This document shows positions 1 through 60,887 of a stretch of 60,887 nucleotides of DNA, in pieces. The stretch's first letter is position 1. Each line of letters starts with the position of its first letter. The DNA is from a virus (Duplodnaviria > Caudoviricetes). The stretch lies in the IMG/VR virus record IMGVR_UViG_3300028196_000013, positions 1 through 60,887 of that record. One strand, given 5' to 3'. The position numbers and the translations under genes were made by a program. The notes beneath the pieces were generated by a model that was not told the origin of the DNA, made no database searches, and worked only from the letters and a program-made list of their open reading frames with translations.

Positions 1-2
1 AC

Positions 3-509
3 TGGGGCAGTTCAAACCGTGGGGTCCACGCAAAAGGTGAGTACGGAACCGCATCTCTCCGAGCAGACGCAATGGGTCTTCTTGACACCGAAGGTCGCTG
101 GATTCTTCCACAAGACGCTGGTTCAACAAATACTGGCTCTGGACAAGCTGGCGCTGCAAGCGGCTGGATCTCCAAAGCAATTTCAATCAAAACTTTGGAG
201 GAGGCATACTACATGTTCACCGGACTGCAGTACAACACCTCTCCAATCCGAGTCACTGAATCGCAATGGGCAATCGCTGGTATTACTACTCCAGTCCACT
301 CTCACCTGATTCTCTCTGTCCTCGAAGAACCATTCTGTTACATGTCAGAACCATTGGTCATTGAACCAGAAAAATTGGTTGACTGGAACCTTCGCAGCAC
401 ACTCGGAACCGGCACTCTCCAGGGCGAGTCTCTGAGAGTCTTGGGGATGATCGTAGGTCAGCACCACGAGATGATCCAACTTCAAGTCACATCAACGGAG
501 CTTGCTTGA
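3..509 (+). CDS. Partial gene (open to window start); putative virion structural protein, possibly jelly-roll capsid-like
   Basis: Frame stays open upstream of the 72..509 ORF; beta-rich C-terminus (EPLVIEPEKLVDWNL); heads a co-oriented structural-like cluster. Confidence 0.4.
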   Translation, partial: WGSSNRGVHAKGEYGTASLRADAMGLLDTEGRWILPQDAGSTNTGSGQAGAASGWISKAISIKTLEEAYYMFTGLQYNTSPIRVTESQWAIAGITTPVHSHLILSVLEEPFCYMSEPLVIEPEKLVDWNLRSTLGTGTLQGESLRVLGMIVGQHHEMIQLQVTSTELA

Positions 510-549
510 GACCTTTTTGGTCCCCACACACACAATGAGGTGAACAAGT

Positions 550-1146
550 ATGGCACTCGATTTAACAAACGCATTCACCATCGGTGGATTGGACAGCGCC
601 CCTGGGGGCAACTCGGCAAGAATTCTCTGCATGACAGGTGCAGTTGAGATTTCAAGCATAACTCCCGCCGATGCAGGCGGTTCTGCTCTCTTTGACGCAG
701 ACGGCGGCATCACTCTAAAAACCGGAACTGGACTTAGTGGTGATGATTACACAACCGCAGATTTCGCATTGTCCTACGGTGCTGGCACCGTGGGTGTCGG
801 CGCAAACGACGCAGACGACGAAACTGGCGATCAAATCCGACTTAGCTTCACTTTCGGAGACACAGTTGACGACATCTCACAATTTCAAATCGTTGGCGCT
901 ACGGGCTCTTTCGCAGCAGACGCAGACGGCGTAGCAGCTACAATGGCCCCTGGGGCCGCTGGAGTTTCTCTTCTCGGAACCGGAATCGATGTAAACATGG
1001 TTGGTGGAGTGACAAAGATGAAGGGAAATACAGTTTCATTCATTCTGGACACACTAAGCGGTGAAGATGTGGCAAACATCGATCTTGCCGCAGGCACTTG
1101 CATTTCCTTCTCGGTTATTGCTATCGCTTTGCCAGTCCACGCTTGA
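550..1146 (+). CDS. Gly/Ala/Thr/Asp-rich hypothetical protein, putative virion protein
   Basis: 198 aa ORF, GAGGTG SD just upstream. Confidence 0.6.
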   Translation: MALDLTNAFTIGGLDSAPGGNSARILCMTGAVEISSITPADAGGSALFDADGGITLKTGTGLSGDDYTTADFALSYGAGTVGVGANDADDETGDQIRLSFTFGDTVDDISQFQIVGATGSFAADADGVAATMAPGAAGVSLLGTGIDVNMVGGVTKMKGNTVSFILDTLSGEDVANIDLAAGTCISFSVIAIALPVHA

Positions 1147-1217
1147 TTCTGATTCACTCACAATACCTGCTCCTTTGAGCATGTGTGAGTGGAACTTACA
1201 CAAAATGGTGATTCAAA

Positions 1218-1550
1218 ATGGACGGATGGCGAGGAACAAGACTTGGTTATGCTGGTGGTCGAACAGGCTACATGGCAAACTACGGCAACAACGATGCTTT
1301 CAGAGGCACCCTGGGTGCTAACAGCAACTCAAGCGGTTTCAACTATGTCCAGAGCGGCATTCAGCGAAACACAGCTACTTTGATGGCAACCGGCTTCGGC
1401 CTTGTTCTTGGACTTGCGATCCTCACTGGAAACAAAGGACTCAACAATGCAATCAACAAAGTGCCCGTGGTGGGCGACTTGAACAAAGCGGTGCAAAATA
1501 CAGCACCAGCCAAGGCTGCCCAGAACACGGTGAAGAAATTCACGAACTGA
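1218..1550 (+). CDS. Small membrane protein
   Basis: One hydrophobic segment (LMATGFGLVLGLAILTG); GGTGA SD upstream. Confidence 0.6.
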   Translation: MDGWRGTRLGYAGGRTGYMANYGNNDAFRGTLGANSNSSGFNYVQSGIQRNTATLMATGFGLVLGLAILTGNKGLNNAINKVPVVGDLNKAVQNTAPAKAAQNTVKKFTN

Positions 1551-1551
1551 G

Positions 1552-1797
1552 GTGGCCAAGTTGATGACCAGTACCTTCGAGCGTGCGATGGCTCAAAACG
1601 CCAACACGGTGCCGCTAAGGCATGAACTCGCAGGTAGCATGAGCGGAACTGCTTCAACAGTGTCAGGAGGCGTACTAACGGCTCTTGGCATTGGTACTCT
1701 TTTTTACTTCGGCAACGACCGTACATCGGGCTTAGTGCCTTTGATGGTTGCCGGATTGGGTGGATTGGCCATTGGAGGTTATCTACAGAACAGATGA
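1552..1797 (+). CDS. Small two-TM membrane protein (start may be ATG 1564)
   Basis: Two Gly-rich hydrophobic segments; GAGGTG overlapping the previous stop. Confidence 0.55.
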   Translation: MAKLMTSTFERAMAQNANTVPLRHELAGSMSGTASTVSGGVLTALGIGTLFYFGNDRTSGLVPLMVAGLGGLAIGGYLQNR

Positions 1798-1840
1798 AAA
1801 TATTCCCTGAATTCATACACATCAAGGGGGAAGTGATACA

Positions 1841-2611
1841 ATGGCAAGAGTTAATTTTGGAAGAACACCGACTGTACGAGGATACAATCCTTTAGCGAAC
1901 ACACTGAAACCTGGGCATGTTATCCAGATGCGTGGCGAATTTTATGTCGTTGACGCTGTCGAAGGATTAACAGTTGACCTGGTTGTTACCGCTGGTGGAA
2001 ATACTGCTGGAACTGAAATCTCGGATAACTACGATTCAGGATATTTCGAAGATGCGGATCTCGAACCTTACCGAAACCACCTTTACTGTTTGATTCCTTC
2101 CTTGACAGGACAACCAAAATTCATTACACGGTCCGGAACCTACGACGGCGTTGGTTTTCCCGACGATACCGCAGAAGTCACATTGTCTGGAGCATTGAAA
2201 TCCATCGGTGCAGCATCTCGTACTATGGTCGGGCTCATCAGCCCTCGTGTCTATCTCAAGCATCCTGCCGGGATACCCAGGTGGCACCTTGATGAAGCTC
2301 CGGAGAACGACAAGACTGGATTCATCGATGTCACAGTCAGTCCTCACGAAGATCCCAACCCAAACTTCGCAATTTGGATTGAAAGCGGTGAAAATCAACT
2401 TCCACAATTTAGAATGGTGAATACAACTGGAGAGGCAATCTACAACCCTGTAATTCACCTGCAGGGATTCAAAGCTCGGTTGAAGCATCTCAACAAGCGA
2501 GATATCGATGAGGCAAGAAAAGCAAACGGTGGTAAATTTGTCTACAAGATTATCAAGCCACAAGGTCTTCCGCACGCTGGTTCAATGAGCGCTGACTATG
2601 ACCCGAACTGA
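1841..2611 (+). CDS. Putative virion structural protein, paralog of 2626..4023
   Basis: 256 aa; shares GxISP, KxGFxD, PNP and GxFxYKII blocks with the next ORF. Confidence 0.6.
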   Translation: MARVNFGRTPTVRGYNPLANTLKPGHVIQMRGEFYVVDAVEGLTVDLVVTAGGNTAGTEISDNYDSGYFEDADLEPYRNHLYCLIPSLTGQPKFITRSGTYDGVGFPDDTAEVTLSGALKSIGAASRTMVGLISPRVYLKHPAGIPRWHLDEAPENDKTGFIDVTVSPHEDPNPNFAIWIESGENQLPQFRMVNTTGEAIYNPVIHLQGFKARLKHLNKRDIDEARKANGGKFVYKIIKPQGLPHAGSMSADYDPN

Positions 2612-2625
2612 GGGGGGTAGTCTGA

Positions 2626-4023
2626 ATGGCAATCAAAGAACTCACCAAAGGCAAAGATGCTAACCAACTTGCTCGGCAATCCCCCTTTGGCCGCCCTCCT
2701 TATGGCGGTGGCTATGAGTCATCCAAAGATTACAAGACCGGCGAATTGGTAATGCTCTCAGAGGGCCTTTACCGAATCAAACAAGCTGAAACAATCTCGA
2801 CCATCTTTCACATTGGGATACAAGGCACACTGACTGCCTCCGCCACAGGTTCGATCACCATAGATATGACTCAAAACAATCGAAGAGCGACTGAACTCAA
2901 TACAGTAGCAAAGGTATTTCCTGCCGGAATTCAAGTGTTGCTTGGTGAACAGGGTTTCAACAACACAAATCAAATCATCACCAACAGAGCGAACGCAACA
3001 TCATCTACGGCAGGTTTGCTAACAATTACTACAGACGACACTGTAAGAACTGCTCTGTATCCTGTTGGAACGGAATGCACAATCCTGTTCATTCCCAAAA
3101 ACGAAACCCACGCCAAACAATTCTTACTTGACAAAACAACAATGTCTGCACTTGAAAGCCCTTCCTCCGATACCGTAATTTACGAACTTCTATGGGGTTT
3201 GTCGCAACACCCAAAATACATTGGTGAGGATGGGGAAATTACATCGTCGGGGTTAAACAACGCCACGGAGGCGACAATAAGTTCCACCAACTACGGGGCG
3301 CAAATGGGAGGGACTCCAATAGGTTCTGGTGGTGTCAGGTCTGGTGGTGAAGAGGCAGGGGACACAAGTAAGGTAATTACCGGCTCAGGCCATGGTGCAT
3401 CTGGATATGGGACCTCAATGGTGAAATACGCAGGAATGATTTCACCTTCCGTTCGAGTTTACCAACCGGAATCAGTCGTTCGTTTCTCATCTGACCGTGA
3501 AAAAAACACAGATGCTACTATCTCCATTGCTGGAGGCCAATTAAATAAATCCGGATTCTTGGATGCATCAGACACTTCGGCATTGAGCCCCAACCCTTCT
3601 TACCGACTCCTAACGGGTTCTAATGGTAATGATGGCACTCTTCCTTTCTTCGAGACATTGCAGGCGACGGAAGAAGACCTGCACGATCCCCACATTGTAA
3701 TTATTGGAAACAAATTTACTTTGGTTGAGGTAAGCACAGAGGAAGTAAAGCAAATGGTTCGTCGTTCTGGGCGATTCAATTACAAAATCATACAAGACCC
3801 AACTCAAGCTTACAAAGACCTATCAGACGGTGTTACAGGGCCAAGAAACGGGTGGAAAGAGGCAGTAGAAGCAACAAAGGGACGCAGAATGTCTTTTGAT
3901 GATTACAAAAAATTGACTGACAATGTGACCAGCCAAACAATGAACCTTCTATATGGCACATCCACCCAGCAAGTAGCGAAGCGGAGTGGCATAGATCCAC
4001 GACAACGCCATCGGGGGAATTGA
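2626..4023 (+). CDS. Putative virion structural protein, larger paralog with insertions
   Basis: 465 aa; collinear motif blocks shared with 1841..2611; G-rich SD. Confidence 0.6.
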   Translation: MAIKELTKGKDANQLARQSPFGRPPYGGGYESSKDYKTGELVMLSEGLYRIKQAETISTIFHIGIQGTLTASATGSITIDMTQNNRRATELNTVAKVFPAGIQVLLGEQGFNNTNQIITNRANATSSTAGLLTITTDDTVRTALYPVGTECTILFIPKNETHAKQFLLDKTTMSALESPSSDTVIYELLWGLSQHPKYIGEDGEITSSGLNNATEATISSTNYGAQMGGTPIGSGGVRSGGEEAGDTSKVITGSGHGASGYGTSMVKYAGMISPSVRVYQPESVVRFSSDREKNTDATISIAGGQLNKSGFLDASDTSALSPNPSYRLLTGSNGNDGTLPFFETLQATEEDLHDPHIVIIGNKFTLVEVSTEEVKQMVRRSGRFNYKIIQDPTQAYKDLSDGVTGPRNGWKEAVEATKGRRMSFDDYKKLTDNVTSQTMNLLYGTSTQQVAKRSGIDPRQRHRGN

Positions 4024-4643
4024 AAATGGTTGATGTATTGCCAGACGGAGTAACAGACATAACAGACGGAGTAATTGACACGGACACCATAATGCTGTTC
4101 CCAGGTGATATGCACCAAGGGGGGCACAGCCGAGTCCAAGACAACCGGGCCATCGTAGAACGCCGAAGGAACTTGACTATAACATCTAAAGCCACAGAAG
4201 TTGTATTGGATCAATTGGAATCCGGCAACTTGGAATATGTACTCATTAAAGCCTCTCGCACGCTCTCCGATGGAACAGAGGGAGCCGTCCCCGGAAAGAT
4301 AGCAATCTTTCTCCAGTTAGATGGATATGCTCAAGGTGGGTTCGAAAGCATTTACGACGGTGCGGTGGGCGCATCTGTTCCAGGAGTCACAATGGCTACG
4401 ATGAGTGAACTGAACCTGCCGGAGCAATCTGGAATGTGGTATTTGACAGTCGACCAAATCGATACCAAAGTCGCATTGTTCCGCAACCGAAACTACAATC
4501 ACAGAATTCGCTTGAAGATAATGAATACTGACACATCATCTTCTGTACATATTGATTTTATTGAAATTGCCAGAAAACGCCGTATTGCAAAAGAGGGCAT
4601 GTCCAACGCTCGAGGCAACAGCATGGACCAATTAGGCTACTGA
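4020..4643 (+). CDS. Hypothetical protein (putative virion, beta-rich)
   Basis: 207 aa ORF coupled to the upstream gene. Confidence 0.55.
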   Translation: MKMVDVLPDGVTDITDGVIDTDTIMLFPGDMHQGGHSRVQDNRAIVERRRNLTITSKATEVVLDQLESGNLEYVLIKASRTLSDGTEGAVPGKIAIFLQLDGYAQGGFESIYDGAVGASVPGVTMATMSELNLPEQSGMWYLTVDQIDTKVALFRNRNYNHRIRLKIMNTDTSSSVHIDFIEIARKRRIAKEGMSNARGNSMDQLGY

Positions 4644-4644
4644 G

Positions 4645-5205
4645 GTGAATATGATGGGGCAGACTACAGCACAAGCAGACGCATCAGTTTTCGGCGCAAT
4701 CGTTCACCAAGCTGGAACAGGATATCTAACCAACTTGGGTACAACGCTTGCCGTTGGGGCTACATCAATAATCCTCGATACCGGGACCTCCTCGCTTTCC
4801 AAAGGTCAAACTGGAAAATTTACCGGATCAACTCAATTGTACACTATTGTTTCAGTCGATGCGGCGGGGACTCGAGACACTAATTCTGCGGGAATTGGTA
4901 TTCATGGCGTAGATGTAACTCAAATTACAGTCTCGCCCGCACTCGTGGCCACGCTTGCGAACAATGTGGCATTTACTCCTACTGCGGCAGCCCAGGCTTT
5001 ACCTCCTTACCAAGTCACGGATAGTATCGTCGTGTTAGCCGACGCCAGCAACTCAAACAACATCTTCGTAGGCAGCGACAGTGTGACCGTAAGTTATGGG
5101 TTCATGCTTGCCGCTGGTTCCGCTATTGAAATCAAATGCACAGACGCTTCATCTGTTTACATCATAGGTACAACGAACGACCATGTTTACATCACGGGGA
5201 GCTGA
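4645..5205 (+). CDS. Putative virion spike/decoration protein
   Basis: Thr/Ala/Gly-rich; C-terminal NxxxIFVGxxxV...GFxLxAG pattern; GAGGTG SD. Confidence 0.5.
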   Translation: MNMMGQTTAQADASVFGAIVHQAGTGYLTNLGTTLAVGATSIILDTGTSSLSKGQTGKFTGSTQLYTIVSVDAAGTRDTNSAGIGIHGVDVTQITVSPALVATLANNVAFTPTAAAQALPPYQVTDSIVVLADASNSNNIFVGSDSVTVSYGFMLAAGSAIEIKCTDASSVYIIGTTNDHVYITGS

Positions 5206-5209
5206 TTCA

Positions 5210-5887
5210 ATGGGTAAATATTCAGGGGCAGGCGGCGGCGGCGACATAGATGCTGCGACTACATCACTCCAAGGCAAGGTTGAACTTGCAACACAAGCTG
5301 AAACCACCGGTGGCACCGTGGACACGATGGCAGTAACTCCCGCAGGTCTACATACGGGACTTGCTGGCCTAACCGATGTAACAGTTACCGCCTCAGACAA
5401 GATCGTACATATCGATGTGTCTGACAGCGGGAAGCTAAAAATTGACACGATTCAAGGTATTCTTGACCTCGTACCCTCTGTATCTACCGCATCTGACTCT
5501 ACCGCAGGTATAATCGAAATTGCAACAGACGCAGAGACTTTAACGGGAACTGCGACGAACAGGGCAGTTACTCCTGCGAACCTTGTAGCCAAGATTAACC
5601 AACTCGTTGTGGTTGGCAATGCCCAGCCAACACTAACGGCTGGACAGAGTGGCGCAGTGATTTACCTCGACCATGCTAATTCGGGCGTTACCTTGCCGAA
5701 CGGATGTGCTGTCGGCACTCACTTTACAATCATCAACAACACAGGTTCAAGTGAAGCAATTGGGCTAAATACCAACGGGGTGGTTTTGAGTGGCTTGCCA
5801 AACAATACAATCAATGACCACCTTTCTAAAACCTTCATCTGCGTGACGCTTTCGGGCAGCTCCTCAACATGGGCAGTAATTGGGTGA
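5210..5887 (+). CDS. Fibre/spike protein with phage tail-fibre-type repeats
   Basis: Two repeats, ATTSLQGKVELATQAET..AVTP and ASDSTAGIIEIATDAET..RAVTP, resembling T4 long-tail-fibre repeats. Confidence 0.65.
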   Translation: MGKYSGAGGGGDIDAATTSLQGKVELATQAETTGGTVDTMAVTPAGLHTGLAGLTDVTVTASDKIVHIDVSDSGKLKIDTIQGILDLVPSVSTASDSTAGIIEIATDAETLTGTATNRAVTPANLVAKINQLVVVGNAQPTLTAGQSGAVIYLDHANSGVTLPNGCAVGTHFTIINNTGSSEAIGLNTNGVVLSGLPNNTINDHLSKTFICVTLSGSSSTWAVIG

Positions 5888-5893
5888 ACTCTT

Positions 5894-6547
5894 ATGTTTT
5901 CAACAGCAGTTGCCGGAAGCGTATCTGATTCGACAAAATCAGGGACGCCGTCCTTTACTGTACAAAGTATGAGGCTCACCCCCATCAATAATCAAGGTGC
6001 TGTAGTAACTCCAGGGGTCCAAACATTGACTAACGGCCAAACGACAGCCGCTATAGCGATGAGCGATATTGGATTCGGGGGAAGCATCAGATTCCAAATG
6101 CAAGTGAATATCGGAAATAGTGTCGGCGGTGGTGGGCGTTCAACATCAAACGATATCACTTTGAATCCGAAAGGTCATGAACTCTACTCAGGCGAACTGC
6201 AACCGACAGTGTCGCAGACAGATTACGATGGGAGTCCCGGTAAACATGTTGGCATAATGTTAGAAGAGGGACCAGATGGAAGTGGTGGTACTTCCTTCCT
6301 TTCCGCTATAATAAGTCAAGATTCGGGAGGTGCCGGCGGAACCAGTAACGCCGTCCTCACCTTCAATAGCTCCCCCCCGAATTTGCTCATGGAGCAGGTG
6401 GAAGAATTGGCATTAGGTATCATCTCTTCAGCGACTGGATTGTTTGAGATTCCGGATCTCTGTATCGAAATACTTGACAAAAACACGGGGATTTACGCAC
6501 TTGGTCCGAGCGATGCAATGAGATTCACGATAGAGTTGGCGACCTGA
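5894..6547 (+). CDS. Hypothetical Ser/Gly-rich protein (putative virion)
   Basis: 217 aa ORF, GGGTGA SD. Confidence 0.5.
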   Translation: MFSTAVAGSVSDSTKSGTPSFTVQSMRLTPINNQGAVVTPGVQTLTNGQTTAAIAMSDIGFGGSIRFQMQVNIGNSVGGGGRSTSNDITLNPKGHELYSGELQPTVSQTDYDGSPGKHVGIMLEEGPDGSGGTSFLSAIISQDSGGAGGTSNAVLTFNSSPPNLLMEQVEELALGIISSATGLFEIPDLCIEILDKNTGIYALGPSDAMRFTIELAT

Positions 6548-6549
6548 AG

Positions 6550-7011
6550 GTGAATAAAGTGATTGAAGTCAAAGATTTAGGTACGACCAAAAAATCAAGA
6601 CCACAGTTGTTGAGACTGTATCGTAACGAATTCCCCAAACTAACAGTGGAAGTCGTTGAACGATTCACAAACTCATTCAACTGTATAGCCTGGACAATCG
6701 GTGTTCGAGATCGATGGGTCTGGAATGAAGTAGACATGAACAATGATGGTTTGGCGAGCTTCTCGGAATTCATCTCCTTTTACAACAAACACGGATTGAT
6801 GCCAACGACCATTGAATCGGAAGCTGATGTCGCTATATTCGGATTTGAAAATTTTGGGAAAATTGATGTCAAACATGGGGCAGTAAGAGAAAAAGGGAGC
6901 AATTACTGGCTTTCCAAAATGGGGCAAGGCGGGATAATCCGCCATGCTGGACTAAATGTGTTTGGAGATAGTCCCTATGGGGACCTTCTGTTGATGTTCA
7001 AGAGGGTTTGA
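6550..7011 (+). CDS. Papain-fold-like Cys/His protein with EF-hand-like insert
   Basis: FNCIAW, KHGA, WLSKMG and PYG motifs; DMNNDGLASFSEF loop. Confidence 0.5.
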   Translation: MNKVIEVKDLGTTKKSRPQLLRLYRNEFPKLTVEVVERFTNSFNCIAWTIGVRDRWVWNEVDMNNDGLASFSEFISFYNKHGLMPTTIESEADVAIFGFENFGKIDVKHGAVREKGSNYWLSKMGQGGIIRHAGLNVFGDSPYGDLLLMFKRV

Positions 7012-7127
7012 AGTGGCCGGAAGAAGGTAAGCCCATGAAATGCGATTGCGGATGTGAAGAAATCATCCAAGTACCTCATGAGGGTATAGGGGTGCTGGAA
7101 ATTTGCCAAGATTGCGGTTTAACGACC

Positions 7128-8075
7128 CTATTCCTTGGGAATCAATGATGGCTTTTGAGGCTGCACAGTAGACCACTTACAGTAAACACATTGGTGATTC
7201 TTTAGAGTTGTCATAGAAACAGATCGCAGTGAACAAACATTGTGGCATCCAGGGCACACCTTTGTTTCCTCATCCGCAGATACATCGGATATTGGGTGCC
7301 AGTACCCAGATGAAAGAAACTCTTCATAACTCATTTGTTTTACCGGGAAGTCGGGTCGTCCAAATGTCCACGCACCGGCATATTTGTATGAACCGTCTGT
7401 GTATTGAGCCATAAAATAAATGTCGTCTGCAGGATAAATGTACATGCTTGCTTCGTCCACAGTTGTATTATCTACTCTCATGCTCAGCTCCCGAATAAGC
7501 GCAGCATGGTCTTTCTCACTTACATACATGGTGTCCTTGATGAGTTTTGCCTTTGTCCACCCTTTGAATGGAGGCACGACATAGCCGGGGCTGCTCCATG
7601 CCCCGTAACGACTACGATGCTGGCTTCCTTGCACCGTTTGGCCCTCCTTCTCGATGTATTTGGGTTTCTGAGTATGCTCGACCCATCCTATCAGTGAACC
7701 TTTGGGCATTTGGATAAGGCGAACATCGTGGCCCGATTGTATTAACGAATTAGGTGCCCTCTCGAATGGCAATTGCAAAACCTTGTACCACAATGGCGAC
7801 GATGACTGTGCAGTTACGGAACATTTCAAGCACAAGGGTGTGCGTGTTGTTGATTTAATCGTGGAGGTGCCGAATATCTTTTCGTAAATTTCTTCATGGC
7901 CATCCATTCGAATTAAATGTTTCAATTCCGGCCTCCAACTCCTATTCATTGTGGAGCCAAAAGATGCAGGTTTTTCTCCACACCTGGCATCGCCATCAGG
8001 GCTATCGTAAATGTGGTACTCTTCGTTTACCTTTGCAATGTACGGGGTCTTTTGAGGATCTATCATTTGCAACAC
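7128..8075 (-). CDS. Hypothetical protein with CxxC pairs
   Basis: 315 aa; CLKC, CPGC, CVYC. Confidence 0.55.
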   Translation of the reverse strand: MLQMIDPQKTPYIAKVNEEYHIYDSPDGDARCGEKPASFGSTMNRSWRPELKHLIRMDGHEEIYEKIFGTSTIKSTTRTPLCLKCSVTAQSSSPLWYKVLQLPFERAPNSLIQSGHDVRLIQMPKGSLIGWVEHTQKPKYIEKEGQTVQGSQHRSRYGAWSSPGYVVPPFKGWTKAKLIKDTMYVSEKDHAALIRELSMRVDNTTVDEASMYIYPADDIYFMAQYTDGSYKYAGAWTFGRPDFPVKQMSYEEFLSSGYWHPISDVSADEETKVCPGCHNVCSLRSVSMTTLKNHQCVYCKWSTVQPQKPSLIPKE

Positions 8076-8354
8076 TCCTGCAACAAGGGAAGATTATGCA
8101 ACAAGGCGATAAGTTGTATGACTTGTATGCGAGTTGTATTGTGTGCAAGATGTAGGACTGTTTTTCCCATGAACCTACTGACAACCATGCACAGACCACC
8201 TGCTTTGCTTCACATGGACAACCTACATGAAGGCTTCGCTACTCATGGAGTGTGGCCCAATACTTCATGTTCCAAGAAGGTTATAAGGTTCAAGTGCTTG
8301 ATTGCTAATGGGCGGAAGTGTGTATAGCATACAAGCCGTATAGGAGATGTAAAA

Positions 8355-8561
8355 TTGGCAGAACTTGAATCAAACATACATGAAGCATTACTGAACACAT
8401 TGGCTAAAGAGGGTACACTTTCTCCAGAAATCAAGCAGGCCTGCATGATGCTGGGTATCGCAGTAATGAGTGACCTCCGCATGGTAGTTCGAGAAGAACT
8501 CGAACGGTTCGGTTTAGCGGTCCATCTGGTTGGCGAGGAGGAAAAGAAAGATGTGGAATAG
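8355..8561 (+). CDS. Hypothetical protein
   Basis: 68 aa; AGGAG SD upstream. Confidence 0.5.
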   Translation: MAELESNIHEALLNTLAKEGTLSPEIKQACMMLGIAVMSDLRMVVREELERFGLAVHLVGEEEKKDVE

Positions 8562-9429
8562 GCCAGGTCGTCAATTTGACAATTGCGTAACTGCTCTGGA
8601 GTATGCCCTGTTGACAAGGGCTGCAGGGGAACTGTATCGTCGTATCACGGTAGGTGAGCCCACTGAAACGCCCCTGTTCTCCGATTTTCCTGCCCAGCAC
8701 CAAACCTACTATCTGGGATACACTATGATGCATTTTGGCTCTCCGAGGACAGAACCGCCGGAGATAAGCTCACAGGCAGAATCGACCATAGCGGCTCTTT
8801 TTGAGGTTCTTTTTGATCTCTGCCACGACGACGATGAAATGCGATTCCTTCTGTCCTCGGTTTGGGCCGAGCATATGAAGGAGTGTGAAGATGACGATTT
8901 TCTTCAAGAGTGGGCGGATCTGCTGCTCGATGATGAAAGATTTGAACTGTCTCTTGAGAAAATTCTTGAGGCGATTCTCGACACCTTCCTGCATGACGGG
9001 GACTATGAAATACATGCATGGGCTGTCCAAGAGGAATTCTTGCAGTTGGAATTTTCTAAAATCCCTGTGTCGGAAATCAAACGACAAACAGAATTCCTGC
9101 TCAAGCTCTACGATCTTTCCACTAAACCGTTGACGAAGCACTTGGATGCACTTCGGCCACAGGAAGGTGGATGGGAAGTTGAAAAACAACCCGATGGCAG
9201 TTATGCCATCAAGACGGGAAGAGATATCTTTTCCTTAGAAGAAGCAGAGGCTATCGCCAAACTACCTGGCCTTGTTAAGAAATCCTCTAAACCATTGAAA
9301 AAATCCCATTCCGAATGGATCTCGATGATGAACTACATCCAAAAGCGATGCGGTAAAGCAAGGACAATTGAAATCTTGCAGTGTGTTTGGAACGGGATTG
9401 AAATTATCGAAGAAGGTGATGGGGAATGA
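8530..9429 (+). CDS. Acidic helical hypothetical protein
   Basis: 299 aa ORF; start uncertain. Confidence 0.6.
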   Translation: MARRKRKMWNRPGRQFDNCVTALEYALLTRAAGELYRRITVGEPTETPLFSDFPAQHQTYYLGYTMMHFGSPRTEPPEISSQAESTIAALFEVLFDLCHDDDEMRFLLSSVWAEHMKECEDDDFLQEWADLLLDDERFELSLEKILEAILDTFLHDGDYEIHAWAVQEEFLQLEFSKIPVSEIKRQTEFLLKLYDLSTKPLTKHLDALRPQEGGWEVEKQPDGSYAIKTGRDIFSLEEAEAIAKLPGLVKKSSKPLKKSHSEWISMMNYIQKRCGKARTIEILQCVWNGIEIIEEGDGE

Positions 9430-9591
9430 GTATTTGGCCTTTAGTGACTCTTGGATTTGTAATCTATTTGCTTATCCGATTCTCCGGCGCAGATGCATCG
9501 TTAGGGAAACATTGGCGTAACTACATCCGTGCTGTTGGAAATATTTCGGTGGAGGAAGAATGATGAACAACTGCAAATACGGACACGCTGA

Positions 9592-9873
9592 GTGCATCAA
9601 TCGGAATCTAAAGCCGAACCAAAATGGAATTATGATGTGTCCCGTCTGCCTGGACAAGTGGAGAACCAGACGCAACATCATTCGAGACAGGAGTGGCTCA
9701 AAATGAATGCAGGTTTGGGGGGGATTTGGATGATTGAATGTTTGGACATGAAAGGCGATTGGATACTTTACGCAAAAGAAAACACACAACAGACCGCCAG
9801 AAGGACAGCAGCAGAGGCGATTGTAAAAGCGAAGCTAATTTATCAGGTACGGATTAGAAGGGTGAGTGATTAA
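9592..9873 (+). CDS. Hypothetical protein
   Basis: 93 aa ORF; start uncertain. Confidence 0.4.
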   Translation: MHQSESKAEPKWNYDVSRLPGQVENQTQHHSRQEWLKMNAGLGGIWMIECLDMKGDWILYAKENTQQTARRTAAEAIVKAKLIYQVRIRRVSD

Positions 9874-9998
9874 ATGAGATTTACAAACAGCGTGTGCGCA
9901 AGAAAGGGCTGCAATCGACCAACTGTTTCTGGCTCCAAATACTGTATGAATATGTTAGGCAAGCCTTGTGCTGAAATTGCTGTTCGAGGTGAGGAGGA

Positions 9999-10823
9999 AT
10001 GAGAGCCGCAATATACACCCGAGTAAGCACCACCGGCCAAGAATTAGATGGTCATTCTCTCGAAGAACAAGAGAGGCAATGTAAACAACTAATTGAATTC
10101 CAAGGAAACGAACTCGTGAAGATCTATTCCGATGTCGGCTCTGGTGGTTCGTTTGAAAACAGACCGGGGTATCGATTGATGTTGGAAGAGATGAACAAAG
10201 AATGGGATATCGTTTATGTTTGGAAGCTTGACCGGCTAAACAGAAATCTTCGGAACTCAATTCTGTTCTTTGAGACTCTTGGTGACAGAGACGCATACAT
10301 CTCTTGTATAACAGAGCAAGTTGACACTTCGAACCCTATGGGGCGGTTCATAATCAATATCATGTCTTCTCTCGCTCAAATGGAGAGGGAGCAGACAAGA
10401 GAGCGAGTGATAATGGGGAGTGAAGCCGCCAGGAGAGCAGGAAGGTGGACCGGTGGAGTTCCTTATGGGTATGAGATCCCAATTACCTTCGATTCGACAG
10501 GCAACCGCATTGAAAGGGGACTTTTGAAAAGACATTCACAAGAAGCACCTGTTGTTCAAAAGATATTTGAATTGAGGGCTACGGGGTGCAAGGTCTCTAC
10601 AATTTGTAACATGCTGGTTGAAAGCGGAACTCGAACTCGGCATGGAAATTTAATTTGGAATCAAAACACTGTGACCGGAATTTTGAATCGTTACGACCTG
10701 TATGTTCGCGGGCACAACCAACAAAGTCAAGCATTGTGGGAGCCAATCGTATTCTTGACCGAGGGCGAAGCCAATAGAATATTGAAATCATTAGGCAGAG
10801 AACCTGTTTCAGAAGAAGAATGA
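9999..10823 (+). CDS. Serine recombinase (resolvase domain plus recombinase domain)
   Basis: YTRVST catalytic Ser, SG...RPG, KLDRLNR, GGVPYGY; GAGGAGG SD. Confidence 0.93.
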   Translation: MRAAIYTRVSTTGQELDGHSLEEQERQCKQLIEFQGNELVKIYSDVGSGGSFENRPGYRLMLEEMNKEWDIVYVWKLDRLNRNLRNSILFFETLGDRDAYISCITEQVDTSNPMGRFIINIMSSLAQMEREQTRERVIMGSEAARRAGRWTGGVPYGYEIPITFDSTGNRIERGLLKRHSQEAPVVQKIFELRATGCKVSTICNMLVESGTRTRHGNLIWNQNTVTGILNRYDLYVRGHNQQSQALWEPIVFLTEGEANRILKSLGREPVSEEE

Positions 10824-11092
10824 CCAAAAGGGTGAGACGCATGAGACGGAATAAGATGAGGCCAGAAGTGATTGCTGGAATGACTGTTGGTTTCTTATCT
10901 TCCATATGGAATCTAACCGTAGGAGGCACAGTATGGGAGTCAATCGGACTGTTTCTTATCCTCGGCGCTTTAATCGAGTGGCTGGGATCAATCTTTTTGA
11001 AAAGAAGTCACGACCTCACCCAAGAAGATATTTACAAGCAAATGCTGGCGCTTCGAGAAAAAATACGAGGATTTGATGACGATGAAGGATGA
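10820..11092 (+). CDS. Two-TM membrane protein
   Basis: Two hydrophobic segments; ATGA overlap with the recombinase. Confidence 0.6.
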   Translation: MTKRVRRMRRNKMRPEVIAGMTVGFLSSIWNLTVGGTVWESIGLFLILGALIEWLGSIFLKRSHDLTQEDIYKQMLALREKIRGFDDDEG

Positions 11093-11537
11093 GGAAATTA
11101 CTTCTTATTGGGCTGTAAATTTGACCCGAATGGGCAGCAAGCATAGTGCGCATGATTACAGGGAAAAGTTTCACTCATGGCGCAATGAATCAGGAGCGAG
11201 ATGCTATGAATTACTTTTGCCGTTGCTCGGCACAGGTGTAGCTTTTGGCCCCTTCGACGCAGAAAAGAATGCCCTCGCCATGGCCGCATCCGACCTCATT
11301 GAAGAAAAGGATTTCTTTGGGGATCGTTGGGCAATCATAGAAGGAGTTTCCAGCATTAGTACGGATTTCTTCAAGCCTCGAGCCAATGAGTCCAGGGTGT
11401 ATGTCTGCAGCGACCAGAAATGTGACGGTGTTCAACGGTTCAAGGGGTCTTGCTCCAAATGCAAATTCTCCGGAAAAGAACTTGTACCAACTCGAGAGAT
11501 TCGTGACTGGGACGGTAGATTGGAGGGGAGATTATGA
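11073..11537 (+). CDS. Hypothetical protein with C-terminal Zn ribbon
   Basis: CxxxxC...CxxC near the C-terminus. Confidence 0.55.
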   Translation: MMTMKDEEITSYWAVNLTRMGSKHSAHDYREKFHSWRNESGARCYELLLPLLGTGVAFGPFDAEKNALAMAASDLIEEKDFFGDRWAIIEGVSSISTDFFKPRANESRVYVCSDQKCDGVQRFKGSCSKCKFSGKELVPTREIRDWDGRLEGRL

Positions 11538-11704
11538 TCCGTACAATTGAGAATTCTCGGAAACTTATTTTCGGGCGAATCGGCATACTATTGTTGGGGG
11601 CAGGTATGTACCTGTCCGTGATGAGCATCGGGCTGATGGGCGTAGCGATAACAACACTATTTGGAATCGACATTGTAATTACATTAAGGGAGGAATCTGT
11701 ATGA
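11534..11704 (+). CDS. Small membrane protein (56 aa, not in ORF track)
   Basis: MIRTIENSRKLIFGRIGILLLGAG...; GGAGGGG SD; ATGA overlaps at both ends. Confidence 0.55.
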   Translation: MIRTIENSRKLIFGRIGILLLGAGMYLSVMSIGLMGVAITTLFGIDIVITLREESV

Positions 11705-12306
11705 ATAAACCAAAGAAACTGAAAATGATAGACGACGATAAAGAACCGAAACCACAAAATATGTCACTTGATACCGACATCATGATTCAGAAAGCTACGC
11801 AAATTGTCACGAACCGCTACGAAAAAGAAATCAAAAGATTGAAAAGATTTCATGAAAAAGAGATGCAGACCCTTATTGACGGTAGAAAAACATTCAGAAA
11901 ACCACCTTTTTGGTCAAGAATGACACGACGCTACAAGGACATTTACATTTTATACAATCATCGTATGCCAGTTTATTGCCACCGTTCGGACTGCGAAACA
12001 GCAGGGTCAGGAGTTAATTGGGGGATGGAATGCATCTCGACCGATTTAGAAGAAATCATGCAAGCTGCGGATGAATATTTTTACGAGTGGAGGCACCATT
12101 CCGATTACGCTTCGATGAAAATCCTCCACTTGCAAGTTGATAGACGATCATCGAAGGGTGCAATTGTAAAAGATGTGACAATGCTATACAAAGATTGGAA
12201 TCCTGAAACAAAGAAACTGACAAAGGACAAGATTAGTGAAGTCACAGCAGATTCATCGATTGTCAACAGCCTCGTTGCTAACCGTCCGTCTTACAAGAAG
12301 CGATGA
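11701..12306 (+). CDS. Hypothetical protein
   Basis: 201 aa; GGAGG SD. Confidence 0.6.
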   Translation: MNKPKKLKMIDDDKEPKPQNMSLDTDIMIQKATQIVTNRYEKEIKRLKRFHEKEMQTLIDGRKTFRKPPFWSRMTRRYKDIYILYNHRMPVYCHRSDCETAGSGVNWGMECISTDLEEIMQAADEYFYEWRHHSDYASMKILHLQVDRRSSKGAIVKDVTMLYKDWNPETKKLTKDKISEVTADSSIVNSLVANRPSYKKR

Positions 12307-12314
12307 TTATACTC

Positions 12315-12620
12315 TCAATTCAACCCAGCGTAAATGATTGCCAATGGGAAGGCAGAGAAACCAATTGCACTCATTTTCCTGCGGTGTTTCTTAGATGAAT
12401 AGGCTGCATAAAGTCCGCCTAAACTAACGCCGGTTCCGAGAAGCAAAACGAGTTTTTCATTGCCGGACAACTTGTTGACTTGCTTCCCGACAACACTCCC
12501 AAGGGATCTGCCAAGTGAGGCAGGTGGAGCGCCAGGTGCAGAAGTCAAATTGCTGAAATTTACAGGGCCGTTTCCGACATCGAAAGATGGTACATTAAGA
12601 AAATCAGTCATATTACTCAA
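12315..12620 (-). CDS. Membrane protein
   Basis: Two hydrophobic segments at the C-terminus. Confidence 0.6.
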   Translation of the reverse strand: MSNMTDFLNVPSFDVGNGPVNFSNLTSAPGAPPASLGRSLGSVVGKQVNKLSGNEKLVLLLGTGVSLGGLYAAYSSKKHRRKMSAIGFSAFPLAIIYAGLN

Positions 12621-13132
12621 TCCTCGTTGTTCCCTGTGATTGCGTCTATTTCGCGGAACGCGTCGCTCACATCAAGTTGCAAATTAGCCAGTTTGAATCT
12701 CTCTTTCAGTCGGGAGTTGGCGAAATTGGCGGAAAATGCCATCAATCCTGCGCCCACTGCCATTTGCGTAGGATTAGGTTGAGGCTTTTTGGTAGCGCCT
12801 ACCAAAATTGAAGTTCCGCCGGCCCAGTATGCAGCTGTCTTGAACGGACTTGCTGCTGCAGATTCGAAAACCATTGCGGTGTAGCGGGCGATTCCATGCT
12901 GGTCCATTGGAATCTTTCTTTTGCCGCGGCCCTTGTTGAGTTGGCGTTGTAAATCTTTGGCTATCGGTTCGCTCAACATGGCAAGAGGGATTGCACCCAC
13001 AAATGATCCTACAATTGTGATTCCCAAAAGTTGCAAGAATTTGATAACCGGCTCGGGAGTTCGACTGAGGGGGTTCGTACCATAGTGGGCGTCGCCAAGA
13101 CCGGAACCGTTGAGACCAAGGTTTCGCTGCAC
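12617..13132 (-). CDS. Membrane protein
   Basis: Hydrophobic segments; GGAGGTGG SD. Confidence 0.6.
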   Translation of the reverse strand: MQRNLGLNGSGLGDAHYGTNPLSRTPEPVIKFLQLLGITIVGSFVGAIPLAMLSEPIAKDLQRQLNKGRGKRKIPMDQHGIARYTAMVFESAAASPFKTAAYWAGGTSILVGATKKPQPNPTQMAVGAGLMAFSANFANSRLKERFKLANLQLDVSDAFREIDAITGNNED

Positions 13133-13560
13133 TAACCCACCTCCACCAAGCGTCGCTCACCTTGCGTCCCAGATGTCGTGGCCGTGCTTTCAAAAGGATA
13201 TTGGTAACTCATTGGCGATAGGATGGCAAATGAGGCAAGCGCCCCAAAGGCCTGCAACAGTCCTCTTCTTCGTTGCCTTTTATTGGCTTCTTCCCCGCCA
13301 TCTTGGGATTTTAGAAAACTCCGTCCGGAGGCAAAAGCTAAACTTGTACCAACAACGCCAACGCCCAACGAAACAAGTGCATTATTTGAATCAACGCCCC
13401 ATCCAGTATTGGGCGCTGGCATTCCAACGGTGATTATATGCTGCATTACATTGTTTCCTGTCACAGTATTTTTGACGGGCTTGTACCAAGATGAGCCTAA
13501 ACTCCTTTCTACGCCTTTTGCTTCTTTTATGATCTTTATTGCCTGATTTGTCGATACCAT
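13132..13560 (-). CDS. Membrane protein
   Basis: Two hydrophobic segments; AGGTG SD. Confidence 0.6.
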   Translation of the reverse strand: MVSTNQAIKIIKEAKGVERSLGSSWYKPVKNTVTGNNVMQHIITVGMPAPNTGWGVDSNNALVSLGVGVVGTSLAFASGRSFLKSQDGGEEANKRQRRRGLLQAFGALASFAILSPMSYQYPFESTATTSGTQGERRLVEVG

Positions 13561-13569
13561 ATTTTACAC

Positions 13570-13848
13570 CTACAGTTTTCCATAAACGCCGAATGCTCCG
13601 GCGACAAACACCATGAATCCAATTACTGCGAGCATCAACCCATCGGGTGTTAAGGAATCACCTGCAGTAATGATAAGGAACAGCCCAACGATGAAACATG
13701 CAATCATTTGAATAACAATTACATGCTTTATGACCGATGCTCGAGGGTTGAACCATTCATTCATCAAATTAGAAACAGACAAGTTTTCCTCGCCTTGAGG
13801 TTTTGCGATGCTGTTCAAAATATCTTCAATGTCTTTCTTTTCGCCCAT
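13570..13848 (-). CDS. Two-TM membrane protein
   Basis: Two strong TM segments; GGTGA SD. Confidence 0.65.
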   Translation of the reverse strand: MGEKKDIEDILNSIAKPQGEENLSVSNLMNEWFNPRASVIKHVIVIQMIACFIVGLFLIITAGDSLTPDGLMLAVIGFMVFVAGAFGVYGKL

Positions 13849-13852
13849 TTAA

Positions 13853-14578
13853 TCACCGGCCTGGAGGTGGAGGCGGCATGCCTCCTTGTTGAACTGGTGG
13901 AACAGGGACTCCTGCTGTACGAAGTCCAAAATTGATAACTGAGGACATGACTCCTGGCCCCCTCTTTTGGCCTCCGGCAGCTTCGTCCAGCAATTGTGAA
14001 ATGCCTCCTTGCTGTGCGATGATTTTCGCAGCCTCTCTGTGAGAGGTAAGCGTGTGGTTTGCCGATTGCAACAGTTCATTTTGAAGGGTTTGAGTGATAG
14101 AATTTAGATCGGTAGAAACTTCTGCCATGGTTGTCGAAATAAGTTCCTTGCCTCGCTCGGTATCTTGTTCGAGAGCGGGTGCTATGTGCATTGCACCCGC
14201 CTCATCTTGAACAATGGAAAGTTTGAAGTCTTTGAAAAAAGACACAAGTTTGTAATCCATCATGGTCGAAAAGAATTGGGCCAAAACCTGCAATCCAATC
14301 ATGCCACTGTGACCCCCAGTTAGGAATCGAGCGACAGGAGATGCCGAACGAACTATGTCGGAAAATATGTCGATTTCAGAGGGATTGCCATCGCGGTATC
14401 CAAGCTCTTGGAAAATCATCGCAGCGGTTTGTTGTGAATATCGTGGATCATATTGCTGGCCTCCATATTGTTGTTGTTGTCCGTAAGGATTGCCCATCGG
14501 CGGTGCCGGGGCAGTCGAGGGTATGAAACCGTTCGACTGTGCAGGTTTGTCGTTTCTTGAAAGGAATGAATCGGCCAT
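13853..14578 (-). CDS. Pro/Gln-rich hypothetical protein
   Basis: Likely start MADSF at 14578 (GGAG SD); low-complexity Q/P termini. Confidence 0.6.
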   Translation of the reverse strand: MADSFLSRNDKPAQSNGFIPSTAPAPPMGNPYGQQQQYGGQQYDPRYSQQTAAMIFQELGYRDGNPSEIDIFSDIVRSASPVARFLTGGHSGMIGLQVLAQFFSTMMDYKLVSFFKDFKLSIVQDEAGAMHIAPALEQDTERGKELISTTMAEVSTDLNSITQTLQNELLQSANHTLTSHREAAKIIAQQGGISQLLDEAAGGQKRGPGVMSSVINFGLRTAGVPVPPVQQGGMPPPPPGR

Positions 14579-14591
14579 AACATTAACTCCG

Positions 14592-15377
14592 CTATTGTGT
14601 CTCCGAAGCGGTTCCATCGCTTGAGGCTTCCGCATATTCGGCTTCCATCATGCGCATGATTCTCAAGTCCAGATAAATGCCGCAAAAGTCAACTTCATTG
14701 GTATTAGGGTTTGGAAACTCCTGAATGTAAACACCCTTGCCTACATGTTCCTGCAATACCTTGAAGAACGGGTCAAGGACTTCAACAACGGCGGGTTTCT
14801 TTGCCTTCTTCGGAGGTTCGGTGATTGGAATCATTTTGATTCTTCTTCTCTTCCAAAGCCAAAGTGATCTTTCCCCAATCGAGTCCATATGCTGTTGTTG
14901 CTTCCATTGGCTGTAAAGCCAATAAAGCATCAACAACTCAGGGCAGTAGCCAGAACGCAATGAATAGCCACTGTCGATATTTGAAAGTCCTGTGAATGCC
15001 ACTCGCTGCCCAGTCAAAGAATCGGTGAAGAAATGACCAGCCAAAGTTTTCCCGTTTTCCATAGGGTCGTAGGTGTCGGGGTGCAGGAGAGGTTTGTTGT
15101 AAGCTTCAGGGCCCAATGAAGAGAGCCGTATTCCGGTGACACAGCATTGACCAGGTTCGTTATATTGCAACCATCCCCACTTTCGTCGGGGCTTTAGAAT
15201 CCTCTTTGCGTTTGCAATATTCTTTTTTCGACGCTTGGTTGGATCGGGGTCTCTGTCAAAATCAAATTTCACTTGGCCGTAATAGCTGACCGCTTCATTT
15301 GCGTCGTTCATGAACCTGCGAGGCGTTTCAACCGATTCAATGCTTCGCTTGTAGTAAATCCCATATTGTTGCTTCAC
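14592..15377 (-). CDS. Hypothetical protein
   Basis: 261 aa ORF following the GTPase; start uncertain. Confidence 0.6.
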   Translation of the reverse strand: MKQQYGIYYKRSIESVETPRRFMNDANEAVSYYGQVKFDFDRDPDPTKRRKKNIANAKRILKPRRKWGWLQYNEPGQCCVTGIRLSSLGPEAYNKPLLHPDTYDPMENGKTLAGHFFTDSLTGQRVAFTGLSNIDSGYSLRSGYCPELLMLYWLYSQWKQQQHMDSIGERSLWLWKRRRIKMIPITEPPKKAKKPAVVEVLDPFFKVLQEHVGKGVYIQEFPNPNTNEVDFCGIYLDLRIMRMMEAEYAEASSDGTASETQ

Positions 15378-16086
15378 ATTGCCAGTTTCTAAGCGCAGAC
15401 ATCGACCTCTTTATCGTCGGTATCATGCGGCTTTGAAGCCTCGCCAGGTCGACTTTGAATGGATCAAAAATAGGATGGTCGTTCATCCTTAAAGTGCCCC
15501 AATGATGTTCCCACGCATCGTCCAACCACACATCCGCTTTGTTCGCCACCAAACCTACTACTTTTGGTTGGTAATTTCTGGCCTTTTTGAGAAGTTTCTT
15601 ATCCGTAAAGGGGTACTCATTTTTCACGATACAGTCTACAAATTGCTTGAATATGTCCTGCTGTATGGTGTCTTTTGGATTTCTCATGTGCCTGTGGTCC
15701 ACGAGAAATATTACTACCTCTACTTGACGATTAACCATATCTTCAAACCATAAATCAAAGTATTTGGGATGCCCTCCTATGTCAGTCGAAATCATAGTAC
15801 GATTATTAGTTCGTAATGTCTGAGTGTTCTGCAATGCAATACGCTTTCTCGTGGCAGGTGGTGGCAAATACCTTCCCGTATCGGGGTCGAAAGGATGAGT
15901 TGTTGAGGTGTCAAAATCACTGGCATCTAATTCTTCCAGCTCTCCAGTGGTTGATAGTTGTCTTGACAGGGTCGTTTTTCCGACACCAAATACGCCATAA
16001 CAGCCGTATGAGTGTGTTTTCCATGTGTCCCACAGGTGCTTCAAATACAGGAAACCGCCGTAGGCTACGGCAACCTCGAATGTCAT
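15337..16086 (-). CDS. Small GTPase (Ras/Arf superfamily-like)
   Basis: G1 GVFGVGKT, G3 DIGG, G4 NKAD, G5-like SAL. Confidence 0.85.
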   Translation of the reverse strand: MTFEVAVAYGGFLYLKHLWDTWKTHSYGCYGVFGVGKTTLSRQLSTTGELEELDASDFDTSTTHPFDPDTGRYLPPPATRKRIALQNTQTLRTNNRTMISTDIGGHPKYFDLWFEDMVNRQVEVVIFLVDHRHMRNPKDTIQQDIFKQFVDCIVKNEYPFTDKKLLKKARNYQPKVVGLVANKADVWLDDAWEHHWGTLRMNDHPIFDPFKVDLARLQSRMIPTIKRSMSALRNWQCEATIWDLLQAKH

Positions 16087-16087
16087 T

Positions 16088-16858
<771 letters not shown>

Positions 16859-16888
16859 GGAACTCGCAGGTGCTTCAACCGTATAAAA

Positions 16889-17095
16889 TCACAGATTGAA
16901 AAGCCACCCAATCAAGGAAAAATCAAAGAAATACTCTGCTCCGGACAATGTCGCAGCGGTGAGGACGGATGAACCAACAGAATAGCTAATCAACTGTAAG
17001 CGAAACCAACGCATGTCCCATTTATTTTTTTCATGGAAGGCAAGGGCCATTGTTTCAATGGCTCTATCCCCTTCGCTTGGAAATAGTGATGCCAC
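16889..17095 (-). CDS. Small membrane protein
   Basis: 68 aa; hydrophobic C-terminal half; GAGGTGA SD. Confidence 0.55.
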   Translation of the reverse strand: MASLFPSEGDRAIETMALAFHEKNKWDMRWFRLQLISYSVGSSVLTAATLSGAEYFFDFSLIGWLFNL

Positions 17096-17099
17096 CGAA

Positions 17100-17612
17100 T
17101 CACCTCATTGATTCAAGTCCAGGGATAAGTCCACCGCCGTAGTCCTCTGCTGGTTGGGCTGTATCGAGTTTGTCTTGTTGATCTTTCATGGCTGACATCA
17201 ATGCTCGCCTTTGTCCTTCCATTTCGAGGCTCATCTGGAACTTTTGGAGTTCAGCATTCATCTTCTTCATCGAGCGTCTGCTTTGAGTCATCATTGATTG
17301 AATGTATGTTTGGTCTTCCATTCTTTCTTGGAAGAATACTTTGTAGAGCATGAAACTAACCATCTGGACAAATGTGGCGGCCATCATGTAAAGGCCGCCA
17401 ATCTTGAACCAGTTCTCTTCTTGAGGGAACCATAAGCCTTGCTGGTGAATAGATACCGCAGCCCCAATTAGGAAACTGTTCACGAACAAAAGCGTGAAAA
17501 TTCGAAGCGTGTTGAAATCGGATTGTTCTCCGCCCATGTCAACGGCGAGGGAGTTTGACCGTTTGAATGTATCAGTTGACGGAACCAAGTAATCTGTGAG
17601 CGAGGCCGACAC
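17100..17612 (-). CDS. Two-TM protein with coiled-coil-like C-terminus
   Basis: Two TM segments followed by a Q/M/K-rich helix. Confidence 0.6.
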   Translation of the reverse strand: MSASLTDYLVPSTDTFKRSNSLAVDMGGEQSDFNTLRIFTLLFVNSFLIGAAVSIHQQGLWFPQEENWFKIGGLYMMAATFVQMVSFMLYKVFFQERMEDQTYIQSMMTQSRRSMKKMNAELQKFQMSLEMEGQRRALMSAMKDQQDKLDTAQPAEDYGGGLIPGLESMR

Positions 17613-18207
17613 CTACAGCCGAGGAGGCGAGGCCGACATGCAAAGCTGTCATTGTATCGGGCGAAGCACCTACTAAGATGGGAATTCCAACAATCGCTCC
17701 GATGCCTCCTGCGACAATAGCGGGGCCCTTTTGGAATGATGGTGCGACTTCGCTCCAGTCAAGGCCAGCCAGCCCAGCACCCAGAAGACCCAACAATACA
17801 ACGCCTCCACCTGTCATGGCCCGGTAAAAGGGATCTTCAACAACAGGCGCAGGCTCTTCTGCCCGAGTCGAATTGGCAGCAACTGAGGCAGCAACACCAG
17901 CAACTGCGCCGGCTACCGCAGTTGCGGTACGGCCTTCCTTGGAGTCTCCCAATTTAATCCCCCCATCTTCTAACATATTAGCCAGCAATACTCCAGCGAT
18001 ACCCCCGGCGAGGCCGTAGGCTACGGAATCAGTGACAGCTCCACTCCTGGACGGGAGAATGGCAAAACCCATGTTTGGGTTGGTCAAACCGTAATTCATT
18101 GGTTTCAGTTGACTTACTCTCTTCATTCGAGATCTGTGGGTCTCACCGACTCTTTGATTGCCTAAGATGTTGTAATTGTCCTTTCCTATGTGGCTTGCAG
18201 GTATCAT
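17572..18207 (-). CDS. Gly/Ala-rich multi-TM membrane protein
   Basis: Several GxxxG-type hydrophobic segments. Confidence 0.6.
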   Translation of the reverse strand: MIPASHIGKDNYNILGNQRVGETHRSRMKRVSQLKPMNYGLTNPNMGFAILPSRSGAVTDSVAYGLAGGIAGVLLANMLEDGGIKLGDSKEGRTATAVAGAVAGVAASVAANSTRAEEPAPVVEDPFYRAMTGGGVVLLGLLGAGLAGLDWSEVAPSFQKGPAIVAGGIGAIVGIPILVGASPDTMTALHVGLASSAVGVGLAHRLLGSVN

Positions 18208-18659
18208 TCTAAATCCTCCATTCGTGTCAAATCATCCAATTCCGTTTGTAATTGGTCAAGACTTTTTTCTTCTGGCTGTTGCTCTTCATCTATGTCGGCG
18301 TCACCAGTCCAGTCATCATCCTCTTCTAAAACAATCTCGTGGAGTGCGTTTGCAGACATGCGCATGGTTGGATAAACTGGTACGGCAGAAACGCACCGGT
18401 AATGGTAACTAATGCCTGTGTAAGCGGACCGCCTTGTGATTCTTACGACCGAATCAATCGGCCATCGTGCTGATACTCCTTTTGGCCTTGGAACGCAAGC
18501 ACCAAGCAAAGCAGGATCGTCAATGCCGATGAGCGGCAACGCCGATGTTTCGATTTTACCGTCGATTACCAGGCCGAAAGGCTGTAATTCTTGAATGGCT
18601 TCTTGGTCAGTCAGGACCTCGTGCATTGGCACGAGTGCATGATTTAAGACTCCCGCCAT
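18204..18659 (-). CDS. rpo5: RNA polymerase subunit Rpo5/RpoH (RPB5 C-terminal) homolog with insertions and acidic tail
   Basis: HALVPMHEVL, LPLIGIDDP, VVRITRRS..TGISYHYRCV match the Rpo5 consensus. Confidence 0.85.
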   Translation of the reverse strand: MAGVLNHALVPMHEVLTDQEAIQELQPFGLVIDGKIETSALPLIGIDDPALLGACVPRPKGVSARWPIDSVVRITRRSAYTGISYHYRCVSAVPVYPTMRMSANALHEIVLEEDDDWTGDADIDEEQQPEEKSLDQLQTELDDLTRMEDLE

Positions 18660-18697
18660 AGCAATGCCAAGAGGTTTTATCAATTGAAGATGCCGAT

Positions 18698-18856
18698 TCA
18701 CTCGCTGGAATCAGCTTCGAGAATCTTTGCACCCAAGGCCACAAGAGATTCGTATGTGTGGACAACTTGAGATTCTGGTACTTCGTGCTTGAGTACGACT
18801 TCGTTTCCGGCTGCGTTCTTGAATGCATAGACAACTTCGATATTGGTTTGGCGCAT
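18698..18856 (-). CDS. Small hypothetical protein (52 aa, not in ORF track)
   Basis: MRQTNIEVVYAFKNAAG...; TATA-like TTAAAA about 25 bp upstream. Confidence 0.45.
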   Translation of the reverse strand: MRQTNIEVVYAFKNAAGNEVVLKHEVPESQVVHTYESLVALGAKILEADSSE

Positions 18857-18897
18857 GAATCAAGTCAAGGGTTTCAGCCTTTTAATGGGTGCGTCGT

Positions 18898-19581
18898 TTA
18901 ATTTTTCCACCACTTGCTTTTTTTGGCAACCTTTTTGTCCCTACGCAATGGATTGTCGGACTCATCTGCCTCGCTCATGGCTTCTTTGTTTGTCCATTCG
19001 TAAAATCGGGTCATTATTTCTGTCCGTTCGAGTGGTCTCACGCCGTAGCCTAATATGTCCCATCCTGTATCGAGGCAATAATACTGCAATGGTCGGTAAA
19101 ATGCTTCCAAGGCTATTGCAAACCTCGCCTTTGCAAGAAGTTCCTCGTTCTGTTCTCCTTGTTTCAAATGCTCTTCGATTTCTTGTCGAATCTTTTGCTG
19201 ATCCAACTCGGGCGGGTGCTTGTAGGTGACTTTTGCTTTGCCTGTTACGGCATCAACACCCTCGTAATATTGCCCAGTTCCGCAGGAAGGACATGACAAG
19301 AAACGACTGTGTACGACCCCCGAACCGTCTTTGGTTGGCATCGTAAGAAACTCCTCTTTGATTTCTTCGCTGCCACAAGCTAAACAAGGAGGGTGTTTCT
19401 CTCCACGCTTTACTTCAATGTCGTCCATGGACCCACATTGAATCATAATGGGCCATTCTGGTTCATCTACAATTTTCTTGCATATTGGGCAAGCGTCTTT
19501 CCATGCATCAAAAGCTAATGATTGATCGTGTTTCACCATGTTTATCTCTCCGAATTTATTTTTCCTAAAGACTTGTTCCAC
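18898..19581 (-). CDS. Zn-binding hypothetical protein
   Basis: CPIC, CLAC, CPSC. Confidence 0.6.
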   Translation of the reverse strand: MEQVFRKNKFGEINMVKHDQSLAFDAWKDACPICKKIVDEPEWPIMIQCGSMDDIEVKRGEKHPPCLACGSEEIKEEFLTMPTKDGSGVVHSRFLSCPSCGTGQYYEGVDAVTGKAKVTYKHPPELDQQKIRQEIEEHLKQGEQNEELLAKARFAIALEAFYRPLQYYCLDTGWDILGYGVRPLERTEIMTRFYEWTNKEAMSEADESDNPLRRDKKVAKKSKWWKN

Positions 19582-20282
19582 ACAATAAGTGCATCATTGC
19601 GCCACTTGAGTTGGCCGTAAACGAACGCATTGTGTGTAAAATCTGCCTTTGCTTGAATACTTTCATGTCTCTCGTCCTTTTGACACTTTACTTGAGCGGT
19701 CGGTAGCCACGCCATCGCACACCCGTCGAGGAAGAGCCTACGCCCGAAATCGCAATCCTCCCACCCGTAAACACCGTCATAGGAACTATCAAATCCACCG
19801 ATTCGTCGCCATGCCGATTTCAAAAAACCCATGTGCATGCCGTAATAGTGCGATGCAATCCACTTGCCATTCGCTGCATTAGGATTTCCGTATCGACTGT
19901 CCGAGTGTGCTGCGAGGCGACCGTTGAGTGTGTACGAACCCGCCACGGCATCAAAGCCGAGTTCTCCCGCTTTGGAATGAATATTGAGGACCTTGGCATC
20001 GATGGTCGTCAAATCGTCTATGCAAACAATCCATTCTCCTGACGCAGCGGCAATCCCCATATTCCTTGCAGAAGCAGGGCAAGGTCCATGCCCAGTGTCT
20101 TTCAAATGAATGAAGTCTATTCCAAGCTGAGCCATTGCCTGTTCCCAGTGTTCGTTTCGAGAATCCTTCAAGGCGTCGACATAAACCAACTCAATGTCCT
20201 TGGCCCCCTGTAAGGACTTTACCAATTCAACGAAACCGGGCTCCTTTCTGGCAGTAATAACGACTACTGAAATTTTAAGCAT
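19542..20282 (-). CDS. Glycosyltransferase, GT-A fold (GT2-like)
   Basis: ISVVVIT start, ARNMG, CIDD, IGGFD..YGWEDCD. Confidence 0.88.
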   Translation of the reverse strand: MLKISVVVITARKEPGFVELVKSLQGAKDIELVYVDALKDSRNEHWEQAMAQLGIDFIHLKDTGHGPCPASARNMGIAAASGEWIVCIDDLTTIDAKVLNIHSKAGELGFDAVAGSYTLNGRLAAHSDSRYGNPNAANGKWIASHYYGMHMGFLKSAWRRIGGFDSSYDGVYGWEDCDFGRRLFLDGCAMAWLPTAQVKCQKDERHESIQAKADFTHNAFVYGQLKWRNDALIVWNKSLGKINSER

Positions 20283-20283
20283 A

Positions 20284-22677
20284 TCATTCCTCCTCCTGGT
20301 CGTTGCTTGTCGGTTTGTCTTGCATTGAAAGTAATGGGGCGTTCCCGTTCGGTTGCGGAATTAGATACGAGTGGTGGTGAAAAGCCCACGCCGCACATAT
20401 CTTCTCGTATGATTTTGAATGTTGACCTGCAACAATTGTCCAATCTCGGTCTGCTGCCAAGGATTTGACATTAGCGGAAAGATGTTCGTAATATTTCTTG
20501 TCCGATGAAAACACACGGATAGCCTCTATGATTGTTTGACACAGGGATTCCGGCTCGGAAGAACACTTCCAGCCGTGTATGCCTCCGATTATGTCCCTTA
20601 GTCGCCCTTCGTCTGTGGCTATCACGGGTTTTCCTGCAGAAAGTGTTCGCATCAAGGCTCCTGATGTTGAATTTACATCACGCCCAGAATAAGGGAACGC
20701 CACTATGCTGCTTGCATTGAGGTAGAGATCTAATTTCTCTTCTGATACAAATTCCTTTGAATAGTAAACGCCATCGATTTGTTCAGCCAACAACTCGCAT
20801 GCCTTGGTGTATTCATTTTGCCCCGATGCGTTTTCTCCAGCAAAAATAGCCACTTCAAAATATTGGGTATTTTCCTTTGCCTTCTGAATAGCCTTCAAAA
20901 AAGACAAGGTGCCTTTTGCTTTGGATGGGAATCCAAAGTGAAACAGCAAGGGTATTCCTGCTGGCAACCCGATTTCTTTTCGAGATTCGGGATGAGGCGG
21001 TATGTGCAACACGCCATGGGGGATATAGTCAACTGGTGCTGTAACAGTTCCTGCAAGCTCTTTAGCAAGCCTTTCATTGTGCAGAAAAATGCCATCAGAC
21101 AACAATATTGCTTCCTTTACGCAATCATTGTTGAAGTCTGGAGTATGCAGCGTTGTTACAACATGTCTGTTCATGCTCCTTAGAGTGGGATACAAGTCTG
21201 AGAATCGCCTAAGCATCGTTGCTTCGTGTTGCACATGGACCACATCGGGGTTGGAACTTTCAATGGCCGCTGAAAGTGAACCGCCAGATTGCCACTTACG
21301 ATCCCAACAATGTATTATTGTAATGTCGTTGATCGTGGATTTCGAATTCATTGAGTGTTCTTTGGTGGATTCTGCGAAGATAGTGACTTTGTGACCTAAA
21401 GCGACCAAGGATTCCGCTAACATTTGAGTATAGGTTGCAATACCACAATTTACTCCATGCGTGGACACAATACCGACATGGCGTGGTTTCTTTGGTCTAA
21501 CCTTGACTAATGGCGGATAGTAGTGCTTGAACATAAATGCGAGCAACCCATCAAGGTATTCCGGAAAGATATTGTTCGGAGTGTACTTGTCCACGGGCGA
21601 CAAGTTCGCTCCCGAATCAAGTCCATTTTTCCACTCATCGTACAATGTTTCTAAGCGTACTACAATGCCTGGCACATTTGGTAAGCCGTAGTCTTCACCT
21701 TCTCTGTATCCCTCGACTCCGACTATGAACTCCTGCCGGAAATTCAACTCAGGCATTGGGCCGTAGTTGGTATTGATTACCGGAACTCTCTGCATTTGGG
21801 CTTCGATTTGTAAAACTCCAAAACCCTCTTGATTGGAACAATGGATAAGGGCGTCAAGTCCCTTCAAATTAGTGGCAAGTTGTAAATCCGACCACGCCTC
21901 ATTAGAATCGGTGATATGAGCTTCGAACCAAGCCGCTTCTTGAGGTTCTTCCATTTGCAAATGATTGGAGTGATGAATCCACAGTCTCACATCATCCTTG
22001 CCCATCGAAAATTCAGCCCACGCTTGAAGAATTTCATGCGGCGACTTTCGCTTCGAAAAATCCCCCCATAATCCTGCCGTGAAGTGTCCGGGTTCGATAG
22101 GCCAATGCCGTGTAGAGCGAATCGCCGCCTTTGACTTTGGAATGGAGACCTTTTCGGCCACATGGGGCAAATAGAAAGCACCCTGCAATCCGTTTCTTGC
22201 CATTACCTTCTGCCCGAATACTGACATTGCGACGGGAATTGATTGCCTGAGCGTCTCTATTTCTCGTTCAGTCAATGTTTCTCTGTCTACGGGACCAATA
22301 ACTGCAGAAGGGAATTCTGCAAACAAATCGCCCCATTTGTGAAGATCTCCGAGAGCTATCATCACCCATCGATCTATGGACTTTTGAGATAGCCACCGAT
22401 TGACGGTTTCATTGATGTGAGAATTTGTCAAACCTTCTTTCCTTTTTGCCTTCGATGGGCAAACCGGGGCAACGGTGATGCTGTTGTATTCGAATTGATT
22501 CAAATCATATCCGAAATCTGAAATGTGAAGGACTTCGTACTTGGAGCATAGGTATTCGCCCATGAACTTGAGCTGCTTTCCATATCCGGTGGGCAAAAAA
22601 GGAGGATTTCCAATTAGAACAACGCCATCCATGAATCGCTGATGCGTCTCAGCCCTTTCAAGCAAACGCCATGTCAT
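20284..22677 (-). CDS. Double-domain GT-B (GT4-like) glycosyltransferase
   Basis: Domain 1: PTGYG..EGFG..EAQ..PVI. Domain 2: CGIATY..HVQHE..FPY..SG..KPVI. Likely start MTWRL at 22677. Confidence 0.88.
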   Translation of the reverse strand: MTWRLLERAETHQRFMDGVVLIGNPPFLPTGYGKQLKFMGEYLCSKYEVLHISDFGYDLNQFEYNSITVAPVCPSKAKRKEGLTNSHINETVNRWLSQKSIDRWVMIALGDLHKWGDLFAEFPSAVIGPVDRETLTEREIETLRQSIPVAMSVFGQKVMARNGLQGAFYLPHVAEKVSIPKSKAAIRSTRHWPIEPGHFTAGLWGDFSKRKSPHEILQAWAEFSMGKDDVRLWIHHSNHLQMEEPQEAAWFEAHITDSNEAWSDLQLATNLKGLDALIHCSNQEGFGVLQIEAQMQRVPVINTNYGPMPELNFRQEFIVGVEGYREGEDYGLPNVPGIVVRLETLYDEWKNGLDSGANLSPVDKYTPNNIFPEYLDGLLAFMFKHYYPPLVKVRPKKPRHVGIVSTHGVNCGIATYTQMLAESLVALGHKVTIFAESTKEHSMNSKSTINDITIIHCWDRKWQSGGSLSAAIESSNPDVVHVQHEATMLRRFSDLYPTLRSMNRHVVTTLHTPDFNNDCVKEAILLSDGIFLHNERLAKELAGTVTAPVDYIPHGVLHIPPHPESRKEIGLPAGIPLLFHFGFPSKAKGTLSFLKAIQKAKENTQYFEVAIFAGENASGQNEYTKACELLAEQIDGVYYSKEFVSEEKLDLYLNASSIVAFPYSGRDVNSTSGALMRTLSAGKPVIATDEGRLRDIIGGIHGWKCSSEPESLCQTIIEAIRVFSSDKKYYEHLSANVKSLAADRDWTIVAGQHSKSYEKICAAWAFHHHSYLIPQPNGNAPLLSMQDKPTSNDQEEE

Positions 22678-22888
22678 GTTGTGGTTTCTTGGTTTTTTTG
22701 GCCTCGATGGAAAGTTGGAAAATGAGGTATGCGAGGCGATCCGCATCAATATCTGCGCCGGTCAATTGTCGTCTGATGCTTTCGGCTGTCTCCATCAATT
22801 TGAACAATTCCATATCGTCCAGGGCATCTACTTGCTTCGATGCCTTGGATACTGCGAGGTACAATTCGGTGTCTATTTCGTCTCCCAT
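22658..22888 (-). CDS. Small helical hypothetical protein
   Basis: 76 aa ORF upstream of the glycosyltransferase. Confidence 0.45.
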   Translation of the reverse strand: MGDEIDTELYLAVSKASKQVDALDDMELFKLMETAESIRRQLTGADIDADRLAYLIFQLSIEAKKTKKPQHDMAFA

Positions 22889-22986
22889 GTGTTCTGCTTA
22901 GTTGTAGACAGCACATATACCCTTTCCGAACATGATGAGCGATGTAGGGTTTATACGGTTGGTACACATGGAACGGTTTGAGGAAA

Positions 22987-23145
22987 ATGGCTCGAGGAAA
23001 AAGCATACATGTTGACGCCGAAACACATGACAGATTGAAAAAGCGAGGGGTCTTTGGAGAATCATTTTGCGATGTAATCAAAAGACTCTTGGATCAACTC
23101 GAACATTTTGAAGTGCAACCGGAAGATGATTCGGAGGCACTCTAA
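22987..23145 (+). CDS. Small ribbon-helix-helix/antitoxin-like DNA-binding protein (52 aa, not in ORF track)
   Basis: MARGKSIHVDAETHDRLKKRGVFGESFCDVIKRLLD, a typical archaeal RHH pattern. Confidence 0.65.
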   Translation: MARGKSIHVDAETHDRLKKRGVFGESFCDVIKRLLDQLEHFEVQPEDDSEAL

Positions 23146-23544
23146 ATGGCTAAACTGAAAGTATTGAAGCAGATAGAGAAGTTGTTTATCCGCACAGGCG
23201 AAGATGTCCTCGCCTTCAAAACAATCATGTCTAATGTGGATGAAAGGAGAAGCACCCTGCTTGGAGTGCTTTCTTCGAATAAAAAAGTATTTTCTAAAAT
23301 TGCAAAAAATCAATGGCAGTACATTCCGGATACACGAGGCTCCGTTGAGGAAATGTGCCGACAATATGGATTTGACCGTGAAGAAATCGCCCATTTGGTG
23401 ACAGAAGATGGGGGTTTGCAGTATTCGTGGGTACGAGTCAAGCCTTCAGGAGACTTAATCTCCAGGAGGGAGTTTCATTACCTTCTCCATACAATGCAAA
23501 AGCATGGCGAAGTTATTGACGACGAATCCGCCGTAACTGCTTGA
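23146..23544 (+). CDS. Hypothetical protein, possible winged helix
   Basis: 132 aa; GGAGG SD; abuts the RHH gene. Confidence 0.55.
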   Translation: MAKLKVLKQIEKLFIRTGEDVLAFKTIMSNVDERRSTLLGVLSSNKKVFSKIAKNQWQYIPDTRGSVEEMCRQYGFDREEIAHLVTEDGGLQYSWVRVKPSGDLISRREFHYLLHTMQKHGEVIDDESAVTA

Positions 23545-24520
23545 CAACAGTTGAGGGAATCATCTTGTTCTCAGCTTGTTGAGGATTGACCAGAACCAGT
23601 GGACGGTTTAAGTTCCTAAGCGCCTCTGCCGCCCTGTAAACACCCTTTCTGTCTATCATCGCCACTCTTGCTATGGCTGCCCCACTGAATCTTCTTGGCC
23701 GTGTCTTTGCCTCCTTCGATGCAGCAAGCATCAACGCAGCACAGGCATGATCAACTGCCCGAATGTTAGGCACTGTCTCTTTTGCAATTTCTAATGCCTC
23801 TTTCAGCATCTCGGGTGGAGTCTCAATTTTACTTGCGAGGTGTGATACAATCTCGACAGCATCAAGGCGATTGATATCGAATAGGTTGTTTGCCCTTGCA
23901 TCACTTAGAAAGCGATTTACAACTTTGACAGATGGCTTTTCGCTGTGAGCTTTCGCTAATTTTGCCACCGGCACGGGCATCCCTGCATTGAGTGATGCGA
24001 CACGCAAAGCGGCCACAGCAGTGACCTTATGGCCTCTGCCGCCAGAACCACTTCCATACTCGTGAAACAAATTGAATAAGCGAGTGGCCTCTTCAATTCG
24101 TCTCAATGTAAAACCAAATGCGTCAGCGACTCTTTCCATCTCCGTTCTTGCATCCTCCTTTCTTCGCTGAGACCCTGATTTGGAGACGGTCATGTTCATC
24201 GGTGCAGATAGGCCAGTCTCTTTGTCGTATGACTCACTATTCGACTCAAGGATGTCCAAGGGGCGGGACAAGCCACAATGCTTGCATGCAATCTGCCAGT
24301 CAGCGTTTTCATTTTTTGCTGATTTTGATAAAACAGTTTCCTTTTGGATCAATTCATCAAATTTGTATTTCAAAGTTGCATCAGAGATTTCCTTGTTGGA
24401 AACCATTCCATGTTCAGCCATTATGTGCAGCACCGCACAATTTACAGGCCACCCCGATTGACATTCAGCTCCGTCAAAAGCTTTCTTTTCGAGAGTAGTG
24501 TATTCGGATAAGTCGGCCAT
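23513..24520 (-). CDS. tfb: Transcription factor B (TFB/TFIIB)-like protein
   Basis: CKHCG then two cyclin-fold repeats (MERVADAFG..GRGHKVTAVAAL; ACAALMLAA..AIARVA); likely start MADLS at 24520. Confidence 0.8.
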   Translation of the reverse strand: MADLSEYTTLEKKAFDGAECQSGWPVNCAVLHIMAEHGMVSNKEISDATLKYKFDELIQKETVLSKSAKNENADWQIACKHCGLSRPLDILESNSESYDKETGLSAPMNMTVSKSGSQRRKEDARTEMERVADAFGFTLRRIEEATRLFNLFHEYGSGSGGRGHKVTAVAALRVASLNAGMPVPVAKLAKAHSEKPSVKVVNRFLSDARANNLFDINRLDAVEIVSHLASKIETPPEMLKEALEIAKETVPNIRAVDHACAALMLAASKEAKTRPRRFSGAAIARVAMIDRKGVYRAAEALRNLNRPLVLVNPQQAENKMIPSTVVKQLRRIRRQ

Positions 24521-24539
24521 GCTAATGCTAAGAGGTCCA

Positions 24540-25005
24540 TTATGATAAATACCGATGGCATATTTGCATGATGCAATTATACAAATTGCGAATACAGGGT
24601 GCTGCAAATGTAGCAGGAACGCCCGCCATGCAATTGAAGCTGCCCTCGGATCGTGCTTACGAACGAATCCAGGGGCCGGTTATCAAGTCCGATGGCATAT
24701 TTGCATGATGCAATTATATTTATTGCGTAAACAGGCTTGTAAGTCTATGATCTACGAGCCGCACAGCGTAAAGCTGTGTTTCAGGCGAGCATTTGCGCCG
24801 AACAGAGGTCTGTTATGAAGGCCGATGGCGTAAATGCACGATACAATGTTAAACACTGCGTAAACAGGATGCTGATTCAGTACAGAATTGGCTTCAGGAC
24901 ATGAGGGCATGGTGAGATCCACCAAGCTCCTGCGTCTCAAAGACCTCATTTATGAAGGCCGATGGCACAAACGCACGATACAACATTAAACATTATGAAA
25001 TAGGG
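24540..25005. repeat. Four ~60-bp direct repeats at 133-137 bp spacing
   Basis: CCGATGGC core at 24552, 24689, 24822 and 24959, each within TTAT..CCGATGGC..GCAYGATRCAA..AGG. Confidence 0.9.
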
Positions 25006-25640
25006 CAGGGGTTAAGCACCCCGTAGCACATTAGAATGATGCGAGCAAAGAGAGTCCACAAGAGCAACAGACCGTTGCTTAGGGCTCCAATGGCTCATAA
25101 GAATGAAACAACTTAACAACAAAAGCCGGTGAGGTTACGACCTCTCACGAGCCACCTTTGAAAACCCCGTAGCAGGGGATCATCACTGGAATTATGGTTC
25201 ACCGGCTGCACACCAACAGGAAATTGCGATACCAAAGGCTTCGGCCTTCGCACCCAGTTGATGCAGCAAATCGAATACTGCCGTGGTTGCTAACCACGAC
25301 AAGCGCTCCCAGGCATCTTAGTTAGATGCAGAATGGATAGGCGGACTCGAAAGAGAAGAAGATTTGCAGCCCTAAGCCGTTTGGTAGCGGTATGGGCATA
25401 CGGTAAAGTGACCCTGGAGACAGGACGAGGACAGAAAATAAAGAAATACCGTTGCGATTCCGGTCAATTCCGGATGAGCTTACTGTCGACAGACATTTGA
25501 TGAGCGACACTGCAGCAATGCGTGTGTCGTAACAGGATGGGAGTTACTCCGAACTAAACCTCTTGAGGCATGTTCGAGTCATCACACAAGTGCTTGCACT
25601 TGAGGAAATTCCTTACATCTTGTCTCCATAAATGGGTCAC

Positions 25641-25672
25641 ACTTAACAACTTAACAACTTAACAAACTTAAC
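25641..25672 (+). repeat. Tandem ACTTAACA repeat (about 4 units)
   Basis: ACTTAACAACTTAACAACTTAACAAACTTAAC. Confidence 0.9.
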
Positions 25673-25812
25673 CTAATCGGGAATTAGGGGCGCTCTTAAG
25701 CCCCCGAAAGCCCAATAGAATGAGGAGGGATAACACCCAACTCACGCTGACCACTCTAACCGTAGAATACGCACCGAAAGGATGCGACGGGAAACGATGG
25801 AAAGCGACGGCT

Positions 25813-25866
25813 GAAACCAGAGATGGTGGAGGCAAAACCGCCGAAACCAGAGATGGTGGAGGCAAA
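25813..25866 (+). repeat. 24-bp direct repeat, 30-bp period
   Basis: GAAACCAGAGATGGTGGAGGCAAA twice. Confidence 0.9.
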
Positions 25867-26235
25867 CCACTGATACACCCGGCAGCCTAACAGCAGAAGA
25901 CAGGAATGAACGCCGGCCTGCGAAAGAAATCCCCGAAAGGGGGCACCGTAAAATGAATCAGTAACCAACAAAAGAAACAACAGGAGGATTTGGGATCCTT
26001 TCCTTGCGAAATTGCAATCGCTTGGACCGTAAGGACCCTTAACCTGTGAATGCTCTGATGAAGACGATTCCTACGGGATGAAGGCGATTCGGAATGTTTC
26101 GGATGTGAACCATGATGCGAGATGGGGATTTTGAACTCGAAAGAGAACTTAACACAGCAACCGAAAGGTGCAACAATGCGACACACCATTCTGATGGTTG
26201 GTCAGCGTGCGACAGGGTGCGACAGCACCACAACA

Positions 26236-26549
26236 TCACCCCGTAGGGGGTTCTTTCTCTCAAGCAGGTTCGAAAAGTGCCTACGCAAGCAAATCGCAAG
26301 CGGCGAGAAGAGAAAGAAACAAGAGGGCGTTTGCCCAACCGGACCGTGCTTCCGGAGAAAAAATAGTGCAAGCCCCCCTTGAGGTGTAGATAGGGAAAAT
26401 CTTAACATTTTCACCCCATGTGGGGTTTCTTCGTCTCAAGACTGATGTTCGGCGGCGGGAAGCGAAGACAACAAGAGGGCGATTGCCCATACCGGACCGT
26501 GCTTCCGGCAAAAAATAGTGCAAGCCTCCCTTGAGGTGTAGATAGGGAA
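26236..26549 (+). repeat. Two diverged copies of a ~140-160 nt element (putative ncRNA)
   Basis: 26236-26397 and 26411-26549 share AAGAGGGCG..TGCCC..CCGGACCGTGCTTCCGG..AAAAAATAGTGCAAGCC..GAGGTGTAGATAGGGAA; separated by CTTAAC. Confidence 0.85.
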
Positions 26550-26555
26550 CTTTAC

Positions 26556-26813
26556 ATGACCATGAAATTACCCGTAGGAGTAGTGGATAATCAACTTGCT
26601 TGGCACATCGATTCGGTGTTTGCTAAGCGTTTTGATAGAATCCAATGCGCAGAACAGAATAGATTATGGAATATTTGCCAAAAACGAATGGAACAAAAAA
26701 GGTTGAACTCAACCTCAGTATCCTGTCCGAATGGCAAATGGCAAATTGAAATCGATTTCAAAACAGCGGGAGATATCGCATACCAGTGGTGTCTTCTTGC
26801 AGAAGGAAACTGA
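26556..26813 (+). CDS. Hypothetical protein
   Basis: 85 aa; preceded by variant CTTTAC|ATG; stop lies in CTGAAC. Confidence 0.6.
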   Translation: MTMKLPVGVVDNQLAWHIDSVFAKRFDRIQCAEQNRLWNICQKRMEQKRLNSTSVSCPNGKWQIEIDFKTAGDIAYQWCLLAEGN

Positions 26814-26815
26814 AC

Positions 26816-27334
26816 ATGTCTAATTTTAGAGGACGCAGCAGACGAAAGAATGTAGATAAGAGGATAACACCATTTATCGCAAACAAGAACATCGCAATAC
26901 TTCGGTCAGAGGTTTTGGTCGAGGTTCGCATTGGAAAGTCGCATGAAAATTTCACTTTGCCCTGGAGCCGAGTGGTTGGTCAGACTGTTATAGGCAAACT
27001 GCCTTTAGAGAGACAACCAGAATATCTCCAGAAAATAGCCAAGAGTCTTGGTGAGCATTTACTCTGGAACGGGCCACAGACACCACCGTGTCTCAATCCC
27101 GATACAGTTGAAAATTTCATGAGTAACGATGAATTCCTCGAACGACAAGCCCTTCGAAAGATGGGGCCTAACAGTCGAAAAAACAGAGGAAACAAAGGAA
27201 AGAAAATGAAACAAGGAATTAGCAAGAACCAAAATCACACATTTGTGAACAAACATGGAGTGTTGATTCTGAACGGTAGTCAAGCAACTGCCGACAAGAA
27301 AGCGAAAGAACGAGCGCAAGGCGAGTTCTATTGA
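26816..27334 (+). CDS. Basic hypothetical protein
   Basis: First CTGAAC|ATG start (MSNFRGRSRRK); K/R-rich. Confidence 0.7.
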   Translation: MSNFRGRSRRKNVDKRITPFIANKNIAILRSEVLVEVRIGKSHENFTLPWSRVVGQTVIGKLPLERQPEYLQKIAKSLGEHLLWNGPQTPPCLNPDTVENFMSNDEFLERQALRKMGPNSRKNRGNKGKKMKQGISKNQNHTFVNKHGVLILNGSQATADKKAKERAQGEFY

Positions 27335-27357
27335 TTAACTGAACAGGGGAATTTATT

Positions 27358-29307
27358 ATGAACCGAAAAATGAGCGCTGAAGGCGCAATAAAAAGCAATG
27401 AAAAGGACGCACACCTATTTGTGCGAATATTGACCGTTATGGTGAATATGTTGACACTGATGAAGACGGAAACCATGGGAATGTTTTTCCGTCTTGACAT
27501 CAAGAATGACCCAGCCAACCGCGTTGGGTCTGAAACAACCAAGGGTGCGCTTGTTGAGATTCAATTCAACAGCAAACTGGTTGAAAAACTTGTGAAACTG
27601 ACATCAGCAATGGTGAACAAGTTTCATGCCGGCAGAAAAAGTCGGCGCAAAATGTCAACAGACACCGACGAACCAATATCTGCATCAGATGAAACTCCAA
27701 ACTGGGACGATGTTCCGTTTGTAGCTTTCATCGTGAGGCAAGTCTATAGGATCTTGGCAGCACCGAAGTACATTTGTTCCGTCGAAGGGAGCGAATACTT
27801 CAATGAATGCTATTACAAAGTCGGTTGTGAAGCCGGCAAGATAACGATCCAAATACAAGATTGGGCTCGAGGAGAACGAATTGCAACTGGCAGTTCAAAG
27901 ACAGGCTTTAAGAAGAGATGGACCAACAAACATTGGAACCATGGACATCAGCCATTCCTCAGAATCAATCATGCTACCTACAACGAGTTAATCCGAAGTG
28001 GGCAAAAAGCAAGAACAACAACGCCGCGTGGAAAAGTCCTTGAAACAGAGGAAGACGCGCAAAAATACAACCAAGGAAAGAAAGACCGGATGCTGTATAT
28101 GAATGCAGCTTTGGCCGTTCAAACCATCTTGAAGTTTACTCCTGAAAAGGGATTCGTCAAGGAAGGTCACGGCCACCCAGTAGGTTACTACATCGAATCA
28201 GGGAAAGCCCCGAACAGGCACACCCGAGTCGTTGGATACATCTACGCTAACGAAGACACCCGGTTCCGAGTCAAAGGACTCAAAGAAGACCAACTTGAAA
28301 CTGTTTACACATATCCTAACCACTTTGGCGGGGACCGTGAATCGAACGGTAGAGATGCAGCCTTCTTCCTGAGAGACTCCGTCCTTGGAGAGAAAAAGCG
28401 AAATGGTGGCCGAGGGGCCTCCAGTATCAAATTTGGAGACAAGTCAAGCAAGAAGAAGGAAGTCATTGCGCACTTCCAACAACCTGCGAAGGAACTCTTC
28501 AAGAAAGGCAAAGGCGGAGCATTCGTCCTAACGCAAAAAACCGTGGAATATGTATTCAATACAGACATCTGCGGTGGAAAGTATCGGACAATTGCAACGC
28601 AACTCAAACTCAGACAACGACGCGAATCAACAGTGACTCTTGGAGATGCACTTTTGGGGAGCGAAAGGGGCATGTTTTGGAAGATGCTCATGTCGATTGG
28701 CCCGTTCTCATCAACACCTACCCCAGAACACAAGGTTCGTGAAGGCTTCGGCCAACTGAACCCCAAGTTTGCGGATGGCGTGAGAACAGTCCCTCGTAGG
28801 AGTAAGGAGAATGACAAAGGTTGGACCGAGCGTGGTCTACTGAATTCAAAGGTTAGCTGGAAGGCAGGGGCAATTGGGCCTCGTGCCTGCGGCAACGCCT
28901 GTGAATGCTTCTTATGCCAAGGCAACGAAATTTCTGACGAATTGAACGGATTGTTTGACGAAGACTTACGCAGATTGACTGGTTTGGGCAACTACGACGC
29001 CCCTACCTTGATCCCAGTGATGTCTCGAGACGATGTCCCCGTGTTGAATTACGGGACTGCAGGCAATCCAGATGATGACGCCGAGCAAGCATTGATGCTG
29101 AATACCATGAACGCACATTTTGACACCGATACCTTCCCGATGTGGATTGAAGCGGACCAGTGGAATGCCAAGCAAGGCTTCACCATTGGTGCCCAACTCA
29201 TTTCACGACCAGCGACGCCTGCGGACACAGGCAGACCTGGACACCGGTTGGGATCGGACGAAATTGAATTTGTTGAACTTGTAGCATACCCAACTCACAT
29301 CGAGTAA
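27358..29307 (+). CDS. Large basic hypothetical protein (649 aa) with a CxxxCxCxxC cluster
   Basis: Long ORF; CGNACECFLC; no family recognised. Confidence 0.75.
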   Translation: MNRKMSAEGAIKSNEKDAHLFVRILTVMVNMLTLMKTETMGMFFRLDIKNDPANRVGSETTKGALVEIQFNSKLVEKLVKLTSAMVNKFHAGRKSRRKMSTDTDEPISASDETPNWDDVPFVAFIVRQVYRILAAPKYICSVEGSEYFNECYYKVGCEAGKITIQIQDWARGERIATGSSKTGFKKRWTNKHWNHGHQPFLRINHATYNELIRSGQKARTTTPRGKVLETEEDAQKYNQGKKDRMLYMNAALAVQTILKFTPEKGFVKEGHGHPVGYYIESGKAPNRHTRVVGYIYANEDTRFRVKGLKEDQLETVYTYPNHFGGDRESNGRDAAFFLRDSVLGEKKRNGGRGASSIKFGDKSSKKKEVIAHFQQPAKELFKKGKGGAFVLTQKTVEYVFNTDICGGKYRTIATQLKLRQRRESTVTLGDALLGSERGMFWKMLMSIGPFSSTPTPEHKVREGFGQLNPKFADGVRTVPRRSKENDKGWTERGLLNSKVSWKAGAIGPRACGNACECFLCQGNEISDELNGLFDEDLRRLTGLGNYDAPTLIPVMSRDDVPVLNYGTAGNPDDDAEQALMLNTMNAHFDTDTFPMWIEADQWNAKQGFTIGAQLISRPATPADTGRPGHRLGSDEIEFVELVAYPTHIE

Positions 29308-29438
29308 GGTTTGAACGACTGCAGATTTTGGATGAAGACCGCCGCCCTTACAGGCGGTGTAGCCGCCTGTTGCGGGATGCCGAGTGTATGAAAAATGACA
29401 CCGCCCGCAACAGGCACCACTTTCATTACGAAGAAAAC

Positions 29439-29496
29439 AACGAAGAAAACGAGAGAATTACAAAACGAACGAAGAAAACGAGAGAATTACAAAACG
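29439..29496 (+). repeat. 29-bp tandem duplication
   Basis: AACGAAGAAAACGAGAGAATTACAAAACG twice. Confidence 0.9.
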
Positions 29497-29539
29497 AATA
29501 AACGAATGGAGTAGAACATCTACTCAACTTAACAAACAA

Positions 29540-29890
29540 ATTCAATGGCTGACATAGCCAGTGGAGTGTAGAATCTTACCGAAAACCTGCCAACCGACGA
29601 CCCGCACTGCGGGCTTAGATTGGATAACAGGCGAATAAGTCGGAGGAAAGATTGTGATGGCAATCACGAACTGGGTTCGCATAAGGGTGAAGAACCACCT
29701 GTGGAAATGAAGGCGAGAGCCGAATTGGAAACCATGCACCGCACTCTTGGCTGTCGGCTACTGGCCTCACAGGTCAGTCAAGCGTAAGTGAACGCTGAAT
29801 ATCGAATGAGTTAGGTCGCCTTAGCAGGGCACATGGCCGTTTAGATACCTTGAATCGGATGATCCTTCACAGGATTCCCGGATAGAGGAT
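29540..29890 (+). ncRNA. Putative structured ncRNA (~350 nt)
   Basis: Bounded by CTTAAC (29528) and CTGAAC; GGCTGACATAGCCA can pair with TGGCTGTCGGCT; several local hairpins; no + strand ORF. Confidence 0.45.
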
Positions 29891-30453
29891 AACTGAACAA
29901 CTGAACGGAAGAGGGCGACGAAAAGTTTTCGCGGCTGTTGCAATCACCCTCTTCCACTTAACAACTGAACGGAGAATGCCGAATATGCAGTGGGACCAAT
30001 CTGGCTTCATGGGCGGAGGGAGGTAGACCTGATTGCGGCATTCTCCACTTAACAACTGAACGGAGAATGCCGAATATGCAGTGGGACCGCAATTTCCCGG
30101 CATCGGAGGGAGGTAGACCTGATTGCGGCATTCTCCACTTAACAACTGAACGGAAGAGGGCGACGAAAAGTTTTCTCGACTGTTGCAATCACCCTCTTCC
30201 ACTTAACAACTGAACGGAGAATGCCGAATATGCAGTGGGACCGCAATTTCCCGGCATCGGAGGGAGGTAGACCTGATTGCGGCATTCTCCACTTAACAAC
30301 TGAACAGCTATGGGCGCATAGTGTAGCATGGATATCACTCCGGCCTTCTAAGCCGGAAACCCGGGTTCGAATCCTGGTGCGCCCGCCACTTAACGGAGAA
30401 TTCCGAATATGCCTTGCATGCGGAGGGAGGTAGACCTGATTGCGGATTCTCCA
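29891..30453 (+). repeat. Array of terminally base-paired small RNA-like units (A,B,B,A,B,tRNA,B') joined by ACTTAACAACTGAAC
   Basis: A: 29907-29955 and 30152-30200 (GGAAGAGGG..CCCTCTTCC). B: 29971-30046, 30062-30136, 30216-30290. B': 30395-30452 (GGAGAAT..ATTCTCC). Confidence 0.9.
30312..30388 (+). tRNA. trnR: tRNA-Arg(TCT) with encoded CCA
   Basis: Acceptor stem GGGCGCA/TGCGCCC; anticodon arm CCGGC-CTTCTAA-GCCGG; T loop GGTTCGAATCC; 3' GCCA. Confidence 0.95.
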
Positions 30454-30476
30454 CCTGTGAACACAGGAAACAACTT

Positions 30477-30514
30477 AGAACCAGTCTCGAGTGTCGAGAC
30501 TGGTTCTTTTTTTT
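30477..30514 (+). terminator. 14-bp hairpin plus T8 tract (terminator-like)
   Basis: AGAACCAGTCTCGA-GTG-TCGAGACTGGTTCT then T run. Confidence 0.6.
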
Positions 30515-30542
30515 GGCCTCTGTGAAAGGAGGGTAACTGAAC

Positions 30543-30959
30543 ATGGATTGGATTGAATTACGAGACAATGTCAAACTTATTGACGAAGAAACGGAAACAC
30601 CATGGTTTGAATCGCCATTATTTGTATCATATGAAGAATGGGAGACTAAATGCCCATATGTATTGCTTTACTACGATGGCGAATTGAAGGGGAAAATAGA
30701 AGTTTACACCGATGTAAGCCATGAAACCCGTATGGAAACAAAAACCGCTGAATACATCATTTTGAATAACACGATGTATTACTTGAGCGATTTAGAAGAA
30801 GAAATTGATTGTGAGTGTATCACAACAGACATGGGTGGAAAATGCACCCATTGTTTGAGGGGACCAAGGGATGAGACATACATCACGATGGATGAGACAT
30901 ACATCACGATTGAGAATAAGTCGCCACCTAAACGCCGATTCGGGCGACAGAATATCTGA
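30543..30959 (+). CDS. Hypothetical protein
   Basis: CTGAAC|ATG start; stop in next motif. Confidence 0.75.
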   Translation: MDWIELRDNVKLIDEETETPWFESPLFVSYEEWETKCPYVLLYYDGELKGKIEVYTDVSHETRMETKTAEYIILNNTMYYLSDLEEEIDCECITTDMGGKCTHCLRGPRDETYITMDETYITIENKSPPKRRFGRQNI

Positions 30960-30961
30960 AC

Positions 30962-31336
30962 ATGACTGACAGAATACTATGGATGAATCCCTATGATGGG
31001 AAAGAATACGAAGTAGGCGAGACAATCCCGGTTTACCGAACGGGCGATGGAGGCCTCGTACACAATTCAACTGTTGTGAGACTTGAAGACCCAGGTTTCC
31101 CCGGTGTGGTGGAGATGAAGGATGGCGGGAGATACGAATACAATCATGGAATGGGTGTTGCCCAAGTTAAGAAGTGGTTGATCCCGGCGCTTGAGCCTGA
31201 TATGGATTGGTTCTACCTTGGTCCATCCGAGCAAGGATGGAGAATGTATTACGCAAGAAAAGAACTCAATAAGAGCAAAGCAATAGAAATGGCATCATTT
31301 AACGCCCTCGTGGGAGAAGATGATGAAGATAACTGA
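30962..31336 (+). CDS. Hypothetical protein
   Basis: CTGAAC|ATG start; stop in next motif. Confidence 0.75.
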   Translation: MTDRILWMNPYDGKEYEVGETIPVYRTGDGGLVHNSTVVRLEDPGFPGVVEMKDGGRYEYNHGMGVAQVKKWLIPALEPDMDWFYLGPSEQGWRMYYARKELNKSKAIEMASFNALVGEDDEDN

Positions 31337-31338
31337 AC

Positions 31339-31569
31339 ATGAAACATCTGAAAGACGCAAGATGGAGGGTATTGAAGGACTGGATAGATAATCCGGTCAT
31401 CTATACCCACAAAGAAATGAAGAAAATCGTAAAGCCAGCCTTGGTCACAAAAGAAAGTGATGTTAAGGCTAAGAAAAGACGATGGAACATAATTATGAAT
31501 CTCGAAATAGGACAAACATGGACCTACATCAACATGTCCGGAAAAACCACCTATACGAGAATTGACTGA
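31339..31569 (+). CDS. Hypothetical protein
   Basis: CTGAAC|ATG start; stop in next motif. Confidence 0.75.
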   Translation: MKHLKDARWRVLKDWIDNPVIYTHKEMKKIVKPALVTKESDVKAKKRRWNIIMNLEIGQTWTYINMSGKTTYTRID

Positions 31570-31571
31570 AC

Positions 31572-31832
31572 ATGGGACTTACAAATAGAAAACCGATAAA
31601 GGGCGTGAAGAAGGGTGACTCCATCACGACAAAGAAATTGAAAGAGCATAATCTGTTAAGGGATTCTCCCTTGACAAAGACCGTAAGAAGTTGGAAGGTA
31701 GAATCCGTGAAAATCTCGGATGTCAGCCTTACTAAGAAGAAGAAGATAATCGCCAAACAGAAAACGGTGATTGTTTTGACAAACGGTAAAGGCGAGAAAT
31801 TGAAGAGGACACGAACCTTTTGGATCAACTGA
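31572..31832 (+). CDS. Lys-rich hypothetical protein
   Basis: CTGAAC|ATG start; stop in next motif. Confidence 0.75.
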   Translation: MGLTNRKPIKGVKKGDSITTKKLKEHNLLRDSPLTKTVRSWKVESVKISDVSLTKKKKIIAKQKTVIVLTNGKGEKLKRTRTFWIN

Positions 31833-31834
31833 AC

Positions 31835-32788
31835 ATGAGAGCAAAAAGAAAAGTGACAAAGAAAAGAACACTGAAACCTTCTGACTTTCTGAAGCTGTGG
31901 ATAAATTATTGTGAGGAATTTCTATCGAGTTACTTAGGATATCCGATAGAAGACGAAATCACCGCAGAGACTCGAGATGAGTCATTCGGCATTTGGTTGC
32001 TGTCTACTCCTCACTTTAGCAAAGTCCCCACAAATAGCGAGTTGGAGACACTTGAAAAGGAGGAGCAAGAAGAACGACTACGAGCGATGGCGTTGGTGGT
32101 TGTGGCCGAATACTTCGGAACGGATATACTGGATTCAATCCCGTGTGTAGATGGTGAGAGTTTTGGCGACAAAGAGGCTTACGACAAGTTCTTTGAGAAT
32201 GAGGAGTGGGCTGAAGCAGCCATATTCTCAGAATTGATGCACGATGAAAGCGACCACCAGGTTCGTAGTTATCCGCATGACTCGAAGATTGACTTGGCAG
32301 ATGCGATTACAGAGAATGCAATTGCGCAGAACGCAGTCGACCTTTTGGCAAAGAAGGTAGAAGAGAAACAAACAGAAGAAGAAGCCATTCCTGACGAAGA
32401 GTTGGTTATTGGCCTCGCAGAAGAAACGGGCATTGAATATCCGGAGATACCTGCGGATGTCGATTCGTCTGTTGATGAATTTATGAGCGAAATCGAAGAA
32501 CATGTGCATGATGAAAATTGCATGCATTCGCATGAAGCGAAGGTTCCTGTAATTGCTCATACGCATGACGCTGTTCCTTGGGCGACCTTGGCGGCGATTG
32601 AAAAACACAAGAACGCTATTGCAAATAACGAGAATTCTGTCTTGGCCCTGGCTAACGGGGTTGAGGAACTTGTTGATAATGGAGGCGTTCAGACCAAGAG
32701 GGGATTGCTCGATGCGATCCTCATCTTGATAGAAGCAAAACCAGCAGAAGCCCTAAGAATTGTGGCGAGTTGGGAAAAATTGAACTGA
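31835..32788 (+). CDS. Acidic hypothetical protein
   Basis: Start reassigned to the CTGAAC|ATG (MRAKRK). Confidence 0.75.
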   Translation: MRAKRKVTKKRTLKPSDFLKLWINYCEEFLSSYLGYPIEDEITAETRDESFGIWLLSTPHFSKVPTNSELETLEKEEQEERLRAMALVVVAEYFGTDILDSIPCVDGESFGDKEAYDKFFENEEWAEAAIFSELMHDESDHQVRSYPHDSKIDLADAITENAIAQNAVDLLAKKVEEKQTEEEAIPDEELVIGLAEETGIEYPEIPADVDSSVDEFMSEIEEHVHDENCMHSHEAKVPVIAHTHDAVPWATLAAIEKHKNAIANNENSVLALANGVEELVDNGGVQTKRGLLDAILILIEAKPAEALRIVASWEKLN

Positions 32789-32790
32789 AC

Positions 32791-33024
32791 ATGGATAACA
32801 GAACAAAATTGAACCGAGATGGCGTATTGAAACTCAAGACTATCAATGCCCGAAAGGCTGGAAATGCGATTACAAAATTGATGATAAGGAATGCAACCAA
32901 AGCAGATAGAGAGGCGGTCTTATTGCGCCACGATGCAATTGGTAAAGCTCTTGATAATCTAATCAAAGAATTGAATACGACCGAAGTTCTCAAGTTAGAA
33001 CTGACACAAAAATACGAAAACTGA
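32791..33024 (+). CDS. Hypothetical protein
   Basis: CTGAAC|ATG start (MDNRT). Confidence 0.7.
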   Translation: MDNRTKLNRDGVLKLKTINARKAGNAITKLMIRNATKADREAVLLRHDAIGKALDNLIKELNTTEVLKLELTQKYEN

Positions 33025-33026
33025 AC

Positions 33027-33470
33027 ATGGCATTTAATCAACCGATTGACGGAAAAAATTGCGTGAAATACAAAATCGCAAAGACAAATCGACAAAGTTG
33101 TTTGCTGTGTGGCCATCCCATGTTTGAAGGAAGCATCGGAGTGTCTATGACAAACTCACATACTGAGGCTGTCAAATCAAAGAAAGCCAAATCAACAAAC
33201 CTGTGGTTACACGCAGAGTGCATGGCTCGACTCAGTAAAGAATTGAGGCGTGAAGACTTTGAAACAAACCAGCGAATAAACTTGAAAAAATGCACTTCGA
33301 AGAAACAATCGTGTATTTGGTGTGAAAAGAAAATTACACAAAGCATACAGATTGAGTTCAACAACAAAAATGACGCGATTACTTCAAAAAAATCGTTATG
33401 GATTCACAGAAAGTGCGCAAAAGAGATGGGAAGATCCCTCCACTGGAGGAATCGAAACCTGCCAAACTGA
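33027..33470 (+). CDS. Protein with two PARP-type-like Zn finger repeats
   Basis: Two CxxC...W(L/I)HxxC repeats. Confidence 0.65.
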   Translation: MAFNQPIDGKNCVKYKIAKTNRQSCLLCGHPMFEGSIGVSMTNSHTEAVKSKKAKSTNLWLHAECMARLSKELRREDFETNQRINLKKCTSKKQSCIWCEKKITQSIQIEFNNKNDAITSKKSLWIHRKCAKEMGRSLHWRNRNLPN

Positions 33471-33472
33471 AC

Positions 33473-33775
33473 ATGAGCATTAGAAAAATGGAAGAAGGTG
33501 AGAAAACAGTAACACTCCTGAAGCGCGAACATTTGATGAGTTTAGGCGTTCACGAAAGAACATGCAATCGTTTGATTGTGTCTTCAATAGGAATCGCAAG
33601 AGCGATTAGGGTGATTGAGGGTGCGTTCCCAATCCGTAGTGACTTTGAGGCGCTTCTCCTCAATATTTTGAAAGAAGCTTTGCATAAATCGGAAATGAGC
33701 CACATGGATGTGGATGTAAATGAAATTGAGGACCAGCAAGCTATCTACAAATCAGCGTGTAAGGCGCTTGAATGA
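33473..33775 (+). CDS. Hypothetical protein
   Basis: CTGAAC|ATG start (MSIRK). Confidence 0.7.
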   Translation: MSIRKMEEGEKTVTLLKREHLMSLGVHERTCNRLIVSSIGIARAIRVIEGAFPIRSDFEALLLNILKEALHKSEMSHMDVDVNEIEDQQAIYKSACKALE

Positions 33776-33782
33776 ACTGAAC

Positions 33783-34232
33783 ATGACAGAGAAAGAATAC
33801 ACTTGGACAAAGCTGATGGACGCTGTAGGAGACAGGGTGGACAAGCATCTTAACGATGCAATGATGGTCGACGGTAGAGACGATGGTTTGGACGGTTGGT
33901 TCAAACCTGCTGCAAATGGATGGGGAGGTTTCAGAATCGTAGAACCAAACACGATTGCAAAATGTCATGGATACACCATGGGGTTGAAAGAAGACCTCTA
34001 CAACGATCATACATACATCGCTCTTCCGCAAGAGAAGAAAAAACTGATTCCAGAAAAGGATACACTTTTCTTGCTGCTCGGGACTCTCAAGACCGGAGAA
34101 ACCGTTTACACACACTGGCTTGATGAAAGTGCGAGATTTGCACAAAAAGTCGCATGCGAATGGTGGGACAGCTCAGAAGGCGAGGTGTTGCAAGAATGGG
34201 GAATCAAATACGAGGATGTAGAAGAAAACTGA
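33783..34232 (+). CDS. Hypothetical protein
   Basis: CTGAAC|ATG start (MTEKE). Confidence 0.7.
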   Translation: MTEKEYTWTKLMDAVGDRVDKHLNDAMMVDGRDDGLDGWFKPAANGWGGFRIVEPNTIAKCHGYTMGLKEDLYNDHTYIALPQEKKKLIPEKDTLFLLLGTLKTGETVYTHWLDESARFAQKVACEWWDSSEGEVLQEWGIKYEDVEEN

Positions 34233-34234
34233 AC

Positions 34235-35239
34235 ATGGGATTTTGGAAAAAGAAAGAACCAGAAATAGTCGGGTCATGGGATGACGAAGAGGAAACTCCA
34301 GTGGTGGAAACCACGATGGAATCCGTGGAATTCGTTGACCAGCCCGAAACGAACCAAATACCCGTGCAAACGGTTGTAGTGAAAGGGCAAATGAGAGCCA
34401 CTGGATCTACGAGCAAACCAAGGAAAACGAAAAGCAAAGCGGAGATTGCAGCAGCACTGCCCATCAATGAAAGGATGCAACTGCTGATTGACTTCTATGC
34501 TGCTGTGTTGGCAGGGACAATCCCCTCCTTCATGGTGCAGGGTGGACCTGGCCTTGGAAAGACATACATTCTGCTTGAGATGTTCAAAAAACAAGGGTGG
34601 ATTGAAGGAAAGGATTACTTGATGATTAAAGCAGGTGTGTCGGCATTCGGTGTCTATGGCATAATCTGTAAATGGGCTGATAAGGCCGAGCAGGCAATCC
34701 AAGATGCAAAGAGCAAAGGTAACAAGGCATTCAAGCCGAAAATCCCTGTTCTTGTGTTTGACGATGTCCCGATGTTTAGTGCGGGTAAGGAACACCGCCT
34801 TACAGAAATTATCAAAGCTATGACTGATTCAACTTCTGGAGAGGAAGGCAGATTGGTCAGTTGGCGAACGAACAAAACCAAGGATGATCCTGCCGAGGCT
34901 AAAGCCGCAGGAACTTATCCTTCAGAAGTCCGCTACAAGGGCGGAGTAATCATCATCACAAACGAGGATGCCAAGAAAATCGACAAACCGATGCAAGACA
35001 GGTCGGGAGGTCCGTTATTCTTGACTGTGACTCAAGATGAAATGATTGAAAGAATGAAACTTCTTGCTCCTTCGATGGGGCCGAAAACGATGGACCCCAA
35101 GTTGAAACAGACTGTTCTCAACTGGCTGTGTTCGAGCGAATTCGAAGGAGAAGAACTGAGTATGCGAACATTACACAAGGCGCTGCTGATTGCAAACGCC
35201 AATCCAAAGAGATGGAAATCAATGTGCGTAATTCTATGA
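34235..35239 (+). CDS. AAA+-type P-loop ATPase
   Basis: Walker A GGPGLGKT; Walker B VLVFDD; sensor IIITN; DRS. Confidence 0.85.
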   Translation: MGFWKKKEPEIVGSWDDEEETPVVETTMESVEFVDQPETNQIPVQTVVVKGQMRATGSTSKPRKTKSKAEIAAALPINERMQLLIDFYAAVLAGTIPSFMVQGGPGLGKTYILLEMFKKQGWIEGKDYLMIKAGVSAFGVYGIICKWADKAEQAIQDAKSKGNKAFKPKIPVLVFDDVPMFSAGKEHRLTEIIKAMTDSTSGEEGRLVSWRTNKTKDDPAEAKAAGTYPSEVRYKGGVIIITNEDAKKIDKPMQDRSGGPLFLTVTQDEMIERMKLLAPSMGPKTMDPKLKQTVLNWLCSSEFEGEELSMRTLHKALLIANANPKRWKSMCVIL

Positions 35240-35247
35240 AACTGAAC

Positions 35248-35529
35248 ATGAGCAAGAATAAGAGGAACCGAAACGCGATAAAAACGATATTGGAGGGTAA
35301 GGAACTTACCACGATTGATGTCCACGACGCTCTAAATCTCAAATTTAGGCAAGGGCCGACGATGAACCAAGTGGGGAACTTGCTGTCAAGAATTCCAGAG
35401 GTTGAAAAAATCGGTATGATTGACATATCAACGAGGCGATTCAATCGCAGAACGACAACAAACTACAACAATTACAACAACTACACGGGACGAGTTAGAG
35501 TTGCTTTGTGGAGAATGAAAACAGACTGA
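35248..35529 (+). CDS. Winged-helix protein, paralog of 55323..55562 (DUF3860-like)
   Basis: GPTMNQVGNLLSR vs GTTSQQLGNVLAK. Confidence 0.6.
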   Translation: MSKNKRNRNAIKTILEGKELTTIDVHDALNLKFRQGPTMNQVGNLLSRIPEVEKIGMIDISTRRFNRRTTTNYNNYNNYTGRVRVALWRMKTD

Positions 35530-35531
35530 AC

Positions 35532-35849
35532 ATGACGGACGAACGAACAGATGAAGAATTCATAGCCGAAGTCATTCGAAGAGGGAAGCAAAAACCCGAA
35601 GAGTGGAAATTAGAAGAACTGATTAGATTGTATGATATCCCCGAAAACGAGTTAGAATTAGTGCTTGCCATGGAAGGGAGAGAAGGACTTCTTACGATCG
35701 GGCACTATACTCGCATCGAAGTTAGAGGTTGCACCAACAAGTTGTGTGACGGAAAGGAAAGAAAGCCATGTAGGCTTCTCCAATACATTGAGACCTGTAC
35801 AAAGTGCTTGGTTAGAATTGGAGATGTGCCAAATAGCGCATGGGAATGA
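35532..35849 (+). CDS. Hypothetical protein with Cys cluster
   Basis: CTGAAC|ATG start (MTDER). Confidence 0.7.
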   Translation: MTDERTDEEFIAEVIRRGKQKPEEWKLEELIRLYDIPENELELVLAMEGREGLLTIGHYTRIEVRGCTNKLCDGKERKPCRLLQYIETCTKCLVRIGDVPNSAWE

Positions 35850-35856
35850 ACTGAAC

Positions 35857-36087
35857 ATGTCTAAGAACGATATTGATGTAGGAATAATCCTTCAAAAAGA
35901 AGAATTGAAAGAATTGATTGAAGCGATCTCCGCAGCACAATTTATTTCGAACATGATGGTATTCCCGACAAACCAAAGGGCTGAACTTAATGAGGTCATG
36001 GAGAAATGGGAAAACGAGGAAATGGGAAAAAAGGTATGGGCGCATTTGGGTGTATTACAAGAAGTGCTTGATAACGAAACAAACTGA
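35857..36087 (+). CDS. Hypothetical protein
   Basis: CTGAAC|ATG start (MSKND). Confidence 0.7.
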   Translation: MSKNDIDVGIILQKEELKELIEAISAAQFISNMMVFPTNQRAELNEVMEKWENEEMGKKVWAHLGVLQEVLDNETN

Positions 36088-36089
36088 AC

Positions 36090-36434
36090 ATGACAATTCA
36101 ACATATTGATAAGTCGAAGAGACTGCAAGTATTGGCAAGAGCGATCTTTGAATCGAAGAAGGAAAAGACCGAAGCCAGCAGAGCAGTAAAAAGAATTGAA
36201 GACGAAATAAAGAAGTACGAAGAGGAAGTCAAAGGACTTCTCGGGAACGGGATTGGAGGATATAGCCACCATCTCCTCGAGGAAAAGATTGACAGTAAAA
36301 TCATAGGGATTGCAATTGGAAGCATCTCTGGAGGAAACCATTGGCAACCGCATTGGGAGAAACCGACAGTCGTTTTGGCGACTGCGAAATACCTGAATGG
36401 GAAGGGCTTGTCAAGCAAGCCTAAAAATGATTAA
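36090..36434 (+). CDS. Hypothetical protein, coiled-coil N-terminus
   Basis: CTGAAC|ATG start. Confidence 0.7.
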   Translation: MTIQHIDKSKRLQVLARAIFESKKEKTEASRAVKRIEDEIKKYEEEVKGLLGNGIGGYSHHLLEEKIDSKIIGIAIGSISGGNHWQPHWEKPTVVLATAKYLNGKGLSSKPKND

Positions 36435-36435
36435 C

Positions 36436-36651
36436 ATGCCACGAAATGTATCAAACCCGTTACGAAGAGGAACGCCGAAACCCAAAGTGGGTGAAGTGGC
36501 TAAAGTAATCGGCGGCGATGGGCCATTTCCTATGAATGAATTTGTAGAGGTTCTGTCAAAGCAATCCGGCGGGCAATATTTAGTGGAATCTCTCATTACA
36601 GGAGTGGTCGCCACTGTAAAAGGTAGTTGCCTTTTACCCGCAAAAAACTGA
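36436..36651 (+). CDS. Small SH3-like beta protein
   Basis: Variant junction GATTAAC|ATG; PKVGEVAKV pattern. Confidence 0.6.
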   Translation: MPRNVSNPLRRGTPKPKVGEVAKVIGGDGPFPMNEFVEVLSKQSGGQYLVESLITGVVATVKGSCLLPAKN

Positions 36652-36653
36652 AC

Positions 36654-36962
36654 ATGGAATTCATTATTGCAAAGAATTACTGGAATGAAATGAACCAAGA
36701 CGGAACGGAAGTAAAAGTAATCAATGTGTTGAAATTTGATAAAATGGAGTGGGGTTATCTTCATGGTGAAAATGAAATTCCCCTCATACCCAAATTCGAT
36801 TTAATTGACACAATTTATTTTGAAACGGAGGCTGAGAGAGAAAAAGAGTGGAATCTTATGAAAGTTGATGGATACACCAGCGTAAACGACTTTCAACCTC
36901 CAGCATATACACATGACCATGCGAGCAGTCTAAGAGAGGCTGTTACGGGAAAGGGAAACTGA
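36654..36962 (+). CDS. Hypothetical protein
   Basis: CTGAAC|ATG start (MEFII). Confidence 0.7.
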   Translation: MEFIIAKNYWNEMNQDGTEVKVINVLKFDKMEWGYLHGENEIPLIPKFDLIDTIYFETEAEREKEWNLMKVDGYTSVNDFQPPAYTHDHASSLREAVTGKGN

Positions 36963-36964
36963 AC

Positions 36965-37558
36965 ATGCCAACACAATACCATGATGGAAGAATATTTAGA
37001 TTGAGAGCAGACCCCGTTTACGGGAGTGAGATCACTCTTAAAATCACAGAAGAAGAATTACAAGCATTGCGGCAAATTGACCAAGAACAAATTGGAGGAA
37101 AGCAGCGCAGAGGCTTGGGATTGCTGATTGATTTTTTGATTACGGGTTCAACGAATCCAGCACTTGACCGGCTTATGCCGAATGTGCAGGCAAGGACTCA
37201 TGATGTCGAAACATCTCGAGCAGCAATTCCGAATTCGAAGAGATGGACGCAAAACCTTCACGATGCATACCAGATAATTGCTAAAGGGGAAGGACTTACA
37301 GATGAAGAAGCGCAAGACATTTACGCTCGAGCGCATCAAATTGACCGCAGGGACATCGGAAATCGATGGAGGCCTGCCAGAGTAGCCTTGGTGGCCATTG
37401 GTGCCGTGAAAAATACTGGGAGAAAGCGTCGAGTGCGTTCACAAAGGGAGGCAATCGTTTGGGCCGCAGTGGATGACACTTGGGCACCGCCGCAGATAAA
37501 TGAGACTATTCAAAAAGAACAAATCCTTGAGATGTTAAACAGAATCGAGGAAGAATGA
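36965..37558 (+). CDS. Hypothetical protein, probable winged-helix C-terminal half
   Basis: GLTDEE..RPAR..L...G.V..TG..R..AIVW pattern. Confidence 0.6.
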   Translation: MPTQYHDGRIFRLRADPVYGSEITLKITEEELQALRQIDQEQIGGKQRRGLGLLIDFLITGSTNPALDRLMPNVQARTHDVETSRAAIPNSKRWTQNLHDAYQIIAKGEGLTDEEAQDIYARAHQIDRRDIGNRWRPARVALVAIGAVKNTGRKRRVRSQREAIVWAAVDDTWAPPQINETIQKEQILEMLNRIEEE

Positions 37559-37565
37559 ACTGAAC

Positions 37566-38747
37566 ATGACAACAATGGAAAATAAAACTCATTGTGCATG
37601 GTGTCGTAGGGGATTGGGCGAGAAAAACCGAGGGAAAGGAATCGGACCCGAGTGTAAAACCAAACTTCCCGACACCATCAATGTCGCTTTGTTAAACAGA
37701 AGTGAACACGGGTATCACGCAAGATCCCATGAAGCAAATGATTTGCATGATGCTTTCAAGCATTTTGGAGATTCAGTTGACATACTTATTTTCGCTGACA
37801 CTGATGGATTCGGTGTGCAAAGCGAGGAATGGCAAGGTTGGGAGACTTACTTCAAATCCGAGGATGGAATCATTTGTATTGACTCCAATTTATCAAGATA
37901 TGAAGGAGAAGCTATGCCCGCAGTTGCAGATGAAGTGGCAAAATGGAGAAGAAGGGTTGCAGTTATGTGTGACCCCAATACGACTACGAAAGTTGAACTT
38001 GTTCACATAGATTCCGATTTGGGATACTTGATGAACAGAGGATTCTATAACGGACCCTATCCGATAGGCATGGACCTTAAGGAATGGGCGACAGAAATAT
38101 ACGGAATTGACTCGAGTAAGATCCCTCAATGTATGGGATGCGGCTTGATGCAACACCGGCTTGAAGAAAAATCCCTCGATGAAGAGGAGATTGAACTTGT
38201 TCAGCAGATGATTGAGCAAGCTGACCTACGATTTGGGCACACTTTGTTCTGCAGAGTGATGCGAAATCATAGAACACAATTGGAGGAGATGCTACAGACT
38301 AAATGGGCTTACCTCAGTGACATCACGCAAGACCCCCTAAATGATGGTTCAAAGGCTTTCATCGGAGGTCCGCAACATTATGATTGGAGTGAATCTTACG
38401 AACATTTTTACGAAACAAACATTGTAAGAGCAGGTGAACTGGTGTGGGATAGCGAATATGGGAGACGAGTATTCGAATACTGCTTGTTGCCGTATCTGAT
38501 GAAAGGATTGTCTAAGGCCTACCATGATGATTGGGAACCTGCCGATGAATGGAGCCATGATTACGAGGGATACCTCGACCATAGCCTTCCGTTTTGGGCA
38601 GGAGAAGCGACCCAACACGGCAGATGGTGTTCCGAGGATTCAGATTTGAAAATTCGGGACGGTCTTATCATGGACATGGCGGAATATTATCCGCATTCCT
38701 ATGGTGGAGTGCTGCTGTCCAATGGAAAAGCAGCCGAAGATAACTGA
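37566..38747 (+). CDS. Protein with N-terminal DUF6011-like Zn finger
   Basis: CAWCRRGL...GIGPEC. Confidence 0.65.
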   Translation: MTTMENKTHCAWCRRGLGEKNRGKGIGPECKTKLPDTINVALLNRSEHGYHARSHEANDLHDAFKHFGDSVDILIFADTDGFGVQSEEWQGWETYFKSEDGIICIDSNLSRYEGEAMPAVADEVAKWRRRVAVMCDPNTTTKVELVHIDSDLGYLMNRGFYNGPYPIGMDLKEWATEIYGIDSSKIPQCMGCGLMQHRLEEKSLDEEEIELVQQMIEQADLRFGHTLFCRVMRNHRTQLEEMLQTKWAYLSDITQDPLNDGSKAFIGGPQHYDWSESYEHFYETNIVRAGELVWDSEYGRRVFEYCLLPYLMKGLSKAYHDDWEPADEWSHDYEGYLDHSLPFWAGEATQHGRWCSEDSDLKIRDGLIMDMAEYYPHSYGGVLLSNGKAAEDN

Positions 38748-38749
38748 AC

Positions 38750-39187
38750 ATGACTGATAGAAAATTTAGAAATAGAGTGCAAAAAGCACGAGAAATGAGA
38801 GAAGAAATTCGAAAAAACAGATTCCTCGGATTAGACGGAGACGGCGCAGTGATTCAAGACAGGAGTGAGGAATTGAATAATTTACTTGCCTTGAATAAAC
38901 ATATGAGCGAAGTCCAAATAGAATTTGGAATTAGTCCCGACGATCTTAATCATCTTAGCGAGGGAAATGCTTTGATTGAGGACATGTGTGCCACCAAAGT
39001 ATCGTTTGATGGCAAGAATTGGGATGTCGTCGTCAATGAAAAGAAACTTGAGGCTCAAGGGAAAGAAATAACCAAACTGGAAAACAAGCTTAAGAAACTC
39101 TTGAAAAAAGAGGAATTATGGGGCTCGCTGGACGCCGATGACGAGATTATGGTAATCGCACTACAAGGCGGGTTGTCTAATAGTTGA
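38750..39187 (+). CDS. Hypothetical protein
   Basis: CTGAAC|ATG start. Confidence 0.7.
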   Translation: MTDRKFRNRVQKAREMREEIRKNRFLGLDGDGAVIQDRSEELNNLLALNKHMSEVQIEFGISPDDLNHLSEGNALIEDMCATKVSFDGKNWDVVVNEKKLEAQGKEITKLENKLKKLLKKEELWGSLDADDEIMVIALQGGLSNS

Positions 39188-39196
39188 AAACTGAAC

Positions 39197-40231
39197 ATGA
39201 CACTAAGATTACCAGTGATTAGAAATGAGCCGATTCGCAAAGAATCAATAGGCAAAAATGGAGAGATAATCCCGAAGGCTAACTTTGATGTGGTCTTTGC
39301 GAGAATCGGAGGTAACAACAAGACAAGTGACAATGTCACAGATACGACGAGAGGGTGTAGCGGCGGCTGTTATGGCTGTTATGCTGCACGCTCCATGGGT
39401 GTATTCCAGGGTCGGAGAAGATTTGACCAACCAGAGTCGCAATGCGTGTGTCACGAGATGGTACAGCACGACCTGTTGGAGATGGTGCGAAAAGAACCGT
39501 TTCTTGACTGGGTCCGCAACGGTGTGATGGGTGATCCATCGCTCGATTGGGACAATGCCGTTCGGCTTACAGAAGCCGCAGGCCGAGTCGGAATAAGAAC
39601 TGTGATTATCAGCAAGTTCTGGAACATCCCTACGGATGAACACTTGATGAGGATGGCCCTTGCTGGCGCTATTCTGCATTTCAGCTTGATACCGGGCTAC
39701 GAATGGGCTCCGGATTTGAAGGTTGCACGCAGGCCAGACGGAAACCGTGTTAGGAACATCATGAGTGCGCTTGTTGCATTTGATAAAATGACGAGGCCGA
39801 GTAAAGCCAAGGAATCAGATTCCGTTTACATGAGAATCTGTTCTGCGGACTTTAACATGGACCACGAAGAAGGCGCTTTGCTTGGGCACACCCAAACATT
39901 CTTCAAGAAATTTGCAGTAAAACAGGGATTCCGTATATTGGAAACCCCGTGGAAATTTGAAGGTAAGAGCGACCCCCGATGGGAATACCTCAATCATGAG
40001 AACATGAATAGAACAAAGTCATACACAACTGGTGGCGCAGGACGCAAGAAAACTGCAGGTCCTTTGCTGGCAGCCGATGGCTTTGACAAATACTCGGAAT
40101 GGAAACCGTTCGTTATTGCTTGCGACACTACATGTGATGTGTGTCCAAACCAATGCGGGACTGTTGATTCTGAAAATGGAGCCAAAATTCGCTTGATGAT
40201 TCAAAAAGGCGAAACGATAGGCAGAAACTGA
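39197..40231 (+). CDS. Radical SAM-like protein
   Basis: GCSGGCYGCYA (CxxxCxxC); RNGVMGDPS; C-terminal CxxxCxxCxxxC. Confidence 0.7.
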   Translation: MTLRLPVIRNEPIRKESIGKNGEIIPKANFDVVFARIGGNNKTSDNVTDTTRGCSGGCYGCYAARSMGVFQGRRRFDQPESQCVCHEMVQHDLLEMVRKEPFLDWVRNGVMGDPSLDWDNAVRLTEAAGRVGIRTVIISKFWNIPTDEHLMRMALAGAILHFSLIPGYEWAPDLKVARRPDGNRVRNIMSALVAFDKMTRPSKAKESDSVYMRICSADFNMDHEEGALLGHTQTFFKKFAVKQGFRILETPWKFEGKSDPRWEYLNHENMNRTKSYTTGGAGRKKTAGPLLAADGFDKYSEWKPFVIACDTTCDVCPNQCGTVDSENGAKIRLMIQKGETIGRN

Positions 40232-40233
40232 AC

Positions 40234-40638
40234 ATGGTATTGACTGTAAACGAAGAAAAACAGAGAATGTGGGTGGTTAAGGCAGATGGTTCTGCTATCA
40301 CTCAAGACGAATACAAGAAATTAGGGGCCAAACTCACGGTATATCTTGGGGGGCCGGCGAATTCAAACTGGGAAATAGGAATGGATCACTGGGACACAGT
40401 ATCTCCGATTCATATCAAGCCAGTAAAAATAGAACGAGAACACCACGAAGGAATGTTCTCGGACTTGACCGAGGCGATTTACCTTTGCGGACAGAAAGGA
40501 TACGAAATTTTTGGTATCCTGGAGTGGAAAGAGTCAGGAAACTGGCATGACGAACACTTCAGAGTCCAGGTATTCGAGAAAACGGGGTTCATCCAGATCT
40601 ACAAGATGAAAATTGCGTATGAACCATATGAAGACTGA
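40234..40638 (+). CDS. Hypothetical protein
   Basis: CTGAAC|ATG start. Confidence 0.7.
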   Translation: MVLTVNEEKQRMWVVKADGSAITQDEYKKLGAKLTVYLGGPANSNWEIGMDHWDTVSPIHIKPVKIEREHHEGMFSDLTEAIYLCGQKGYEIFGILEWKESGNWHDEHFRVQVFEKTGFIQIYKMKIAYEPYED

Positions 40639-40640
40639 AC

Positions 40641-40823
40641 ATGAATAAGAAAGATATATTGAGACCGATATTCGGAACAATAGCGTTCCAACCATTTGCA
40701 TATATGTGGGCATTATCAACAGGCGCTCCGTTTTGGACGGAGATTGGGCCTTTTGTGGTTTATTCCACTGTGGTATTCATTCCAATATATGCAATGTATG
40801 AGAAATATTATCCGACAAACTGA
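40641..40823 (+). CDS. Small two-TM protein
   Basis: CTGAAC|ATG start; hydrophobic. Confidence 0.7.
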   Translation: MNKKDILRPIFGTIAFQPFAYMWALSTGAPFWTEIGPFVVYSTVVFIPIYAMYEKYYPTN

Positions 40824-40825
40824 AC

Positions 40826-41392
40826 ATGCCTTACAAGGATGAATCGAATGAAATCATCAACAGGATGAAAGACAAACAAAATGAGAAAGTCAAAACCATT
40901 AGCATTTCGTTACCGGGATTGAGAGTTCCTCGAGTTTGGATGGAAAGACGCTGGGCGACTTTGAGTAGTCTCGCAGACCAACCATCTTACATCAACACGG
41001 TTGGTGCAAAGCATGAAGCGACAATACGGGATGCTGAAAAGCTGTTAAACCGGAAAAAAACAATGAATGATTTCATTGAATTTATGGAATTTGACATTGA
41101 GGAATACTTCGAAATGGTAACTGAGATTCGTGACTACACGAAAAAGGTGAACTCAAAGGAAGTGAAAGCCAATTATCAAGAATACATGACCGTAATCAAT
41201 TCTATTTTGATTGCATACGGGCACAAATTCGGATTGGTAGAGCCGAGCGTTGAAGAATGGCTCGCAAGAGAAGATGATACGGAAACTGATTACAGCGGAA
41301 GACAAAAGAAAAGGTCTGCAGATGATCCTCACATGAGAAATGTGGTTGGAGAAGGCGGACTTTTCCCTTGGACATTTTCCGATAGATACTGA
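40826..41392 (+). CDS. Hypothetical protein
   Basis: CTGAAC|ATG start. Confidence 0.7.
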   Translation: MPYKDESNEIINRMKDKQNEKVKTISISLPGLRVPRVWMERRWATLSSLADQPSYINTVGAKHEATIRDAEKLLNRKKTMNDFIEFMEFDIEEYFEMVTEIRDYTKKVNSKEVKANYQEYMTVINSILIAYGHKFGLVEPSVEEWLAREDDTETDYSGRQKKRSADDPHMRNVVGEGGLFPWTFSDRY

Positions 41393-41394
41393 AC

Positions 41395-42246
41395 ATGAAT
41401 AAGTCGTTAAAATTGAGACTATGGGAATATCTGAAAGAGAACAAATCAACTTTGTTTGAAATCTATGAGGAATTCTCAAATGAAAAAGAAACAACGATTC
41501 GTGGTCGCTTGAACGAGAACCTTGGTTCTTGTTTCAAAAGACTGGGGCGTGGCATTTACATTGCTACAGATGGTGAAATCACCGCAGTATTCCTTGAAGG
41601 GGATGCTCGGAAGATTGTCCAAACCCTTGAAGATGAAAGCATTGATGCAATCATTATGGATTCGCCGTATAGCGCTCTCGACAAGCAAATGACTGTCGGA
41701 AGTACGCGTCAGCGAAACCTCGATGGGGGCTGGGGATTCCAAACTTGGGATCTTGATGAGGCATTCTTGAAAGATCTGTATCGGGTAATGAAGCCAGGAG
41801 GACACATGTTCTCATTCATGCCCGCAGCAAAAGCGGACACGGTAGATTACAATCACAATCAAGTTCTACTTGCACGAAAGGCAGGTTGGAGATTTCAAGC
41901 GACATGGGTATGGGACAAAGTGCTGTTAGGGATGGGTTATACCGGACGCTGTCAACACGAATTGATTCACTTTTTCTCTAAAGGAAAGAGGAGATTCCCG
42001 CTTAGCTTGAAGATAACAGATGTGAGAAAGCACCAAAGGGAGCATAGTAGCAAAAAGATTCACCAAACGCAGAAGCCTGTAGGTTTGATTGCTGACATTA
42101 TCGAGTTCAGCACAGATTTAGGTGATGTAGTGTTAGATCCTTTTGCTGGCTCAGGCTCAACTGCAGCAGCAGCACTCCAGACAAATAGGAATTCTATTTC
42201 TATCGAACTGGATGGTGCGATGCTTGCAAAGGCGTGTGGAAACTGA
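41395..42246 (+). CDS. N6-adenine/N4-cytosine DNA methyltransferase (beta class) with N-terminal HTH
   Basis: DSPY catalytic motif before VLDPFAGSGST; HQTQKP. Confidence 0.9.
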   Translation: MNKSLKLRLWEYLKENKSTLFEIYEEFSNEKETTIRGRLNENLGSCFKRLGRGIYIATDGEITAVFLEGDARKIVQTLEDESIDAIIMDSPYSALDKQMTVGSTRQRNLDGGWGFQTWDLDEAFLKDLYRVMKPGGHMFSFMPAAKADTVDYNHNQVLLARKAGWRFQATWVWDKVLLGMGYTGRCQHELIHFFSKGKRRFPLSLKITDVRKHQREHSSKKIHQTQKPVGLIADIIEFSTDLGDVVLDPFAGSGSTAAAALQTNRNSISIELDGAMLAKACGN

Positions 42247-42248
42247 AC

Positions 42249-42545
42249 ATGGCAACGACTAATGATTTGAAGATAGCCGCCGAAATTTTAGGCTACGGAG
42301 ACGATTACGCACATTACATGGGTAAATACAATGGACGATTTTACCACAAGGGATTTGCGATAAGTTATGATGGAACACCAAGAAGTGAAAGAAAGCTGTT
42401 TGAGATACTGAAAGAAAACGGCTGTGATGATTTGGGGCAACCCGACCAAAGAGATTCGTTGGGACTGGGGGCAGTGCTTTCATGGAACCGTGATAGGTTC
42501 GATGATGCAGATGACCCTGAGAAACCCGATGAAGAGGAAGAATGA
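42249..42545 (+). CDS. Hypothetical protein
   Basis: CTGAAC|ATG start (MATTN). Confidence 0.7.
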   Translation: MATTNDLKIAAEILGYGDDYAHYMGKYNGRFYHKGFAISYDGTPRSERKLFEILKENGCDDLGQPDQRDSLGLGAVLSWNRDRFDDADDPEKPDEEEE

Positions 42546-42552
42546 ACTGAAC

Positions 42553-42780
42553 ATGGCAAAAAAGCCCAAAAAAGCAATTGTATTTACGGATTCAAGAACA
42601 GGCAAACGAAGGTGCTGGATTGATCCATTTGATGATGATGCAAAGGTATTCGCACGGTGGTTGATGTATGAAGAATGGGTAATGGACCTTGAAATCATTG
42701 ATATTGACAGCGAATTACCTGAGATGTCATGCAAAAGGATGCTGACTCAAGAGTTACCGAACTTGTTTGCAAGAAGATAA
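42553..42780 (+). CDS. Hypothetical protein
   Basis: CTGAAC|ATG start (MAKKP). Confidence 0.7.
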   Translation: MAKKPKKAIVFTDSRTGKRRCWIDPFDDDAKVFARWLMYEEWVMDLEIIDIDSELPEMSCKRMLTQELPNLFARR

Positions 42781-42787
42781 ACTGAAC

Positions 42788-42979
42788 ATGGGAAGAGAAT
42801 TGAATGGACACAAGACCCAATACGCACGATACTGGGCTTCTGGTAAGCGGAAGCAACACATTGCTGCGATAATCGAGTGGGGAGAAAAGATACGACACCA
42901 TTGGTTCATCAAGTGCAGCGTCAAGAAATTGTCGCTCGGAACGGACAAGGGTTGCATTTGTGGATTATGTAAAAACTGA
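42788..42979 (+). CDS. Small Cys/His-rich protein
   Basis: CTGAAC|ATG start (MGREL). Confidence 0.7.
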   Translation: MGRELNGHKTQYARYWASGKRKQHIAAIIEWGEKIRHHWFIKCSVKKLSLGTDKGCICGLCKN

Positions 42980-42981
42980 AC

Positions 42982-43632
42982 ATGGCAATTATGCAAAACA
43001 GTACGCATCTATTCGATAGAGTGATGCGAAAGGTAGAAGAAAGAGAAGAAGAAGCAAAGCCAATGTTAGAAGCTTGGAAACAAGGTCACACTGAAGTCGA
43101 TTTTAGAGTGATGAATGGTGAAGACCTATGGAGCAGAGATTACAATCGAAATGTGCTTCCAAATCATTGTAAAAAACATGATTTGTGGCTATCAACCATC
43201 GTCGCTCACGAGAGACAATTTCAAGATTTGGCAGACTGTGGAATGCCGGCTGTATCAATGATTGGTGCAAGTGAGGCGACAGAATGGACTGTGTTTTTCT
43301 TAAAGCACAAAACATCCAAATGTCACCTACATCGAAATCTGATTTTGTATTCCAACGGAATGATGAGTCAGGGGCACGAATACGGATATAAAGACTCAGG
43401 CGGCAGTGGTGGAGCATGGCTCCCATACTATTTGGACAGTAATGCCAGTGATGGTAGAGGACCGATATTCGTGAGTGATTACACAAAAATCATAGAAGAG
43501 ATATATCAAGAAGGGATTGACTGGATCGATAAAAATTTCAAAGACAAACCGCAAGTGAAAAAGAAAATGCTGGCTTCACTTAATGAGCAGATGAACCACG
43601 ACAGATTTCGTGGTCTGCATTGGAAAAACTGA
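42982..43632 (+). CDS. Hypothetical protein
   Basis: CTGAAC|ATG start. Confidence 0.7.
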   Translation: MAIMQNSTHLFDRVMRKVEEREEEAKPMLEAWKQGHTEVDFRVMNGEDLWSRDYNRNVLPNHCKKHDLWLSTIVAHERQFQDLADCGMPAVSMIGASEATEWTVFFLKHKTSKCHLHRNLILYSNGMMSQGHEYGYKDSGGSGGAWLPYYLDSNASDGRGPIFVSDYTKIIEEIYQEGIDWIDKNFKDKPQVKKKMLASLNEQMNHDRFRGLHWKN

Positions 43633-43634
43633 AC

Positions 43635-44021
43635 ATGGGAAGAGAATTGACTCAAGTAGATGATGAAGAATGGTGGATTACGGAAACACATAGCGGCTAT
43701 TTTTACAGAGTTTCGATATCCTTCAAAAGTAAGGAAGAAGCAATTGAAACACTTAGAAAAGGGAATTGTGATGAACAAATCCTAAAAACATTTGAAGGCA
43801 GTAATGGAATACATTCCATGACAATATACAAGAACGGACAATTTAGAATGAATGGGGTGCAAATAGATGAAGCATTGCACAATGCAAATGCGCTTTGTCC
43901 TGATGGAGAACACTCTTTGTTTGAGGATGTTGAGTGCGCTGTCGAAGACTGTGAGAACTTAACTCTCGGACATTACACTGACCTGAATGATGAAACAATA
44001 TGTGGAGAATGCCAAGACTGA
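43635..44021 (+). CDS. Hypothetical protein with C-terminal Zn finger
   Basis: CTGAAC|ATG start (MGREL); CxxxxC..CxxC. Confidence 0.7.
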   Translation: MGRELTQVDDEEWWITETHSGYFYRVSISFKSKEEAIETLRKGNCDEQILKTFEGSNGIHSMTIYKNGQFRMNGVQIDEALHNANALCPDGEHSLFEDVECAVEDCENLTLGHYTDLNDETICGECQD

Positions 44022-44023
44022 AC

Positions 44024-44260
44024 ATGACTGATTTAGCAGAACATATTGAAAAATGTAAACAAAGAGCGCTAAAAGAATTGAATGAAAACGGAATTGTGTC
44101 AGCATTGACTCAATTAGGAGAGGAATTCAAAGAACACGATGAAATAGCAGGGTTGCATTATTGGCCCGAGATGATGTGTGAAATGGGAGCAAAAGGATGT
44201 AGAGATGTTGAGGAAGCAAGAACATTCATCCATCAATTTCACAAGTATTGGGAGGACTGA
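44024..44260 (+). CDS. Hypothetical protein
   Basis: CTGAAC|ATG start (MTDLA). Confidence 0.7.
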   Translation: MTDLAEHIEKCKQRALKELNENGIVSALTQLGEEFKEHDEIAGLHYWPEMMCEMGAKGCRDVEEARTFIHQFHKYWED

Positions 44261-44262
44261 AC

Positions 44263-45354
44263 ATGACTGATAGTATTATTGAAATGCTCTCGTTAGGAGG
44301 TGGCGTGGATTCGTCTTGTCTTTTGGCAATGAATCTATGTCCCGAATTAGCGGCGGAACATCTTGGGATTACGGTTGAGAAACTGCGTGAAAGCATACCT
44401 GAATACGAATGGGTTGTTTTCGCTGATCCCGGAAGTGAATGGCCACAGACCTACGAGAACTTGGATTATGCAGAAGAGATTTGTGGGAATGCAGGATTGA
44501 AGTTCCAGCGTGTGATGCACACGCAGGGATTTTACCGGCACGACGAAACAAATGAAAGGATATTTGTCACCGAATGGAGGCAAATGGAAAAGGAAGAACA
44601 AGAGCAATACACACATACCGTGGAACCTTTCACGATTTATGAGTGGCTAACGAAGACTGGTGTTTTACCAACTCTTCCAGGTCACAACCATGTATGCTCT
44701 GAAAAATTCAAAGGAACCCCGCAAAGAAAGTGGGCTGACGAAACCTTCGGAAAAGAGGCGACAAAAGTATGGTCGCTCGGAATCGAAGCAAATGAGAAAT
44801 ACCGCTCGGAAAGATTCACGATGAATAAGAAGGCGGGTGAAAACAAATTGACTGGTCACGAATTCCGATACCCGCTCATTGAACTTGATATGAACCGTGA
44901 GGATTGTATTGAGATGCTCAAAGTGCTTCAATGGGATTACAAGGGGGACGGCAGTATGGTGGAGAAATCCTCTTGCATGTGGTGTCCTTATCTCAAGGGT
45001 TGGGAAATCGACCGGTTGATTGAAGCAAATGGCGTGGGTCTTGAAGAAGCTCTCGCTATTGAGAAGAAATTCACAGAAACAGACAAACACAAGCGATGGC
45101 ATGCAGCAGGCATGCCCGTCAACAAAAAAGGCGGTTGCCAAGGTCTCAAAGGTCCAGATGGACTTGGATATCACAAGCGACCGTATGTTGAAGGTGATTG
45201 CGATCACCCTGCTTGTGCTGCTGACAAGAAGAAAAACCAACAGCAAGGTAGGGCTCAACTGATTCAGTTGAAGTTCCGTGACAAAGATGGTAAGACAAGG
45301 AGATGGTCGATTCAAGAATATGTTGAACACGGCGGCGCTCCAAATAAAGACTGA
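44263..45354 (+). CDS. PAPS reductase-like / PP-loop (HUP) protein
   Basis: SLGGGVDS; FADPGSEWPQTY; RYPL; KSSCMWCPY. Confidence 0.8.
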   Translation: MTDSIIEMLSLGGGVDSSCLLAMNLCPELAAEHLGITVEKLRESIPEYEWVVFADPGSEWPQTYENLDYAEEICGNAGLKFQRVMHTQGFYRHDETNERIFVTEWRQMEKEEQEQYTHTVEPFTIYEWLTKTGVLPTLPGHNHVCSEKFKGTPQRKWADETFGKEATKVWSLGIEANEKYRSERFTMNKKAGENKLTGHEFRYPLIELDMNREDCIEMLKVLQWDYKGDGSMVEKSSCMWCPYLKGWEIDRLIEANGVGLEEALAIEKKFTETDKHKRWHAAGMPVNKKGGCQGLKGPDGLGYHKRPYVEGDCDHPACAADKKKNQQQGRAQLIQLKFRDKDGKTRRWSIQEYVEHGGAPNKD

Positions 45355-45356
45355 AC

Positions 45357-45522
45357 AGGGCAGGCTGATTTAGAATCAGTCTGCCCTCAAATTTAGGCCT
45401 CGGTGAAAAGAGGGTAAGATCCAAAAGGCATACACTCCGTACCGTTAAGTGGGCAGAAGGAGGGGCGTTCGGGGAGGTCGACACACGCAAAAGTGCAGAC
45501 CCCGATACTCCTTCTGTCCACC
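45357..45522 (+). ncRNA. Structured non-coding unit inside the ORF array
   Basis: 14-bp hairpin starts at the base after CTGAAC; second long stem 45449-45462/45508-45521 followed by CTAAC. Confidence 0.55.
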
Positions 45523-45571
45523 TAACACCAAACATCAACGCCAACCGTTTATGATTTCATCCCTCAAAATC

Positions 45572-45601
45572 GCTTAGGGGTGCGGTGGCTGATTAGAGTG
45601 A
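45572..45601 (+). promoter_or_regulatory. Putative internal promoter, copy 1
   Basis: GCTTAGGGGTGCGGTGGCTGATTAGAGTGA; 23/30 identical to 49709-49738. Confidence 0.5.
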
Positions 45602-45723
45602 TGAAAGAGTGTGCGACATGTGGATACAGTTTGAGATTGTGGGAAGGACTACACAACAACAGAAAAGACGGAGGGGCCTGCTGCCCTATCAAAAGGTGCA
45701 TAGATGCAAGTGCAAGTGACTGA
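45601..45723 (+). CDS. Small Cys-rich protein (40 aa, not in ORF track)
   Basis: MKECATCG...; stop falls in the next CTGAAC motif. Confidence 0.55.
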   Translation: MKECATCGYSLRLWEGLHNNRKDGGACCPIKRCIDASASD

Positions 45724-45725
45724 AC

Positions 45726-46160
45726 ATGAGAATGACGAAAGAAAACAGAGAATGGATCGAATTCGACCATGATGGTGAGAAAGAGCAAACCTTTGCGGAT
45801 TGCTCAAAGAAGGGGCAAATGGTCTTCCTTTTGCGGAGGGGAGATAAGCAGCACCCAGGTGGAATCCTTGGGCAGCATTCACATTCAACGATTTGTCCGT
45901 GGTCAAAGCCATTTTGGACTCTTGAACCAATTCAAGAAGGCGAGCCTATCTTGATAGTAGATGCAGGGGGCAGCATGCGGGTTGTCGATTACACCCACAT
46001 CACGACAAATTGGAGTTTTGCAAAGGACTACTGCTACGGTGAAGAATACACTCTGGAACTCGGTGTGGGTTTTTCACAAATCGAACAATTGAAATTTTTC
46101 AATGAGGGAAGCGTCGAAGGCATGACCTACGGCAAACAGCTGTATGGTGCTAAGAACTGA
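45726..46160 (+). CDS. Hypothetical protein
   Basis: CTGAAC|ATG start (MRMTKENREW). Confidence 0.7.
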   Translation: MRMTKENREWIEFDHDGEKEQTFADCSKKGQMVFLLRRGDKQHPGGILGQHSHSTICPWSKPFWTLEPIQEGEPILIVDAGGSMRVVDYTHITTNWSFAKDYCYGEEYTLELGVGFSQIEQLKFFNEGSVEGMTYGKQLYGAKN

Positions 46161-46162
46161 AC

Positions 46163-46453
46163 ATGAGAATGACGAAGGAAAATAGAGAATGGATGAGATG
46201 GGCTCTCTTCTTGGGTGAAGATCAAATGATACTGTTTGCTGAAGACAGGTGGAAATGGATTAGTGAACCTATGACTGACCTACCTCTCAATGAACAGTGT
46301 GTATTCTACCAAGCGTATGCAAAGAATGGTGGAAAGGACAAGGGTTACGACAACCGAGAGGCTCTCAATAAGGCGATTGAATATGCAGAGCGTAAAATCA
46401 ACGACGCTTTCAAAGAGATTGAAAAGCGATTCAAATTAGATGAAGATAACTGA
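46163..46453 (+). CDS. Hypothetical protein
   Basis: CTGAAC|ATG start (MRMTKENREW). Confidence 0.7.
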   Translation: MRMTKENREWMRWALFLGEDQMILFAEDRWKWISEPMTDLPLNEQCVFYQAYAKNGGKDKGYDNREALNKAIEYAERKINDAFKEIEKRFKLDEDN

Positions 46454-46455
46454 AC

Positions 46456-46743
46456 ATGAATGACATATTGAATATATTGAATTTAGATTTTAGTCAGCCC
46501 ATCGGTTCCAGAATTGGATTCAATGGCCCCGAAAGATGGACGCTGAAAACTCCACTTGACCTGTCAAACGATGCAATCCATAAGGCATTCATCAAAACAA
46601 CGGCAGTTATTGACGAAGGAGCCGAACCGATAGAGATAGTGTGGACATTCACTAAACTGGTGCTTCTTGAGATGAATGAATACATCGTAAGAGGATTTCC
46701 AGAAGTGTATGACCTCGCTGTGATTGACCGGCCAACAAACTGA
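46456..46743 (+). CDS. Hypothetical protein
   Basis: CTGAAC|ATG start. Confidence 0.7.
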   Translation: MNDILNILNLDFSQPIGSRIGFNGPERWTLKTPLDLSNDAIHKAFIKTTAVIDEGAEPIEIVWTFTKLVLLEMNEYIVRGFPEVYDLAVIDRPTN

Positions 46744-46745
46744 AC

Positions 46746-47867
46746 ATGGAAAATTATGCAAGTGACAATGCAGATATGATTGCCCAAAGAACGGTGAATA
46801 TCGCCAATCTTACCGACACAATACTGGTGACACTCAAAGAAGGGTTGCCGGACATGTGGCACCAAAAGACATTCAAACGCAAAACCAAAGTGGCAAAGGA
46901 CTCAGGGGGATTTCAATTCCTTATGAATCCAGAAAAGGCCGTTGGTTTTGATGTAGACCGTCTGATTCACGACCACCATAGAGTTGGTTTTGGAAATAAT
47001 GACATCATCATCACGGCGGATGTGCCGATTCCAACAGGTATCGCACTCGAAGCGTCTGTAATCAAAGAGAGACAGCAACAAACTGTCGATTGGTTTGACC
47101 GAATGAGGGAATCAATCTCTCAAACGGTTCCTGTGCTACACGGACAAACTCCTGAAGAGGTGAAAGAACACTTGGTCATGTATGGCCTCAATGACAAAGA
47201 AATGGTGTGCCTGGGTTCAAACCTTGCGCAAGGCCAAACTCGAGTCATGGATCGTGTCGGTGAAGGCAAACAAAGAGGAAAAAAGACAACAAAGAAAATT
47301 CCGAGAGGGAAACTGTGGGCACGAAACATCGAGTGTGTCAAGGAAATCGGAGACAATCCGCTTTTCTTGCTTGGCGCTGGTGGAATGAACGCAGCACCTA
47401 TCGCAGCCTTGTTGGGTGCGAAAGCCGTTGATGCGAGTAGCTGGCGGCTAAATGGGATGATGAGGCAAATTTACGATACAGAACACGGGCGTTTTATCAA
47501 ATGTGGAACGAAACAAAGAAACATCGAGCGCCCCCTGTTTCAAGACTTTTTGAAACAACGATTGAGTGAAGACGATTATCCGTTTCACGGAATGACTGTT
47601 GACAATCTAACGAAAGCTTTCAGCGCAGACGGGACAATAGGGACTGAAATGCGTTGTTATCACAACCTTTGGGAATTGGACAAAGATGCGAAAGTAATTT
47701 CGACATTTGAGGACGACCCCGATGGGCTGGTGAAAATGCTTGAGAAACGATGGAGGTCAAGTGGATGGACAGACCATCAAAACTTGAAGATATTGAAGAT
47801 GGCCGCAAGTGCAGTAAAACATGCAAGCGTGCCAGGAGAACTCGCTAATTTTGCGAGAGCGAACTGA
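46746..47867 (+). CDS. tRNA-guanine transglycosylase-family (TGT/DpdA-like) protein
   Basis: DSGGFQ; ADVP; VPVLHG; LLGAG; VDASSW. Confidence 0.8.
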   Translation: MENYASDNADMIAQRTVNIANLTDTILVTLKEGLPDMWHQKTFKRKTKVAKDSGGFQFLMNPEKAVGFDVDRLIHDHHRVGFGNNDIIITADVPIPTGIALEASVIKERQQQTVDWFDRMRESISQTVPVLHGQTPEEVKEHLVMYGLNDKEMVCLGSNLAQGQTRVMDRVGEGKQRGKKTTKKIPRGKLWARNIECVKEIGDNPLFLLGAGGMNAAPIAALLGAKAVDASSWRLNGMMRQIYDTEHGRFIKCGTKQRNIERPLFQDFLKQRLSEDDYPFHGMTVDNLTKAFSADGTIGTEMRCYHNLWELDKDAKVISTFEDDPDGLVKMLEKRWRSSGWTDHQNLKILKMAASAVKHASVPGELANFARAN

Positions 47868-47869
47868 AC

Positions 47870-48190
47870 ATGGTTTTGATGAAGCGAATTCAAAAAAGAA
47901 TTGAGGAGATTAGACCGTGGACTAAGAATTTTACTTTGTACACAGAGAGATGGACCGATGGTAAGTGCTTTGCACCGATTTGGGAATGCAACGATCCTAC
48001 GGGGAAATGCAAAGGAAACGCACGGTGGGCGGCAACATTCCCTGCAGGATATACTGTAGTGGACAAAAACAACATTTGTGGACAATATCCACTTGGAACC
48101 GTTATCTACGGAAAGAAATTTATTTACGACGAGAAATACGGGCCAATGATGAACGGTGAATGTATCACAGAATGCCCGTATTGCAACTGA
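47870..48190 (+). CDS. Cys-containing hypothetical protein
   Basis: CTGAAC|ATG start. Confidence 0.7.
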   Translation: MVLMKRIQKRIEEIRPWTKNFTLYTERWTDGKCFAPIWECNDPTGKCKGNARWAATFPAGYTVVDKNNICGQYPLGTVIYGKKFIYDEKYGPMMNGECITECPYCN

Positions 48191-48192
48191 AC

Positions 48193-49701
48193 ATGAAAAA
48201 ACAATGTAAGAATTGTGGAAAGAAACTGAATGATGAAGTTTCGCTAAAGAGGGGTTTCGGGCCAGAATGCTGGAATAAGCAAAAGGCCAAAGGAACTCTT
48301 CCAATCTTAATTACACTCGCAACTGGCGTCGAGAAACTCGATTATGAGCTGTTCAATCAGCGTTTGCCAGGGGGGGAAAGTTGCGATTTTGTAATCGCAA
48401 TCAACGCCCAAGACATTTTTCCCGCTACCTACAACAGCGGTTACGCTACAGGCGGTTTGGATGTCGAAGATAAAATCAACTCAGAGTGGAAGGGTCCAAG
48501 GGATTTTTACGCTTGGATGGTTGATCAGATAGTGACGACTCATGTAATGGGTAGCTGTGAAATTGTCCTGTATGGGAGAAAGACACAAATCCCGGAAAAT
48601 ATATTGCCGGAACTACCCCCTAATATGATGGGAAAGAAAAGCGAAGCATTAACTGATTTTGAAGAAACTTGGGAGCCACTATTGATGTGGAACTCAAAGC
48701 GAATCGAACTCATGTCTCTCAAAGCGAAGGCATGGGAAATGAAAAATGAAATGGTCAGACTCGTGAAAGAGACTGTGTTTAACACAGGCACGATGTTCAT
48801 CGATGATGGCTACGAAGAGGAAGAGTTACTTTGGGAGAAAAATATGTACGAATATGGGACAGATGATTGGTATCCTACAAATGAATTTGGGAATTGGATT
48901 GAAGGCGATAAAAATCGTTTTTGGAAAGAAAACCCACACTTTTCTTTTTTGAAAAGAAAAATAGAGTCAACGAATGTCGTGTTAAAAGTATCAGATGATA
49001 TGATGGACATCATAATTGGAGATCGTTGGCAAGAATCACATAAAGCACAAATGATTGAATGGGCGGAACATGAAAGATACGCACGAGACATGGCGATCCA
49101 TGACACCTCCGATTTCTTGGAAGCTGAATTACCCATTGAAGAATGGGAAAAAGACTGGTATGAAAATCCGTACAGATGGTTAAACAGAGATTACATTTGG
49201 ATGGAACACTCTTGGGACGACCTCTCGATGGAAGACCAAGAAGAATTAAGAATGGCATCTTTATTTTCATTCTCAAGTGACCTGACAGCAATCTGGGCAG
49301 AACTTGAAATGACGAGGGATGCAAGCAAAGACGCATGGGAAGGGCCTATTGAAAAATATAGGTCGGAAACCGAAGACTCGATTATCACGCAAAGCATCAA
49401 GATTGGCCTATGGCGAAAATTCTCCGGGGACCTACAGAAAACTTTGGAGAGTCAAGAACAAGCCAACCGTGACACAGAGTATATGGAATGGTGGGACGAT
49501 GATACTGGTAATGAAAGGAACCTGATGTCGGTCCTCGTAAACAACGAAGGCGACCCTTACAATAATGAGGGGTATGACATAATGGCTCAAAATCATGTGA
49601 AGTCTGCGTTGAAAAGAATCATAAAAGAAAGTTTGACTTTGATTGAAAAAAGTATCCTCAAGATGGATATTGAGATATTCGAGTTTGACGATTATAACTG
49701 A
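48193..49701 (+). CDS. Acidic protein with N-terminal DUF6011-like Zn finger
   Basis: CKNCGKKLNDEVSLKRGFGPECW; CTGAAC|ATG start. Confidence 0.7.
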   Translation: MKKQCKNCGKKLNDEVSLKRGFGPECWNKQKAKGTLPILITLATGVEKLDYELFNQRLPGGESCDFVIAINAQDIFPATYNSGYATGGLDVEDKINSEWKGPRDFYAWMVDQIVTTHVMGSCEIVLYGRKTQIPENILPELPPNMMGKKSEALTDFEETWEPLLMWNSKRIELMSLKAKAWEMKNEMVRLVKETVFNTGTMFIDDGYEEEELLWEKNMYEYGTDDWYPTNEFGNWIEGDKNRFWKENPHFSFLKRKIESTNVVLKVSDDMMDIIIGDRWQESHKAQMIEWAEHERYARDMAIHDTSDFLEAELPIEEWEKDWYENPYRWLNRDYIWMEHSWDDLSMEDQEELRMASLFSFSSDLTAIWAELEMTRDASKDAWEGPIEKYRSETEDSIITQSIKIGLWRKFSGDLQKTLESQEQANRDTEYMEWWDDDTGNERNLMSVLVNNEGDPYNNEGYDIMAQNHVKSALKRIIKESLTLIEKSILKMDIEIFEFDDYN

Positions 49702-49708
49702 ACAATTA

Positions 49709-49738
49709 GCTTAAGGGTGCGAAGGCGTAATAGATTGA
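49709..49738 (+). promoter_or_regulatory. Putative internal promoter, copy 2
   Basis: GCTTAAGGGTGCGAAGGCGTAATAGATTGA between two CTGAAC motifs; TATA-like CTTAAG. Confidence 0.5.
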
Positions 49739-49744
49739 CTGAAC

Positions 49745-49957
49745 ATGGGAAAGCGATACAGATTAAAATGTAGGTTTTGTTTGACGACATTTGATTGGCC
49801 TGGTAAGGGAGAGAATGTCGAACACGATGATGTAAATGAGATAGCAATAATATGCCCGGGTGATGAGAAAGCGATGATTGCTTCTCATGTTGAAATCTTG
49901 AGAGATGGTGATGTAATGAACATCAAAGAACGATTTTGGATAATGGAAAAATACTGA
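49745..49957 (+). CDS. Small Zn-finger-like protein
   Basis: CTGAAC|ATG start; CRFC. Confidence 0.7.
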   Translation: MGKRYRLKCRFCLTTFDWPGKGENVEHDDVNEIAIICPGDEKAMIASHVEILRDGDVMNIKERFWIMEKY

Positions 49958-49959
49958 AC

Positions 49960-50718
49960 ATGGAAAATGATACATCTGTAGAATGGACTTATGAAGTGTC
50001 GGGGAAAGCCCTAATGACATTTGTAAAAGAAGTGAACAACCTCGATTGTGACGCAAAATTTGAGCTATTGGAGAATGGAATCACAGTAAATGTGGTTGAT
50101 CCATCTCATGTTAGCATGAGTTCCGTTACGCTTGGAGGAGGAAAACCCATTGGGCTTTCCTACGGAATGGAATTGCGTAGATTGAGAGAGTCCCTGACGG
50201 GCCACACGAAAATGAACGCAAAGGAAACCAGTATGGTTACAATGAACTGCGATGGAGAGATTATGTATGTAGATCTTCAAGACGGAACCAAGTTTTCGTG
50301 GAGAGGCCTCGACCTTTCGACTCTATCGCCACCCACACTACCTGAAATGGAATTGAATGCGTCGATTAGCGTCACAGGTCAACAATTTGCGTTGGGGATT
50401 CAAAGGCAGAGACGGATTGGGGATTTGGCAAGAGTAATGATTACGAAAGATAATTTGGAACTTTCTGTGAATGGCACCACAAGCCGAGTTGTTACGACAA
50501 TTAGTGGCGCTGGCAAAATCAAGGACAAAACCGAGTCCGTACACAGCAACTACAGCCTTACTTATTTGGCTGGTATTGCGAAAGAATGGAAGAATGTTGA
50601 CACAATAACTCTTGAATTAGGAGAGAATTATCCGTTGTTAGCAAGAAAAGTAAACGAAATCGGAGGTGTGGAGATAAAAAGCAAATTTTTCCTCGCACCA
50701 AGAACCGAAGATTACTGA
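49960..50718 (+). CDS. pcn: PCNA sliding clamp homolog (archaeal type)
   Basis: VDPSHVSM; YSLTYL; LGENYPL; C-terminal FFLAPR. Confidence 0.9.
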   Translation: MENDTSVEWTYEVSGKALMTFVKEVNNLDCDAKFELLENGITVNVVDPSHVSMSSVTLGGGKPIGLSYGMELRRLRESLTGHTKMNAKETSMVTMNCDGEIMYVDLQDGTKFSWRGLDLSTLSPPTLPEMELNASISVTGQQFALGIQRQRRIGDLARVMITKDNLELSVNGTTSRVVTTISGAGKIKDKTESVHSNYSLTYLAGIAKEWKNVDTITLELGENYPLLARKVNEIGGVEIKSKFFLAPRTEDY

Positions 50719-50729
50719 TATAACTGAAC

Positions 50730-50918
50730 ATGGCGAAAAACGCACGATGGATGATGATTGAAGGACCATTCCCTACTAACGAACCGAAGGGTGTCTTGAT
50801 GAATGAGAACATGATTGATGAGAAATACAAAGAAGAGGTGTTGAAGTTGGAAATTGGTGAAGCTTCACCGATTTACCTTCACGAAGGCAAGGAATTAGTA
50901 TTCTTGCGAACTCAATGA
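50730..50918 (+). CDS. Hypothetical protein
   Basis: CTGAAC|ATG start. Confidence 0.7.
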   Translation: MAKNARWMMIEGPFPTNEPKGVLMNENMIDEKYKEEVLKLEIGEASPIYLHEGKELVFLRTQ

Positions 50919-50925
50919 ACTGAAC

Positions 50926-51180
50926 ATGGAAAAAAGTGAAAGACTTTACGAAACAGTGATGAAATTAGCAGCGGTGCAAGAGTTGAGAAAAGAACTACCT
51001 CTCTCTTGGTGTGACCTTGAGGGTCTGACTAAGAAACAACTGATGGATCAGTACATCATCAAGCATCAAATACCGTATCCGAATCGAGGTCCGATGGCAA
51101 ATAAGCCCATTTTCGAAAATACGAAGAAGAACAAGAAGTGGTTGATTGACCGAATTCTTGAATTTTCACGCAAAAACTGA
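50926..51180 (+). CDS. Hypothetical protein
   Basis: CTGAAC|ATG start. Confidence 0.7.
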   Translation: MEKSERLYETVMKLAAVQELRKELPLSWCDLEGLTKKQLMDQYIIKHQIPYPNRGPMANKPIFENTKKNKKWLIDRILEFSRKN

Positions 51181-51182
51181 AC

Positions 51183-51395
51183 ATGGAAATATTTGATGTA
51201 AAGAGGTGCGAGGATGGGCACGAACTTCATAGGGTAATTACGGGTTTTAGAAAATGGAAGGCTTGGAATCGACTGATAGAAAAACAATATCTGGTAAAAG
51301 AGGTGTGCGCAGCATGCGGCAAAGGAGTTTCGCTTACGAGAGAGATTGATTGTTGCTGGTGCATAGAGAAATTGCTGTGCGGTTGCCGGAACTAA
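51183..51395 (+). CDS. Small Cys-rich protein
   Basis: CTGAAC|ATG start. Confidence 0.7.
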   Translation: MEIFDVKRCEDGHELHRVITGFRKWKAWNRLIEKQYLVKEVCAACGKGVSLTREIDCCWCIEKLLCGCRN

Positions 51396-51402
51396 ACTGA
51401 AC

Positions 51403-51684
51403 ATGGAAGCAAAATTCGAAGTGACAAGAACAATTCGATACGAGAATTCTTTCGGTTGGGTTGGAGATGCGCATGAAAATGTAAAATTCAATGTGACCGT
51501 TAAAGTGAACGATGAGAAAGAGAAAGGATGGTGGGAAATCTCTGGTGGCGAGCATTATGCCAGTGGAGAACTATTGTTTGAAGGCAAGAGGCTGTGTGAT
51601 TACGATGGCATATTCAGCTTGCCCGACTACATCGCAGACAAACTTGAAGAAAACGGGTATGATGTAAGTTACCTGAAAAACTGA
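51403..51684 (+). CDS. Hypothetical protein
   Basis: CTGAAC|ATG start; LCDYDGIFSLP. Confidence 0.7.
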   Translation: MEAKFEVTRTIRYENSFGWVGDAHENVKFNVTVKVNDEKEKGWWEISGGEHYASGELLFEGKRLCDYDGIFSLPDYIADKLEENGYDVSYLKN

Positions 51685-51686
51685 AC

Positions 51687-51872
51687 ATGGAAAAATCAGC
51701 AGAAAGAGAAGGAAGAATGATGATAAAAGCGAAGTATGATAAACATACAGACCAATACTTAGTGCGTTCTGTTAATTCACATGAACAAGGTGAGTGGTAT
51801 TATTGTAGGGGCTGTGAAATGAAATGGGTAAAACCATGCAATCATCATATGAATTGTCCAAGAAGTAACTGA
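51687..51872 (+). CDS. Small Cys/His protein
   Basis: CTGAAC|ATG start. Confidence 0.7.
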   Translation: MEKSAEREGRMMIKAKYDKHTDQYLVRSVNSHEQGEWYYCRGCEMKWVKPCNHHMNCPRSN

Positions 51873-51874
51873 AC

Positions 51875-52642
51875 ATGGGAACATTACATTATGGACTTAG
51901 AGGAAGTAAAAGTAACGATGACGGAACTTTCACGGAACAAGAGATGGATGTGGTCGCTGGACTTGGCTTAGGATTTTTATCTGGAGCCACCGGCGTAGGC
52001 CACATCGGAGCAGGAGAGAAAGGCTACACCGCCCCTTGGGTGGTTACACCGGAAGAAGCCCAAGCAAGATTCGAGATATTCAAAATCTTAGATCCACAAG
52101 CCTGGGAAGAGTTGAAAACTCACGGACCTGGGGGAACTGGGGGTATTGGTGAGGGCAAATTAGAATGTTGGGAAAGACTTCTTGACATTGACTTCTTGGA
52201 AAACCTTGAGAAAAAAGAATGGAGTACAAATTGGGGCAACTGGTCGACGGAAGAATTCGTTTACAAGATGGGCTACAAATTTGGCTTCGAAAGAATTGCG
52301 AACTTCAAGCAGGGCTACTTCAGAAAATTCATCCCGATCCATAGTGAACATAGATGGCATCGAGATGGAATGGAAAAGGTGAAGCGAACAATTGTGATGC
52401 TGAATCTGCAGACAAACGGGCGAAAATTGGAAGACGAAGAAGTTGAAGATTGGTTTACCGAACTGCAAACAGATGCATGGAATTACTTACAGCAACGATT
52501 GATGCCGAACAGCATGGTCTCCGAAAGGGATTACAACTACTGCGAAGTCGCAGGCTACTACGGCGTATTCGATGTTAAGATTGATGAAAAGACAAACCGC
52601 TTGACAATTAAAGAGCGACTTGAAGAGGAACACGAAAACTGA
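51875..52642 (+). CDS. Hypothetical protein
   Basis: CTGAAC|ATG start; 255 aa. Confidence 0.75.
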   Translation: MGTLHYGLRGSKSNDDGTFTEQEMDVVAGLGLGFLSGATGVGHIGAGEKGYTAPWVVTPEEAQARFEIFKILDPQAWEELKTHGPGGTGGIGEGKLECWERLLDIDFLENLEKKEWSTNWGNWSTEEFVYKMGYKFGFERIANFKQGYFRKFIPIHSEHRWHRDGMEKVKRTIVMLNLQTNGRKLEDEEVEDWFTELQTDAWNYLQQRLMPNSMVSERDYNYCEVAGYYGVFDVKIDEKTNRLTIKERLEEEHEN

Positions 52643-52644
52643 AC

Positions 52645-52983
52645 ATGGACAATAGTGAAACTATGGACAAACTGCATAAAATGGTAGATGAAAACGGATA
52701 CCACAGGGGATACCCCAGTGGACCAAATGATGACCGGCTGATGAATCTTAGCGATAAAGACCTGCGCTTGATGGTGTGGGCCTACAGCAACGAAGTACGA
52801 GTAATGAAAGAGGACATGGCAAACATACAAGCAGACATGTGGCATGAGGCATTATATGACCACGAAGAAAACATCATACGCATACCAAAGTCGCCTGGAA
52901 GCAAAGCAATCATTCGTTGTTTTGCCATTAAAGAGACGACAGTAGAAAGCATACACTCGCTGTGTGCGAAGCGAGGAAACTGA
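52645..52983 (+). CDS. Hypothetical protein
   Basis: CTGAAC|ATG start. Confidence 0.7.
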   Translation: MDNSETMDKLHKMVDENGYHRGYPSGPNDDRLMNLSDKDLRLMVWAYSNEVRVMKEDMANIQADMWHEALYDHEENIIRIPKSPGSKAIIRCFAIKETTVESIHSLCAKRGN

Positions 52984-52985
52984 AC

Positions 52986-53291
52986 ATGGAACTACACGGA
53001 AAGCGAGCGATTGCATGGAATGGAGATTTGACCGACGAAAACGGCTTCATCTGGTGTACAGTCAAAGAAGACACACCAGGATACATTCCGATGACCGGGC
53101 AAGATGAATACCAAGCACCTTGGTATCTATGCCATTTTGAAAACCACAGGAAAGAAGACGGGACGATTGATTACACCTCCGCTCGAGAACGAGCAGAGAA
53201 AACCGCCGCACGATGGAACGAAGAACAAGGATACACGGAGGAGCAAGTACACAAAATTCTGGCTTCATCAATGAGACTTGGAAGAAACTGA
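52986..53291 (+). CDS. Hypothetical protein
   Basis: CTGAAC|ATG start (MELHG). Confidence 0.7.
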   Translation: MELHGKRAIAWNGDLTDENGFIWCTVKEDTPGYIPMTGQDEYQAPWYLCHFENHRKEDGTIDYTSARERAEKTAARWNEEQGYTEEQVHKILASSMRLGRN

Positions 53292-53293
53292 AC

Positions 53294-53491
53294 ATGAAAC
53301 TTGAGAAAATCAGAGATGGTGAATACAAGTGGGGTGGAAAATTGATACTGAAAGAGGACCACCCTCACAATCACACCTACTACATGATATGGGGTGAGGA
53401 CGGAGAACTTGAAAGAGTTGCTTTAGCAGGGTTGAATGAAGTCCGGTCATACTTGACCGAAAAAGACCGAACCGTTGGTTCCACGCCCTAA
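53294..53491 (+). CDS. Hypothetical protein
   Basis: CTGAAC|ATG start (MKLEK). Confidence 0.7.
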   Translation: MKLEKIRDGEYKWGGKLILKEDHPHNHTYYMIWGEDGELERVALAGLNEVRSYLTEKDRTVGSTP

Positions 53492-53508
53492 ATGCGACTG
53501 AACTGAAC

Positions 53509-54012
53509 ATGGACAACAAATTGATTGTACGGATCATGTATTGTGTAGAGGATGAGTTTCCTCCGAAGTTCAAATTCGGAGACACTCTCCCAAATGTGAA
53601 AGAATTACGGGAGAACTGGAAGGTTCTTCCCGATTGGGTATATGAGAACTTGGCCGAAGATGGAATAAATCTTGAGTATGGCGACGACATGGCGAAAGAC
53701 ATCGAATACGGTTCGGTTGAACGCTTTGGAAACCTCATGGAAAACATATTTAGAAGGATGAATTCCTACGAAACGAATCCTCTTGCCATTGAATATCCTC
53801 ACAGGATTGACTGCTATGAGGATGGAGAAACGCCTAAGCTGCTCGAACCAGATAATCCGAGAATTGGGCAGGAATGGATGAAAGAACACAATGTCCATCA
53901 TACTTCGATGTCCGTTGGAGACATCGTGGAGATAAACGGTAAACTTTGGCATTGTCAAAGTGCCGGATGGAAATTGATGAATATAGAGGCCCATTGTTGG
54001 GACAATAACTGA
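53509..54012 (+). CDS. YodL-like domain protein
   Basis: HTSMSVGDIVEINGKLWHCQSAGW. Confidence 0.65.
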   Translation: MDNKLIVRIMYCVEDEFPPKFKFGDTLPNVKELRENWKVLPDWVYENLAEDGINLEYGDDMAKDIEYGSVERFGNLMENIFRRMNSYETNPLAIEYPHRIDCYEDGETPKLLEPDNPRIGQEWMKEHNVHHTSMSVGDIVEINGKLWHCQSAGWKLMNIEAHCWDNN

Positions 54013-54014
54013 AC

Positions 54015-54149
54015 ATGGAAAAAGAATGCTTTGCATGCGACCACGAAAGAAAAGTCCTCATCGTTGTACGAAAAAAGCCATTTTGTAAATGGTGCGTTGC
54101 GGATATATTGAAGGAACATATAGGTGATGATGGAGAATGGTTAAACTGA
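54015..54149 (+). CDS. Small Zn-finger protein (44 aa, not in ORF track)
   Basis: MEKECFAC..FCKWC; motif at both ends. Confidence 0.65.
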   Translation: MEKECFACDHERKVLIVVRKKPFCKWCVADILKEHIGDDGEWLN

Positions 54150-54151
54150 AC

Positions 54152-54961
54152 ATGGCAGAAATCGTAAAAGAAGATGAGTTCGATAAGAGCGAATACTACG
54201 ACGAAAATGGCGAGGTCATATACTGCAAAGACACCGAGATTTTAATTCAAGGTGAAGCTGGCGGTAGAGGCGAAAAGACAGAAATGAAAGATGGAAGCAC
54301 CATATCCACGATTACAATGGGCATCTACAGTGGGAATCTGTGGAAGTACAAAGTAGCCGAGTGGCCATGGAGTCATGCTATGATTGAGAGTGAGAGAGGG
54401 CCGCCGTATTGGGGAGTCACAGACGAACCTGCGGATTACTTCGCTCACAAATACAACTTTTACTGTGGAATTACATGGGTACAGAGAATGCCTGCGGAGG
54501 TTGCAATGTTTTTATTGTCAAGACCATTCCGATTGATACCACATACAGATGGAAGTGTAGGGCTACACGCAGCGATCAAAATTCACGATGACCCAGAAAA
54601 GGGTAAGGAATTGATTGAAGCATTGAGTGAATCCACAAAGTCATACAAACAATTCATCGAATCGTCCAGGAAACTGGGCATTCATGGATATGAAAGCGGT
54701 CCAAGAAGGCCGCGTACAATGATCTTAGACGCAGCAGTGCGATTGAGGGAAAAACTCGAAAAGATAGAAACTCAATTCAATAGAATTCGATGGTTGGAAT
54801 ACAACATCAGATTCCGAAACAACATGGATGAGTGGCATGATATGTTTGACACGCGGATGCACAAGGAATTTGTTGCTGATACGGCCAAAGCATTTGAAAA
54901 GATAGGAACCCTCCTCGGGCAAGAAACACTTGCAAACGAGGAAGAGGTAGACGAAGACTGA
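54152..54961 (+). CDS. Hypothetical protein
   Basis: CTGAAC|ATG start (MAEIV). Confidence 0.75.
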   Translation: MAEIVKEDEFDKSEYYDENGEVIYCKDTEILIQGEAGGRGEKTEMKDGSTISTITMGIYSGNLWKYKVAEWPWSHAMIESERGPPYWGVTDEPADYFAHKYNFYCGITWVQRMPAEVAMFLLSRPFRLIPHTDGSVGLHAAIKIHDDPEKGKELIEALSESTKSYKQFIESSRKLGIHGYESGPRRPRTMILDAAVRLREKLEKIETQFNRIRWLEYNIRFRNNMDEWHDMFDTRMHKEFVADTAKAFEKIGTLLGQETLANEEEVDED

Positions 54962-54963
54962 AC

Positions 54964-55320
54964 ATGGGATTATTGAAAACAGAATGTAAATCCTGCCAGC
55001 GTCCGTTGCAGGACATCAAATCCCAACTAAGGGGTATTGGCCCAATCTGTTATGAAAGGCCAAGATGCTCAAAATGCCATAAGCCAATAAAACGGTATGC
55101 GCATGCCGGATGGCACAGCACTCTCCTTTCTTGGAATGTATGGGGTGTCTACGGAAATCAAGCTGATAAGCGAAATCCAAACGGGATGTATTTTTTTGCA
55201 TTGTCGATATGCTGCAGTGCAGATATCGACAATGTTCAAATTATCTACGACGAATATGAAAAGGCAACGATGGATCACGAATTGACCCAGCGAGAATTGG
55301 CCGAGGCAAGAAGAGACTGA
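54964..55320 (+). CDS. DUF6011-like Zn finger protein
   Basis: CKSCQRPLQDIKSQLRGIGPIC. Confidence 0.7.
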   Translation: MGLLKTECKSCQRPLQDIKSQLRGIGPICYERPRCSKCHKPIKRYAHAGWHSTLLSWNVWGVYGNQADKRNPNGMYFFALSICCSADIDNVQIIYDEYEKATMDHELTQRELAEARRD

Positions 55321-55322
55321 AC

Positions 55323-55562
55323 ATGGCTAAGACAAAACGGATTAGAAGTTTAATCGCAGCATATTTGGAAAAAGAAGGTAAAGCATCTTTTACGAGGATA
55401 TTGACGCACATCAACGATACTACAAAGCATGGGACAACATCTCAGCAATTGGGGAATGTTCTGGCAAAGAACACAGAATTTACAAAGTGTGGAATGGTAT
55501 TCCAAGAATCAATGCTTACTGGCGGATATGAAGTAACAATATGGGAAATGAGCAAAAACTGA
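55323..55562 (+). CDS. DUF3860-like winged-helix protein
   Basis: HIN...HGTTSQQLGNVLAK...GGY...W; family recalled from Thermoplasmatota. Confidence 0.7.
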   Translation: MAKTKRIRSLIAAYLEKEGKASFTRILTHINDTTKHGTTSQQLGNVLAKNTEFTKCGMVFQESMLTGGYEVTIWEMSKN

Positions 55563-55564
55563 AC

Positions 55565-55747
55565 ATGAAAACATACGAGTGTCAAAAATTATGGCAGCCC
55601 TTGATTTGTGCTACGCACGGGGCTCAGTGGGTTGCAAACATACACGATGAAACGGAAGAAGATGAAAATGGCGAAACTTACACAATTCGAAGCATAAATT
55701 GTGCGGTTACGGGTTGCCATAATCTAATGAGAGAAATAAGAATCTGA
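55565..55747 (+). CDS. Small Cys/His protein
   Basis: CTGAAC|ATG start (MKTYE). Confidence 0.7.
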   Translation: MKTYECQKLWQPLICATHGAQWVANIHDETEEDENGETYTIRSINCAVTGCHNLMREIRI

Positions 55748-55749
55748 AC

Positions 55750-56091
55750 ATGACTGAATGTGAATTGTGCGACGATGTAGATTGCAGTCCAGGTTGCCCC
55801 AAATCTCAATGGAAGAGGGGGCTTGACTCGGGCTCGATTTTACGAGACAATTGGCAAAATGGAAGGACTGCGATATTTATTGGCGATCCACCTTACTTGG
55901 CAAAGGGTCTCGGAAATGGGAAATGCGAATTGCATGGAGAAAGAGAAGGATGCGAGGGTGCAGGCGAATTGTATGAATGGAAAGGACAAGACCCCTACAC
56001 TCTGCGAATGGTTACAAAATTAGCTTGTTCAACCTGCTTCTTCCAGCTTGAATTGGTAAGAAATGAAATAGAAAGCATAGATGGATACTGA
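55750..56091 (+). CDS. Cys-rich hypothetical protein
   Basis: CTGAAC|ATG start. Confidence 0.7.
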   Translation: MTECELCDDVDCSPGCPKSQWKRGLDSGSILRDNWQNGRTAIFIGDPPYLAKGLGNGKCELHGEREGCEGAGELYEWKGQDPYTLRMVTKLACSTCFFQLELVRNEIESIDGY

Positions 56092-56093
56092 AC

Positions 56094-56333
56094 ATGGAAG
56101 AAGACATTTTGGTGTTGACCGTAGTGAGTCTCCTTGTATTGACATGGATAGTTTACAAGGTGAGAAAAATGATTGAAAGAATAGATGTAATGGACCAAAC
56201 ATATTCAACGATGCTGAATGAATTGGGCTTCATGCTTGGAGCAACAATGGATCATCTGAAAGTGGTCCATCCTGACGACATCCCCAATGCACCGGATTTG
56301 AATAAGCTGGTGAGCGAGTGGGATAACAACTGA
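56094..56333 (+). CDS. Single-TM protein
   Basis: CTGAAC|ATG start; N-terminal hydrophobic helix. Confidence 0.7.
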   Translation: MEEDILVLTVVSLLVLTWIVYKVRKMIERIDVMDQTYSTMLNELGFMLGATMDHLKVVHPDDIPNAPDLNKLVSEWDNN

Positions 56334-56335
56334 AC

Positions 56336-56656
56336 ATGACGACAAGTGTTGATCTAAAAGGAGTGAAGAAGATTCACAGCCTCCCGTTCGAAGCAGAGGA
56401 CTGGGAGAAAGCTGAAATCTTCGCAAAGGAACTTGGATATGAGCAGACGGCTTACACCTCGCACGGGGTATTCAATGAGCTGGCTTGCATACCAGACCGA
56501 GAAGACTACGATATGGGGAAAAGAGAAGGAAGAATCATCAAGACGGCTGAACTTGGGTTCTTGTTTGTGCAAACAGACGAGAATTTGCTTGGCTGGCAAT
56601 TGGATGATTTCATCAATGAGAAATACGAACGAAAATTGATTCGTAATGAAGACTGA
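56336..56656 (+). CDS. Hypothetical protein
   Basis: CTGAAC|ATG start. Confidence 0.7.
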   Translation: MTTSVDLKGVKKIHSLPFEAEDWEKAEIFAKELGYEQTAYTSHGVFNELACIPDREDYDMGKREGRIIKTAELGFLFVQTDENLLGWQLDDFINEKYERKLIRNED

Positions 56657-56658
56657 AC

Positions 56659-56916
56659 ATGACAATTATTGATGATTTGCAAACCATAATCGATGGAGCA
56701 GAGGAAGGTTTCTTCTCTATTGACGATTTGAAAGATATTGTGGAAAAAGAAAAGGGTCAAATGAAGACTCTTGGCGAGTTGATAAAATCCGCCAAGGAGT
56801 TAATCATTTACGATGAAGAAGACGATATGTGGGGTTATGACGAGGAAAGATGGTCGAATCCACCGTTGGATGCTATGGATCTTATTGTTCACATAGCAAC
56901 GCTTGACGAGAACTGA
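56659..56916 (+). CDS. Acidic hypothetical protein
   Basis: CTGAAC|ATG start. Confidence 0.7.
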   Translation: MTIIDDLQTIIDGAEEGFFSIDDLKDIVEKEKGQMKTLGELIKSAKELIIYDEEDDMWGYDEERWSNPPLDAMDLIVHIATLDEN

Positions 56917-56918
56917 AC

Positions 56919-57053
56919 ATGGAATGCCCGGAATGTGGAAAAGATATGCAATTCAAATTGTCAGAAGAGCAAGAAGGATGGAGAGATGAAAAGGGATACC
57001 TTTGGATAACTGTTGAAGACAGTTTCAGGTGCCCGTGGTGCAAACAAAACTGA
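56919..57053 (+). CDS. Small Zn-ribbon protein (44 aa, not in ORF track)
   Basis: MECPECG..RCPWC; motif at both ends. Confidence 0.65.
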   Translation: MECPECGKDMQFKLSEEQEGWRDEKGYLWITVEDSFRCPWCKQN

Positions 57054-57055
57054 AC

Positions 57056-57304
57056 ATGACTAAAGAAGCCGAAGAGAGTTGGACGATTAGAATGAATGAT
57101 TTGATAACCAAATTGAATTTTGATGAAGAATTGTTTTTTGAATACCTAAGCGAAGATTGGACCGTTAGCGAATACATGGATGCAGTAGCCGGATTGGGCG
57201 AAGGTGGCCCTGTTGGAGAATTGGCAGAAGGATGGGGACGAGCAGAATATGTGAATTCCCTCATCATTGATTTCCTCAAGAACGGAAAAAGAACCGAATT
57301 ATAA
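57056..57304 (+). CDS. Acidic hypothetical protein
   Basis: CTGAAC|ATG start (MTKEA). Confidence 0.7.
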   Translation: MTKEAEESWTIRMNDLITKLNFDEELFFEYLSEDWTVSEYMDAVAGLGEGGPVGELAEGWGRAEYVNSLIIDFLKNGKRTEL

Positions 57305-57310
57305 CTGAAC

Positions 57311-57601
57311 ATGGACACTTTGACAAAATGGCTTGAATGGGAAGAACCGAATGTTTGGGATGTCTGCGGAGATATTCATTTCCGAGACTGGGAATGGAGC
57401 AGATTTTTCGGCAAAGATTTTGAAACATTGATCTCTGGCGGTTGGCTTCTCGAAGTCCTGCCATGGCAACTGGATTGCTACACATGCTATATGCTGATTT
57501 GGGGGACAGATCACGCTTATGCTGAACCAATGGGCCTAATCGGAGGTCCTGAGAGTTATCACCGAGACCTTGATGGTCGCCGGTCCGCAGTTGACGGATG
57601 A
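57311..57601 (+). CDS. Trp-rich hypothetical protein
   Basis: CTGAAC|ATG start. Confidence 0.7.
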   Translation: MDTLTKWLEWEEPNVWDVCGDIHFRDWEWSRFFGKDFETLISGGWLLEVLPWQLDCYTCYMLIWGTDHAYAEPMGLIGGPESYHRDLDGRRSAVDG

Positions 57602-57609
57602 AACTGAAC

Positions 57610-57879
57610 ATGGAAGAACCAAATAAATTCGAGGATTTAGTTGAAGGAAAGGACTACATCTTGCTTGACGGCGAGGAAATGGAGTCTTTGCTTCGTGCAG
57701 AAAGAGAGGGAAGGCCCATAGATGAGACCCCAGTAGAGCCCGATTGGGACGATACGAAAAGAAAAGAAGAAATCATCAAGTGGTTCATGGAGAGGATGGA
57801 GAATGTCCCCGATGGAACTTACATGGATGTGAAGATTGCACTTTCCTATGAGAAAGACGGTGTCTTTTACGATGTATAA
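57610..57879 (+). CDS. Acidic hypothetical protein
   Basis: CTGAAC|ATG start (MEEPN). Confidence 0.7.
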   Translation: MEEPNKFEDLVEGKDYILLDGEEMESLLRAEREGRPIDETPVEPDWDDTKRKEEIIKWFMERMENVPDGTYMDVKIALSYEKDGVFYDV

Positions 57880-57886
57880 ACTGAAC

Positions 57887-58309
57887 ATGGCTGAAATTAG
57901 AATAATTTACCAGATAGACAATGCGGCGTTCGATGAAACCCCATTGCCAGAGACAAAGAGAATATTGAATGAAATCACGGAAGCAATGAGCAATGGTTCG
58001 CAAGGCGGACTGATTCAAGACATAAATGGCAATGGCATTGGTGCCTGGGTCATTGAAGGTGGCGATGAAACATACCCGTGCGTAAAGTGCGGTAAGGACG
58101 CAACAGAAGACTACCTTGTTCCAGAAGTAGGGATGACTTGTGACGGGTGCATGACCGATGCCGATTTAGAAGCATGGCACGCACATAACAAACTGCACAA
58201 CCCCGAATCATACGACGAGGAAGAGCCGTGGACCGGCGATGCTTACAACCCATCCGAAGATGAAGAATTTGGCTTTGGCCGCAACGACGGCCCAAGAGAT
58301 GATAACTGA
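57887..58309 (+). CDS. Hypothetical protein with Zn finger
   Basis: CTGAAC|ATG start (MAEIR); DNAAF..DINGN; CVKC..CDGC. Confidence 0.7.
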   Translation: MAEIRIIYQIDNAAFDETPLPETKRILNEITEAMSNGSQGGLIQDINGNGIGAWVIEGGDETYPCVKCGKDATEDYLVPEVGMTCDGCMTDADLEAWHAHNKLHNPESYDEEEPWTGDAYNPSEDEEFGFGRNDGPRDDN

Positions 58310-58311
58310 AC

Positions 58312-58479
58312 ATGTCACAAGATGAAAAGAGCAGCGTGCCCTGCGAAGCCTGTATGGGAACAGGAGGGCTGGAAATGAATGGAGGACTTTCGCTATCAAA
58401 CGAATACTTCGAATGCGAAATATGTGAAGGCGTAGGTGAAATCGAGGTGATTCCAACCTACAAAAATACAACAGAATAA
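58312..58479 (+). CDS. Small DnaJ-type CxxCxGxG Zn-finger protein (55 aa, not in ORF track)
   Basis: CEACMGTG and CEICEGVG. Confidence 0.7.
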   Translation: MSQDEKSSVPCEACMGTGGLEMNGGLSLSNEYFECEICEGVGEIEVIPTYKNTTE

Positions 58480-58485
58480 CTGAAC

Positions 58486-58686
58486 ATGGAATTTAGACAT
58501 CACTTGATGAGAAATGACGGAGAGAGAAAGATGTGGGTAATGAATGATCAAGGAATGTATGGATGGTTCACTTCTCAAAGACCGAGGGTTGGGATCTCCA
58601 CCTTCATCCGAAACCACCGACAAGAAATCGATGAAGCGATTGAGATGTATATGAGGCGAAGTGCCGAAAATGCACGAAGATACTGA
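58486..58686 (+). CDS. Hypothetical protein
   Basis: CTGAAC|ATG start. Confidence 0.7.
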   Translation: MEFRHHLMRNDGERKMWVMNDQGMYGWFTSQRPRVGISTFIRNHRQEIDEAIEMYMRRSAENARRY

Positions 58687-58688
58687 AC

Positions 58689-59102
58689 ATGAGTGACATT
58701 GGAAAATTGAATGAAGGAATAGAAGTATTTGTGATGCCAAAGGATTCACATACATTGCTGAAGGAGGCATTAGGATGTATTGCCGCCACGATTGATGCTG
58801 CGTTAGAGGCTTGCTTCAATAATGAAGAAGAATGGAAGGCCACACGAACGGAAATCTTCGATTCGTGGACTTTGATAACAGGATTCTTTGAAACCACAAT
58901 GAATATCGAAGGCAAGACCCTCGACGAAGGGAAAAAAACCTGCTGTGTTCGTGAAGAATGCGAGTGGATGGATGGGAAAGGAGAAAATGACCACGGGTGC
59001 ATTGGATTTGTTCAAGATGCAATCTTCGCACAGATTGAAGACTTGCCTCACGAACAAGGTATCCTGGTGCTAAAATCCGCATTGGATTTATTGGAAAACT
59101 GA
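58689..59102 (+). CDS. Hypothetical protein
   Basis: CTGAAC|ATG start. Confidence 0.7.
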   Translation: MSDIGKLNEGIEVFVMPKDSHTLLKEALGCIAATIDAALEACFNNEEEWKATRTEIFDSWTLITGFFETTMNIEGKTLDEGKKTCCVREECEWMDGKGENDHGCIGFVQDAIFAQIEDLPHEQGILVLKSALDLLEN

Positions 59103-59104
59103 AC

Positions 59105-59440
59105 ATGATAGATGGAAAAACGATAGCCGACATGGTGTTCTTAATGGAAACATGGAACATGAATAATGGAACAGATGGATTTATTGATTTCTATGCAAAT
59201 CACCATCCGAATTGCCGATACGACGAAGAACAGGTTGAAGATTTATTGAACTTGGGAAGTATGATGGAAGCATGGCCGGATAAGTGGATGCAAGAGCAGT
59301 ATCAAAGATGGTTCAAAAACGATGACAGATTTTTGACAATGTTTCAATATTGTGCAGCGGATGGTCGAGGACTATTCACCAACTGGTTGCAAAAGATTGG
59401 AAAAGCGCAGAAAGTGATTGAAGATATCGCTGGAAACTGA
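59105..59440 (+). CDS. Hypothetical protein
   Basis: CTGAAC|ATG start. Confidence 0.7.
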   Translation: MIDGKTIADMVFLMETWNMNNGTDGFIDFYANHHPNCRYDEEQVEDLLNLGSMMEAWPDKWMQEQYQRWFKNDDRFLTMFQYCAADGRGLFTNWLQKIGKAQKVIEDIAGN

Positions 59441-59442
59441 AC

Positions 59443-59829
59443 ATGGATAATTGGCTGAATACAAGAGCAGGAAGGGATTTCTCAATGAGAACCATTCCTG
59501 ATATGACGAAAGCGATGAACAGATTGGCAGATGCCTTACTTGTTCAAAACGATTTGACAATAGACGAAAGGCAACCAGTAGATCGCCCGACACTCGAAGA
59601 TATTGTAGAGTCGGAACGAGACTGGGAGGGTGATGCGAAATTGCTCTACACAGCGTTAAGCAGAATGCACCAAGCGGACAATGAAGACATGGAAATTGCT
59701 ACAGAAATGGCGTTTGATGTATTATCAAGCGTCTCAATGGATTTCCGAAACGAATACGCAGCCTACACATGGGAACGCTGTGGGATGAATACTATCTTTG
59801 TTTCCCGACGAACACAAACGATGAGATAA
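59443..59829 (+). CDS. Hypothetical protein
   Basis: CTGAAC|ATG start. Confidence 0.7.
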   Translation: MDNWLNTRAGRDFSMRTIPDMTKAMNRLADALLVQNDLTIDERQPVDRPTLEDIVESERDWEGDAKLLYTALSRMHQADNEDMEIATEMAFDVLSSVSMDFRNEYAAYTWERCGMNTIFVSRRTQTMR

Positions 59830-59836
59830 ACTGAAC

Positions 59837-60004
59837 ATGGTAAAATGGAGCGACGGACATCCGAGAAAAACAATCATGAACAAAATCATCAATGGGAAAC
59901 TTCCCTATGATTGCCCCGGTTGTAAGCGGGCTAAATGGTTTGAACCACTTGATGACGGGAAGTGGTCTTGCCCGAAATGCAAGACAATATTGGAATTTGA
60001 CTGA
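59837..60004 (+). CDS. Small Zn-ribbon protein (55 aa, not in ORF track)
   Basis: CPGC..CPKC; motif at both ends. Confidence 0.65.
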   Translation: MVKWSDGHPRKTIMNKIINGKLPYDCPGCKRAKWFEPLDDGKWSCPKCKTILEFD

Positions 60005-60006
60005 AC

Positions 60007-60297
60007 ATGACGATAAAGTTGACAAAAAAGAATCTAAAAAAATTAGCTAAAAAAATGAAAGATGCAGACCCCGAACTTATGGATGAGTCAGCAACACATC
60101 GTTCTTCTGCAATTGCAGAATTCGGACGGGTCCACTTTAGCGAATATTTTGAATTTGTTCCTGCGCCCGATGCAGACGACAATCTAATGGAAGCAGACTG
60201 CAACGCCAAAATAACCGGATACACAATAAACGGAATTTACTTTTCAGAAGAAGAAGTAAGGACCATAGTACGGCTGCACAGCCCGCATAGAAACTGA
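60007..60297 (+). CDS. Hypothetical protein
   Basis: CTGAAC|ATG start. Confidence 0.7.
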   Translation: MTIKLTKKNLKKLAKKMKDADPELMDESATHRSSAIAEFGRVHFSEYFEFVPAPDADDNLMEADCNAKITGYTINGIYFSEEEVRTIVRLHSPHRN

Positions 60298-60299
60298 AC

Positions 60300-60887
60300 A
60301 TGGAAGACGAAGAAAAAAGAGATTGGCAAAATTGGAATAAAAACAATCGACACCCATTCAGCCAGAAGAATGACTTTTGGACACCGAATGAAGTGTTTAA
60401 TGCTCTTGAAGATAGATTCGGACCTTTTGAAGTAGACCTTGCAGCAAGTGATGAGAATCATCTCGTTGACAAATACTACACTATTGACGACAATGCCTTG
60501 CTAATGGAGTGGAATGGCACCGCTTGGTGCAACCCACCGTATGTGAAGCAAGCAGACAAAACCACGCTGAAACATTGGATAACGAAAGCCCGTGAATCAG
60601 TAATTGAGGGAGACGCCCACAGAATTGTAATGCTGATCCCTGCATACACCTCAAATGGATACTGGCACACGGAAATTTTCCCGTATGCTTCGCATCTCAT
60701 TTTTTTTAGATACCGCCTTGATTTTGGTGGACCATTTCAAAGAACTGGCGGAGCTTCGAGGCAACCTTCTGTTGCTGTTGTTTGGTCAAAGGTGTGGAGT
60801 GGAGCCAGCACGCAATTGCTGACAATGTCAAACAAAGGTGAATGGCTGACCGAAGAGGTTTGGGATAGAGAATTGCTTTCCCTGCGT
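60300..60887 (+). CDS. dam: Phage-type Dam N6-adenine DNA methyltransferase (3' partial)
   Basis: My translation: FWTP..FGPFEVDLAAS..AWCNPPY..VMLIPA; runs off the window end. Confidence 0.88.
   Translation, partial: MEDEEKRDWQNWNKNNRHPFSQKNDFWTPNEVFNALEDRFGPFEVDLAASDENHLVDKYYTIDDNALLMEWNGTAWCNPPYVKQADKTTLKHWITKARESVIEGDAHRIVMLIPAYTSNGYWHTEIFPYASHLIFFRYRLDFGGPFQRTGGASRQPSVAVVWSKVWSGASTQLLTMSNKGEWLTEEVWDRELLSLR

What the first reader, a model, noticed from the sequence alone, without database searches (positions are those of the whole stretch)
32781..59839. Motif is kept intact even where it is not the stop codon
Seen: when the upstream ORF stops earlier, the full motif still follows. Examples are TAA-ACTGAACATG (42778, 57877, 59827), TAA-CTGAACATG (57302, 58477), TGA-TATA-ACTGAACATG (50716) and TGA-ACTGAACATG doublets (33773, 35847, 37556, 42543, 50916). 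The motif-to-ATG distance is invariant while the stop position floats. Junction copies are followed by a purine, whereas most internal CTGAAC copies I noticed (about 28756, 35981, 56547, 57523) are followed by a pyrimidine; one exception lies near 27269. Inference: the signal is tied to the downstream 5' end, and CTGAAC-purine may be avoided inside genes, as expected for a cleavage site.
Basis: partly seen in the sequence, partly recalled or inferred. Interest (0 to 1): 0.72.

Follow-up and report, generated by a model that had tools for sequence, protein, structure and literature searches.

The report
Seven-letter punctuation mark before every gene
In this marine virus, probably of archaea, about 70 genes in a row, plus a tRNA and several small RNAs, each begin right after the same seven letters (ACTGAAC or ACTTAAC); this most likely marks where a long transcript is cut into single-gene messages and is also where genes get shuffled between related viruses.

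Summary
CTGAACATG occurs 71 times on the + strand (about 1 expected). The core is the heptamer ACTKAAC at -7..-1 of the ATG. In 20 of 70 window junctions the upstream stop lies earlier and the heptamer stays intact. A 30-63%-identical relative (G002) keeps the heptamer, yet uses its TGA as stop in only 3 of 46 junctions.

The heptamer also flanks a tRNA, repeated hairpin RNAs and a ~360-nt conserved non-coding RNA, so it is not just a ribosome signal. No TATA, -35/-10 or Shine-Dalgarno element accompanies it.

CTKAAC+purine is about five-fold depleted inside array genes (2 seen, about 10 expected, P~0.002). CTKAAC+pyrimidine is not significantly depleted, and neither is CTKAAC+purine in the left-hand genes. 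The longest listed contigs from marine RNA libraries fill single genes and do not cross array junctions.

Cassettes are reshuffled between relatives exactly at the heptamer.

Best reading (about 0.45): an RNA punctuation/cleavage signal that yields leaderless mRNAs, with cassette shuffling as a by-product. Rivals are a unit-wise transcription initiator, reinitiation plus recombination, and a pure recombination joint. The cut itself and the enzyme are not shown. I found no described counterpart.

The parts
30536..60302 (+). Head-to-tail array of about 72 small genes. 70 of them start directly after the heptamer (68 ACTGAAC, 2 TCTGAAC). The TGA inside the heptamer is the upstream stop in 50 of the 70 junctions examined.
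26809..26818 (+). Heptamer-ATG junction between an 85-aa gene (26556-26813) and a 172-aa gene (26816-27334), upstream of the main array.
27338..27360 (+). Heptamer ACTGAAC followed by a 13-nt leader carrying a Shine-Dalgarno-like AGGGGA, then the ATG of a 649-aa gene. Here the heptamer does not abut the ATG and an SD is present.
27358..29307 (+). 649-aa protein of a very rare family (11 relatives among 1.84 billion representatives). It has no Pfam or PHROG family and no PDB fold match. It is not homologous to the first array gene of G002, so it is not assignable as the motif factor.
25641..25672 (+). Four tandem ACTTAAC heptamers. They lie between two RNA-library depth bins of different level (about 33-54 in the bin to the left, 64-139 to the right in runs X1, X4 and X5; X2 shows only 3.6 to the right).
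29527..29906 (+). ACTTAAC, then a non-coding RNA of about 358 nt (29534-29891), then a double heptamer ACTGAAC-A-ACTGAAC. The stretch is 84% identical to contig C46 by blastn (404 columns) and 90% mean column identity in MAFFT. There is no Rfam match.
29907..30452 (+). Cluster of small structured units. There are two 49-nt hairpin units (29907-29955, 30152-30200), three 75-nt-class units and one shorter variant, plus the tRNA. Neighbours are separated by ACTTAAC-A-ACTGAAC. The closing stems begin right after one heptamer and end right before the next.
30312..30388 (+). tRNA-Arg(TCT). It is preceded by ACTGAAC plus 6 nt. Its encoded CCA end overlaps the A of the following ACTTAAC.
30477..30515 (+). 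The only strong hairpin-plus-T8 terminator-like site on the + strand in 24-44 kb, just before the first array gene.
36429..36438 (+). Degenerate junction GATTAAC-ATG. The TAA inside it stops gene 36090-36434, and the ATG at 36436 opens a 71-aa gene that ends in the next heptamer.
45350..45728 (+). Heptamer at the end of gene 44263-45354, then a 362-nt non-coding unit that starts with a hairpin right after the heptamer, then the next heptamer-ATG. There is no SD before that ATG.
49697..49747 (+). Heptamer, a 34-nt spacer, then heptamer-ATG: a mini-unit between two marks.
23513..24520 (-). TFIIB/TFB-like protein (335 aa), conserved in G002. It is the main reason to think the host is an archaeon.
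24552..24966 (+). Four CCGATGGC-centred repeats spaced 133-137 nt, each preceded by an A/T-rich TATA-like stretch. Similar repeats stand in G002. They may be promoters or iterons at the head of the rightward unit.
49960..50718 (+). PCNA-like sliding clamp, used to find relatives. L122 is 58% identical. A large set of marine metagenome contigs is about 30-35% identical.

Best explanation
ACUKAAC followed by a purine is an RNA-level punctuation mark.

Inferred steps:
- The right-hand 36 kb is transcribed rightwards as one or a few very long precursors, starting in the repeat-rich region at about 24.5-25 kb.
- A sequence-specific endoribonuclease, viral or host and not identified, cuts at each heptamer. 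If the upstream message is to keep its in-motif stop codon and the downstream message its AUG, the cut must fall between the UGA/UAA and the next purine.
- Each cut makes the 3' end of one unit and the 5' end of the next.
- Protein units become leaderless or near-leaderless mRNAs that start at AUG and need no Shine-Dalgarno sequence.
- The tRNA and the structured RNAs are released in the same way.

Shown directly: because every unit carries the same 10-nt joint (ACTGAAC+ATG), units recombine there, so the array behaves as a set of shufflable cassettes.

Other shown points are the anatomy, the conservation, the lack of promoter or SD signals, the depletion, and the cassette breakpoints. The cut itself, its exact position and the enzyme are inferred.
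For: (1) The mark is tied to unit starts. CTGAACATG occurs 71 times on + against 1.06 expected. 69 of 98 + strand heptamers abut an ORF-opening ATG. All 71 start codons are ATG.

(2) It is independent of the stop codon. In the window 20 of 70 junctions have an earlier stop. In G002 only 3 of 46 use the in-motif stop.

(3) It is conserved across divergent relatives: L122 5 of 5 junctions, G002 44 copies on one strand, contig C46 29 copies. Proteins of window and G002 are only 21-63% identical.

(4) It flanks non-coding units. These are the tRNA, the 49-nt and 75-nt hairpin units whose closing stems are flush with the heptamers (fold z -2.7 to -3.4 for three window units, -4.6 for a C46 unit, but -1.0 for a fourth window unit), and the roughly 358-nt RNA. 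A translation-only signal would have no place there.

(5) Where the heptamer is not adjacent to the ATG, an SD-bearing leader follows it (27338).

(6) Nothing is conserved upstream of -9: no TATA at -26 and no -35/-10. No strong terminator lies within the part of the array scanned, up to 44 kb.

(7) Heptamer genes mostly lack SD-like words (14 of 68 by a loose 4-mer test). Left-hand genes carry GAGGTGA/GGAGG-type SDs (16 of 31).

(8) Two genes sit 43 and 371 nt after the previous stop with heptamer-ATG and no obvious SD. Reinitiation is reported to fail at about 20 nt (PMC10666635, abstract read).

(9) CTKAAC-R is depleted inside array genes: 2 against about 10, P~0.002, in window plus G002. 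CTKAAC-Y is not significantly depleted (4 against 7.1). Left-hand genes are not depleted either.

(10) RNA-library contigs. Of the 32 longest pieces listed (153 more were not shown), the 23 in the array each lie within one gene and none crosses a junction by 31 nt or more. Examples: 39215-40159 in gene 39197-40231; 34299-35242 in 34235-35239; 42994-43573 in 42982-43632; and 37001-37505 and 37585-38180 in adjacent genes. Several start 12-19 nt after the ATG. Adapter-joined ends at 25134 and 29553 lie 16 and 19 nt after heptamers. That is the loss expected at true RNA 5' ends in RNase H/Pol I second-strand libraries (my knowledge, not a call).
Against: - No nucleotide-resolution RNA ends. All four runs are assembled contigs, X1 and X2 look like one data set, and no DNA run was laid for comparison. 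The tool itself rates such evidence as a weak hint.
- One contig in each run (26906-29465/29496, or 26843-29503 in X5) crosses the heptamer at 27338, so that site is either uncut or only partly cut.
- Cassette mosaicism between strains could by itself break assemblies at junctions.
- No nuclease or other RNA enzyme was recognised among the window's or G002's proteins. Both records are less than half complete.
- Depletion in the window alone is marginal (P 0.02-0.045), and 13 patterns were tested.
- The left-hand genes do not avoid the word. That needs an extra assumption, such as timing or a co-transcriptional action.
- C at -1 and a purine at +1 also fit the general rule for transcription start sites, and the virus encodes a TFB-like factor.
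Confidence: 0.45

Rival explanations
1. Unit-wise transcription start. The heptamer is an initiator-type promoter element read by a virus-directed polymerase: host RNAP reprogrammed by the viral TFB-like factor, or a viral RNAP encoded in the unsampled half. Each unit starts at the purine after ...AAC, giving leaderless primary transcripts. The closest analogue is the poxvirus late TAAATG, where initiator and start codon overlap (recalled).
For: - The signal sits immediately 5' of the unit start, with C at -1 and a purine at +1 in nearly all non-internal copies.
- It precedes non-coding RNAs as well as genes.
- A TFIIB-like protein is encoded next to the regulatory region and is conserved in G002.
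- The array follows a strong terminator with no room for a standard promoter.
- RNA contigs start just inside genes.
Against: - There is no TATA/BRE-like or any other conservation at -20 to -35, and only 7-8 nt are conserved.
- There are no terminators between units. Transcripts would therefore be nested and should cross junctions, which the 23 listed array contigs do not.
- A five-fold avoidance of internal copies is more than harmless internal sense promoters would be expected to cause.
- Tandem double and quadruple heptamers between non-coding units have no obvious use for a promoter.
- No RNAP gene was seen in about 110 kb of window plus G002.
Confidence: 0.22
2. Translation signal plus copy-paste. 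The RNA stays polycistronic. Ribosomes terminate at the in-motif or nearby stop and restart at the adjacent AUG, or the A-rich heptamer region acts as an SD-independent start enhancer. The heptamer is uniform because cassettes spread by recombination at this joint.
For: - 66 of 70 window junctions have the stop within 17 nt of the next ATG, and 50 have TGA-AC-ATG.
- Both variants contain a stop codon: TGA in ACTGAAC and TAA in ACTTAAC.
- Termination-reinitiation is established in archaea and bacteria for overlaps and very short gaps (PMC6728339, search listing only; PMC10666635, abstract read).
- Cassette shuffling at the joint is shown.
- In another phage, G003, a similar string follows a normal SD (GGAGTGACTGACC-ATG).
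Against: - 25 heptamers stand where nothing is translated: around the tRNA and structured RNAs, and in tandem.
- Genes 43 and 371 nt from the previous stop keep heptamer-ATG without an obvious SD, whereas about 20 nt is reported to abolish coupling.
- Avoidance concerns CTKAAC followed by any purine, not only by ATG.
- The listed RNA contigs do not cross junctions.
- Zero spacing to the AUG rules out an SD-type helix. This rests on the known 4-10 nt SD spacing, which is recalled.
Confidence: 0.15
3. Purely DNA-level cassette joint. The heptamer (+ATG) is a recombination site, either for a site-specific enzyme such as the conserved serine recombinase at 9999-10823 or for microhomology-driven exchange. 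It is kept because it moves genes, as attC does in integrons, and has no role in expression.
For: - Between the window and C46, homologous blocks are single cassettes. In most of the 16 blocks the alignment begins 7-14 nt before the unit start, that is at or just before the heptamer, or ends 3-4 nt after the next unit start, or both. The cassette order differs between the two.
- Array gene content differs almost completely between the window and G002 (4 shared array genes), while the left block is syntenic.
- A serine recombinase is conserved in both.
Against: - A site that only recombines need not abut ATG with zero spacing. It would not need to be followed by a purine, would not flank RNA stems flush, and would not replace SD sequences.
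- All copies are direct repeats of only 7-10 bp, with no inverted repeat or hairpin as in attC.
- No tyrosine integrase was seen.
- Selection at the level of gene mobility alone is unlikely to hold 140-odd copies invariant in three lineages.
Confidence: 0.1

Closest known systems
Phage T4 RegB endoribonuclease sites (GGAG in intergenic regions of early mRNAs). Recalled; the review PMC3014915 was seen only in the search listing.
   Same: A short single-stranded sequence word, placed at translation-initiation regions of a phage's early genes, proposed as the target of a sequence-specific endoribonuclease.
   Different: RegB cuts inside the Shine-Dalgarno sequence and inactivates the messages. 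Here the word replaces the SD, is 7 nt long, abuts the AUG, and would mature the messages. No RegB-like protein was found.
MazF-type sequence-specific mRNA interferases, including E. coli MazF making leaderless mRNAs by cutting at ACA just before AUG. PMC5610899 abstract seen in the listing; 7-nt-specific MazF homologues are recalled.
   Same: A 3-7-nt single-stranded recognition word. A cut just 5' of the AUG gives leaderless mRNA. Avoidance of the word in protected genes.
   Different: MazF is a stress toxin acting on a subset of host RNAs. Here the word punctuates essentially every unit of a 30-kb viral array and also non-coding RNAs. No MazF/PemK domain was detected.
Mitochondrial polycistron processing (tRNA punctuation and FASTK-dependent non-tRNA junctions), which gives leaderless mRNAs. 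Abstracts of 10.64898/2026.07.30.741833 and PMC13230965 seen in the listing.
   Same: One long precursor, cuts at every unit boundary, mRNAs without 5' leaders, and tRNAs and mRNAs released by the same cuts.
   Different: Mitochondria use tRNA structure as the mark. Here the mark is a linear heptamer, and the system is in a prokaryotic virus.
PeSL cassettes of T4-type phages (composite early promoter plus stem-loop that mediates modular shuffling). PMC4122927 abstract read; PMC2839356 listing only.
   Same: A repeated regulatory sequence between small variable early genes that serves as the crossover point for gene swapping between related phages. That matches what one search shows.
   Different: PeSLs are tens of nucleotides long, with a sigma-70 promoter and a terminator hairpin. 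Here there are 7-10 nt, no promoter or hairpin, and a fixed register with the ATG.
Translational coupling by termination-reinitiation (PMC6728339 listing; PMC10666635 abstract).
   Same: Stop and start codons 2 nt apart in most window junctions.
   Different: Coupled pairs are usually -4 or -1 overlaps with no conserved extra sequence. The heptamer persists when the stop moves away and also occurs in non-coding contexts.
Integron attC sites (recalled).
   Same: Arrays of promoterless cassettes joined by a repeated site. ACTTAAC happens to fit the inverse-core consensus RYYYAAC.
   Different: The dominant form ACTGAAC does not fit that consensus. There is no 57-141-bp imperfect palindrome, no matching GTTRRRY core and no IntI tyrosine recombinase.

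Membership tests
Shine-Dalgarno ribosome-binding site | Purine-rich word complementary to the 16S rRNA 3' end (GGAGG/GGTGA type) | tested here: not met
   The heptamer ACTKAAC has no GGAG/GAGG/GGTG. Only 14 of 68 heptamer genes have such a 4-mer at -22..-8, against 16 of 31 left-hand genes.
Shine-Dalgarno ribosome-binding site | Spacing of about 4-10 nt to the start codon (recalled rule) | tested here: not met
   The heptamer ends at -1, so spacing is 0 in 71 of 71 CTGAACATG copies.
Standard archaeal or bacterial promoter | TATA/BRE around -26 to -35, or -35/-10 hexamers | tested here: not met
   Information content is 0.12 bits or less at every position from -60 to -14 in 71 sites, and 0.15 bits or less from -40 to -12 in 44 G002 sites. 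Sigma-70-like hits are at the level of shuffles, 32 against 30.3.
Sequence-specific endoribonuclease target (RegB/MazF-like) | Short single-stranded recognition word at defined places, avoided elsewhere in the target transcripts | tested here: met
   The heptamers are left unpaired in the predicted folds of the units. CTKAAC-R is 2 against about 10 inside array genes, P~0.002.
Sequence-specific endoribonuclease target (RegB/MazF-like) | RNA ends produced at the word | tested here: inconclusive
   The 23 listed RNA-library contigs in the array stop at or inside gene borders and do not bridge array junctions. They are assemblies, and one junction (27338) is bridged.
Sequence-specific endoribonuclease target (RegB/MazF-like) | A cognate nuclease | tested here: inconclusive
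   None was recognised among 78 (Pfam), 30+73 (PHROGs) and 47 (G002, Pfam) proteins. The records are 48% and 39% complete, and most proteins have no family.
Termination-reinitiation coupled gene pairs | Overlap or very short distance between stop and start | tested here: met
   66 of 70 window junctions are 17 nt or less. The feature is not met for gaps of 43 and 371 nt. In G002, 16 of 46 gaps are 35 nt or more, though some of those hold unlisted genes.
Termination-reinitiation coupled gene pairs | The signal is needed only between translated genes | tested here: not met
   25 of 98 heptamers flank or precede non-coding units.
Integron attC | Imperfect palindrome with inverse core RYYYAAC and core GTTRRRY, plus an IntI tyrosine recombinase (recalled definition) | tested here: not met
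   Only 7-10 nt are conserved. The reverse complement GTT[C/A]AGT is absent from 24.5-30.6 kb. No tyrosine recombinase hit was found.
PeSL (T4-type promoter-early stem-loop) | Early sigma-70 promoter plus terminator stem-loop between genes | tested here: not met
   No promoter or hairpin signal at junctions. The functional consequence, shuffling at the repeat, is met.
CRISPR repeat / Cas6 site | Repeats of 24-48 nt separated by unique spacers of similar length | tested here: not met
   The repeat is 7 nt (15 nt when doubled). The 'spacers' are genes of 44-502 codons, or repeated RNA units.
TFIIB/TFB family (for the protein at 23513-24520) | Two cyclin-fold repeats of the TFIIB core | tested here: met
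   A profile of 11 relatives matches six TFIIB core-domain chains over profile positions 108-286, E 8.5e-6 to 4.6e-4. Pfam TFIIB repeat is matched by 4 of 11 members, best E 1.3e-5, below the curated cut-off for the window protein.

The most novel reading that the evidence does not exclude
A marine archaeal tailed virus runs its whole early or accessory gene set through a heptamer-directed RNA punctuation system. One still-unknown sequence-specific endoribonuclease cuts a precursor of more than 30 kb after every ACUKAAC. The cuts release about 70 leaderless mRNAs, a tRNA and several abundant non-coding RNAs. The same 10-nt joint makes every gene a freely exchangeable cassette. This would be a prokaryotic-virus counterpart of mitochondrial or trypanosomatid polycistron processing, with a programmable 7-nt RNA cutter behind it.
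Probability: 0.4. Interest if true: 0.85.

Novelty: new variant of a known kind. Interest (0 to 1): 0.78.

Why it matters
If the heptamer is a cut site, this is a compact and fully sequence-defined way for a prokaryotic virus to turn one transcript into dozens of separately translatable, leaderless messages and small RNAs. It implies an undescribed endoribonuclease with 7-8-nt specificity, which would be a potentially useful RNA tool.

It bears on how leaderless translation is used in archaea and their viruses. It also shows a very short expression signal doubling as the joint for cassette shuffling, and so links gene expression architecture to the high gene turnover of viral accessory regions.

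There is a practical point too. Gene callers that look for SD motifs will mis-start genes in such genomes, and the heptamer gives exact starts.

My full-text searches found no description of such a junction word in a phage or archaeal virus. Supplementary files of papers were closed and could hold relevant motif tables.

Tried and rejected
- Rfam on 29200-30600 at E up to 10 found only the tRNA. No ribozyme, RNase P, SRP or other family matched the flanked RNAs.
- A trans-spliced or copied leader, as with the coronavirus TRS. The avian coronavirus TRS CUUAACAA/CUGAACAA turned up, and I take the shared letters as coincidence. The laid contigs show no joints between the 25.6-kb heptamer cluster and any gene start (table 5).
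- A guide RNA complementary to the heptamer. GTT[C/A]AGT is absent from 24.5-30.6 kb, and only loose 6-nt wobble matches exist.
- Box C/D, BHB-splicing and RelE-type ideas were considered from memory. They were dropped because mRNA junctions have no helices and the non-coding copies are not translated.
- A DNA orientation signal of the Chi or KOPS type was rejected because of the fixed register with ATG.
- The 649-aa head-of-array protein as the motif factor. It has no PDB sequence hit. The AF2 model has pLDDT 72 and pTM 0.66. No Foldseek hit reaches E 0.001, the best VIA Z is 3.6, and the Atlas scores are 0.78 or lower. It is not homologous to G002's first array protein (hhalign probability 0.3%).
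- Searches for more relatives that failed: megablast against phages; viral contigs with a 24-mer and a 22-mer of the non-coding RNAs; with the 649-aa protein; with the PCNA profile; and with the TFB-like profile.
- The 15-mer ACTTAACAACTGAAC gave 113 or more single chance hits, none of which carries the junction word.
- The genome-contig scan gave 49 loci. Apart from one 19-kb contig, the multi-copy loci I inspected (11 of 28 with 3 or more copies) were unrelated tandem repeats, and the rest carried too few copies to suggest an array.
- The MAG that holds that contig has the word only at background level elsewhere, so it gives no host. The about-33%-identical PCNA contigs from marine metagenomes lack the word.
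- My attempt to compare SD use between motif and non-motif genes in G002 rests on crude start calls, and I do not use it.
- Earlier findings of the scan were not open.

Full report
**What the record is**

The window is a whole IMG/VR virus record of 60,887 bp, with no end repeats, estimated 48% complete. The left 24.5 kb holds genes on both strands. They include a tail-fibre-like protein, a serine recombinase and glycosyltransferases, and they have ordinary Shine-Dalgarno sequences of the GAGGTGA/GGAGG kind.

From about 24.5 kb rightwards everything runs on the + strand:
- a repeat-rich non-coding region;
- three genes;
- a cluster of small RNAs with a tRNA-Arg;
- from 30.5 kb to the end, about 72 small genes head to tail.

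Nearly all array proteins are orphans. 9 of 71 have any Pfam hit (6 above Pfam's own cut-off) and 11 of 73 any PHROG hit.

Two proteins point to an archaeal host. One is a PCNA-type clamp whose more distant relatives (about 30-35% identical) are numerous marine metagenome contigs. The other is a TFIIB/TFB-like protein. Its family profile matches TFIIB core domains at E 8.5e-6 to 4.6e-4 over both cyclin repeats; single-sequence hits are weak. Several marine RNA and DNA libraries hold the sequence.

**Checking the observation**

CTGAACATG occurs 71 times on the + strand and once on the - strand, against about 1 expected.

In 50 of 70 junctions the TGA inside the word is the stop of the upstream gene. 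In 20 of 70 the stop comes earlier: 16 at 6-17 nt, and the rest at 43, 219, 371 and 3208 nt. The word is untouched in all of them.

The 219-nt case resolves into a further gene that starts after a degenerate GATTAAC-ATG. The 371-nt and 43-nt cases are non-coding units bounded by the word on both sides.

A position profile shows that the conserved core is the heptamer ACTGAAC at -7..-1. There is a weak preference at -8 (A here, C in a relative) and nothing conserved from -60 to -14. The variant ACTTAAC is used interchangeably, mostly in non-coding places. ACTGAAC contains TGA and ACTTAAC contains TAA.

**Relatives**

The same heptamer-ATG joint stands in three other independent assemblies:
- L122, a 3.6-kb marine contig with a 58%-identical clamp: 5 of 5 junctions.
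- G002, a 49.8-kb IMG/VR record: 44 copies on one strand. Its left block is syntenic at 21-63% protein identity, and only four array genes are shared.
- A 19.2-kb contig (C46) binned into a marine MAG: 29 copies, while the rest of that MAG is at background.

In G002 only 3 of 46 junctions use the in-motif TGA. In 27 the stop ends 7-11 nt before the ATG (typically TGA-NC-ACTGAAC-ATG), yet the heptamer is invariant. This is the strongest confirmation that the word belongs to the downstream start and not to the stop.

A different phage found by chance (G003) has GGAGTGACTGACC-ATG joints. That is a normal SD followed by a similar string. I treat it as a separate, SD-based case.

**The heptamer outside genes**

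Between 29,527 and 30,452 the heptamers flank non-coding units:
- a roughly 358-nt RNA that is 84-90% identical in C46 with no Rfam match;
- two 49-nt units and four 75-nt-class units;
- the tRNA.

Neighbours are separated by ACTTAAC-A-ACTGAAC. In the predicted folds the closing stems begin at the first base after one heptamer and end at the last base before the next, and the heptamers themselves are unpaired. The fold z-scores are -2.7 to -3.4 for three window units, -4.6 for a C46 unit and -1.0 for a fourth window unit.

C46 and G002 have different inner sequences in the same frame of heptamers. Four ACTTAAC copies stand in tandem at 25,641-25,672.

At 27,338 the heptamer is followed by a 13-nt leader with an SD-like AGGGGA and then the ATG of a 649-aa gene. 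Where the mark is not flush with the ATG, an SD is supplied.

These facts exclude a purely translational signal and point to the making of RNA 5' ends.

I shuffled codon order within genes, and separately shuffled synonymous codons, leaving out the start codon and the last four codons.

| Gene set | Word | Observed | Expected | P |
|---|---|---|---|---|
| Window array, 67 genes | CTGAAC-R | 0 | about 3 | ~0.045 |
| Window array, 67 genes | CTKAAC-R | 1 | about 5.4 | 0.02-0.03 |
| Window + G002, 113 genes, 50.9 kb (little shared sequence) | CTKAAC-R | 2 | 9.4-10.2 | ~0.002 |
| Window + G002 | CTKAAC-Y | 4 | 7.1 | 0.12-0.16 |
| Window + G002 + C46 | CTKAAC-R | 2 | 12-13 | <=0.0005 |
| Left-hand genes of window and G002, 52 genes, 34 kb | CTKAAC-R | 5 | about 7 | ~0.27 |

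C46 shares cassettes with the window, so the three-record pool is not independent. Thirteen patterns were tested, and the pooled CTKAAC-R result survives correction.

To the right of 24.5 kb, the full heptamer followed by a purine never occurs inside a coding sequence. The two internal heptamers there are followed by C and T.

**RNA libraries**

Sixteen listed runs on record as RNA hold part of the 10-kb query stretch (29300-39299). I laid four of them on 25,001-45,000. All are assembled contigs, and X1 and X2 look like the same data.

Summed depth per bin (table 2):
- 33-54 at 25.0-25.7 kb;
- 64-139 at 25.7-26.3 kb in X1, X4 and X5, where single contigs have depths of 97-216 (X2 shows 3.6);
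- 7-22 at 26.3-27.0 kb;
- 19-38 over the 649-aa gene;
- 0-11 in the array.

Of the 32 longest pieces listed (153 more were not shown), the 23 in the array each lie inside one gene. None crosses a junction by 31 nt or more. Several nearly fill their gene:
- 39215-40159 in gene 39197-40231;
- 34299-35242 in 34235-35239;
- 42994-43573 in 42982-43632;
- 31814-32736 in 31835-32788;
- 44275 onward, a 1075-nt record in the 1092-nt gene 44263-45354, if it is collinear beyond the laid stretch.

The adjacent genes 36965-37558 and 37566-38747 carry separate pieces. Starts lie 12-19 nt after the ATG in several cases. Adapter-joined ends at 25134 and 29553 lie 16 and 19 nt after heptamers. I read this as the usual loss at true 5' ends, from general knowledge of library chemistry.

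Against this, one contig per run crosses the heptamer at 27,338, no DNA run was laid for comparison, and strain mosaicism could also break assemblies. I count this evidence as a hint, not proof.

**Cassette shuffling**

Between the window and C46, homologous blocks are single units (16 blocks, 66-92% identical). Most alignments begin 7-14 nt before a unit start, end 3-4 nt after the next unit start, or both. The order of units differs: the C46 order corresponds to window positions 32.6, 33.0, 31.6, 35.8, 34.5..., 38.7, 33.8, 39.2 kb. Recombination at the joint has therefore happened repeatedly.

**Mechanism**

The reading that accounts for the most facts is an RNA punctuation mark cut by a sequence-specific endoribonuclease. 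Long rightward precursors fit the data, since there is no promoter-like or terminator-like signal between units. The cut would fall after the in-motif stop and before the purine. It would release leaderless mRNAs (all 71 starts are ATG, with no SD), the tRNA and the small RNAs. I put this at about 0.45.

The main rival (0.22) is a unit-wise transcription start. It fits C(-1)/R(+1), the TFB-like factor and the terminator before the array. It does not fit the lack of any upstream element, the lack of terminators, the non-bridging contigs or the strength of the avoidance.

Reinitiation plus copy-paste (0.15) fits the 2-nt gaps. It fails on the non-coding copies and on genes 43 and 371 nt from the previous stop, because about 20 nt is reported to abolish coupling (PMC10666635, abstract).

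A purely DNA-level joint (0.10) explains the shuffling but not the register with ATG, the purine, or the flush RNA stems.

No enzyme could be named. The rare 649-aa protein at the head of the array has no recognisable fold and is not shared with G002.

**Comparison with known systems, and novelty**

The finding works most like RegB or MazF target words, and like mitochondrial polycistron punctuation that yields leaderless mRNAs. Its evolutionary side resembles the PeSL cassettes of T4-type phages (PMC4122927, abstract).

It fails the defining features of SD sites, standard promoters, attC sites, PeSLs and CRISPR repeats (see the membership table).

Five full-text searches found no description of such a heptamer joint. 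Paper supplements were closed.

I rate it a new variant of a known kind, namely sequence-word RNA punctuation or a regulatory cassette joint. There is a fair chance that the underlying enzyme and logic are new.

Noticed in passing
window 29534-29891 (and L261 4534-4897): A non-coding RNA of about 358 nt bounded by heptamers. It is 84-90% identical between the window and contig C46, more conserved than most neighbouring genes (66-75%). It has no Rfam match and is present in RNA libraries. Function unknown.
   Followed up: partly
window 25128-26334: The non-coding stretch upstream of the genes gives the deepest contigs in the RNA libraries: single contigs of depth 51-71 at about 25.1-25.6 kb and 97-216 at about 25.7-26.0 kb, against 0-11 in the array bins. 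One RNA of about 500 nt has adapter-marked ends at 25134 and 25622.
   Followed up: partly
window 24552-24966; also G002 (reverse strand, about 17.9-18.5 kb of my orientation): Four (window) to six (G002) repeats built on CCGATGGC, spaced about 135 nt in the window, each after an A/T-rich TATA-like stretch. They are candidate tandem promoters or replication iterons next to the TFB-like gene.
   Followed up: partly
window 23513-24520 (-): A virus-encoded TFIIB/TFB-like protein with conserved N-terminal cysteines. Its relatives are 37-82% identical and sit on contigs of up to 129 kb that I could not fetch.
   Followed up: partly
window 26320-26400 and 26470-26550: Two copies of an element of about 80 nt (…caagagggcg…gtgtagataggga…). 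The first runs into CTTAAC plus a hairpin, and the second into the ATG of the 85-aa gene at 26556.
   Followed up: no
window 45726-46160 / 46163-46453 and 42788-42979 / 43635-44021: Two pairs of array genes, the first adjacent and the second close by, begin with nearly the same first 15-18 nt (ATGAGAATGACGAA…, ATGGGAAGAGAATTGA…). This suggests tandem or nearby cassette duplication.
   Followed up: no
window 48193-49701 and 54964-55320; G002 last large gene: Three proteins start with a DUF6011 motif (E 1e-8 to 7e-8) at their extreme N-terminus. DUF3860, a fold solved as PDB 2od5 with function unknown, occurs at 55323-55562 and in G002, plus a sub-threshold hit at 35248-35529.
   Followed up: no
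L209 (G003) about 5860-10270: An unrelated 59-kb phage record (GC 56%) has a run of early genes each preceded by the near-identical string aaGGAGTGACTGACC-ATG. This is an SD followed by a fixed spacer that holds two out-of-frame TGA codons.
   Followed up: partly
window 30477-30515: A 14-bp hairpin plus T8 directly upstream of the first array gene. The array would need read-through, anti-termination or its own starts.
   Followed up: no
window 9999-10823: A serine recombinase (274 aa), 48% identical in G002. It could be an integrase or invertase. No link to the heptamer was tested.
   Followed up: no
window 29434-29491: A tandem 29-nt repeat (93% identical) at the place where the RNA-library contigs of the 649-aa gene end (29465-29503).
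   Followed up: no
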